Source: Trichodesmium erythraeum IMS101
GTDB lineage: Bacteria > Cyanobacteriota > Cyanobacteriia > Cyanobacteriales > Microcoleaceae
DNA: 32,000 nucleotides
Assembly: GCF_000014265.1 (NCBI RefSeq)
Contig: NC_008312.1
Location: 2,880,001-2,912,000, forward strand
Direction of reading: 5' to 3'
Shown in pieces: positions 1 to 32,000 of the stretch. Numbering within the stretch: position 1 is the first letter of the stretch; each line of letters starts with the position of its first letter. The position numbers and the translations under genes were made by a program. The notes below the pieces were generated by a model. That model was not told the origin of the DNA and searched no databases. It worked only from the letters and a program-made list of their open reading frames with translations.

Positions 1-205
1 TAGTTCTACTCGTATTGGTTTCAGTGTTGATAGTGATTTTGAAATCGTTAATACTAATAATAGTATAGATGACTCTAATGCTTTTATTGTTTACAATGAA
101 GAGTCTGGAAATCTATTCTACAAATCAGATGGTGAGTATACTAAGTTTGCTATTCTTAATGGTGCGCCCACTATTACTGAAGATAATTTCCAAATTATCA
201 ATTAG
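1..205 (+). CDS. 3' end (last ~67 codons) of a CDS that starts left of the window. The C-terminal tail resembles that of cyanobacterial secreted Ca-binding/RTX-type repeat proteins.
   Basis: The frame starting at nt 2 is open to TAG at 203-205 and reads SSTRIGFSVDSDFEIVNTNNSIDDSNAFIVYNEESGNLFYKSDGEYTKFAILNGAPTITEDNFQIIN*. The pattern (I/V)VYN..(S/T)GNLFY..DG....FA.L.G.P.(I/L)...(D/N)F.I is the tail I recall from hemolysin-type Ca-binding proteins. It is missing from the ORF track because it has no start codon in the window. Confidence 0.45.
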   Translation, partial: SSTRIGFSVDSDFEIVNTNNSIDDSNAFIVYNEESGNLFYKSDGEYTKFAILNGAPTITEDNFQIIN

Positions 206-419
206 GAAGAAGATTTTAACTGAACAGTACAAAGTTCTTAGGAGAAAAAAATATTCCCTGCTAAAAGTTAGGGAATGGTGCATACTAGTTAATGATTCTA
301 AATTGTTACTAGCTAATTTCTGGGGATGCACATAACATATAGTCTAGAGTAAATCTTGACCAACTTATATCCAGTATTTAGTTTTCATGACACTTTTGAA
401 TCGTTTGTTATGCTAATTT

Positions 420-656
420 GGGGCATTCTTTTCTGTAGCCAACATCGGGTAGTTAGCAACTATCTCAATGCTGTGGGACTAACAAAAATTACTACACCCA
501 AGCTTTACAGTAGCTGTATGGCTTGATAGCTAACAAATAATTATGCTTTCAAATGAGAGCACTCTTTCGGCAGCAGAAATTTTAACTGCTTACAGTTGGG
601 ATCTTAAGATTGAAGTCACTTTCGGGAACTTAATTCAACTATTTTTTTGTACTTAG
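420..656 (+). pseudogene. Decayed C-terminal fragment of an IS4/IS701-like DDE transposase
   Basis: Nt 555-653 translate to ESTLSAAEILTAYSWDLKIEVTFGNLIQLFFCT*. This matches the conserved transposase C-terminal motif ..EEI...Y..RW.IE..F..LK. The sequence upstream is interrupted by stops and frameshifts. Confidence 0.35.
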
Positions 657-703
657 AGCCTAGACTATTTACTGCTCAGTGCCTCGTAAATTCTATTATT
701 AGC

Positions 704-949
704 TTACTTGAAACTGAATCCCTGGGAATTGAAATTAGTATTACAGGTCTTTTTTACTGCCTGGGAATTAATGATTATGAGAGTTGTCCCGGAGCGTTTT
801 TTTACCTGTTGACGTGCTTGATAGTGTAATAAATCTCTAATATGTTCAATTATCTCTGATTCTCGCCACTGTTTATAATGCCAAAATACTGTGGTATGGA
901 GTAAGGAGGTAATCTTTATTATGTTTGACCAATTACAACCATTCTTCAG
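704..949 (-). pseudogene. Decayed N-terminal/central fragment of an IS5-family DDE transposase
   Basis: The minus-strand frame reads ...ITSLLHTTVFWHYKQWRESEIIEHIRDLLHYQARQQVKKRSGTTLIIINSQAVKKTCNTNFNSQGFSFK*. This resembles the IS5-family pattern TVYyyFRkWr.dG.we.i...L....R...gr...Ps..iiDSQSVK. It is bounded by stops at 950-952 and 704-706, with no start codon and no DDE core. Confidence 0.45.
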
Positions 950-1378
950 TTAAGAGAGTACACCGTCTAATATTTGTGTTTTACTCCCTATGTATGGGGC
1001 AAGTTTTCTTTTTTTTTTGCAACAATGGTTCAATCATAACCTATTCTTTTTCTATTAAACTACTTGAATATACCATTTACCCACCTCTTGGTTAAGTAAT
1101 TAGCGTTGGCGGAGGATGGTGGTGGTAGCTAATATCGCTATTTAGTATAACCTTGGAACGAAAAGATACCTGTAGGGGTTCTATAAGATTCTACACTGAT
1201 AAAATGTTGCAAATAAGGGTTTTCTCTAAACTGTTTTTCCTTTACTTTGCGACTTGTACCTAATTCTTTTTGATTATTAATGCTTCCAGTGCCGTTATAG
1301 AACTATAGAAAGTGATTCCAAATCAGTTTATTCCAGCAGTTTTCACAAAAATAGACTACAGTTACAAAAATGAGCAAA

Positions 1379-1640
1379 CTAGTTGCGCAATATTTTAGGA
1401 GTGATAGGAGCGATCAAAGTAGCGATCGCCTGTTCCAAATCTTTACGAGTTTTTGCTTGATTGTTTTTTAAATGGGCTTTAAGGCTTGACCAACATTGCT
1501 CAAATAGAATAGGGTTTCATAATCGCTTATTTGAGTTTTTCTATTTTCTATAATTGTCTTTTATCTTTATGAAAACTCCTATCAATGGTGTTTGTTTCAT
1601 TACTAAATTTGTACAGCAAAAACTTTACTGTTTTAAATGC
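1379..1640 (-). pseudogene. Decayed C-terminal fragment of an IS630/Tc1-mariner family transposase
   Basis: The minus strand reads ILFEQCWSSLKAHLKNNQAKTRKDLEQAIATLIAPITPKILRN* (stop at 1379-1381). Upstream, in another frame with internal stops, it reads TIDRSFHKDKRQL*KIEKLK*AIMKPYSI. Together these match the IS630 pattern DNasfHks...ie..g..l.fLPPYSPdLNPIE..Ws.lK, broken by a frameshift and a deletion. Confidence 0.5.
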
Positions 1641-2903
1641 TCTGTTATGGGGATGTACTATAAGGCTATAGATGACATAGAGGAAAGTCCTCTAATTTAG
1701 ACTAATGAGCAAATTGGGGCAGAAACAGATTTAAGGGGTCAGTTAAGGTTCAATGAAAGTGGCGATCGCATTAATGTGATGAAGTATCGTAAATGTTCAT
1801 AAATAGCCTTATTTTTAGTAGGATCGTGCTTAGGAGGAGATGGCAAATTAGCAAATTAATTGATATTTTTAGAATATTTTTCCAGCTTAATTATCAATAA
1901 TACGGTGTAATAATCTCTTGAATAAAAGATGATTAAGAGTGAAAATAAACTTTAGTATAAGTATCTTCTTTCTGATGATAAATATTATTTTAAAAAGTAG
2001 TACAAGGCAAGCGATCGCTACTAGGAATAATTTACTGATTCTCTTGATCTGTCAGTCCAGCTACATTTTTTAGTTTTATAGGAAGGTACTCTTACCTTGA
2101 CGTACTAACTTCGCAACATCAGCATTAATTGTGTCGCAATTAAGTCTTTGCCAGAGAGTTTTCCAGGCCTTACGTTATTGAGTAATTCTGTCTAATATTT
2201 TCTGAGAGTCAATTGGATCGGGAAGTATTCATCTATCTTCACCAGAGTCGCTATATTTTAACTCTTTGTTTTACAGTTTTTTTCAAACATTTATTTACGA
2301 CTAAATCTTATCTAATAATTCATCACATTTTGGCTATAATATGTTTTATGATTTACGGAAAATATATTGATATTTTAAATTAAAATAAAGGCTAAAAGAT
2401 ATATTTTTTATAATAATTTATCTAAAACTACTTATCCTTAAAAAAAAATATTTTTGATATTTTTATATAAAAAATAAATTGTAATTGATGATAAATAAAT
2501 AGAAATTTATTTTTTACTTTTAATATTTTGAGTGTTTTATCTGTAAAAAATATAGACATTATATGCTAGTATTTAGTGTTATTATCCATTTAATATCCGG
2601 TTTAAGCTCAAATCAAATCTGAGGTTAATTTTATAGGGTTTTAGAGTAAATTTTAGTTATTTTTAATTCATAAATTCTCGACTAATAAATGAAAATAATA
2701 ATTGATATATAAGAGATAAATACTTACATTATAGTGAAAGTTTAAAGATTATAAATATCTAAATTGATCCCCAAATATTGTCAAACTTTGTTGATTTTTT
2801 TTGGGAAGATATATACCTGTTTTTTAGATAAACAATTGCAAAATATTTCTAATAATTAAATTAGTAATAAATGGTCAAAAAAGTATTAGACTAAAACCTT
2901 GAA

Positions 2904-2950
2904 AAAAAAGTATAAAAAAATACTTTTTTGCAATAATGAATAGCTATTAT
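2904..2950 (+). promoter_or_regulatory. Candidate NtcA-type promoter: a GTA-N8-TAC palindrome plus a -10 box upstream of the ferredoxin gene
   Basis: GTA (2910-2912), N8 (taaaaaaa), TAC (2921-2923), embedded in a 9-bp-arm palindrome aaaaaagta/tactttttt (2904-2929). TATTAT lies at 2945-2950, 21 nt after TAC, and the start codon is at 3011. This fits the canonical GTAN8TAC-N(20-24)-TAN3T arrangement. The surrounding DNA is about 85% A+T, so a chance match is plausible. Confidence 0.3.
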
Positions 2951-3010
2951 ATAAAAAGATGCAACAAAACAAAACTAAACAATTAGCCTACTAATCAAGG
3001 AGAAGAACTG

Positions 3011-3310
3011 ATGGCAATATTAACAGCTTTAACTAAGGGTGGTACAGCTTGGACTCCTCAATATGTTGAATCTATTGACATGAATAAATGTCTAGGTTGT
3101 GGTCGTTGCTTTAAAGTTTGTAATAGAAATGTTCTAGAGCTTAGACCCATTAATGAGCATGGAGAGTTTATAGATGATGATGATGATGATGATGATGAAG
3201 TATTAAGAAAAGTAATGGCTATTGCTAATGCAGATGACTGCATTGGATGTGAAGCTTGCGCTAGTATTTGCGGTAAAAAATGCTTCACTCATACTTCTGT
3301 AGCCGCATAA
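3011..3310 (+). CDS. 2[4Fe-4S] ferredoxin of the nif-associated ferredoxin III (FdxB-like) type
   Basis: 99 aa with a Shine-Dalgarno aaggaga at 2997-3003. Two cluster motifs, [11 protein letters not shown] and [13 protein letters not shown], are separated by an acidic insert. The N-terminal [14 protein letters not shown] and the RKVM..AN..DCIGC segments match my recollection of ferredoxin III, nif-specific proteins. Confidence 0.85.
3173..3196 (+). repeat. Perfect (GAT)8 trinucleotide microsatellite encoding Asp8 inside the ferredoxin
   Basis: Eight consecutive in-frame GAT codons at 3173-3196, followed by GAA. Confidence 0.95.
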
Positions 3311-3640
3311 ATTAGCAAAAATGTTAACTCAGAAGTATTGATATAAAGTTTGTAGAGCTTACTCAAAAAGTTAAACACTCAAACAACTGACATAAAGGGC
3401 CAATCAAATTAGTTAAATTATATAGTCAGAAATTGACAACAAACTTAACTAAAAAGCACGGCACCGTTGTGATAAAAAGTTGAAATATGAGTGGTATGCT
3501 AGCTAACTATAAACTGATACGGTTTAGTGAAGATTTGTTTGGGCAATTATCTAATCTGAAAAGCTCGTGATGATAGTTCAATACCATAATAGTTTTGGTC
3601 TGATCTGAACCGTATTCAACGGCTAAGTTGTATTAAATTC

Positions 3641-3875
3641 AGGACTTACACACACAGACCTAAAAACCCAGTTTTTTGGTAGATATCTATTGAATTAAAC
3701 AACAATTTAGGCGTTAGTAATTAGTAAAATGATTTTCTACTATGGGTGATACCCATCACTTACCGTAATAAGATATTTAGAGATATCATAGACAGGTTAC
3801 TCTTAAAGTTTCATCTCTTAATTTACTAACGCCACAATTTATCCTAGAAACTGGTCGCGTGTGTGGTTAAGTCCT
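3641..3875. mobile_element. MITE-like 235-bp imperfect palindromic element
   Basis: Terminal inverted repeats aggacttacacacacagacc (3641-3660) and ggtcgcgtgtgtggttaagtcct (3853-3875). An internal inverted pair ggcgttagtaa/ttactaacgcc and a central mini-palindrome atgggtgatacccat are also present. There is no ORF. Confidence 0.5.
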
Positions 3876-3902
3876 ATAAGTGGTTAAAAGAAGGTAGCTG
3901 TT

Positions 3903-4400
3903 ATGCCTGCAAAAGATTTTCTCAGTTCAATTCAAAAGAAAAGATTGCAGAAAGCTTTGCGAGAGAGCGGTTGCTGTCATTTCCGAGAAAGAGTATTGAT
4001 GTTACTCCTATTAAATGACGGAAAAACTTATTCCGAGATTTCTGAATTTATCGGTTGTTCTTATAGAACAGTTGCTTATTGGTGTGTACATGGAGACCCA
4101 GATAAATTAGATAGTTTACGAGATCAGCGAGAACATGGTAATTTTCGTAAAGCGACAGAAGAATATATTCAGTTATTAATAGAAGTTACAAAAAAATCTC
4201 CTAACCAATTAGGTTATGAATGTAGTAACTGGAGTGGAGAACGTTTAGCAAATTATCTTGCTCAACAAACAGGAATTAAACTTAGTGGTACTCAAGTCAG
4301 AAGAATTCTCAAACAAAAAAATATTAGCCTTCCCAAAAGTAGAGTACAACTTTATGAGCGAAAAAATAATAGAAAAAATGTTAGTCGTCCATCTAAATAA
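3903..4400 (+). CDS. IS630-family transposase, N-terminal DNA-binding (HTH) part only. The DDE catalytic domain is absent, so this is probably a truncated relic.
   Basis: 165 aa. The segments RERVLMLLLLNDGKTYSEISEFIGCSYRTVAYW and GYECSNWSGERLANYLAQQTGIKLSGTQVRRILKQK are the paired HTH / winged-helix motifs typical of IS630 transposase N-termini. No DDE-encoding sequence follows the stop at 4398-4400. Confidence 0.6.
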   Translation: MPAKDFLSSIQKKRLQKALRESGCCHFRERVLMLLLLNDGKTYSEISEFIGCSYRTVAYWCVHGDPDKLDSLRDQREHGNFRKATEEYIQLLIEVTKKSPNQLGYECSNWSGERLANYLAQQTGIKLSGTQVRRILKQKNISLPKSRVQLYERKNNRKNVSRPSK

Positions 4401-4845
4401 TTAAGATATATAGTGTAAATATTGATAAATATATCTTTAAATTTATGATTTAAGCATTGTTTCTTTGCTTTTTTTATTTTTAATTAGTACATAAATTAAG
4501 CTTCAAATCACTAATTATTGCAAATTAAATGTATAAATATAATTATTTAATAAATAATTTAATAATTACTCTATACTAACAATATAAAGAAAATATTAAT
4601 TTGCTCGTTACGAACATTTGAGCTAAAAAATTTATGAAATATTAATATTTATTATTAAAAGTTTAAATTAAGGCTTAAGTGAAAATAATTAAATCACTCT
4701 AGTAAAGTTTAACATTGTAACTGCTTAGATCGTTAGTTATTCAGCAATCAAGGCATCACTATTTAATATTTAATAGGTAGTAAAAGATGACAAGCAGTAT
4801 GACTAACACCTAAATGCTCAAGCGTAAAAACAGGGGCTTGATATT

Positions 4846-6438
4846 ATGACTCATAAAATGACTGAAAACTGTCTCGGATGTGCCACCTGTCTACCCAAAA
4901 TCCAGTGCCCAACAGGTGCGATCTTTGTCGAGAATGAACAATATTCTATTAATCCTGAACTGTGTAATGGTTGTGAAGGATATTATGAAGAGCCTCAGTG
5001 TGTGGTTCACTGTTCTATTAGTAGTCCTGTTCCTCTCCAACCTAAAAAAGGTAGGTATAAAGTTGAGACAAGAACGCCTACAAGTTCTGACTTATTTCCT
5101 GATAACAAGCACAGTCCCTTTGCTTCTTCTATAGTAATGTGGGAAGCTTGCAATATTCTGGCGCAAAGACAATCACTACTTTGGACAATAGATGAAAAAG
5201 GTAAGTTTATTTATCAGCGTTCTATTAAGCAAGGTCAGGGTTCAATTAGTTTGAGCCTCCAACATTTGGAGCACTCATGCCAAACTGATAATGCAACTGT
5301 TCTACAAGAAATGGATATTAGAGCAGCCTGTATACACCTAATTTATGCGGCTCATGCCACAATTATTGACAAGCCATGGGAGCAAGAATTTGTTATCAGC
5401 GATCAGCAAATAGAAAGATACCTGGGGCTAGAAAAACGTAAAGACCTATCTAAAGCAACTAAACTGAGTTTGATTAAAAATCTTGCTCAACAGCCTTGCC
5501 GAATTACCACTACTATTGACTGGCCTCAACAAGGTAGAATAAATGCTTTTTCATTGCCAGAAAGCAAACTCTGGCATATGATTGATATTCAACATCACTT
5601 TTCTGAAGATTCCACAGGATGCAAACATCTTGTCGGTCTGACTTTTAAAGTTAGAGCGGGTATCTGGGCTAAGTATTTTCTCAACAAGGAAGCTTGCAAA
5701 GACCGTACAGCATTTTATCAATATGGGATTTTACCTAAGTCTGTATTGACTACTGTGATGAGCATTTGGCAGCAACATGAGGGAACTGCTCGAATGCTAC
5801 TATGGTTACTATTCAAAACTAAGATGGGTCGGGAGCAAAGGTTAACTGTACCTACATTAATGCGAGTTGCTTATGGCGAACAAAAGGTGAGACGAGCATC
5901 TTCTTTTAGAGATGATCGAAAACGACTCATGAAGACTTTTGAGAGTGATCTCGAAGTTCTTAGCCATTATGGGATTAAACCTGAATTTGACCCTGTAACT
6001 TACCCTCAGGAAATTCAACCAATGTGGGCAAAATTAGCATCTTTACCTGATGATGGTGATGCAGCTTTAGATTTTTGGATTGATGATGGTAGTAACCATC
6101 GTAGATTAACAGATTATGGTCCAAGGGGTAAGTGGAATATGTTAATGAACGCTCGTATCCTTTGGTTTCAACTTCCCCAAGAATGGGATCGACATTTAGC
6201 AGAATTTGAAAAACATAAGCTACGCTATACTATTAAGCGCAAAAGAACAAAGAAGCTTTCTGTTATCTGTGGCGAACAAATTATGATGGCCAGGAAAAAT
6301 CAACAGTTAAGCCAGAGACAGTTGGCAACTATGCTGGGAAAAAGCCAAAGCTGGATTAGAGATATTGAAAGTGGCCGCTTTCAACTTAAAGGTGAAGATC
6401 AAATGCTATTACAAAACCTTTTGGGTTTGGGAGGATAA
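4846..6438 (+). CDS. patB: PatB/CnfR-type transcriptional regulator with an N-terminal bis-[4Fe-4S] ferredoxin-like domain and a C-terminal XRE-type HTH
   Basis: 530 aa. The N-terminus has CLGCATCLPKIQCPTGAI and CNGCEGYYEEPQCVVHC. The C-terminus GEQIMMARKNQQLSQRQLATMLGKSQSWIRDIESG is an XRE HTH. This architecture and size match what I recall for the cyanobacterial nitrogen-fixation regulator PatB/CnfR. The call rests on architecture, not on an alignment. Confidence 0.65.
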   Translation: MTHKMTENCLGCATCLPKIQCPTGAIFVENEQYSINPELCNGCEGYYEEPQCVVHCSISSPVPLQPKKGRYKVETRTPTSSDLFPDNKHSPFASSIVMWEACNILAQRQSLLWTIDEKGKFIYQRSIKQGQGSISLSLQHLEHSCQTDNATVLQEMDIRAACIHLIYAAHATIIDKPWEQEFVISDQQIERYLGLEKRKDLSKATKLSLIKNLAQQPCRITTTIDWPQQGRINAFSLPESKLWHMIDIQHHFSEDSTGCKHLVGLTFKVRAGIWAKYFLNKEACKDRTAFYQYGILPKSVLTTVMSIWQQHEGTARMLLWLLFKTKMGREQRLTVPTLMRVAYGEQKVRRASSFRDDRKRLMKTFESDLEVLSHYGIKPEFDPVTYPQEIQPMWAKLASLPDDGDAALDFWIDDGSNHRRLTDYGPRGKWNMLMNARILWFQLPQEWDRHLAEFEKHKLRYTIKRKRTKKLSVICGEQIMMARKNQQLSQRQLATMLGKSQSWIRDIESGRFQLKGEDQMLLQNLLGLGG

Positions 6439-6475
6439 CTATTAATTGAACACTATTGCTGATTTAAATAGGCGG

Positions 6476-6551
6476 CTAGTAACTGCTGTCTATAATCTGG
6501 TCTTATGATAGACAGCAGTTACTAGCCCTTGCCTGGTGCGTTTGTTTTTTT
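6476..6551 (+). terminator. Perfect 18-bp-stem hairpin downstream of patB, with a nearby T-rich tract; a possible terminator or REP-like element
   Basis: The arms are ctagtaactgctgtctat (6476-6493) and atagacagcagttactag (6508-6525), with a 14-nt loop. The T-run tttgtttttttgt lies about 18 nt further on, not directly adjacent to the stem. Confidence 0.45.
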
Positions 6552-6607
6552 GTCTCGGACTACCCAAAGAATAATAATTAATTAATAGTACAATAATACA
6601 TCTATTC

Positions 6608-6640
6608 AAAAAAAACAAAAAGGTCACCCGATGCTCGGGT
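6608..6640 (-). terminator. Rho-independent-terminator-like hairpin oriented on the minus strand
   Basis: Stem acccga (6626-6631) and tcgggt (6635-6640) with loop tgc. On the minus strand it is followed by gacctttttgtttttttt. No convincing minus-strand gene lies upstream. Confidence 0.3.
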
Positions 6641-6803
6641 CTGGCTTTACACCTAATTTTTCGGTAATTTATCTAGCTAGGTTATTAAATAGGCAATTGA
6701 GGAAAACCAGGAGTTAAAACTTAGTATTTAATTGTGTATAGTTAAGTAGACTTGATACAATGTTTAAAATATCAATCACTTAATCCCTTGGCTAAAGCAA
6801 AGC

Positions 6804-7118
6804 ATGGATAAACCATCAACATCAACAGGCTTAATTACAGGACTAGTAGCGACTCTATTTTTTAGTATTAGTTTTAGCTTACTAGAGTATACAATAAAAT
6901 CAAGTATTATACTTGGTTTTATTGGGGGAATTTCTGCTGGATTATTAGGGTTTTGGTCCCAAATAGAATCAAGACCAGAAACCCCAGAAAAAGCAGATGC
7001 TAAGTCTGTAGATTCTATCAAATTATCAAAATCAACCTCAGTAATTAAACCACGGCTTCAAACACCTAAAGAGCGTAGTGGTGTTTCTGTATTGAGTTGG
7101 TTGTTTAAGCAAAAGTAA
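6804..7118 (+). CDS. Small hypothetical membrane protein (two predicted TM helices and a basic hydrophilic tail)
   Basis: 104 aa. The hydrophobic stretches are GLITGLVATLFFSISFSLL and SSIILGFIGGISAGLLGFW, followed by a K/S/P/E-rich tail. I recognise no homolog. The last ~25 nt fall inside a duplicated segment. Confidence 0.4.
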   Translation: MDKPSTSTGLITGLVATLFFSISFSLLEYTIKSSIILGFIGGISAGLLGFWSQIESRPETPEKADAKSVDSIKLSKSTSVIKPRLQTPKERSGVSVLSWLFKQK

Positions 7119-7275
7119 ATGAGTTTGGTCAAAATCTTATATTAACTATTGGTAAACCCTAAGTATTTATGCCAAATTAATTATATATAATTGCTGGTAT
7201 TGAACAACTTACAAGTGTCAAAATTACATCGTGCTATGGGAATTTTGCCCTGGGATAAAGTTATATACAGCATAT
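7091..7275. repeat. Direct repeat, copy 1 (~180 bp)
   Basis: The sequence attgagttgg...agtaaatgagtttggtcaaaatcttatattaactattggtaaaccctaagtatttatgccaaattaattatatataattgctggtattgaacaacttacaagtgtcaaaattacatcgtgctatgggaattttgccctgggataaa recurs 356-358 nt downstream with about 90% identity. Confidence 0.85.
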
Positions 7276-7446
7276 TTTGGTCATATAAGGTATGGGGTAA
7301 ATAGTGAAAATCAGGTGGTGCGGGCATCTTGCCCGCATATGTATGCTTTATAATAAGGGAAAGTTCTGTAGTTTTTGAGGGGGAATTTACTACAATTATG
7401 AGGTTTTTTTTGGGTGAATTTAAAAGTTAGGGGGTAAGCGATCGCT

Positions 7447-7632
7447 ATTGAGTTGACTATCAAAAATCAACAGTAAATGAGTTTGGTCAAAATCTTATAT
7501 TAACTATTGGCAAACCCTAAGTATTTATGCCAAATTAATTACATATAATTGCTAGTATTGAACAATTTACAAGTGTCAAAATTACATCGTGTTATAAGAA
7601 TTTTGCCCTGGGATAAAATTACATATTTTTTG
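7447..7632. repeat. Direct repeat, copy 2 (~180 bp)
   Basis: See copy 1. The spacer at 7276-7446 holds the hairpin gcgggcatcttgcccgc (~7321-7337) and a HIP1 site (7438-7445). Confidence 0.85.
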
Positions 7633-8236
7633 AAGTAGCAAGAAAAGCGACACAACAAATTTCTAAAGGAATAGGGTGAACAATGGATTATGGTAAGTTA
7701 TGAAGTCTGCTAATTTTCCATCTTTTTGGAATGAGTATTATGGTCTTCCTTTATAAACTAGAAGTGATTATTGAGGATATTCTCACAAGAGGTATTTATC
7801 ATAAGCTCATTAATTAATGGCAGTCCTTGACGCGATCACACTCCATACTTAATAATTTTTTTTCATTTTAATAAGCACCTAAGCAGAGCGAGCCGGATAT
7901 TTCAAATATACACGAAAATTTCTTGAAAAGCAACCACCCTGTGTTTCTTATATATCAAAACTTTTAACAAATGGCCAATGCAAACGCGATCGCACCCTTT
8001 TTACCCCCAATTTTCACCCTAAATAGCTCATTTCAACTTTTTTGGCAAAAATTAGTTTAAATTTTAAATATATTTAATGATATTTCATAAGCCTAACTAA
8101 TATAAAGATTTTTATTTGATTCACTAAACCCTAAAAACCTTGCAGCAATTAGTTTTCAGTCAAACTAATAGTTAAATGCTGACCGTTAATATATAAAATA
8201 AAGCTATCTCAAATATTTAATCTAAAATCTAAAAAA

Positions 8237-11200
8237 ATGTCATTTGTTGGCCTACATATTCATAGCGACTATAGCCTATTAGACGGAGCATCTCAATTAC
8301 CACAATTAATAGATAGAGCAGTAGAACTAGGAATGCCAGCCATTGCCCTGACAGACCACGGAGTTATGTATGGGGCTATTCAATTAATTAAACTGTGTAG
8401 AAACAAAAATATTAAACCCATAATTGGGAATGAAATGTATGTGATAAAAGGAGATATTGAGAAACAACAAAGAGGGAAAAAATTTCATCAGGTCGTATTA
8501 GCAAAAAATACTCAAGGCTATAAAAATTTAGTCAAATTAACAACTCTTTCTCATCTCCATGGTTTTCAAGGAAAAGGTATATTTGCTCGGCCTTGTATTA
8601 ATAAAGAATTGTTAGAAAAATATCACGAAGGTCTCATAGTAACTAGCGGGTGTTTGGCGGGAGAAGTACCTCAAAATATTATGCGGGGAGAATTAGAAGA
8701 AGCCAAGAAAATAGCTAAATGGTACAAAGATTTATTTGGGGAAGATTATTATCTAGAAATACAAGACCATGGCTTCCAGGAAGATAGAGTTGTAAATACT
8801 GGAATTGTCACAATTGCTAAAAAATTAAAGATAAAAATAGTAGCAACAAACGACTCTCATTTTATTTCTTGTAGAGATGTAGAAGCACACGACGCTTTGT
8901 TGTGTATTAACACTCAAAAATTAATTGCTGAAGAAAAGCGGATGCGCTATAGTGGCACCGAATATTTAAAGTCTGCTGAAGAAATGAAGCAACTGTTTAG
9001 AGACCACTTAGAAAATGAAGTTATAGAAGAGGCGATCGCTAATACATTAGAAGTAGCAAATAAAGTTAAAGCTTATGAAGGAATTTTAGGAGAACCAAGA
9101 ATTCCTGATTATCCAATTCCACCAGATCATAATGCTGATACTTACCTGGAAAAACTAGCTTGGTCAGGATTATTAGAAAGGCTAAAACTGAAACAAAAAA
9201 GTGAAATTTCCCCAATTTATAAAGAGCGGATGGAAACTGAATTAAAAGTTCTTCAGGATAAAGGTTTTTCTACATATTTTTTGGTAGTTTGGGATTATAT
9301 AAAATATGCCAGAGATAATAATATTCCTGTAGGACCTGGTAGGGGAAGTGCTGCTGGTTCATTAGTTGCCTATTCTTTGCGAATTACTAATATAGATCCG
9401 GTGCATCATGGTTTATTATTTGAAAGATTTTTAAATCCAGAACGAAAATCAATGCCAGATATTGATACGGACTTCTGTATTGAAAACCGAGATGTAATGA
9501 TTAAATATGTGACTCAAAGGTATGGAGAAGAAAGAGTCGCTCAAATTATTACTTTTAACCGGATGACATCTAAGGCAGTATTAAAAGATGTGGGTAGAGT
9601 ATTAGGTATTTCCTTTGGAGAAGCAAATAAAATGGCAAAGTTAATTCCTGTTGCACGGGGTAAACCAGCAAAGTTAAAAGTAATGATTTCTGATGAAACT
9701 CCTTCCCCAGAATTTAAAAAAGCTTATGATAACCAAGAAACACCAATTGAAGATAATAAAGCGGGAAAAATTAGTACAATTTCTGTCCGACAATGGATAG
9801 ATATGGCAATTAGAATTGAGGGTACAAATAAAACTTTTGGAGTACACGCAGCAGGAGTAGTAATTTCTAAAGAACCTCTGGATGAAATTGTGCCTTTGCA
9901 AAGAAATAATGATGGGTCAGTTATTACTCAGTATCATATGGAGGATATAGAATCTCTAGGTTTGTTGAAGATGGATTTTTTGGGATTGAAAAACTTGACT
10001 ATTATCCAGAATACTGCCGAGTTAATTAAAAAAAATCATCATCTTCCGTTGGTTCCAGATGATTTACCAGCTAATGAAAGAAAGGCAATAGAAATTTTAG
10101 CAAAAGGCAATACTAAGAAAATGCCAGAGGATGTGAAAAAGACTTATGACTTGATTAAATCTGGAGATTTAGAAGGAGTATTTCAGTTGGAATCTTCTGG
10201 GATGGTAGATGTAGTGAAAAAATTGAAGCCTACTTCTATTGAGGATATTTCTTCTATCTTAGCTTTGTATCGCCCCGGACCTTTGGATGCTGGTTTAATT
10301 CCTAAGTTTATTGACAGGAAACATGGCAGCGAAAAAATTGAATATCAACATCCAAAGTTAGAGCCAATTTTAAAAGAAACTTATGGGGTTTTGTGTTTAC
10401 CAAAGGGAACTTTAATTGATCAACCAGATGGTTCCCGGGAAGCAATTGAAAATATTAAAAGTGGAGAGGTAATTTTAACTTCGGACGGTAGAAAAGTTTG
10501 GGAGGCAAAAGTTGCTAAACAATGGCGGAGTGGTGTTAGGGAAATATTGAAGATTACTTTGTCTAGCGGGACGGTAATTTATTCGGGAAAAAACCATCGC
10601 TTTTTAACTCCAGAAGGAGATAAGTTTGCCTGGGAGTTACAACCTCAAGTGGGGAGAGTTAAGAACGCTCTTATTTATGGTTCTGCGGTTTATGAAAAAT
10701 GGCAAGTTTCTAGTAATCAGAAACAACTCCGTAAAAACGATGCTTATTTGTTAGGGTTATTAGTAGGAAAGAGTAATCTGATTTCCTCAACTCCCAATGT
10801 TTCCTTTTCCACACAAGGGGCTATTACTTGGGGGAAAAATTTGATTGATGAAACTTGGGGTGGGGAAGCTAAACATTATTTTGATACTTCTCGCCGACAG
10901 GTTTATTTAAACTTTAATACTCAATCCAAACCTACAGCCCTAACCGAGTTTTTGGATGGTATTTATGGCGCTCAAAATTGGCAGGTAGAATCTGTTGCCA
11001 AGCATTTACCAGAAGATATTTTAGATTATTCGGAAAAAGACCGAATAGATTTATTGCGTGGTCTCTGGGATAGTGGTGGTTTTGATGGCAAAAAGTTGCT
11101 TTATTATCCAGGTTCTTCTCCTCAATTATTGTCACAAGTTTGCCAGCTTTTGGGAAGTTTAAAAATTGATTATTATCTGGCAGATAATTCTGTTAGGATT

Positions 11201-14200
11201 TCCGATAGGTCTCGGTTTATTGATATATTGGAAAACTACCAAATGTCTAGCCAACAAAAAGAAGAAATTAGCGAAAGTTATTTACCTGCTTCCTCTTGGT
11301 TTTTGAAAGGTGGTTCTGAAAATAATATTCAGAAAACAGATAGTTCGAGTCGGAAAACTGGGGAGGCTTCCCAGCAGAAAGCAACTTTATTTACCCAGAA
11401 TTTATTCTCGGCTCAAACTCCGGCAGAAAATTGGGAAAAAGTCGGAGAAAATCATCTACTTTCCTCTTGGTTTTTGACAGATGCTTCTGAAAATAATATT
11501 CAGAAAACAGATAGTTCGAGTCGGAAAACTGGGGAGGCTTCTCAGCAGAAAGCAACTTTATTTACCCAGAATTTATTCTCGGCTCAAACTCCGGCAGAAA
11601 ATTGGGAAAAAGTCAGAGAAAATCATCTACTTTCCTCTTGGTTTTTGACAAATGCTTCTGAAATTTATCTTCAGAGAATAGATAGTTCGAGTCGGAAAAC
11701 TGGGGAGGCTTCTCAGCAGAAAGCAACTTTATTTACCCAGAATTTATTCTCGGTTCAAACTCCGGCAGAAAATTGGGAAAAAGTCAGAGAAAATCATCTA
11801 CTTTCCTCTTGGTTTTTGACAGATGCTTCTGAAAATAATATTCAGAAAACAGATAGTTCGAGTCGGAAAACTGGGGAGGCTTCTCAGCAGAAAGCAACTT
11901 TATTTACCCAGAATTTATTCTCGGCTCAAACTCCGGCAGAAAATTGGGAAAAAGTCAGAGAAAATCATCTACTTTCCTCTTGGTTTTTGACAAATGCTTC
12001 TGAAAATAATATTCAGAAAACAGATAGTTCGAGTCGGAAAACTGGGGAGGCTTCCCAGCAGAAAGCAACTTTATTTACCCAGAATTTATTCTCGGCTCAA
12101 ACTCCGGCAGAAAATTGGAAAAAATCCAGAAAAAATCATCTACCTTCCTCTTGGTTTTTGAAAGGTGGTTCTGAAAATAATATTCAGAAAACAGATAGTT
12201 CGAGTCGGAAAACTGGGGAGGCTTCTCAGCAGAAAGCAACTTTATTTACCCAGAATTTATTCTCGGCTCAAACTCCGGCAGAAAATTGGGAAAAAGTCAG
12301 AGAAAATCATCTACTTTCCTCTTGGTTTTTGAAAGATGCTTCTGAAAATAATATTCAGAAAACAGATAGTTCGAGTCGGAAAACTGGGGAGGCTTCTCAG
12401 CAGAAAGCAACTTTATTTACCCAGAATTTATTCTCGGCTCAAACTCCGGCAGAAAATTGGGAAAAAGTCAGAGAAAATCATCTACTTTCCTCTTGGTTTT
12501 TGACAGATGCTTCTGAAAATAATATTCAGAAAACAGATAGTTCGAGTCGGAAAACTGGGGAGGCTTCTCAGCAGAAAGCAACTTTATTTACCCAGAATTT
12601 ATTCTCGGCTCAAACTCCGGCAGAAAATTGGGAAAAAGTCAGAGAAAATCATCTACTTTCCTCTTGGTTTTTGACAGATGCTTCTGAAAATAATATTCAG
12701 AAAACAGATAGTTCGAGTCGGAAAACTGGGGAGGCTTCCCAGCAGAAAGCAACTTTATTTACCCAGAATTTATTCTCGGCTCAAACTCCGGCAGAAAATT
12801 GGGAAAAAGTCAGAGAAAATCATCTACTTTCCTCTTGGTTTTTGACAAATGCTTCTGAAAATAATATTCAGAAAACAGATAGTTCGAGTCGGAAAACTGG
12901 GGAGGCTTCCCAGCAGAAAGCAACTTTATTTACCCAGAATTTATTCTCGGCTCAAACTCCGGCAGAAAATTGGAAAAAAGCCAGAGAAAATCATCTACTT
13001 TCCTCTTGGTTTTTGACAAATGCTTCTGAAATTTATCTTCAGAGAACAGATAGTTCGAGTCGGAAAACTGGGGAGGCTTCCCAGCAGAAAGCAACTTTAT
13101 TTACCCAGAATTTATTCTCGGTTCAAACTCCGGCAGAAAATTGGAAAAAAGCCAGAGAAAATCATCTACTTTCCTCTTGGTTTTTGACAAATGCTTCTGA
13201 AATTTATCTTCAGAGAACAGATAGTTCGAGTCGGAAAACTGGGGGGGCTTCCCAGCAGAAAGCAACTTTATTTAACCAGAATTTATTCTCGGTTCAAACT
13301 CCGGCAGAAAATTGGGAAAAAGTCAGAGAAAATTATCTACTTTCCTCTTGGTTTTTGACAAATGCTTCTGAAATTTATCTTCAGAGAACAGATAGTTCGA
13401 GTCGGAAAACTGGGGAGGCTTCCCAGCAGAAAGCAACTTTATTTACCCAGAATTTATTCTCGGTTCAAACTCCGGCAGAAAATTGGAAAAAAGCCAGAGA
13501 AAATCATCTACTTTCCTCTTGGTTTTTGACAAATGCTTCTGAAATTTATCTTCAGAGAACAGATAGTTCGAGTCGGAAAACTGGGGGGGCTTCCCAGCAG
13601 AAAGCAACTTTATTTAACCAGAATTTATTCTCGGTTCAAACTCCGGCAGAAAATTGGAAAAAAGCCAGAGAAAATCATCTACTTTCCTCTTGGTTTTTGA
13701 CAAATGCTTCTGAAATTTATCTTCAGAGAACAGATAGTTCGAGTCGGAAAACTGTGGAGGCTTCCCAGCAGAAAGCAACTTTATTTACCCAGAATTTATT
13801 CTCGGCTCAAACTCCGGCAGAAAATTGGGAAAAAGTCAGAGAAAATTATCTACTTTCCTCTTGGTTTTTGACAAATGCTTCTGAAATTTATCTTCAGAGA
13901 ATAGATAGTTCGAGTCGGAAAACTGGGGAGGCTTGCCAGCAGAAAGCAACTTTATTTAACCAGAATTTATTCTCGGCTCAAACTCCGGCAGAAAATTGGA
14001 AAAAAGTCAGAGAAAATCATCTACTTTCCTCTTGGTTTTTGACAGATGCTTCTGAAAATAATATTCAGAAAACAGATAGTTCGAGTCGGAAAACTGTGGA
14101 GGCTTCCCAGCAGAAAGCAACTTTATTTACCCAGAATTTATTCTCGGCTCAAACTCCGGCAGAAAATTGGAAAAAATCCAGAAAAAATCATCTACCTTCC

Positions 14201-16291
14201 TCTTGGTTTTTGACAGATGCTTCTGAAAATAATATTCAGAAAACAGATAGTTCGAGTCGGAAAACTGGGGAGGCTTCCCAGCAGAAAGCAACTTTATTTA
14301 CCCAGAATTTATTCTCGGTTCAAACTCCAGAGTTGGAAAATTGGGAATGTGAAAAAACTTATTTACAGGATGTCAGAGTTGTTCATGTTGTCTCTGTGGA
14401 AGAAGTAGGAGAAGCAGAATGTTTTGATTTAGAAATGGAAGACCAAAGCTCACCTTATTTTCTAGCTGAAGGAGTAGTAGTTCATAATTGTTATCAAGAG
14501 CAAATTATGAAAATGGCTCAAGATTTAGCAGGATATTCTTTGGGAGAAGCAGATTTATTACGTCGTTGTTTAAGTGGTTCGACAAAAGTAATAGATGCAG
14601 CAACAGGTAACTTGTTTAGTCTGAAAGAAATAGCTGCTCAACCTGAGTATTGGTTGAGTCGAAAAGTCTTTTCTTTAGATCTCAAAAGCCAACAAGTTGT
14701 TCAACAACCAATAACAGAAATTCATCCTAATGGTGTGCGAGATGTTTGGCAAATTACTACTCGTACAAACCGGAAAGTTTGCGCTACGGATGACCACCTT
14801 TTTTATACAGTTTTAGGATGGAAACCTTTAAAAGATTTTTCTGTAGGCGATCGCTTAGGTTTACCAAATAAAATTCCGATTAATTATAGGAGTCAAATAT
14901 CTGATTCTAAAGTTAAATTTACTGCTTATTTAATTGGTGAAGGATATCTATATACTAATAGTTTTTCTTGTAGTTATTTCTGTAATAGTGATGGGGAATT
15001 AATTGCTGATTTTTATGGTTGTGCAGAGGAGTTATTTGGCTCTTCTGCTCCTATTGAAAAACAGCTACATCTAGGAAATAAATCAGTTATTTATGTTCGT
15101 ATAGGTTTGATTTCAGGGTTGAAGAATTGGGTTGATAGTTATCTTCAATGTGCTAATTCACGGGTTCAAGAAATTCCTAATTGGATCTTTTCTCTTTCTC
15201 AGAGTCAGTTACAACTTTTCTTGGGAATTTTATGGTCAACAAGTGGTATTTTTGACGAAACAATTGGGTATACATATTATTCTTCAAATTCAGAGGTTTT
15301 AGTTAGACAAGTTCAACATTTATTTCTACGTTTAGGTATTGTTTCTCTATTCAATGTTAATAAGGTTAAAGGTCAAGGTGAACTTGATGTTTCTTATGTG
15401 GTTGAAGTTAGAGGGCGTGAGGATATGCTCAAGTTTTATAAGTTAATTAAGCCATATTTGAGTAGTTACAAACAGGGGCTTTGTGAAAGTTGTTATTTAG
15501 TGATTAAATATCAGCAAAGTTATCAATTTAAATATTTTCTAACTCCAGATTTTTTTGACCTAATTGTCAAAGCTAAAAAAGCTAGTTCTATGACTAGGGC
15601 TTTGGGTGTATGTGGTGGTGAAATTTCATCGGTTTGGAATTTTCAAAATACTTCAAACCGGAGTTTATCCTTTGATAAATTTAATAATTTTTCGACAGTT
15701 TTGGCAGATGAGGAATTAACGGCAATAGCTAATTCTGATGTTTTTTGGGATGAGATTATCTCTATAGAATATATTGGCAAAGAAGAAGTTTTTGATTTAA
15801 CAATTCCCGAAACTCATAATTTTATTGCTAATGATTTTATTGTTCACAACTGCATGGGTAAAAAGAAGGTCTCCGAAATGGAAAAACACCGGGAAAAGTT
15901 TATTGATGGTGCAGCTCAAAGGGGAGTTTCGTCTGTAGTTGCAAAAGATTTGTTTGAACAGATGATTAAGTTTGCTGAATATTGTTTAACTTATGAGACT
16001 GAAATTATGACTGTAGAATATGGTCCTCTTCCTATTGGTAAAATTGTAGAATATCGGATTGAATGTACGGTTTATACGGTTGATAAAAATGGATATATTT
16101 ATACTCAGCCAATTGCTCAATGGCATAATCGAGGTATGCAGGAAGTTTATGAATATAGCCTTGAAGATGGAACAGTTATTCGGGCAACTCCAGAACATAA
16201 GTTTATGACAGAAGATGGTCAAATGTTGCCTATTGATGAAATTTTTGAGCGTAATTTGGATTTAAAATGTTTAGGGACTCTTGAACTATGA
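8237..16291 (+). CDS. dnaE: DNA polymerase III alpha subunit, N-terminal split half (DnaE-N). It is interrupted by two complete inteins and ends in the N-fragment of the split DnaE intein.
   Basis: The N-terminus has a PHP domain ([19 protein letters not shown]...[11 protein letters not shown]). Core polymerase motifs are present ([55 protein letters not shown]). The conserved YGV(L)-[19 protein letters not shown] and KFAEY junctions are each broken by a Cys-initiated insertion. Confidence 0.95.
10394..14488 (+). mobile_element. Intein 1 (1,365 aa): Hint splicing domain, degenerate LAGLIDADG endonuclease domain, and a large internal tandem-repeat array
   Basis: It starts at Cys720 ([13 protein letters not shown]...), directly after the extein ...KETYGVL. 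Block B-like GKNHRFLT is present. It ends ...[11 protein letters not shown], followed by the +1 Cys of CYQEQIM. The LAGLIDADG-like motifs are [11 protein letters not shown] and [13 protein letters not shown]. Confidence 0.9.
11291..14360 (+). repeat. About 18 in-frame tandem copies of a 171-bp (57-aa) unit inside intein 1
   Basis: The unit is SSWFL(T/K)(D/N/G)(A/G)SE(NNIQK/IYLQR)(T/I)[18 protein letters not shown](T/N)QNLFS(A/V)QTPAENW(E/K)K(V/A/S)R(E/K)N(H/Y)L(L/P). Copy starts fall exactly at 11291+171k for k=0..17 (checked at 11462, 13001 and 14198). No stop or frameshift occurs in any copy. Confidence 0.97.
14567..15850 (+). mobile_element. Intein 2 (428 aa) with a LAGLIDADG-type endonuclease domain
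   Basis: It starts [15 protein letters not shown]..., directly after the extein GEADLLRR. Block B-like [10 protein letters not shown] is present. It ends ...[12 protein letters not shown], followed by the +1 Cys of CMGKKK. The LAGLIDADG-like motifs are [11 protein letters not shown] and [13 protein letters not shown]. Confidence 0.9.
15983..16288 (+). mobile_element. N-terminal fragment (102 aa) of the naturally split DnaE intein; the gene ends here
   Basis: [102 protein letters not shown] follows the extein ...KFAEY. It is near-identical in pattern to the Npu/Ssp DnaE IntN sequences ([70 protein letters not shown]). The stop is at 16289-16291. Confidence 0.93.
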
Positions 16292-16385
16292 AAATTGCCT
16301 ATTGTTAGTTAATATTATTCAACAAGGTAGTCCTATAGTATAACCTGGTAGGGAGTCTAAGTATCTATGACTCTAAGGGTTTTTA

Positions 16386-16745
16386 GGATTACCAAATGGC
16401 ATTCCTGCTTACGATACAATTGTCCGAGTTTTTCTATCTTTAGCTCCGGAACAATTACAATAATGTTTCCTGTTATTTTCAATCAATTAGTTAAATAACT
16501 TATGGTGAAATCGTAGCAACTTATGGTAAAATTATAATGGTATTTTATAATCAGAAAAATTATCAAAAACTAATTCAGATTCTCAGGGCTTGGGCAACAG
16601 CAAACTATCTAGTTTTAGGTCTAGTAAAAGTAGATCAAAAATCAAGTTAAATTACTGCAATTTCTAAACTTCTGAAACTTTTATCTCTTTCTAGTTGTTG
16701 ATTTCCCATAAAGAAATTTTTCAACAAATTAGAGAAAAATAGGTT
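16386..16745 (+). pseudogene. Decayed ISAs1-family (H-repeat-associated) transposase relic
   Basis: GLPNGIPAYDTIVRVFLSLAPEQLQ*CF, then after a frameshift GEIVATYGKIIMVFYNQKNYQKLIQILRAWATANYLVLGLVKVDQKSS*ITAISKLLKLLSLSSC*, then HKEIFQQIREK*. This matches the ISAs1 pattern GIPSHDTF.RVF..LDP..F..CF ... IAIDGKT ... AWA..N.LVLGQ.KVDEKSNEITAIP.LL..L ... CQKEIA..I, with several stops and frameshifts. Confidence 0.6.
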
Positions 16746-16747
16746 AA

Positions 16748-16845
16748 CTATGTAATTACTTTATGTGTTACAATATTTTTAGTTTCTTTGCCCATAACTT
16801 TTCTTTATAGTCATTCCAAATAATAATGAAAAATTACAGCACTTT
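16748..16845 (-). pseudogene. Truncated start of a paralog: the leader plus first ~15 codons of a second copy of the vWA-PPC gene
   Basis: Nt 16791-16836 align without gaps to 18991-19036 (offset exactly 2200 nt, about 89% identity). Minus-strand ATG at 16795 gives MGKETKNIVTHKVIT*, compared with MAKKTKSSITNIVDRK for the intact gene. Confidence 0.45.
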
Positions 16846-17003
16846 TAAAATTGATAAACTACATCGCTATAACTAAAATCTTGTAGGGACGTCCTTATCC
16901 AAGGTCCTTACAGTAGTCTACTAACATGAAAACTACTGTAAAAGACGGTTAGCGCCTGGGACGTAAGCCCTAGCTTGGTCGCGTGATTTACGCTCCATAA
17001 TAG

Positions 17004-18995
17004 TTATAAGATAGACAGGTTGTAAGGAGTTCCACTACCTTGATCGAATACGCCAACCACATAGGTATCGGGAAACAAGAAGGTGTTAATCTCTTCAGGA
17101 GCATTGCCGGAGTTAGTAGAACTATCAAGGGATACTTTGTCGCTATCGTATAGTTCTAGGTTAGCGTTGCTCCTGAGACCGTCAAGTTTGATGCTGACGA
17201 AACTAGGCTCCGGAACAACAAAGTTGTAATAGTCGTTTTGATCAACTTTGCCTCCATTCTTGAAGCCAATATCACTGCTTTGGGTGAGAGGATCAACAAC
17301 TGTACCAAGAGGGATCCCTGGTGCCTTGTCATCTATATTTCCAGTCAGGGAGTCTCTCTTCTCAGAACCAGCGCTACGCTTAGAGCTTGGCAAGTCCCCA
17401 ACTCTTTTCAGCATCACTTTGGCTGTATCTGTACCGCCTTTGCCGTCGCTGATAGTATACTCAAAACTCCCCTTGCTGAACTTCTTATGCTTTCCACTAG
17501 GGGTAAAAGTTATTTCACCGCTTTTAGTTAACTCTACTTCGCCCTTGGTTGCATTACTGACTTTAATAATAGTCAACTTGTCGCCATCTTTATCTTGATC
17601 ATTTTTCAGTAACTTTTTTGCTTGGATAGCGTGAAAGAGCTTGGGTCTGACAAAAAACACCTTGTCGTCTTTAGCGATGGGGTCAGAATTATCTCTGACT
17701 TGAACTGTAACAGTCGCGCTATCACGGCCTTTATTACCGTCGTCGATGGTATATTCAAAACTGGCCTTGCCCGTAAAGTCTTTATCGGGGGTAAAAGTTA
17801 CCTTACCATTTTTACCCAGGATCACTTTGCCATTTGAAGCTTTACCTACCTTGCTAATACTTAACTTATCCCCGTCTTTATCCGTATCGTTTGCCAATAG
17901 CTCTTTTGGTTTAATAACCAATTTGCTTCCTGCATTAGTGGCGAGGTTGTCATTGCTTGCGATGGGCTTGGTGTTAACAATAGGAGTAACATTAACTTTG
18001 GTTTCCCCATAACCCAATACTTCCAGGGAAAGACGGTCTTTTTGGCTAGCATCGAGATCTGTAATACCCAGTTTAACTTCAAAAGTCCGACTTTGCCCAG
18101 GGCGGACATTTTCGTAAGTCGTAGGCTTAATACTTTTAATGTAACCAAACTCATCGCTTTGGGGTACTATCGTTAAGTCACTAAAGACTTCCTCCAAGCC
18201 CTCTGTTACTACCTTAACTAAGTTAGAACTGTCCCGCGATAACCTTTCTACCGTACCAAACCCCAATTTATCTACGAGTTTTTTGTAGTTTCTGACTTGG
18301 TTGCCGGTGACTGCAAAAATGGGAACAATGCCGGCTTCTTGTAAAGCATCTCTTACTTGATCGATACTGGGATAGTCTTCCCCAGTACCGGCTGGCTTAC
18401 CATCAAGAACTGTATCCCCATTATTGGGAGTTTTGATACCTGCTTTTTTGCCGTCTCCTGCTTTGTGGTAGTTAGCATCTGTAGAAAGAACGACAACGCG
18501 CCGAGATTTCTTACGGAAGCCTATCTCTTTTTCTCTGAGAGCTAACTGCATCAATGCCTCAAGCTGTGCCTCAGGACCGTCATTACCGTTACCAATTTTC
18601 AAGTCATCCATCGCTTTCTGAAAATCAGTGCGAGATTTAGTGATCGCTGACTCCATTCTATACACAAAATCTTTAGGGCCGCCAAAGGGATCTTTGGGTT
18701 TATCTATATATGATGCTAGACCGAATTGACTGTTTGGTTGGATGTCTCGAACTGAGGAAACTAGCTTGGGAACTAAATCCTGTAATACTGGCAGGTCATC
18801 CCCATAAGAACCAGAAAGATCGCTAAGAAAAACTAGGTCTAGAGGTAATTTTGTGGAACTTTTTTTAGTAACTTTGGCAGTGATATCAAAGGTCACATTG
18901 TCTCCAGGTACAAGAGTTACATCTACTACATCTGGATTTAAGCCTCCTTTGCGATCAACTATATTTGTGATACTGCTTTTAGTTTTCTTCGCCAT
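17004..18995 (-). CDS. vWA (MIDAS) domain protein with two cadherin-like/VCBS-type repeats and one C-terminal PPC domain
   Basis: 663 aa. It has the MIDAS motif DLVFLSDLSGSYGDD plus VVVLSTDANYH. Two ~95-aa repeats carry P(I)A.(N/D)D...(L)L.ND.DKDGDKL(S/T)I.KV....G.V......G.(V/I)TFTP....F.G..SFEYTI.DG.G..D.A.V. The C-terminal PPC domain reads DYYNFVV...NANLELYD...DTYVVGVF...YNLSI. Confidence 0.85.
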   Translation of the reverse strand: MAKKTKSSITNIVDRKGGLNPDVVDVTLVPGDNVTFDITAKVTKKSSTKLPLDLVFLSDLSGSYGDDLPVLQDLVPKLVSSVRDIQPNSQFGLASYIDKPKDPFGGPKDFVYRMESAITKSRTDFQKAMDDLKIGNGNDGPEAQLEALMQLALREKEIGFRKKSRRVVVLSTDANYHKAGDGKKAGIKTPNNGDTVLDGKPAGTGEDYPSIDQVRDALQEAGIVPIFAVTGNQVRNYKKLVDKLGFGTVERLSRDSSNLVKVVTEGLEEVFSDLTIVPQSDEFGYIKSIKPTTYENVRPGQSRTFEVKLGITDLDASQKDRLSLEVLGYGETKVNVTPIVNTKPIASNDNLATNAGSKLVIKPKELLANDTDKDGDKLSISKVGKASNGKVILGKNGKVTFTPDKDFTGKASFEYTIDDGNKGRDSATVTVQVRDNSDPIAKDDKVFFVRPKLFHAIQAKKLLKNDQDKDGDKLTIIKVSNATKGEVELTKSGEITFTPSGKHKKFSKGSFEYTISDGKGGTDTAKVMLKRVGDLPSSKRSAGSEKRDSLTGNIDDKAPGIPLGTVVDPLTQSSDIGFKNGGKVDQNDYYNFVVPEPSFVSIKLDGLRSNANLELYDSDKVSLDSSTNSGNAPEEINTFLFPDTYVVGVFDQGSGTPYNLSIL

Positions 18996-19035
18996 TACTT
19001 TTATTTATAGTCATTCAAAATAATAATGAAACATT

Positions 19036-19069
19036 AAAAAAAGTTAGGGTGTGCAACCCACGCCCTAAC
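19036..19069 (-). terminator. Rho-independent terminator after the 1,156-aa PPC gene
   Basis: On the minus strand: stem gttagggcgtg, loop ggttg, stem cacaccctaac (19043-19069), directly followed by a T7 run (19036-19042). It lies 33 nt downstream of the stop at 19102. Confidence 0.7.
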
Positions 19070-19101
19070 TTTGCCGAGCGACCTACGCTCCGTACTAGTT
19101 A

Positions 19102-22100
19102 TCAGAGAGAAATGCTCAGGTCGTAAGGAGTTTGATTACCTAGACCGAATACACCCACCACATAGGTAGTATCGGCACTCAAGAAGCTATTAATCTCCTC
19201 AGAAGTATTGCCGGAGTTATTAGAACTGCCAAGTTCTACTTCGCCAGTCTCATCGTATAGTTTCAGGTCAGCGTTATCGCTCAGGTCGTCAAGTTTGATA
19301 TCTACGAAACCAGCCTGGGTAATATCAAAGCTGTAATAGTCCTTGGTGTCAACTACGCCTCCCTCCGTGAAGCCGAGGTCACCGCCTTGGGTAAGAGGAT
19401 CAGCACCAACTGTAACCGTACCGAGAGCTATCCCTGGTGGCTCATTGTCTATGCTTTCACCAATTTCACTCGCACTCATATTCAGAGTGTAGTCAGTTTT
19501 AGCCGCACCCCTGGGAAACACTCGCACACAATAGTCGCCCGCATCCAAAGTAAGGTTGATTTTTTCGTCGTCACTACCACCATTAGCAGAAGTATTTAGC
19601 ACAGTGCTACCGTCGCCATCAATTAGCTGTAGGTTGGCGTTACCAGTAAGGCCTGTAAGGTTAATATCGACACTACTCTTAGCGCTCAAAGTAAACTTGC
19701 GGTAGTCGTTGACATCACGATAACTGTTTTCTTCACGACCGATGGAGTCCTCCTCTTCGTATGAGGTTAACACGCCGATGTCGGTGACGTTTTCTGGAAG
19801 TTTGCCTCCGTCCTCATCCACGCTACTGCCTGGCTCAGGAACCTTAATATTTAGGGTATAGTTACCACGAGCGTTACCTTTGGGTTCAACCCCTACATAG
19901 TAAGTACCTGGTTCAAGCTCTTCTTCAATTTTTTCGTTTTTCTTCTTCTTATTGCGGGAATCTTTGATCAAAGTATCAGAACTATCAAGCAATTCCAGAT
20001 CGATATCAGCGCTCAGTTTATTTAGGGAGATAGTCAGATTCTTGTCTTCGCTTAGTTCAAACTTGTAGTAGTCTACTTCGTCCCGACTGCTACCACTGCC
20101 GAAACCGACATTATCTATCTTACTGTAATCTTCAGTGAGGTTACCGATATCATTGTACAAAGAAGTCTCTAGCACAGGACCACCATCTGGATCGACGCTC
20201 GAACCACTTGCAAAAATGTCCAAATTATACTTAGTTTTAGCTTGGTTCTGGGGCTCTACATCCACATAATAATCGCCTGGATCCAGAGTGTCGCTAATAT
20301 TTTCGTTCCTTCTACCGCCTTTCCGAGACTCAAGCAATAAAGTGCCATCATCATCGTACAAGGCAATGTTGGCATTTCTTTTCAGCCCTGTGAGGTCAAT
20401 TTCTACATTCCTCTCGTCGCTTATGCTGAATAAGTGCCGATCAATAACGTTACGAATACCACCAGAGGTAAAGCCGATTTCCTCGCCCCTGATACTGTAA
20501 CCATCCTCCAAAGACAAAAGGTCACCAACTGTAAACTCTTGTCTCGGTTCTGGGATCGGTTCAGCATTCACCGAAAAACGATAGTTGCTGCGACTGTTTC
20601 CCTTTGGCAATATCTGGACATGATAAGTTCCTGCCTCCAATATCTCAGCAATGTTTTCTGATTTACGACCCTTGTTCCGAGAATTATTGAGAAAGGTTCC
20701 GTCGTCATCGTACAAGATCATATCTATGTTTTGACGCAGACGAGTCAGGTCGATGTCAACCAAGCTCTCTTCATCAATTGTAAAGCTGACCCAATCTTCT
20801 GTGTCACGACCGGAACGACCTTCAGTACGGCCCATTTCGCCGTTGAAGACCCTTGTCTCCCCAATAGGGATATTCCCGAAGTCTAAAGCTTCTTCAACAC
20901 TAGCATAGTCATCAACATAAGGAGCAGTCGCAGTTATACCCAAGCGATAGTTACTCTTGGCGCCACCATTTGGGAAAACTTTTATGTTATAGGTTCCTGG
21001 TTCCAGCCCTTCAAGTTCTATCTTTTCAGCTTTGCGGCCTGTATTTTTACCATCATCAACTAGCTCGCCACCCTCATCATAGATTTCCAGGTTAAGGTCT
21101 TGCCTTAGTCTATCTAGAGTCAGGTTGACATCGCTCTCTATCGGCACAGAAAAGTTGTACCAGTCTACCCTGTCTTTGTTAGCACCAAGTTTACCGGTTT
21201 TGCTGACGGGAGTAAGCTCCGTAACTGCCCCCAAGCTAATACCTGGTTCCTGGTCATCTTGTTCATTGGAAAGCACATCAGCGCTCAGACCCAGGCGATA
21301 GTCTGTCCTGGCAGCACCTTGGGGAGTTACGCGCACAAAATAATCACCGGGTTCTAATTCCTCGTTAATCTTTTCTCTTTTACGACCGCTATTGTTAGAC
21401 TGGTAGAGAATAGTGCTGCCATCCCCATCTAAAACCTCAACATTAGCATTTCCCTTTAGCTGGTCTAGGGTAAGGAAAAAGTCACTCTTTTCATTGATAC
21501 CAAACTTATAGTAATCTTCTTGGTCCCGGTTTTTACCCCGACCGAAGCCTATTCTGTCAATTTCGGTTACTTCTTCGAGTCCGATATTACCTAGTTCTTT
21601 AGCGGTATCAGTTGTGTCCTTTTCATCTGTCAGGGCATCAGCACTTACCCCTAAGCGGTATTTTGTGCGATCATCTCCTTCAGGATAAACACGGATGAAA
21701 TAATCACCTGATTCTAAATTTTCGGTAATGTTTTCCCGCTTCCGGTTCTCTTCAGTTGACTGGAAAAGTACTGTGCTACCATCCTCATCTAGAATTTCAA
21801 CGTTAGCATTGCGCTTGAGTTGGTCTAGAGTGATGTCAACCTCACTATCCTTGCTGAGAGTAAACTTATAGAAATCTTGCAAGTCACGGACACCACCTTC
21901 ATTAAAACCGATTTCGTCGGTATTGCGGTAGTTCTTCCGGCTGTTAAGATCGCCAAGATTAATGGCACCGTCCGTTTTTGCTGTGGGGTCTTCAAGACGC
22001 TCAATATCTCTGGGTGCTAGTCTAATTTTCGCGAACAAGCTAGCTATGTCTACTTCTTGTTCCATCACCCGAAAGCGGTTTACTAGGGTGTCACCACCAT

Positions 22101-22572
22101 CTTGGCTAAAGCCTGTTAGCTCTAAGGTGTATGTTTGTCCATCAAATTTGAAGGTTTCCGTGGGTAAGACTTTGGGAAAATAGACGAAATCAGACCAGTC
22201 ATCTATCTCGTCAGAGGTATCCTCCGTAGTGTCTAAGTCCAGATTGAAAGTAAAAGTTATGGGAGAATCTAATAATTCAAAAGGATCTAATAATTCAATC
22301 TTCAGCGGTACTGACTCTACCGCTGTATCCGAAAAAATTGAACCGTTAAAGAAGGTTAACTTTCCGACTTCAAACTGCTGGTCAGTTTTAATGCCCCCGC
22401 TAATGTCTTCCGCATTAAAGAGTAAGCTGTTTGGTTTCAGGTCTTCCTCTACCGACTCTCCCCAACGAAACGTATTCGGAGGATCTGTAGGATAAATTTT
22501 AGGATTCGGGTTTGGCCCTGGCTCGGCCTCTCCCCAGGTGCCACTAAATTCAACTTGAAAAGTCTCCGGCAT
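19102..22572 (-). CDS. Large acidic repeat protein: an N-terminal ~190-aa domain of unknown function followed by 8 PPC domains
   Basis: 1,156 aa with an ATG start. Eight units fit the PPC pattern D(Y/F/W)Y.F.(L/I/V)....V...L..L..NA(D/N)(L/V).(L/I).D.(D/S)G.......N.....E.I...L..G.Y...V.P.....Y.L. Anchor motifs are DFYKFTL, DYYKFGI, DWYNFSV, DWVSFTI, DRHLFSI, DYYKFEL, DYRKFTL and DYYSFDI. The N-terminus MPETFQVEFSGTWGE has no signal peptide. Confidence 0.85.
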   Translation of the reverse strand: MPETFQVEFSGTWGEAEPGPNPNPKIYPTDPPNTFRWGESVEEDLKPNSLLFNAEDISGGIKTDQQFEVGKLTFFNGSIFSDTAVESVPLKIELLDPFELLDSPITFTFNLDLDTTEDTSDEIDDWSDFVYFPKVLPTETFKFDGQTYTLELTGFSQDGGDTLVNRFRVMEQEVDIASLFAKIRLAPRDIERLEDPTAKTDGAINLGDLNSRKNYRNTDEIGFNEGGVRDLQDFYKFTLSKDSEVDITLDQLKRNANVEILDEDGSTVLFQSTEENRKRENITENLESGDYFIRVYPEGDDRTKYRLGVSADALTDEKDTTDTAKELGNIGLEEVTEIDRIGFGRGKNRDQEDYYKFGINEKSDFFLTLDQLKGNANVEVLDGDGSTILYQSNNSGRKREKINEELEPGDYFVRVTPQGAARTDYRLGLSADVLSNEQDDQEPGISLGAVTELTPVSKTGKLGANKDRVDWYNFSVPIESDVNLTLDRLRQDLNLEIYDEGGELVDDGKNTGRKAEKIELEGLEPGTYNIKVFPNGGAKSNYRLGITATAPYVDDYASVEEALDFGNIPIGETRVFNGEMGRTEGRSGRDTEDWVSFTIDEESLVDIDLTRLRQNIDMILYDDDGTFLNNSRNKGRKSENIAEILEAGTYHVQILPKGNSRSNYRFSVNAEPIPEPRQEFTVGDLLSLEDGYSIRGEEIGFTSGGIRNVIDRHLFSISDERNVEIDLTGLKRNANIALYDDDGTLLLESRKGGRRNENISDTLDPGDYYVDVEPQNQAKTKYNLDIFASGSSVDPDGGPVLETSLYNDIGNLTEDYSKIDNVGFGSGSSRDEVDYYKFELSEDKNLTISLNKLSADIDLELLDSSDTLIKDSRNKKKKNEKIEEELEPGTYYVGVEPKGNARGNYTLNIKVPEPGSSVDEDGGKLPENVTDIGVLTSYEEEDSIGREENSYRDVNDYRKFTLSAKSSVDINLTGLTGNANLQLIDGDGSTVLNTSANGGSDDEKINLTLDAGDYCVRVFPRGAAKTDYTLNMSASEIGESIDNEPPGIALGTVTVGADPLTQGGDLGFTEGGVVDTKDYYSFDITQAGFVDIKLDDLSDNADLKLYDETGEVELGSSNNSGNTSEEINSFLSADTTYVVGVFGLGNQTPYDLSISL

Positions 22573-22619
22573 TTTTTTCTTCCTTTGTTTTGCTTACAAA
22601 TTCGAGTTTGACTTACTTC

Positions 22620-22676
22620 GTAGTAATCGCTTTAGGAATTTAAAGCTACTTTCCTTAGAGCTAAAGCGCTTACTAC
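22620..22676 (-). promoter_or_regulatory. Intergenic 16-bp-stem hairpin between two PPC genes, with no U-tract
   Basis: The arms are gtagtaatcgctttag (22620-22635) and ctaaagcgcttactac (22661-22676), with one mismatch and a 25-nt loop. It sits between the stop at 22686 and the next start at 22572. Confidence 0.4.
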
Positions 22677-22685
22677 AAAATGAGT

Positions 22686-25277
22686 TTAGAAAAAATTAAT
22701 TGTATAGTCACTTTGGGCATCACCGACAGCCTCAACTTGCAGGTAATAATCCCCCGCTTCTAAAGTGGCATTGATCCTTTCGGTATTCGTACCGGGATTA
22801 GAAGACTTAAAGATTTCGGTAAAGATTTCGGTTTCGCCGTCACTACCCAAGAGAGTTAAGTCAGCATTTTGGGTCAGGCCGGACAAAATTATCCGGATGT
22901 CATCGTTTGCGTCGAGAGTAAATTTATAGTAGTCATTGACGTCATCTACTCCGTCTTCCATAAAACCTATTTTACCACTTTGAGTAAGCAGATCACTTCC
23001 CAAATCTGTAGCATCCTCCGGGGTGCCATCTGGGTCTCCCGTAATGGGATCTACTTCCGTTTCATCACCATCATCTCCCATGTCATCATCATCCCCGTCA
23101 TCCATGTCATCAGGAGGATCAGGAAGCGGGTCGGCGTTCATTTTCAGGAAATAGCTAGTTTTAGCATTGCCCACCGGGAAGACTTGCACTGTGTAGTCCC
23201 CAGCATCCAAAGTGTCACTCAAAATTTCTGGAGCATTCTCAGGGTTAAAGCCACTAAGGACCATATCACCTTCGCTATCCAACACCATCACATTAGCATC
23301 CCGCGTCATTTCGTCTAGGGTGAGCATGAAGTTGCTGTTGTTATCTAAGGTTAAGTTGTAGAAGTCGTTGAGGTTCCGAGAACCATTCTGGAAATCCCCA
23401 ATTCTTCCTTTCTTTTTGTACTCGTTATTGTTCAGATCAAGTAAAGAACCGACCTCAAAAGTTTCATCTCCCTCGGCGACTACTTCAGTGTCTATACCCA
23501 GACGGTAGGTAGTCTCAGCATTGCCCATTGGCATCACTCGCAAAGTGTAATCCCCTGGCTCTAAGACTTGATCAATTATTTCTGGATTATTTCTCTTTTC
23601 CTTGGAGCTGTCCACCAGCATGGAGCCCTTATAAAGCTCTAGGTCAACATTTCGCTTGATTTGGTCTAGAGTGGCATTAAACTCAGTTAACTCGTTGATA
23701 GTAAAAGTATATTCGTCCTGTGAGTTGCGTACCCCGCCGCCTTCTCCACCTATTTTGTCGTTATTGCTATATTCTGTGGGAGACTCCAGAGTTCCCAAAG
23801 GAAAGGTATCTGTTGGTGAGATGGGTTCATCCGCGCTCAGACTCAGGCGATAGTTGGTATTACTACTACCCCTAGCGACTACCTTTACATAATAGGTACC
23901 GGCATCTAGGTTTTCGTTAATAGTTTCCCGTTGCTTACCTTTATTTTTTGATTTGTAGAGCCGTGTAGTGCCATCGGCATCATAAATTTCGGCATCTGCC
24001 GCATTTACCCGCAGTTCATCTAAGGTTAAATCGACATTTTTCTCAGCGCTGAGGGTGAACTTAAACCAGTCCGCTTGGTCTCGGAATCGATCGTCTGTCA
24101 ATAGCCCCACATTATTACCCGTCTCATTAGTGGGTGTAGGTACCAACTCCCCCAAGTCCTTCGCCATTTCTGGAGCGGGGAAATCATCTACATTGATCCT
24201 GGCGTCCAATTCCAGTCGGTAGTCGGTCTTAGCCGCACCTCTAGGGCGTACCTCTAGGGCATAGTGTCCTTCAGGTAAAAATTCGCTGATGGTATCTGGT
24301 CTTCTGCCTTTGCGGGTAGACTTATTCAACCGGGAACCTAGTTCTTCTGGTTCATCAGGATCATATTCGTATAAATAGATATCAGCGTTCCGCTGTAGTT
24401 GATCTAGTTCTGCATAAAAGGAAGCTTCTTGACTCAACTCAAAAGTGTAATAATCCTTTGTGTTGCGCTGCCGACCGCGACCAAAGCCGATATCTTCAAT
24501 AGCAAAGTGTGGTTCTTCTGAAGCTAGAAGGTCCCCAACATCAGTGCCCGGAAGCTTTTCCGGTGGCAATATTTCGTCGGCGCTCAACCCCAAGCGGTAG
24601 GAAGTTCTAGCCCTACCCTGAGGGAAGACCCGCACCAGATAATCCCCTTTTTCCAAGATAGCGTTAATCGTTTCTTCCTGGCGTCCCTTATTTCGAGATT
24701 GCAGCAACAAGGTCTTCCCTTTATCGTCCCAAATTTGGACGTTGGCATTCTTTTTTAGCTGGTCTAGAGTGAGGCTGACATCACTATCCTGATCTAAGGT
24801 AAAGTTGAAGTAATCGTTTTTGTCCCTTTGGCCTCCCTTGGCAAAACCAATTTCATCGGTAAACGTAACCTCTTCTTCACTATCCAGGACTCCTAGGGAG
24901 ACACCAGGAAGCTCATCGTCAGTTATTGGATCAGCATTAAGACTCAACCTATAATCTGTTTGTGCCATGCCTTTTGGTAAGACGCGGACAAAATATTCTC
25001 CTGCATCTAATTCCGCATCAATAACTTCTCGTTGTTTACCAGGTTTTGTCGACTTGAATAATACTGAGCCATCACTATCTAATATTTGGACATTAGCATT
25101 CTTATCTAACTTGTCTAGGGTTAGATTAAAGTCGCTTTCCTCGTCGAGCTTAAATTTGTAGAAGTCGTTGCGCTCCCGTTTACCATCTACTCTAAAACCG
25201 ATCTGATCGTTCGTTACAGTCGGTTCTAGTTCGATGACTCCCAGGTCTAACGCATCTGCTCTGGTGTCGTTAGCCAT
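22686..25277 (-). CDS. Acidic repeat protein made of 7 PPC domains plus a poly-acidic linker
   Basis: 863 aa with an ATG start (MANDTRADALDLG) and no signal peptide. PPC anchor motifs are DFYKFKL, DYFNFTL, DYYTFEL, DWFKFTL, DEYTFTI, DFYNLTL and DYYKFTL. The linker reads DPLPDPPDDMDDGDDDDMGDDGDETEVDPITGDPDGTPED. Confidence 0.85.
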   Translation of the reverse strand: MANDTRADALDLGVIELEPTVTNDQIGFRVDGKRERNDFYKFKLDEESDFNLTLDKLDKNANVQILDSDGSVLFKSTKPGKQREVIDAELDAGEYFVRVLPKGMAQTDYRLSLNADPITDDELPGVSLGVLDSEEEVTFTDEIGFAKGGQRDKNDYFNFTLDQDSDVSLTLDQLKKNANVQIWDDKGKTLLLQSRNKGRQEETINAILEKGDYLVRVFPQGRARTSYRLGLSADEILPPEKLPGTDVGDLLASEEPHFAIEDIGFGRGRQRNTKDYYTFELSQEASFYAELDQLQRNADIYLYEYDPDEPEELGSRLNKSTRKGRRPDTISEFLPEGHYALEVRPRGAAKTDYRLELDARINVDDFPAPEMAKDLGELVPTPTNETGNNVGLLTDDRFRDQADWFKFTLSAEKNVDLTLDELRVNAADAEIYDADGTTRLYKSKNKGKQRETINENLDAGTYYVKVVARGSSNTNYRLSLSADEPISPTDTFPLGTLESPTEYSNNDKIGGEGGGVRNSQDEYTFTINELTEFNATLDQIKRNVDLELYKGSMLVDSSKEKRNNPEIIDQVLEPGDYTLRVMPMGNAETTYRLGIDTEVVAEGDETFEVGSLLDLNNNEYKKKGRIGDFQNGSRNLNDFYNLTLDNNSNFMLTLDEMTRDANVMVLDSEGDMVLSGFNPENAPEILSDTLDAGDYTVQVFPVGNAKTSYFLKMNADPLPDPPDDMDDGDDDDMGDDGDETEVDPITGDPDGTPEDATDLGSDLLTQSGKIGFMEDGVDDVNDYYKFTLDANDDIRIILSGLTQNADLTLLGSDGETEIFTEIFKSSNPGTNTERINATLEAGDYYLQVEAVGDAQSDYTINFF

Positions 25278-25930
25278 AATTATTTTTTTGCTATATAAAA
25301 CTGATACAAAACGTCACAACGTCACATAAGGTGACAATCTAATTTTTACTTCCTGCCTCCATTTAGACCATCGGTGGTTACTTATCCACAGATATTGATA
25401 GGCCTTGCCGGCCTGCATTTCTTAATTATTTGAGTCACTATCGTATTTTAAAATCATCCCAGTGCTGCTCTTACGAGACAGCAAAGGATTCTCTAAAATC
25501 GCTGTTAGGGTCTTTCTAATTCATAGCAACCGTCTTTAGAGATTTACTCTCTTCAGTTATAAAAAAGCTGACCCACACTGACACTGCCAGCCCCGCAGCC
25601 AAAAAGGTAAGGTTTGTTTGTAACCTACTCGTTTTTGTTGTTTATACCAAGCTTAAGTCATGGTAACTTTGGCATTCATCCCGACACTACCTTATCAGGA
25701 GAGCGCAGGCTTTTTGACAACATTTAGATAAACCATAGTTTATTAATAATTATCCCCAACTTATGGCCAAATGCATTCAGATTAGAAGATATATCAAAAA
25801 ACTAAACTAAGTTGAACTGAAATATTTTTCAGTGATACTATTATACCACTACTATCTGAAAAAGCAACATTTTTTCTCAAAATTTTTTTTGATGACATAA
25901 TGTCCCAAAATCTCCATCTAGAAAAACATA

Positions 25931-28900
25931 TTAAGTAGCAGACATACTCAAACTGTAATTAGTACCCAAACCATTATAACTCTCGTAAAACACTCCGACA
26001 AAATAGTTCCCAGAATTTAACAACCGAGAAATAGAACCCATCTCACCAGAGTTAATTTTCCAAACATAGGAACTACCCTGATAATGCCCATTAGCATCGT
26101 AACTAAAAGTGTCCCCAGAGGAGTTATAGAGATACAAGGAAGCCTCGTCACTCAAACCAGATAGCTCAATATTAACAGTCCGTTTTTCACTAAGATTAAA
26201 CTTATAGTAGTCATTCTCGTCAATATTACTTACCCAGTCATTAAAGGTTTGAACTTCTGCTAGATTTTCCACTGGCTTTGAGGTATCGAATGTATTCCCC
26301 GCAGCATCTGGATGTGCTACTGCCGATAGTTGTAAATTATAACCAGTACTAGCATCGCCGATGCTTTCGACCTCAACAATATAAGTCCCTGCTACCAGGT
26401 TGCGAGTAATATTTTCCGAAGCATTCAAGAAGTTTGTAGAATCATCTAACCAGTAGTATTCGTTATTGCGTAAGGTTAGATCCGCATTGGCACTCAAACC
26501 ATTGAGACTGAGGCTGACAGTACTATCCTCCGCGAGGGTAAATTGGTAGAAATCTTCCTTGTCACTGTCGATATTCTGGGAGATGCCGACAAAATCAGTA
26601 AAGGTCTGGGCCTCACCCAAAGCACCAATATTCTTAGTTTGAGCTTCCGTATTGCCCACTATATTAGGTGCCGAGTAGGTCAGGGGAGTGGCCGAAAAAT
26701 CTAGGTTGTAGTTAGTGTGACCACTTGACTGCCATACTAAAGCGTAATAAGTACCCGATGGTAGTTTTTCCGTAATTAATTCGTTATTGGTGTCATCATT
26801 AGTAGAACTAACTATCTCGTTTTCTTGGCTATCGTACAAGTAGAGGTCGGCGTCGCTTGCTAAACCTGTCAGATTAATGGTTACTTCGCTGTTTTGGGGG
26901 ATATCAAACTTGTAGTAGTCATTACGATCTATTCTTCCTACCCAGTCACTAAAGGCTTGAGTTGCGCTGACTGCACCGATATTCCGCGCTACATCAAAAT
27001 CATTTCCGGCATTATCAGAAATAGGAGTTGCAGTAGCGACGAAATTGTATTCAGTTCCGTTGCCCCAGAAGTTGCTTATCTCAACCAAGTAATTACCTGG
27101 GGTTAGATTTTTAGCGATCGCCGTCTCAGTATTCTCGTCATTAGGAGCTGAAGCAATTTCCTCCATGGCGCTGTTATAAAGATTGAAATTGATAGCATCT
27201 GTCAAACCAGTTAAGTTCAAACTAACTGCACTATTCTCACCTACAGAAAACTTATAATAGTCTTCTTCATCTATTCCTGGGGATACCCAGTTAGTAGCAT
27301 TAATAGTAGTCAGCGCTCCCAAATCTAGAGGCGAGTCAGCACCACCAGCATTATCCACCCGGACTGTGGGAGACAGTTGCAAACTGTAGTTAGTACCAAA
27401 GTTACCCCTATCATTCCAAACTTGGACGTAGTAAGTTCCGGGATTTAAATCAGCAACAATTACATCATCAGCATTCTCAGTATTTTGGGAATAGAGCAGA
27501 GGACTTTCCTCAATATCATACAGTCCAATATTACCATTGCCAGTCATTCCTCCCAGGTTAATGTTGACAGTGCTAACAGCATCTATGACAAACTGATAGT
27601 AATCCTTTTCATCAACATTCCCGATCCAGTCGTTAAAGGTTTGAGGCCCTGCTAAAGTGCCAATTAGTCGGGCTGTTCCAACAGTATCTCCGGCACCATC
27701 TGGGTGGGCTGTTGCGGACAATTGCAAATTATAACCGGTATTCCCATTCTCTATACTCTTGACTCCAGCGATATAAGTTCCAGCCTGTAAGTTACGGATA
27801 ATCACTTCGTCAACATTGGTAAGCTGACTAGATTCAGTAATCTGGGAATATTCGCTATCAAGCAGTACCAGGTCTGCATCTGCTGTCATACTCCCGAGAT
27901 TAAGGTTGACAGTGCTAGTCTCTCCTAGGACAAACTGGTAGAAGTCATTCTTGTCACGATCAACATATTGATTGCCGACAAAATCTGTGAAACTCTGGGT
28001 CGCACCCAAAGCACCAATATTCTTAGTTTGAGCTTCGGTGTTGCCGACGATATTATCTGGCGAGTAGGTCAGGGGAGTGGCCGAGAGTTCAAGGTTATAA
28101 TAGGTGTTGTCCCCACCATAATAAGGAGAACGTCCCTCAACTTTAACATAATAGGTATTACCACTTGCCAAATTATAGACAATAGATTCATCAGCGTTAC
28201 TATCGTTGTCGGAACTCCCTATTAGTTTCTCCTTGCTATCGTACAAGTATAGGCCGGTATTCGCGGTTAAACCTGCAAGCTTGAGGTTAATAGAGCTATT
28301 GGCGGCAACGCTGAATTTGTAGTAATCATCATATTGGAGGTCGCCAACCCAGTCCCTGATAGTTTGAGCGGCGCTGACCATGCCTAAATCCCTTGCCGTT
28401 TCAAAATCATCACCCGCAGAGTTGGGAAGAGTGGTTGCCGATGCCGTCAAATTGTAGTTGACGCTAGTTGCTTCCCGGCTATATGATTTATAGCGCAAGA
28501 TCCTGACATAATATATACCCGGGTTCAAGTTAGTGATAATAGCTTCATCCGTATTGCTGTCATTTATGGAACTTGTCAGTACTTCTCCCTCACTGTCATA
28601 AAGATAAAGTTGACCATTGTCATCCATTCCTGTTAGATTGAGATTGACGTTACTATCCTCAGTCAACGTGAATTTATAGTAATCGTTGGGATCGGCACTA
28701 CCTACCCAATTACTAAGCGTCTTAGGAGTAGATATATCACCCATATCCCCTGCTGTTTCTAGGGTGTCTCCTCCAGAGTCAGGAATAGTGGTTGCCGATG
28801 CCGTTAAATTATAGTTAACGCTAGTTGCTTCCCGGCTATATGATTTATAGCGCCAGACCCTGACATAATATGTACCCGGGTTCAAGTTAGTGATAATAGC

Positions 28901-31900
28901 TTCATCCGTATTGCTGTCATTTATGGAACTTGTCAGTACTTCTCCCTCACTGTCGTAAAGATAAAGTTGACCATTATCATCCATCCCTGTTAGATTGAGA
29001 CTAACATCGCTATCTTGAGTCAAGGTGAATTTATAGTAGTCATTGGGGTCGACATTCCCTACCCAATTACTAAGCGTCTTAGGAGTAGATATATCACCTA
29101 TATCCCCTGCTGTTTCTCGGGTGTTTCCTCCAGAGTCAGGAATAGTGGTTGCCGATGCCGTTAAATTGTAGTTAACGCTAGTTGCTTCCCGGCTATATAA
29201 TTTATAGCGCCAGACCCCAACATAATATGTACCCGGGTTCAAGTTAGTGATAATAGCTTCATCCGTATTGCTGTCATTTCTGGAACTTGTCAGTACTTCT
29301 CCCTCACTGTCGTAAAGATAAAGTTGGCCGTTGCTATTCATTCCTGTTAGATTGAGGTCAACCTCACTATCCTCAGCCAGACTAAACTTGTAGTAATCAC
29401 TGACATCGAAGCTACCTACCCATTCAGTCTGGTTGAAAGTTGTTAAAGCTCCAATATCTTTTGCTGTCTCCAAGTCGTTGCCGACCAAATCTTCTGCCCG
29501 GGAAGTAGCTGATATTTGGAAATTGTAGGGGGTACCTACGACTCCACTGTAACGCTCTACTTCAACGAAATAGTTACTGGGAGTTAAGTTAATAGCTATC
29601 CCATCATCGGCATTACCCTCTTGTGAAGAAGAGGACAGACTTTTTTCCTTATTATCGAACAGTTTCAGATTAGCATTGCCACTCATTCCCGTCAAACTCA
29701 TATCAACTGTACTATTTTCACTTACAGCGAACATATAGTAGTCAGTGCCATCAATATCTCCCACCCAATCATTAACTATTGTTTCTCCTAAGGTCCCTAA
29801 ATCTAGTGCTTGGTCAGGATTTTCTCCAGCACCATTATCTGGCAGTGGAGTTCCCACCACCTGTAAATTGTAGTTAGTTTTAGCGTTGTTAATGCTTTGA
29901 ACCTCAATAAAATAAGTTCCTGGACTCAAATTTTTGACAATACTTTCATCAGCTTTTTGCAGCGTCTCCGACCTGGCGATACTACTACTGCTTTCGCTGT
30001 TATAAAGATATAGATCGGCATTCTTGTTCAACCCCGTCAAATCAATTTGAACCTGGCTACCGCTACCCTCTACCTGAAACTTATAGAAATCATTCAGGTC
30101 ATCTACAAACCCGTGGGGGTTACCCACATATTCAGTTTTTGCTATGGGAGTAGCACTGACCGCACCAATATTCAGGGCAGTATTGCGGTTCCAGCCCGTA
30201 ATTTGCGGCACTGGATATTCTAGTGGCAATGCTGACATTTCCAAGTCATAGTTGGTGTTGCCTCCGTCATCCTTCCAAACTAAACCATAATAAGTACCAG
30301 GTAATAATTTTATATCAATTGCTTCCTCTTTATTCTCCGACTCCTCAGACTTTTGTAGCAAATCTCCATCGCTGTCGTACAAGTAGAGGTTGGCATTAGC
30401 GCTCAAACCCTTGAGATTTAAATTGAGACGACTTCTGTCATCAAGTTCTATCTTGTAGTAGTCGTGGGTATCTTCCGAGACGCCATAGAAATCACCCACC
30501 CAGTCTGAGAACTTCTGAGTTTTATTACCAAGGACACCAACTTTTCGCCCTTTATTTAGTTTGTTGCCCGCATTGTCCTGGGGTACAGGACTCAGGGAGA
30601 CTTTTTCTTTGCTAACATTGTTAGTCTCGTTGACTTCCCTCAATACATCTTGGTCGTCAGCGATCGCCCCAATAAAATATTTCTTAACTCCACTGACGCT
30701 GGCCACTGGTAAAGTCAACTGCTTGTTGATGGTAGTACTCTTCTTACCCCCCAAAGATGTGACCATCTTAGAACCGAGTAACTCATCACTGGTAGTAATT
30801 TCATTATCCTCTGACACATAAAATCCCACCCGGAAATCATCAAGCTTACCACCAGCATTATTCAAAGTGACTTTGGCATTAAACTTTTGTCCGGGGTTAA
30901 CAGTTTTTTCCTGCACATCAAAACCGCTAACAATCAAATCGCTGGAAAGATCAACACCCACTCTCTGACTGCCGGTATTATTCAGTTCGTTATTTTCGAC
31001 AATAGCGTCCTGAACATCCACCATCATACCCAGATAGTAGTCTCCAGAGCCCTGCCAGAAATTGTCCCCGGACTCTGGCAGAGTCAATTGCTTCGCCAAC
31101 TTCTTGGTATTCTTATCACCGGAAAGAGACTTAACCTTGGCAGTCCCCAAGAGGAAATCTCCCTTGTCTATACCCTCATCTTTGGACAAATAAAATCCAA
31201 CCTCAAAAGCATCTGCCTTAGTATTACCGATGTTATTAACCTGGTAATTAACCTTAAGTCTCTCCCCGGCTTTTAATCCATCTTGCACATCCAGGGCTTC
31301 AAACTTCAAACTAGACAAATCTACAGTTTTCTGTGTTACCCCCAGAGTTAATTCGTAATCAGTTTTAGCTCCAGAAACCGGGAAAATTGCCGCATAATAA
31401 GTCCCTGCTTCTAACTTTTTCTTAATATTTTCAGCTTTGAGACCTTTGGCAGTAGATTCATCAAGGGTGTTCTTATTATCCAGCAATAACAAATTTGCAT
31501 CTCCATCCAGGCCATCCAAAGACAAATTAACATCACTGGTTTCAGTCAGTTTAAAACTGTAGAAATCTGCTTGGTCTATAAGGCTACCTTCTTTGAACCC
31601 TACCCTATTGTTTTGTGTCACCTGGTCTTGCAAATTAAGAGTCCCTAATTGCTGGGCATTCTGACGATTATTAAAATCATCCTTCTGAAGATTAGTTGTT
31701 ACTTCTAAATTGTAATTAGTCTTAACCTTTCCCCCATTTGGTTTCACACCAATATAATAATTTCCTGGCTGCAAAATCTCGTTGATAATTTCATTTCTCT
31801 TACCTTTATTGTTAGAAACTTCTATTTCTCCCCCATCATTTCCTACCAAGAATAAATTAGCATCACCGGTTAAACCATCTAGAGTAATATTAACCCCCCT

Positions 31901-32000
31901 TTGTTCTGCTAAACTGAAATTATAGAAATCCCCAACATCCCGGATATTTTGGGAAGATTCAAAACCAATTTCGTCCTTTTTAACAATCTTTTGATTTCCC
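25931..32000 (-). CDS. Giant PPC-repeat protein (more than 2,020 aa; the 5' end lies outside the window) with about 16 PPC domains and two CARDB-like domains
   Basis: The reading frame stays open from 31849 to the window edge: ...GNQKIVKKDEIGFESSQNIRDVGDFYNFSLAEQRGVNITLDGLTGDANLFLVGNDGGE.... The TTG at 31849 in the ORF track is therefore internal. PPC anchors (DFYSFKL, DYYKIEL, DFYKFQV, DYYMFAV, DYYKFSL, DYYKFTL x2, DYYKFSV x2, DFYQFVL, DYYQFVI, DYYKFDI, DFYQFTL, DYYKFNL) are spaced at roughly 110-120 aa. The stop is at 25931. Confidence 0.85.
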   Translation of the reverse strand, partial: GNQKIVKKDEIGFESSQNIRDVGDFYNFSLAEQRGVNITLDGLTGDANLFLVGNDGGEIEVSNNKGKRNEIINEILQPGNYYIGVKPNGGKVKTNYNLEVTTNLQKDDFNNRQNAQQLGTLNLQDQVTQNNRVGFKEGSLIDQADFYSFKLTETSDVNLSLDGLDGDANLLLLDNKNTLDESTAKGLKAENIKKKLEAGTYYAAIFPVSGAKTDYELTLGVTQKTVDLSSLKFEALDVQDGLKAGERLKVNYQVNNIGNTKADAFEVGFYLSKDEGIDKGDFLLGTAKVKSLSGDKNTKKLAKQLTLPESGDNFWQGSGDYYLGMMVDVQDAIVENNELNNTGSQRVGVDLSSDLIVSGFDVQEKTVNPGQKFNAKVTLNNAGGKLDDFRVGFYVSEDNEITTSDELLGSKMVTSLGGKKSTTINKQLTLPVASVSGVKKYFIGAIADDQDVLREVNETNNVSKEKVSLSPVPQDNAGNKLNKGRKVGVLGNKTQKFSDWVGDFYGVSEDTHDYYKIELDDRSRLNLNLKGLSANANLYLYDSDGDLLQKSEESENKEEAIDIKLLPGTYYGLVWKDDGGNTNYDLEMSALPLEYPVPQITGWNRNTALNIGAVSATPIAKTEYVGNPHGFVDDLNDFYKFQVEGSGSQVQIDLTGLNKNADLYLYNSESSSSIARSETLQKADESIVKNLSPGTYFIEVQSINNAKTNYNLQVVGTPLPDNGAGENPDQALDLGTLGETIVNDWVGDIDGTDYYMFAVSENSTVDMSLTGMSGNANLKLFDNKEKSLSSSSQEGNADDGIAINLTPSNYFVEVERYSGVVGTPYNFQISATSRAEDLVGNDLETAKDIGALTTFNQTEWVGSFDVSDYYKFSLAEDSEVDLNLTGMNSNGQLYLYDSEGEVLTSSRNDSNTDEAIITNLNPGTYYVGVWRYKLYSREATSVNYNLTASATTIPDSGGNTRETAGDIGDISTPKTLSNWVGNVDPNDYYKFTLTQDSDVSLNLTGMDDNGQLYLYDSEGEVLTSSINDSNTDEAIITNLNPGTYYVRVWRYKSYSREATSVNYNLTASATTIPDSGGDTLETAGDMGDISTPKTLSNWVGSADPNDYYKFTLTEDSNVNLNLTGMDDNGQLYLYDSEGEVLTSSINDSNTDEAIITNLNPGIYYVRILRYKSYSREATSVNYNLTASATTLPNSAGDDFETARDLGMVSAAQTIRDWVGDLQYDDYYKFSVAANSSINLKLAGLTANTGLYLYDSKEKLIGSSDNDSNADESIVYNLASGNTYYVKVEGRSPYYGGDNTYYNLELSATPLTYSPDNIVGNTEAQTKNIGALGATQSFTDFVGNQYVDRDKNDFYQFVLGETSTVNLNLGSMTADADLVLLDSEYSQITESSQLTNVDEVIIRNLQAGTYIAGVKSIENGNTGYNLQLSATAHPDGAGDTVGTARLIGTLAGPQTFNDWIGNVDEKDYYQFVIDAVSTVNINLGGMTGNGNIGLYDIEESPLLYSQNTENADDVIVADLNPGTYYVQVWNDRGNFGTNYSLQLSPTVRVDNAGGADSPLDLGALTTINATNWVSPGIDEEDYYKFSVGENSAVSLNLTGLTDAINFNLYNSAMEEIASAPNDENTETAIAKNLTPGNYLVEISNFWGNGTEYNFVATATPISDNAGNDFDVARNIGAVSATQAFSDWVGRIDRNDYYKFDIPQNSEVTINLTGLASDADLYLYDSQENEIVSSTNDDTNNELITEKLPSGTYYALVWQSSGHTNYNLDFSATPLTYSAPNIVGNTEAQTKNIGALGEAQTFTDFVGISQNIDSDKEDFYQFTLAEDSTVSLSLNGLSANADLTLRNNEYYWLDDSTNFLNASENITRNLVAGTYIVEVESIGDASTGYNLQLSAVAHPDAAGNTFDTSKPVENLAEVQTFNDWVSNIDENDYYKFNLSEKRTVNIELSGLSDEASLYLYNSSGDTFSYDANGHYQGSSYVWKINSGEMGSISRLLNSGNYFVGVFYESYNGLGTNYSLSMSAT
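28431..29400 (-). repeat. About 2.7 near-identical tandem copies of a 357-bp (119-aa, one PPC domain) unit inside the giant gene
   Basis: The string gtggttgccgatgccgt... recurs at 28431, 28788 and 29145, exactly 357 nt apart. The protein copies are ...TSVNYNLTASATTIPDSGG(N/D)T(R/L)ETAGD(I/M)GDISTPKTLSNWVG..DPNDYYKFTLT(Q/E)DS.V.LNLTGMDDNGQLYLYDSEGEVLTSSINDSNTDEAIITNLNPG.YYVR..RYKSYSREA. Confidence 0.9.
30590..31324 (-). other. Pair of CARDB-like domains interrupting the PPC array of the giant protein
   Basis: LKFEALDVQDGLKAGERLKVNYQVNNIGNTKADAFEVGFYLSKDEGIDKGDFLLG...YYLGMMVDVQDAIVENNELNN and a second copy, FDVQEKTVNPGQKFNAKVTLNNAGGKLDDFRVGFYVSEDNEITTSDELLG...YFIGAIADDQDVLREVNETNN. These fit the CARDB pattern V.N.G...a..f.V.fYlS.D..i...D.lLg...YY....vD....v.E.nE.NN. 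Confidence 0.6.

Follow-up and report, generated by a model that had tools for sequence, protein, structure and literature searches.

How did an intein within an essential replication gene come to carry a 3-kb array of in-frame tandem repeats, and does the array do anything there? The window analysed here is a 32,000-nucleotide stretch of the genome of Trichodesmium erythraeum IMS101 (NC_008312.1:2880001-2912000), within which one strand encodes the gene, dnaE-n, and its repeat-bearing intein, Ter DnaE-1. The tandem repeats of Ter DnaE-1 are said to have been described by Liu and Yang in 2003. The original prediction, made from the sequence of the window, carried the caveat that a DnaE intein with repeats was already published for this species, and this was correct: the gene is Tery_1889, the 1,365 aa intein has its own database record, and the dnaE inteins of T. 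erythraeum, at least, are treated in a published paper (Liu & Yang 2003, J Biol Chem 278:26315, PMID 12766150). The array is therefore already catalogued and is not new. What is new is its origin from a single-copy native segment, its presence in both Trichodesmium and Okeania, the clustering of its units by genome, the loss of the endonuclease, and the weakness of the constraint upon it. A search of the accessible literature found no paper with these comparative results on the Ter DnaE-1 array.

The dnaE-n gene and its inteins

The open reading frame is an exact database match to Tery_1889, and its product is the N-terminal part of the DNA polymerase III alpha subunit, containing two contiguous inteins and ending with the N-terminal half of a split intein (Table 1). 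In a homologue (P0001), the split-intein part has 76% identity to the Npu DnaE split-intein structures. The first intein, identical in sequence to the stand-alone database record P0021, has the termini of a class 1 intein, beginning with Cys1 (CLPKGT) and ending with His-Asn (VVHN), with Cys+1 as the first residue of the C-extein. It aligns over its full length with 31 intact homologous inteins, in which the extein site (YGVL/C...HN/) is the same. The conserved extein flanks, the upstream one ending in ETYGVL, border the homologous intein at all 31 intact loci, and removal of intein 1 from the sequence leaves a contiguous and conserved host protein. HINT splicing blocks are matched on both sides of the insert, each Pfam match on its own being below the curated cut-off. 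The N-terminal lobe also has PDB sequence matches to the Mtu RecA and DnaE inteins, and the C-terminal lobe is kept in all of the homologues. The expected layout, with the array in frame inside intein 1, a LAGLIDADG-type domain before it and splicing blocks F and G after it, is thus supported by the reading frame, the Pfam matches and the alignments.

Table 1. Features of the dnaE-n locus, in coordinates of the window
Feature	Position	Strand	Basis or remark
dnaE-n open reading frame, 2,684 aa	8237..16291	+	ORF list; Pfam PHP, DNA_pol3_alpha, DNA_pol3_finger, Intein_splicing; exact database match
Intein 1 (Ter DnaE-1), 1,365 aa, aa 720-2084	10394..14488	+	alignment with homologous inteins that occupy the same extein position
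N-terminal HINT lobe, blocks A and B, including GKNHRFLT	10394..10681	+	Pfam Intein_splicing, E = 0.0015; PDB sequence matches
LAGLIDADG homing-endonuclease domain, degenerate	10682..11260	+	weak Pfam LAGLIDADG_3 match, E = 0.025
LAGLIDADG motif 1	10742-10777	+	GKS where homologues have GDG
LAGLIDADG motif 2	11048-11089	+	DSGG where homologues have DSDG
Left flank of array	11261..11290	+	match to unit end
Tandem array, unit of 171 nt / 57 aa	11291..14329	+	Tandem Repeats Finder, copy table, frame test
Right flank of array, diverged native end of the last unit	14330..14365	+	alignments
C-terminal HINT lobe, blocks F and G, VVHN end	14366..14488	+	Pfam Intein_splicing 116-155 of 155, E = 3.8e-4
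Intein 2 (Ter DnaE-2), 428 aa, with LAGLIDADG domain, outside the array	14567..15850	+	Pfam Intein_splicing, LAGLIDADG_3
Split intein N-terminal half (Ter DnaE-3 N), 102 aa	15983..16288	+	at the end of the ORF

Structure of the array

Tandem Repeats Finder reports, at 11290-14328, a period of 171 with 17.8 copies, 96% matches and 0% indels (score 5462). There are 17 full copies (11291-14197) and the first 132 nt of an eighteenth, each starting with SSWFL at 11291 + 171i (i = 0 to 17); the figure of 18 copies for IMS101 is the count in its finished assembly. The units are head-to-tail, have a length that is a multiple of three and are open in one frame only, the DnaE frame having no stops across the array and the other five having 20 to 66. 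The original count of about 18 in-frame copies, free of stops and indels, agrees with this. The GC content of the array (38.7%) is the same as that of its surroundings.

The unit classes named in the original prediction were all found. After SSWFL, KGG is present in copies 1 and 6, KDA in copy 7, TDA in copies 2, 4, 8, 9, 17 and 18, and TNA in copies 3, 5 and 10 to 16. IYLQR is found in copies 3 and 11 to 16, and the unit endings EKVRE, KKARE and KKSRK are joined by the further variants EKVGE (copy 1) and KKVRE (copy 16). One placement needs correction: KKSRKNHLP had been assigned to copies 6 and 18, and in the SSWFL phase it is the end of copies 5 and 17, directly before these. The suggestion that the classes are arranged in blocks holds, with copies at lags of 1 to 2 differing at a mean of 5.55 nt versus 7.35 overall (permutation p = 0.003) and with identical copies present (2 = 4 = 8; 11 = 13).

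Repeats of 171 nt that are nearly identical are hard to assemble, and every short-read Trichodesmium assembly breaks within 1 to 3 units of the array, which raises the possibility of an assembly artefact. However, the window is part of a finished contig of 7.75 Mb, and an array with the same flanks is found in independent assemblies of at least six genomes. Removal of the array at the RNA level, leaving it untranslated, is likewise opposed by the arrays of other genomes, in which copies with 12-17% divergence are open in exactly one frame and have whole-codon indels only, as is expected only if they are translated. A search of Rfam detected no intron or RNA family. It is very improbable that either of these accounts for the array.

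Native origin of the repeat unit

The homologous inteins at the same DnaE site come from Pseudanabaena, Snowella, Laspinema, Phormidium, Geminocystis, Xenococcaceae and a Microcoleaceae MAG. They are 373 to 401 aa in length, all but one being 398 to 401 aa, and each contains exactly one copy of the unit, collinear and almost gapless, with the pattern YLP..TD..RKT..SLQK..LF..NW..TYLQDAR. It had been proposed that the array grew out of native intein sequence, and comparison with these single-copy homologues demonstrates that native origin at the level of sequence.

The flanks of the array agree with the proposal that they are diverged unit ends. In the window, 22 of 36 nt of the left flank agree with the unit end at a 3 nt shift (random expectation 10.0 +/- 3.0), and in the relative MAG08 26 of 36 nt do so (random 10.6 +/- 2.9). 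By these alignments, the left flank is the native sequence that was the source of the unit end EKVRENHLL, and is in effect the diverged start of the array. The right flank is 6 aa shorter than the equivalent in relatives (ENWEEFDxEIxEKTYL).

Repeats and selfish elements abound in Trichodesmium genomes, of which only about 60% is coding (PMC4143802), and insertion of a mobile or repeat element into the intein could be imagined. This explanation is contradicted by the collinear single-copy homologues, the homologous flanks and the equal GC content, and is hardly tenable. A HMMER profile of the unit, searched against 1.84 billion representative proteins, had just 7 matches, and those inspected were all DnaE or bare repeat fragments of it; Rfam contained no matching family.

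Distribution and turnover

The array was found in all six of the Trichodesmium/Okeania clade genomes or fragments examined (extein dS 0.27-0.45): T. erythraeum, Trichodesmium MAG_R02, MAG08_tar_biofilm, Okeania sp. KiyG1, Okeania SIO3B3 and Microcoleaceae MO_207.B10. The junction, ENW-xK(V/I)RExHL, is the same in these and in the same phase. On this comparison the array is common to Trichodesmium and Okeania, pointing to a single ancient origin. The units of T. erythraeum are 57 aa and those elsewhere 58 aa, owing to the loss of one codon common to all of the T. erythraeum units.

Each of the 36 units compared (36 of 36) has its nearest counterpart in its own genome, and nucleotide identity is 83-96% within genomes versus 65-73% between them. 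This clustering by genome in the unit alignments is the pattern of concerted evolution. Okeania has about 6.5 copies, R02 at least 12, MAG08 at least 15 and IMS101 18, and across the arrays single copies are 49 to 76 aa long. Strains differ in how the unit classes are ordered at the left boundary, which is where T. erythraeum strains can be compared, as their short-read contigs break 1 to 3 units into the array. Three observations agree with the earlier suggestion of turnover through unequal crossover or conversion, namely the lag pattern, the identity of some copies that are not adjacent, and the differing class order at the left boundary; we infer that slippage or recombination lies behind this turnover.

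The endonuclease domain

Intein 1 has two LAGLIDADG motifs about 100 aa apart. In alignment with the homologues, the catalytic acidic residues of both are replaced in the window. The motif pair is GKS/DSGG in T. erythraeum, GNS/DSGG in R02 and GNA/DSHG in MAG08, and is GDG/DSDG in nearly all of the single-copy homologues, with SSG/DSEG in one outlier (L033). The loss of both catalytic acidic residues suggests that the T. erythraeum domain is probably inactive. Its dN/dS is 0.54-0.72. In Okeania KiyG1 and MO_207.B10 the domain has been deleted, with different breakpoints, and the array is still there. As judged from the sequences, the endonuclease is degenerate in every array-bearing genome, or deleted in the case of these two. 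In a homologue, the model of the equivalent domain has pLDDT 73-92 and is matched by I-DmoI and PI-SceI.

Constraint on the unit and the question of function

The units differ between genomes with dN/dS of 0.35-0.72, compared with 0.09-0.16 for the extein and 0.09-0.31 for the N-terminal HINT lobe, and with dN of 0.25-0.39 versus 0.04 for the extein. Within arrays, pN/pS is 0.62-0.64 (MAG08 and R02), and among the window copies 21 of the 22 variant sites are nonsynonymous. The substitution patterns thus indicate weak amino-acid constraint on the unit, far below that on the HINT lobes or extein. Of the 58 consensus positions, about 20 do not vary across four genomes (TLF, FS, NW, NHL and others), and these, together with dN/dS values under 1, may reflect some constraint on the peptide or the DNA.

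Such constraint, and the retention of the array in all six genomes or fragments, including the two without an endonuclease domain, would be consistent with a selected functional module. This could be a flexible tether that tunes splicing and the supply of active DnaE, or the excised intein could have a role after splicing, as had been suggested for a released repeat protein. In E. coli, a Ter DnaE-1 mini-intein that lacks the central region still reaches about 10% splicing, and earlier work is said to have shown splicing of the natural intein (PMC3620165). The array is, by this test, dispensable for splicing, yet the efficiency of about 10% could mean that the deleted region helps. This low efficiency says little about the array, however, because the mini-intein was tested with foreign exteins and an artificial linker (PMC3620165). 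Against a functional module stand the low level of constraint, the wide ranges of copy number and unit length, and the loss of the basic character of the ancestral segment, with its net charge going from +6 to -1. The profile matches to the unit are few, and those inspected are confined to DnaE.

Nor was a confident fold predicted. For three units, AlphaFold2 returned a mean pLDDT of 33 and pTM of 0.16 from a very shallow alignment, and for the repeats Pfam gave no family below E = 0.04. A charge-hydropathy plot puts the units of 3 of 4 genomes on its disordered side. The low model confidence is weak evidence for disorder, because alignments were shallow and the certainly folded HINT domain of a single-copy homologue scored poorly too. 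The model of that homologue matches structures of bifunctional LAGLIDADG inteins (Foldseek E = 1e-7 to 1e-5). A post-splicing role is disfavoured by this want of a confident fold, the weak constraint and the absence of homologues outside the intein among the matches inspected. A selected function for the array is therefore unlikely, though less so than an artefact or foreign DNA.

A probable tolerated coding minisatellite

The array is probably a coding minisatellite that evolves almost neutrally at a permissive site of the intein and stays in frame because DnaE is essential; the array itself would then have no function. In an ancestor of Trichodesmium and Okeania, a native stretch of the DnaE-1 intein, about 58 codons long and lying between the LAGLIDADG endonuclease domain on one side and HINT block F on the other, would have been tandemly duplicated, joining ...ENW onto EE(I/V)(S/R)EN(Y/H)L.... 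In relatives with an intact endonuclease this segment is of fixed length, basic and moderately conserved. Replication slippage or unequal recombination could then have driven its expansion, continuing turnover and the homogenisation of units within genomes. The array would be tolerated because inteins naturally accept large insertions at this site, because protein splicing removes it from DnaE, and because the partner endonuclease was already dead. Selection would act almost solely on the reading frame, seen in the period that is a multiple of three, the lack of stops and the whole-codon indels, since both the C-terminal splicing blocks and the remainder of the essential DnaE-N lie downstream.

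If the array were a purely neutral, recombination-prone insert of 3 kb, its loss from some lineages might be expected, and it persists in all of those seen. It has also outlasted two independent deletions of the adjoining endonuclease domain.

Comparison with known systems

Like the bifunctional LAGLIDADG inteins PI-SceI, PI-PfuI and the TliVMA intein, Ter DnaE-1 has its endonuclease between HINT blocks B and F. It differs from them in the replacement of the catalytic acidic residues and in having about 1,020 repeat residues before block F, and none of the solved inteins that were matched has such a repeat array. Loss of the endonuclease domain is the usual path of decay in the homing cycle, and Okeania sp. 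KiyG1 and Microcoleaceae MO_207.B10 have lost their LAGLIDADG domain as mini-inteins have. Unlike compact mini-inteins, these two have HINT-N, then repeats, then HINT-C.

The closest likeness in the repeats themselves is to the yeast FLO adhesins and the repeats of bacterial surface proteins, which are in-frame coding minisatellites that undergo concerted evolution. The Ter DnaE-1 units share with these their head-to-tail arrangement, lengths that are multiples of three, likeness within genomes and between neighbours, and an arrangement that varies between strains. The adhesins and surface proteins keep their repeats in the mature functional protein, where copy number alters the phenotype, whereas the Ter DnaE-1 repeats leave an essential host protein by protein splicing. 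Their copy number should therefore be nearly invisible to DnaE function.

The repeat array of the first DnaE-N intein

The ORF that encloses the array matches Tery_1889 of T. erythraeum IMS101 (ABG51145.1 / WP_011611518.1) exactly and lies on a 7.75-Mb contig. Its Pfam domains are the PHP, DNA_pol3_alpha and finger domains of DNA polymerase III alpha, together with intein splicing domains. Two contiguous inteins lie within the ORF, which finishes with the N half of another, split intein. A single array is detected here by Tandem Repeats Finder, with a period of 171 nt, 17.8 copies, 96% matches, no indels and a score of 5462. There are 18 SSWFL unit starts at a spacing of 171 nt, the first at 11291. 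The DnaE frame has no stop codon across the array, against 20 to 66 in each of the other five frames. The original observation of about 18 in-frame copies, free of stops and indels, is borne out by all three of these results.

The classes of unit that had been listed from the sequence were all found, although the KKSRKNHLP ending belongs to copies 5 and 17 when counted in SSWFL phase, not to copies 6 and 18. Neighbouring copies differ at a mean of 5.55 positions versus 7.35 overall (permutation p = 0.003), there are two sets of identical copies (2, 4 and 8; 11 and 13), and the claimed arrangement of the classes in blocks is upheld by this similarity. The array is real and its first interpretation was sound.

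Features of the window and of related loci (window coordinates unless a locus or protein is named)
Feature	Coordinates	Strand	Remarks
(GAT)x8.7 microsatellite	3173-3198
Helix-turn-helix protein	3903-4400	+	upstream of dnaE-n
Helix-turn-helix protein	4846-6438	+	upstream of dnaE-n
dnaE-n ORF	8237-16291	+	2,684 aa; encloses array
171-nt array	11290-14328
Antisense promoter-like matches	11622-13874	-	one per TNA-class unit
Intein 1	aa 720-2084 of dnaE-n	+	1,365 aa
Intein 2	aa 2111-2538 of dnaE-n; 14567-15850	+
Split intein, N half	aa 2583-2684 of dnaE-n	+
VWA-domain protein	17004-18995	-	663 aa
PPC-repeat protein	19102-22572	-
PPC-repeat protein	22686-25277	-
PPC/CARDB protein	25931-31849	-	1,972 aa
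Second coding tandem repeat	28417-29422		within ORF 25931-31849
Okeania sp. KiyG1 intein 1	L038 (DnaE locus) 5565-6700		536 aa in total
Okeania sp. KiyG1 dnaE-c	L038 9492-10895	same as dnaE-n
MAG08_tar_biofilm dnaE-c	L037 (DnaE locus) 11501-13078	same as dnaE-n

Origin of the unit

A 'single-copy' version of intein 1 was made by joining its N part, last unit and C part. Used to query proteins and a set of genomes with one per species, it gave 36 loci. Intact inteins at the same DnaE site (..YGVL/C...HN/[11 protein letters not shown]) are present at 31 of these, in Pseudanabaena, Snowella, Laspinema, Phormidium, Geminocystis, Xenococcaceae and a Microcoleaceae MAG. They are 373 to 401 aa long, all but one being 398 to 401 aa, and all are collinear with the single-copy version of intein 1. 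In these 31 inteins one unit corresponds to a native segment of fixed length between the LAGLIDADG domain and block F, with the pattern NYLP..S..F..L...I..TD..TRKT.KRSLQ.A.LFKP..S.YK.KL..W..FY...Y..TYLQDAR and gaps of 0-3%. The mean frequency of the top residue is 0.66 in the native segment, 0.78 in the HINT-N and endonuclease regions and 0.83 in HINT-C.

EKVRENHL, the end of the unit, and EEISE(S/N)YL, the left flank, are homologous. In one relative 26 of 36 nt match between the two (10.6 +/- 2.9 at random), and in the window 22 of 36 nt match with a 3-nt shift. The ENW of the unit is part of the native right flank, ENWEEFD... From the collinear single-copy homologues and the homology of unit end and flank, the unit is the native segment joined end to start. 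The array has a GC content of 38.7%, equal to that of its surroundings. The flanks had been read as diverged unit ends, with the array grown from native intein sequence, and the flank matches, single-copy alignments and GC content all agree with this.

Among 1.84 billion representative proteins, searched exhaustively with HMMER, the unit occurs in just 7; the ones inspected proved to be DnaE or fragments of it that consist of bare repeats. A word-indexed protein search with the unit returned a single 134-aa fragment; the Okeania and MO_207 proteins surfaced through HMMER. In JGI metagenome contigs the unit alignment, with patterns for both unit types, matched 201 times, and no match proved to be a true relative. 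Insertion of foreign DNA is contradicted by the collinear homologues, the flank homology, the equal GC content and the confinement of the unit to 7 proteins.

Distribution and turnover of the array

Arrays or array fragments are present in six genomes, and all share the same junction and phase of the units. The simplest reading of this common junction and phase is a single origin of the array before the split of Trichodesmium and Okeania. The occurrence of the array in several genomes contradicts its being an assembly artefact.

Arrays and LAGLIDADG motifs of intein 1 by genome
Genome	Unit	Similarity of copies	Copies	LAGLIDADG motifs
T. erythraeum IMS101 (window)	171 nt / 57 aa	96%	17.8	GKS, DSGG
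Trichodesmium sp. MAG_R02	174 nt / 58 aa	86-87%	at least 12, across scaffold gaps	GNS, DSGG
MAG08_tar_biofilm	174 nt; copies of 50-76 aa	83-88%	at least 15	GNA, DSHG
Okeania sp. KiyG1 (complete 1,871-aa DnaE-N)	58 aa		~6.5	domain deleted
Okeania sp. SIO3B3 (array fragment only)			uncountable
Microcoleaceae MO_207.B10 (partial protein)	58 aa		at least 4	domain deleted

For each of 36 units compared, the nearest unit is in its own genome. Nucleotide identity between units is 83-96% within genomes versus 65-73% between them, and the loss of one codon is common to all T. erythraeum units. The units evolve in concert and have turned over completely. In other T. erythraeum-type strains and MAGs the flanks are the same and the unit classes past the left boundary follow a different order, a comparison confined to the boundary, as their contigs end 1 to 3 units into the array, and one in which chimeric short-read joins are possible.

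In MAG08_tar_biofilm a separate contig (L033, JAXHSW010000011.1, against L037, JAXHSW010000195.1, for the array) carries another allele of the intein at this DnaE site, single-copy, 373 aa long and 45% identical, which suggests that the bin mixes two cyanobacteria.

Decay of the endonuclease

The GDG and DSDG catalytic motifs are kept in nearly all of the single-copy homologues, the sole outlier being L033, with SSG and DSEG. In the array-bearing inteins of Trichodesmium and MAG08_tar_biofilm they are altered, and in two genomes the endonuclease domain has been deleted entirely, at different breakpoints: ..KNEAY/FSDRQKLESW.. in Okeania sp. KiyG1 and ..SSNKKK/TDSSSRK.. in MO_207.B10. One breakpoint of the deletion lies inside a unit in both. 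The KiyG1 intein has a natural HINT-N, repeats and HINT-C architecture.

The net charge of the native segment is +6 (basic) in the outgroup versus -1 (about neutral) in the units. This fits the loss of a DNA-contacting role, a role that we infer for the segment.

The LAGLIDADG motifs of intein 2 are LIGEG and WSTSG in the window versus LIGDG and WSTDG in Okeania sp. KiyG1. Compared with WSTDG of KiyG1, the second motif in T. erythraeum also looks degenerate.

Constraint on the units

Nei-Gojobori dN/dS values were calculated for the window against MAG08_tar_biofilm, MAG_R02 and Okeania sp. KiyG1. They are 0.09-0.16 for the N-extein, 0.09-0.31 for the HINT-N lobe, 0.02-0.21 for the N half of the split intein and 0.54-0.72 for the LAGLIDADG domain. 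Among the unit consensus sequences of all four array genomes dN/dS is 0.35-0.72, and unit dN, at 0.25-0.39, exceeds that of every other part of the gene. Comparison of copies inside an array gives a pN/pS of 0.62 for MAG08_tar_biofilm and 0.64 for MAG_R02. In the window 21 of the 22 variant sites are nonsynonymous, where the expected synonymous share is 21% (binomial P = 0.038), but the sites are linked in blocks (e.g. 32/34/37/44) and the events are not independent, so this excess of replacements indicates only the absence of purifying selection. Positive selection on the units was considered from it and set aside for the same reason.

The reading frame is clearly selected, since diverged arrays with several length variants are open in one frame only. 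The array is probably a near-neutral coding minisatellite. It arose from the native intein segment, at a location where inteins naturally accept large inserts. Protein splicing would conceal the array from DnaE function, selection on the essential DnaE would preserve its reading frame, and the turnover of units would come from slippage or unequal recombination.

The main alternative, selection on the array as such, for a tether or timer of splicing or for a role after splicing, seems unlikely. In its favour, the array persists in all members of the clade, including those without the endonuclease domain, and about 20 of the 58 positions of the unit consensus do not vary among the four genomes, making residual constraint on unit residues possible. 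Against this, constraint on the units is weak, both unit length and copy number vary, and no fold is predicted for them. AlphaFold2 gave three units a mean pLDDT of 33 and a pTM of 0.16, with low-confidence helices, from a shallow alignment of the window copies and two fragments, and Pfam finds no domain in the units. A charge-hydropathy plot places the units of three of the four genomes on the disordered side, and the HINT and endonuclease parts on the folded side. A more specific form is slightly less probable still: selection across the Trichodesmium-Okeania lineage, outlasting the endonuclease, for a disordered tether, tunable in length, to set the rate or conditions of DnaE-1 splicing, or for a post-splicing role of the excised intein. 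Such a tether would gate the supply of the replicative polymerase.

In a model of a single-copy homologue (8-row alignment) the endonuclease domain is confident, with pLDDT of 73-92, and matches PI-SceI, PI-PfuI, the TliVMA intein and I-DmoI. The region equivalent to the unit and the HINT lobes are both below 50, so the model is uninformative on order in the native segment.

Rfam finds no family at the gathering threshold, which contradicts removal of the array at the RNA level, and that reading was dropped. The antisense promoter-like match, TTGTCA-18-GATGAT/GATAAT, agrees at 9 to 10 of 12 positions, a weak match to the consensus.

Other features of the window and neighbouring loci

In Okeania sp. 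KiyG1 and MAG08_tar_biofilm, dnaE-c (HHH_6 and OB-fold domains) is about 0.9-1.4 kb downstream of dnaE-n. Past 16291 the window has no plus-strand ORF of at least 150 aa after dnaE-n, and thus the two dnaE halves are separated in T. erythraeum. One of the two upstream helix-turn-helix proteins has HTH_32/HTH_23, in appearance a DNA-binding domain of transposase type; the second protein, 530 aa long, carries HTH_3 at its C terminus. The 663-aa protein has a strong Integrin_beta VWA-domain match (E = 5e-46) with bacterial cadherin-like/Big_9 and PPC (pre-peptidase C-terminal) domains. The 1,972-aa protein has 13 PPC domains and CARDB, and its repeat has a period of 357 nt, 2.8 copies and a 90% match.

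Significance and relation to earlier work

This is a rare natural case in which some 1,000 residues within an intein of an essential replication enzyme are apparently tolerated. It bears on the cargo capacity of the HINT domain, on the decay of inteins once the homing endonuclease is dead, and on coding minisatellites whose removal by protein splicing largely conceals them from selection. The genomes also form a natural series for splicing, from single-copy with an intact endonuclease, through array with a dead endonuclease, to array with the endonuclease deleted.

A database record of its own (P0021) covers the entire 1,365-aa intein with the repeats. Repeats of the Ter DnaE-1 intein were reportedly described by Liu and Yang in 2003. 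The literature searched for repeats in inteins yielded nothing further of relevance, and one cited review makes no mention of Trichodesmium. With its central region deleted, Ter DnaE-1 gives about 10% splicing in E. coli (PMC3620165, from the same laboratory as Liu & Yang 2003). Given the record and the earlier papers, the array in T. erythraeum is an already known feature, as had been suspected and as the match to Tery_1889 also indicates. What the comparison shows in addition is the native single-copy origin, the concerted evolution, an endonuclease that decays or is deleted while the array stays in place, and the weak constraint. The clade-wide comparison is therefore a useful addition to a known intein, rather than a new kind of system.

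Follow-up and report, generated by a model that had tools for sequence, protein, structure and literature searches.

What are four adjacent genes for when their products are dominated by pre-peptidase C-terminal (PPC) domains, carry no enzyme and start without a signal peptide? We asked this of a locus in Trichodesmium erythraeum. Our answer is that the genes probably, though far from certainly, encode a Sec-independent set of proteins on the trichome surface, fibrillar adhesins or matrix components that are extracellular and stiffened by Ca2+, with type I secretion as the most likely exit.

Domain content of the four proteins

The four neighbouring genes are co-oriented on the minus strand of the window (the whole 32,000-nt stretch of DNA that was analysed) and encode products of 663, 1156, 863 and 2632 aa. 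For the complete sequence of gene 4 we used a T. erythraeum contig, which matches the shared 2022 aa at 100% identity. Open reading frames and Pfam PPC matches in all four proteins confirm the PPC-dominated arrangement described in a first-pass annotation of this DNA. The full-length proteins contain 1, 8, 7 and 19 PPC domains, for a cluster total of 35. Within the window, an HMM built from the repeats finds 1, 8, 7 and 15 (31 in total), so the earlier counts of 1, 8, 7 and about 16 hold for genes 1–3 and become 15 for gene 4. The CARDB, VWA-type (Integrin_beta) and cadherin-like domains proposed earlier were likewise matched in Pfam. As had been claimed, no enzymatic domain is present: Pfam and NCBIfam scans found no catalytic domain in any of the four proteins, and no protease or glycosidase domain in the part of gene 4 that lies beyond the window.

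Table 1. Features of the PPC cluster (positions in the window).
Feature	Position	Strand	Details
Gene 1	17004..18995	-	663 aa; ABG51146 / WP_011611519, annotated 'Integrin, beta chain-like'
C-terminal PPC of gene 1	17007..17300	-	K/R-poor terminal subtype; 5 K+R
Two cadherin-like / Big_9 / 'tandem-95' repeats, gene 1 aa ~340-537	17385..17978	-	Pfam Cadherin_5 and Big_9, NCBIfam NF012211; two stretches each
Integrin betaI-like VWA, gene 1 aa 49-272	18180..18851	-	Pfam PF00362 Integrin_beta, E 5.2e-46; MIDAS DLSGS
Gene 2	19102..22572	-	1156 aa; ABG51147, annotated 'peptidase-like'
Eight-PPC stalk of gene 2	19105..21942	-	Last domain (19105-19407) is of the terminal subtype
Choice-of-anchor K domain, gene 2 aa 8-179	22036..22551	-	NCBIfam NF038131, E 4.6e-39
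Gene 3	22686..25277	-	863 aa; ABG51148, annotated 'peptidase-like'
Poly-Asp/Gly/Pro acidic linker ahead of last PPC, gene 3	23001..23114	-	From translation
Gene 4, window part	25931..32000	-	C-terminal 2022 aa of 2632-aa protein; 610 aa beyond window
Three near-identical PPC units, gene 4	28417..29422	-	357-bp period, 90% matches
Two CARDB, gene 4	30530..31318	-	Pfam PF07705, E 7.5e-15, two stretches; fill gap between PPC

The repeats are PPC domains rather than another fold. Pfam agrees with profile matches to the collagen-binding domains of ColG and ColH (E 7e-8 to 7e-4) and with an AlphaFold model of gene 3 aa 1-245 (two PPC, pLDDT 82), which in the PDB most resembles 5iku, the tandem collagen-binding domain of ColG (s3a-s3b; E 6e-13). 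Most of the domains keep the D-x-x-D calcium motif of the collagen-binding domain; three residues ahead of the invariant Asp, 31 of 35 have D, N or E. The clostridial collagenase domains (ColG s3a/s3b, ColH s3) and the PPC appendages of secreted proteases share the fold, a D-x-x-D-Y-Y-x-F calcium motif and the occurrence of tandems with acidic linkers. However, they come in one or two copies, whereas genes 2–4 have 7–19 per protein, and the cluster proteins have neither catalytic domain nor signal peptide.

Arrays made mostly or only of PPC had been treated as unusual, but they are not rare. An exhaustive search for multi-PPC proteins returned 1692 cluster representatives at E<=1e-30. Among the best 150 of these, PPC makes up 80% or more of the length in 35; 73 (about half) have their first PPC within 45 residues of the Met, and just 6 have RTX-type nonapeptide repeats. 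Of the 123 proteins with an initial Met, just 5 have a hydrophobic N-terminus. Leaderless multi-PPC giants are common elsewhere too.

One cysteine occurs in the 5314 residues of the four proteins. The description 'extremely acidic' fits genes 2–4 (pI 4.2–4.4) but not the gene 1 product, which has a pI of 6.9 and a net charge of 0. Gene 3 consists of seven PPC domains and nothing else, the first beginning 15 residues past the initiator Met. Its poly-D/G linker exists as reported, at the position in Table 1 rather than at about 23040-23130, and includes a 24-bp tandem repeat (23062-23112). Gene 4 has, off the window, a non-hydrophobic N-terminus of about 128 aa and four further PPC, followed in the window by two PPC, two CARDB and 13 PPC. 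Its triple PPC unit looks like a recent internal duplication.

N-terminal heads and the terminal PPC

In gene 1, an integrin betaI-like VWA head precedes two cadherin-like repeats, the second of which has a boundary placed by eye, and a single C-terminal PPC. By sequence, its top PDB match is integrin beta-2 (E 3e-33). Aligned to integrin beta-2 (5e6r_B), gene 1 retains the DxSxS, E and D residues of the MIDAS and the DD of the ADMIDAS, in keeping with the intact MIDAS noted at first pass, and the VWA domain has a dN/dS of 0.18 against another Trichodesmium clade. Although its betaI domain keeps these residues, gene 1 differs from integrin beta subunits in lacking a PSI domain, EGF stalk, transmembrane segment and cytoplasmic tail, and it has no known alpha partner. 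It has been published before as the 'prokaryotic integrin beta', also called the 'lone prokaryotic integrin beta'. Proteomic data on 25 single field colonies show a Trichodesmium 'Integrin, beta chain' protein in 3 of them (PMC9723768 supplement); this match fits the adhesin reading, but its assignment to gene 1 is uncertain.

In gene 2, the N-terminal domain of about 190 aa had been called unknown. It is a choice-of-anchor K domain, and eight PPC follow it. Residues 8-179 match NF038131 end to end (134 bits against a cut-off of 30), a likeness to the choice-of-anchor K / THxN PEP-CTERM proteins of cyanobacteria (NF038131, NF038125). The profile of the domain matches the FrhA and MpIBP peptide-binding domains in the PDB (9y9w, E 2.6e-7; 5k8g/6x5v, E 5e-6). 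Structure prediction, suggested at first pass, gave a model of moderate confidence (pLDDT 63) for which Foldseek returned the same FrhA/MpIBP fold (E 2e-9). The head is homologous to the peptide-binding heads of these type I-secreted adhesins, domains through which diatoms and host cells are bound and biofilm formation is promoted (PMC10523503). The PEP-CTERM relatives, about 245 aa long (245 aa in Calothrix and Nostoc), have a Sec signal peptide as well as a PEP-CTERM anchor, whereas gene 2 has neither and carries eight PPC instead. In an alignment, its start coincides exactly with the mature N-terminus of those relatives.

The PPCs of the gene 2 stalk are position-by-position orthologs of the eight PPCs in Integrin_beta+PPC proteins of Limnospira and Lyngbya, where, unlike in gene 1, the integrin-like head sits on an eight-PPC stalk. 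One and the same stalk bears different heads in different genera (head swapping). The C-terminal PPC is a distinct, conserved, lysine/arginine-poor subtype: in every gene-2-type and integrin-type protein compared, it has 1–8 K+R, whereas the protein's internal domains have 7–16. The gene 1 PPC is 52–66% identical to the terminal PPCs of such proteins in other genera and at most 43% identical to any other PPC.

Conservation in related cyanobacteria

The PPC cluster is real and is conserved in related filamentous cyanobacteria. A survey of cyanobacterial genomes for the gene order, as the first-pass annotation had recommended, found orthologous syntenic clusters in Okeania, Limnospira/Arthrospira, Lyngbya and uncultured relatives, always leaderless. 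Between genera, PPC identity is 43–80% at the same position versus 28–52% off-diagonal, an Okeania protein with one additional domain being the exception; each PPC position thus has its own ortholog across genera. The dN/dS of the cluster is 0.18–0.24 across genera (also the range for gene 3) and 0.18–0.62 within Trichodesmium, and the cluster is maintained under purifying selection.

In a sister genus, Arthrospira platensis NIES-39 carries an orthologous island (NIES39_Q02140-Q02210) of Integrin_beta+PPC, PPC-only and SBBP/Calx-beta/PPC proteins. No SBBP/Calx-beta members have been seen in the Trichodesmium cluster, which has a separate choice-of-anchor K protein and the 19-PPC giant. Neighbouring Arthrospira cluster genes with haemolysin-type Ca2+-binding, SBBP, Calx-beta and PPC domains have been listed as putative extracellular, and PPC enrichment in Arthrospira and Trichodesmium was tabulated already in 2010 (PMC2853384). 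The inspectable Limnospira island genes are all leaderless and cysteine-free, and all but one end in PPC.

The integrin betaI domain with its intact MIDAS, the cadherin-like and CARDB domains and the FrhA/MpIBP-homologous head make an adhesive, extracellular character likely. That part of the Ca2+-dependent surface or matrix adhesion system proposed earlier stands. The Trichodesmium-specific part, colony bundling or dust capture, is unlikely, since syntenic orthologs occur in Limnospira/Arthrospira, Okeania and Lyngbya and non-colonial relatives carry the cluster.

Export and possible role

Neither a signal peptide nor a membrane helix was found in genes 1–4 (Kyte-Doolittle, 19-residue maximum 1.15). 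The 12-residue hydropathy maximum at the N-terminus is <1.0, versus 2.0–2.4 in signal-peptide-bearing homologues, and an upstream in-frame stop leaves no room for a longer N-terminus. Across at least four genera, every ortholog starts with MANDT/MAYDT..., MADILQG... or MSxK..., directly ahead of the first domain. These leaderless starts uphold the earlier claim that a Sec/Tat leader is absent, and this absence is a conserved trait rather than an annotation error.

The composition seems typical of type I substrates (cysteine-poor, acidic in genes 2–4, K/R-poor ends); L/D/A/V/T/S/I/F make up 50–62% of the last 60 aa, which include just 2–5 K/H/P/M/W/C residues. Type I export is plausible, though several observations speak against it. 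RTX nonapeptide repeats occur in none of the four proteins and are rare among the best multi-PPC proteins. Transporter genes had been suspected nearby, but neither the window nor the flanks of any orthologous cluster examined contain ABC/MFP/TolC or C39-peptidase genes. Type I systems of cyanobacteria are usually unlinked to their substrates, so missing linkage is no specific argument for a new pathway. T. erythraeum has 35 predicted RTX proteins and uses the type I route heavily (PMC3034196). The cluster proteins end in a folded beta-sandwich, not the usual unstructured type I signal, which also speaks against this route.

RTX fibrillar adhesins (LapA, MpIBP of Marinomonas primoryensis, FrhA of Vibrio cholerae) are similarly giant, acidic, cysteine-poor and leaderless, with long runs of Ca2+-binding beta-sandwich extenders presenting ligand-binding domains, and the class also has VWA-type heads, as gene 1 does. 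Their extenders, however, are BIg or cadherin rather than PPC. Their topology differs as well, with a retained N-terminus and a C-terminal ligand-binding region, whereas the cluster heads are N-terminal. The cluster has no RTX repeats or linked transporter genes and splits its functions over four proteins, and Pfam and NCBIfam scans detected no N-terminal retention module.

We propose that PPC modules serve as extender units of stalks that would display ligand-binding heads: the integrin betaI-like MIDAS domain in gene 1, choice-of-anchor K in gene 2 and CARDB in gene 4. The head-less rod of gene 3 may be a spacer or cross-linker. Export would bypass Sec and Tat, most likely through an ABC/MFP/TolC-type system, with the unfolded, acidic, cysteine-free chain threading C-terminus first and folding once it reaches the Ca2+ outside. 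A candidate export and/or attachment module is the conserved K/R-poor terminal PPC.

A different exit for extracellular proteins is unlikely; it could be an undescribed Sec-independent path with the terminal PPC as dedicated sorting or attachment domain, or passive release through vesicles or programmed cell lysis, followed by self-assembly on neighbouring filaments. The missing RTX repeats and linked transporters, the terminal subtype, the Limnospira island and the early PPC starts and rarely hydrophobic N-termini among the best 150 multi-PPC proteins all fit such a route, but no candidate machinery co-occurs in the loci examined.

It is quite improbable that the arrays bind collagen, tying the collagen-like sheath protein TrpA into a metazoan-style extracellular matrix with the integrin-like head as a further receptor. 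The homology to clostridial collagen-binding domains and the intact MIDAS would suit this, as would the collagen-like TrpA of the Trichodesmium surface (Price et al. 2013 and 2014, as summarised in PMC8441504). However, Limnospira, Okeania and Lyngbya keep the cluster, and no TrpA-like partner is known from these genera. In a profile alignment, the repeat consensus also lacks Tyr at the columns of 'YKY' in ColG s3b, presumably the collagen-contacting Tyr994 and Tyr996, and the PPC domains of most proteins are not collagen binders.

The lack of a signal peptide, membrane anchor or recognisable secretion motif could mean that the proteins are never exported and act, say, as buffers of Ca2+ or as cytoplasmic/periplasmic scaffolds within the cell. 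This is very unlikely, given accessory domains that all come from extracellular or adhesion families, choice-of-anchor K relatives that are Sec- and PEP-CTERM-sorted, and a cysteine content atypical of cytoplasmic proteins. Least credible of all, decaying remnants of secreted proteases or T9SS cargo would explain the 'peptidase-like' annotation in IMS101, the Por_Secre_tail / TIGR04183 scores above the curated cut-off and an Okeania ortholog named 'T9SS type A sorting domain-containing protein', but the ORFs are intact with positional orthology and a dN/dS of ~0.2 across genera, no ortholog of the four genes has a protease domain, the T9SS-model matches fall on internal repeats (e.g., gene 2 aa 249-304 and 477-535) rather than the terminal domain, T9SS cargo needs the Sec leader that these proteins lack, and we know of no T9SS in cyanobacteria.

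For the fibrillar adhesin set that we favour, the role may be filament-substrate or filament-filament adhesion, or gliding traction; in Myxococcus, the integrin-like VWA adhesin CglD is tied to gliding (bioRxiv 10.1101/2023.10.19.562135).

Composition of the cluster and fold of the PPC repeats

Genes 1, 2 and 3 of the minus-strand cluster are exact matches to ABG51146 ("Integrin, beta chain-like"), ABG51147 and ABG51148 (both "peptidase-like"). The ORF layout given in the first-pass annotation was confirmed, with the fourth frame open up to the window end. We obtained the full gene 4 product (2632 aa) from a T. erythraeum GBRTRLIN201 contig that is identical over all 2022 shared residues. Beyond the window, gene 4 adds only four further PPC domains and an N-terminus of 128 residues, which is acidic, rich in proline and not hydrophobic. 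No ORF of at least 60 aa lies within 1.4 kb upstream of gene 4 on this identical contig.

PPC domains were found by Pfam in all four proteins (PF04151, 28–423 bits against a cut-off of 25.9). An HMM made from the repeats counted 1, 8, 7 and 15 of them within the window for genes 1–4, and the four additional gene 4 copies bring the cluster total to 35. Pfam also agreed with the first-pass annotation on the other modules: gene 1 consists of an Integrin_beta-type VWA domain (PF00362, E 5e-46), two cadherin-like/Big_9 repeats and one PPC, and gene 4 carries two CARDB domains. A catalytic domain in the off-window part of gene 4, which that annotation had singled out as evidence against its reading, was looked for and is absent, and no peptidase domain occurs in any of the four proteins, off-window gene 4 included. 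This sets them apart from secreted peptidases, in which PPC is a C-terminal appendage of the peptidase. Rfam gave no match within the window, and promoter and terminator scans of the window performed no better than on shuffled sequence.

A single-sequence PDB search with gene 3 gave no match, and a repeat profile was needed. The profile, built from the 31 repeats that lie in the window, matches the ColG/ColH collagen-binding domains (5iku, 1nqd, 3jqw; E 7e-8 to 7e-4), and an AlphaFold model of the first two gene 3 repeats (pLDDT 82) has 5iku, the ColG tandem collagen-binding domain, as its best PDB match in Foldseek (E 6e-13). By profile and by model, the PPC repeats are predicted to share the β-sandwich fold of the collagenase collagen-binding domain, Ca2+ motif included. 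In the "D-Y-Y-x-F" motif the Asp never varies; three positions before it, 31 of the 35 domains have D, N or E, and this D/N/E-x-x-D aligns with the "DSRD" stretch of ColG. The repeat consensus has no Tyr in the columns that the profile alignment places on ColG "YKY", residues which we take to be the collagen-contacting Tyr994 and Tyr996, and we therefore treat collagen binding by the repeats as unsupported.

At the protein level, pairwise identity among the repeats is 28–55%, except for three recent gene 4 copies; those apart, the repeats are old and diverged. The number of copies of the 357-bp gene 4 unit may differ among strains.

Multi-PPC proteins are not confined to this cluster. When 1.84 billion representatives were searched exhaustively with a profile, 20,293 matched at E ≤ 1e-3, and 1692 of these reached E ≤ 1e-30. 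Among the 1692, the best 150 have 4–51 matched stretches each; 35 of the 150 are at least 80% PPC by length, the first PPC lies within 45 residues of the start in 73, PPC stands at the end in 43, and just 6 have RTX-like tandem nonapeptides. Among the 123 of the best 150 that start with Met, a hydrophobic N-terminus was seen in 5. Cysteine is scarce, at a median of 0.3 per 1000 residues. These counts argue that mostly or only-PPC arrays in leaderless proteins are a widespread, uncharacterised class. Its members include leaderless giants from Calothrix and relatives (P0103, annotated as YD-repeat-containing; P0111, ending in YD-repeat-like sequence; and P0112) and proteins from Magnetococcales MAGs (P0105–P0107, P0121), several with 21–25 PPC domains; the leaderless giants begin with 14–23 PPC directly after Met. 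A 2010 Arthrospira genome paper had tabulated PPC counts (PMC2853384): A. platensis has 41, and the final column, which we read as T. erythraeum from the alphabetical column order, gives 75. The same paper placed the orthologous Arthrospira cluster among putative extracellular proteins (PMC2853384).

Head domains of genes 1 and 2

The N-terminal half of gene 1 aligns with the βI domains of integrin β-2 and β-3 (E 1e-33 to 1e-27). Alignment to β-2 shows that the MIDAS is intact, as first noted, with DLSGS plus the E and D kept, and that the ADMIDAS DD is kept too. Pfam and hydropathy found no PSI domain, EGF stalk, transmembrane helix or cytoplasmic NPxY tail in gene 1. The same parts have been noted as missing from prokaryotic integrin β in the literature, and gene 1 is evidently the published "lone prokaryotic integrin beta", which has been ascribed to horizontal transfer. 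Integrin-ligand motifs are essentially absent from the cluster proteins (RGD 0, LDV 1, KGD 2). A possible double-glycine leader in gene 1 (..DRKGG, aa 15–19) was rejected because it is unconserved (RG in Lyngbya) and lies inside the region aligned to the integrin hybrid/βI domains.

The N-terminal domain of gene 2, previously listed as unknown, can be named. It is a choice-of-anchor K domain: residues 8–179 match NF038131 from end to end (E 4.6e-39; 134 bits, cut-off 30). Relatives of this domain in Calothrix, Nostoc and metagenomes are about 245 aa long and have a Sec signal peptide and a PEP-CTERM anchor. In the alignment, the first residues of gene 2 and its orthologs coincide exactly with the mature N-terminus of these relatives; both the signal peptide and the sorting anchor are absent, and eight PPC replace the anchor. 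The choice-of-anchor K profile also matches the peptide-binding domains of V. cholerae FrhA (9y9w, E 2.6e-7) and M. primoryensis MpIBP (5k8g/6x5v, E 5e-6), and the FrhA/MpIBP structures rank first for a model of the gene 2 head of moderate confidence (pLDDT 63, E 2e-9). FrhA and MpIBP are type I-secreted RTX adhesins whose peptide-binding domains bind C-terminal peptides on diatoms or host cells and promote biofilm formation; a few gammaproteobacteria are the sole reported source of such domains, always in large type I adhesins (PMC10523503).

Conservation of the stalk and a possible export route

Gene 3 has full-length orthologs in Okeania, Limnospira/Arthrospira, other Trichodesmium clades and uncultured cyanobacteria (43–94% identity, 98–100% coverage). 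The same search gave gene-2-like and Integrin_beta+PPC proteins, one of the latter from Lyngbya sp. CCY1209. Gene order is conserved: a metagenomic relative has gene-4-like, gene-3-like and gene-2-like genes side by side, other genera have a gene-4-like and gene-3-like pair, and Limnospira fusiformis has an island of at least 7 co-oriented genes running from SBBP/Calx-beta/PPC proteins through a PPC-only protein to an Integrin_beta+8-PPC protein. All orthologs share leaderless N-termini and conserved C-terminal endings.

Compared domain by domain, the PPC repeats are orthologous by position (43–80% identity on the diagonal versus 28–52% off it), the lone exception being the Okeania gene 3 ortholog, which has one extra domain. 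The eight PPC of gene 2 are likewise orthologous, position by position, to the eight PPC of the Limnospira integrin-type protein, and therefore the stalk is an ancient unit that carries different heads. In this genomic and modular setting, the much-discussed "prokaryotic integrin beta" is a head that can be exchanged within a cyanobacterial adhesin family conserved by vertical descent, not an isolated eukaryote-derived oddity.

The terminal PPC of genes 1 and 2 is a subtype of its own across genera. Terminal domains share 49–67% identity with one another and at most 43% with other PPC, and each has 1–8 Lys+Arg, where internal domains of the protein concerned have 7–16. When the terminal PPC was the sole query of a word-indexed search, the matches were Trichodesmium fragments only. 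Two adjacent proteins of the Limnospira island (locus L009, 2576–9311; PPC+Calx-beta and SBBP+Calx-beta+PPC) have the same PPC subtype at the end and a near-identical leaderless N-terminal region of about 90 aa, MENTREILVAI.PEPSDYPNPLPPLGFSGDV..., which, judging from this similarity, may be a second conserved terminal module.

Gene 3 has a dN/dS of 0.18–0.24 versus three other genera. Selection was estimated for genes 1–3; within Trichodesmium, the βI head of gene 1 has a dN/dS of 0.18, gene 3 one of 0.50 and gene 2 one of 0.62. Taken together, the values indicate functional genes with fast-evolving stalks. Across 17004–25277, dS to another Trichodesmium clade (L022) is uneven, at 0.32 for the integrin head of gene 1 and 0.09–0.11 for genes 2 and 3, a possible sign that part of the cluster has recombined or recently swept between clades. 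In the four PPC genes (17004–32000), GC3 is 0.39–0.45, versus 0.23–0.26 for the neighbouring dnaE, and overall GC is 0.42–0.45, with intergenic DNA at about 0.31–0.37. Their codon usage is clearly atypical for the genome and could reflect acquisition from a higher-GC relative or strong codon selection.

A hydrophobic N-terminus and a membrane helix are absent from all four proteins, which bears out the first-pass view that they have no Sec/Tat leader, and upstream extension of the ORFs is impossible. At the N-termini, where type I-secreted RTX adhesins have a retention module with a LapG-type cleavage site, general Pfam and NCBIfam scans gave no such match; Lyngbya and Limnospira lack the 128-aa extension with which gene 4 starts. 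The description "extremely acidic" holds for genes 2–4 (pI 4.2–4.4) but not for gene 1, which is neutral (pI 6.9). There is 1 cysteine in the 5314 residues of the four proteins, and their last 60 aa contain many LDAVTSIF residues and few KHPMWC. Leaderless, acidic, nearly cysteine-free chains with this C-terminal composition match type I substrates, and type I would be the likeliest, although unproven, export route. Type I-secreted RTX adhesins are likewise leaderless, cysteine-poor and acidic, gene 1 being neutral instead.

The cluster proteins nevertheless differ from classical type I substrates in having no RTX repeats, no linked transporter genes and a folded terminal domain. Neither a GG.G.D motif nor a PF00353 match was found in the four proteins; the number of predicted RTX proteins in Trichodesmium is 35 (PMC3034196). 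The first-pass annotation had proposed a search for neighbouring ABC/MFP/TolC genes, and no ABC/MFP/OMP genes were found within the window or in the flanks of the orthologous clusters, whose upstream neighbours are unconserved (kinase, amidase, FHA-ABC2 transporter, EVE, P-type ATPase, TPR, GGDEF/EAL). The heads are N-terminal, at the opposite end from those of LapA-, MpIBP- and FrhA-type adhesins.

Type IX secretion is very unlikely: the matches to TIGR04183 and PF18962 fall on internal PPC repeats, not on the single C-terminal sorting domain that T9SS cargo carries behind a Sec-exported passenger, and a signal peptide is absent. PPC repeats of gene 2, gene 3 and an Okeania protein (P0061) score 69–120 bits with TIGR04183 against a cut-off of 23, and the public name given to an Okeania ortholog is "T9SS type A sorting domain-containing protein". 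To us this looks like a systematic cross-hit and misannotation. Since PPC repeats exceed the thresholds for T9SS sorting domains, the risk of misannotation is systematic.

Functional readings and other features of the window

The four genes form a conserved adhesin-like system, so far uncharacterised, of leaderless proteins with PPC stalks. Adhesive heads mounted on a repetitive, predicted Ca2+-binding PPC stalk fit the logic of fibrillar adhesins, which combine an adhesive domain with a tandem stalk; genes 1, 2 and 4 do the same, and gene 3 is stalk only. PPC is not mentioned as a stalk domain in the fibrillar-adhesin survey paper. Fibrillar adhesins also have a recognisable cell-surface anchor, whereas we found no LPXTG, PEP-CTERM, membrane helix, SLH or lipobox in the cluster proteins, and the conserved terminal PPC is the sole candidate for one. 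On balance we lean towards a secreted, Ca2+-stiffened set of adhesins or matrix proteins.

The adhesin-like part of the first interpretation is likely to hold, but its specificity for colonies or dust is not. Non-colonial genera, including Limnospira, share the cluster, so a general role at filament surfaces (adhesion, gliding traction, sheath or matrix) is more likely. A far more speculative reading, which we consider improbable, is a hitherto unrecognised export and attachment route independent of Sec and RTX in filamentous cyanobacteria, and perhaps Magnetococcales. Here the terminal PPC would sort or dock the proteins of a modular surface matrix, whose position-specific PPC stalks would bear interchangeable heads: integrin βI, peptide-binding choice-of-anchor K, CARDB and SBBP/Calx-beta. 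A possible partner of such a matrix in Trichodesmium would be TrpA, the collagen-like protein of the sheath.

For the adhesin or matrix set that we favour, the field data are suggestive of expression. A Trichodesmium "Integrin, beta chain" protein, whose assignment to gene 1 is uncertain, was present in 3 of 25 field colonies in a single-colony metaproteome, and a PPC-only Trichodesmium protein, not assignable to the cluster genes, was present in bulk samples of the same study (PMC9723768). A dust-transcriptome supplement gave no match to the cluster genes, and no literature mention of the proteins by UniProt or RefSeq accession was found.

A PAS/GAF-GGDEF-EAL (c-di-GMP) gene adjoins the cluster in Limnospira fusiformis (L009, 17214–20489) and Lyngbya sp. 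CCY1209 (L017, 5647–9501), and was not seen in the Trichodesmium window. Such a neighbour fits c-di-GMP-controlled surface behaviour and proves nothing.

Trichodesmium and Arthrospira/Limnospira carry ecological and commercial weight, and their filament-surface biology (gliding, aggregation, particle and partner binding) is poorly understood molecularly. The cluster offers a concrete conserved candidate set with a MIDAS head and a head related to the adhesin domain of Vibrio cholerae FrhA that peptides can block. Three leads stand out: the homology of choice-of-anchor K to peptide-binding domains, the swapping of heads on a conserved stalk, and the distinct terminal PPC module, which could define how leaderless giant proteins exit cyanobacterial cells.

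Coordinates of individual features in the window
Feature	Position	Strand	Description
AT-rich stretch	1-3902		about 3.9 kb, GC 0.31 (0.24 around 2-3 kb)
165-aa ORF	3903-4400		only the HTH_32/HTH_23/HTH_33 part of a transposase-like protein
530-aa ORF	4846-6438		C-terminal HTH_3 is the only recognisable domain
2684-aa ORF	8237-16291	+	N-terminal part of DNA polymerase III alpha: PHP, pol3-alpha and finger domains
Tandem repeat in first intein of the DNA polymerase III alpha ORF	11290-14328		17.8 copies of a 171-bp unit, 96% matches
Three gene 4 PPC units	28417-29422		357-bp tandem repeat, 90% identity

The AT-rich stretch has no ORF of at least 100 aa and no Rfam match, in agreement with the large non-coding fraction for which this genome is known. 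The 165-aa ORF is probably a truncated IS element. The DNA polymerase III alpha ORF contains intein splicing and LAGLIDADG domains, and the sequence at its C-terminal end is of the kind that typifies the N-half of cyanobacterial DnaE split inteins. Repeat-bearing inteins have been described from Trichodesmium replication genes; in this one, the 171-bp unit encodes 57 aa, giving about 1000 residues of in-frame repeat.
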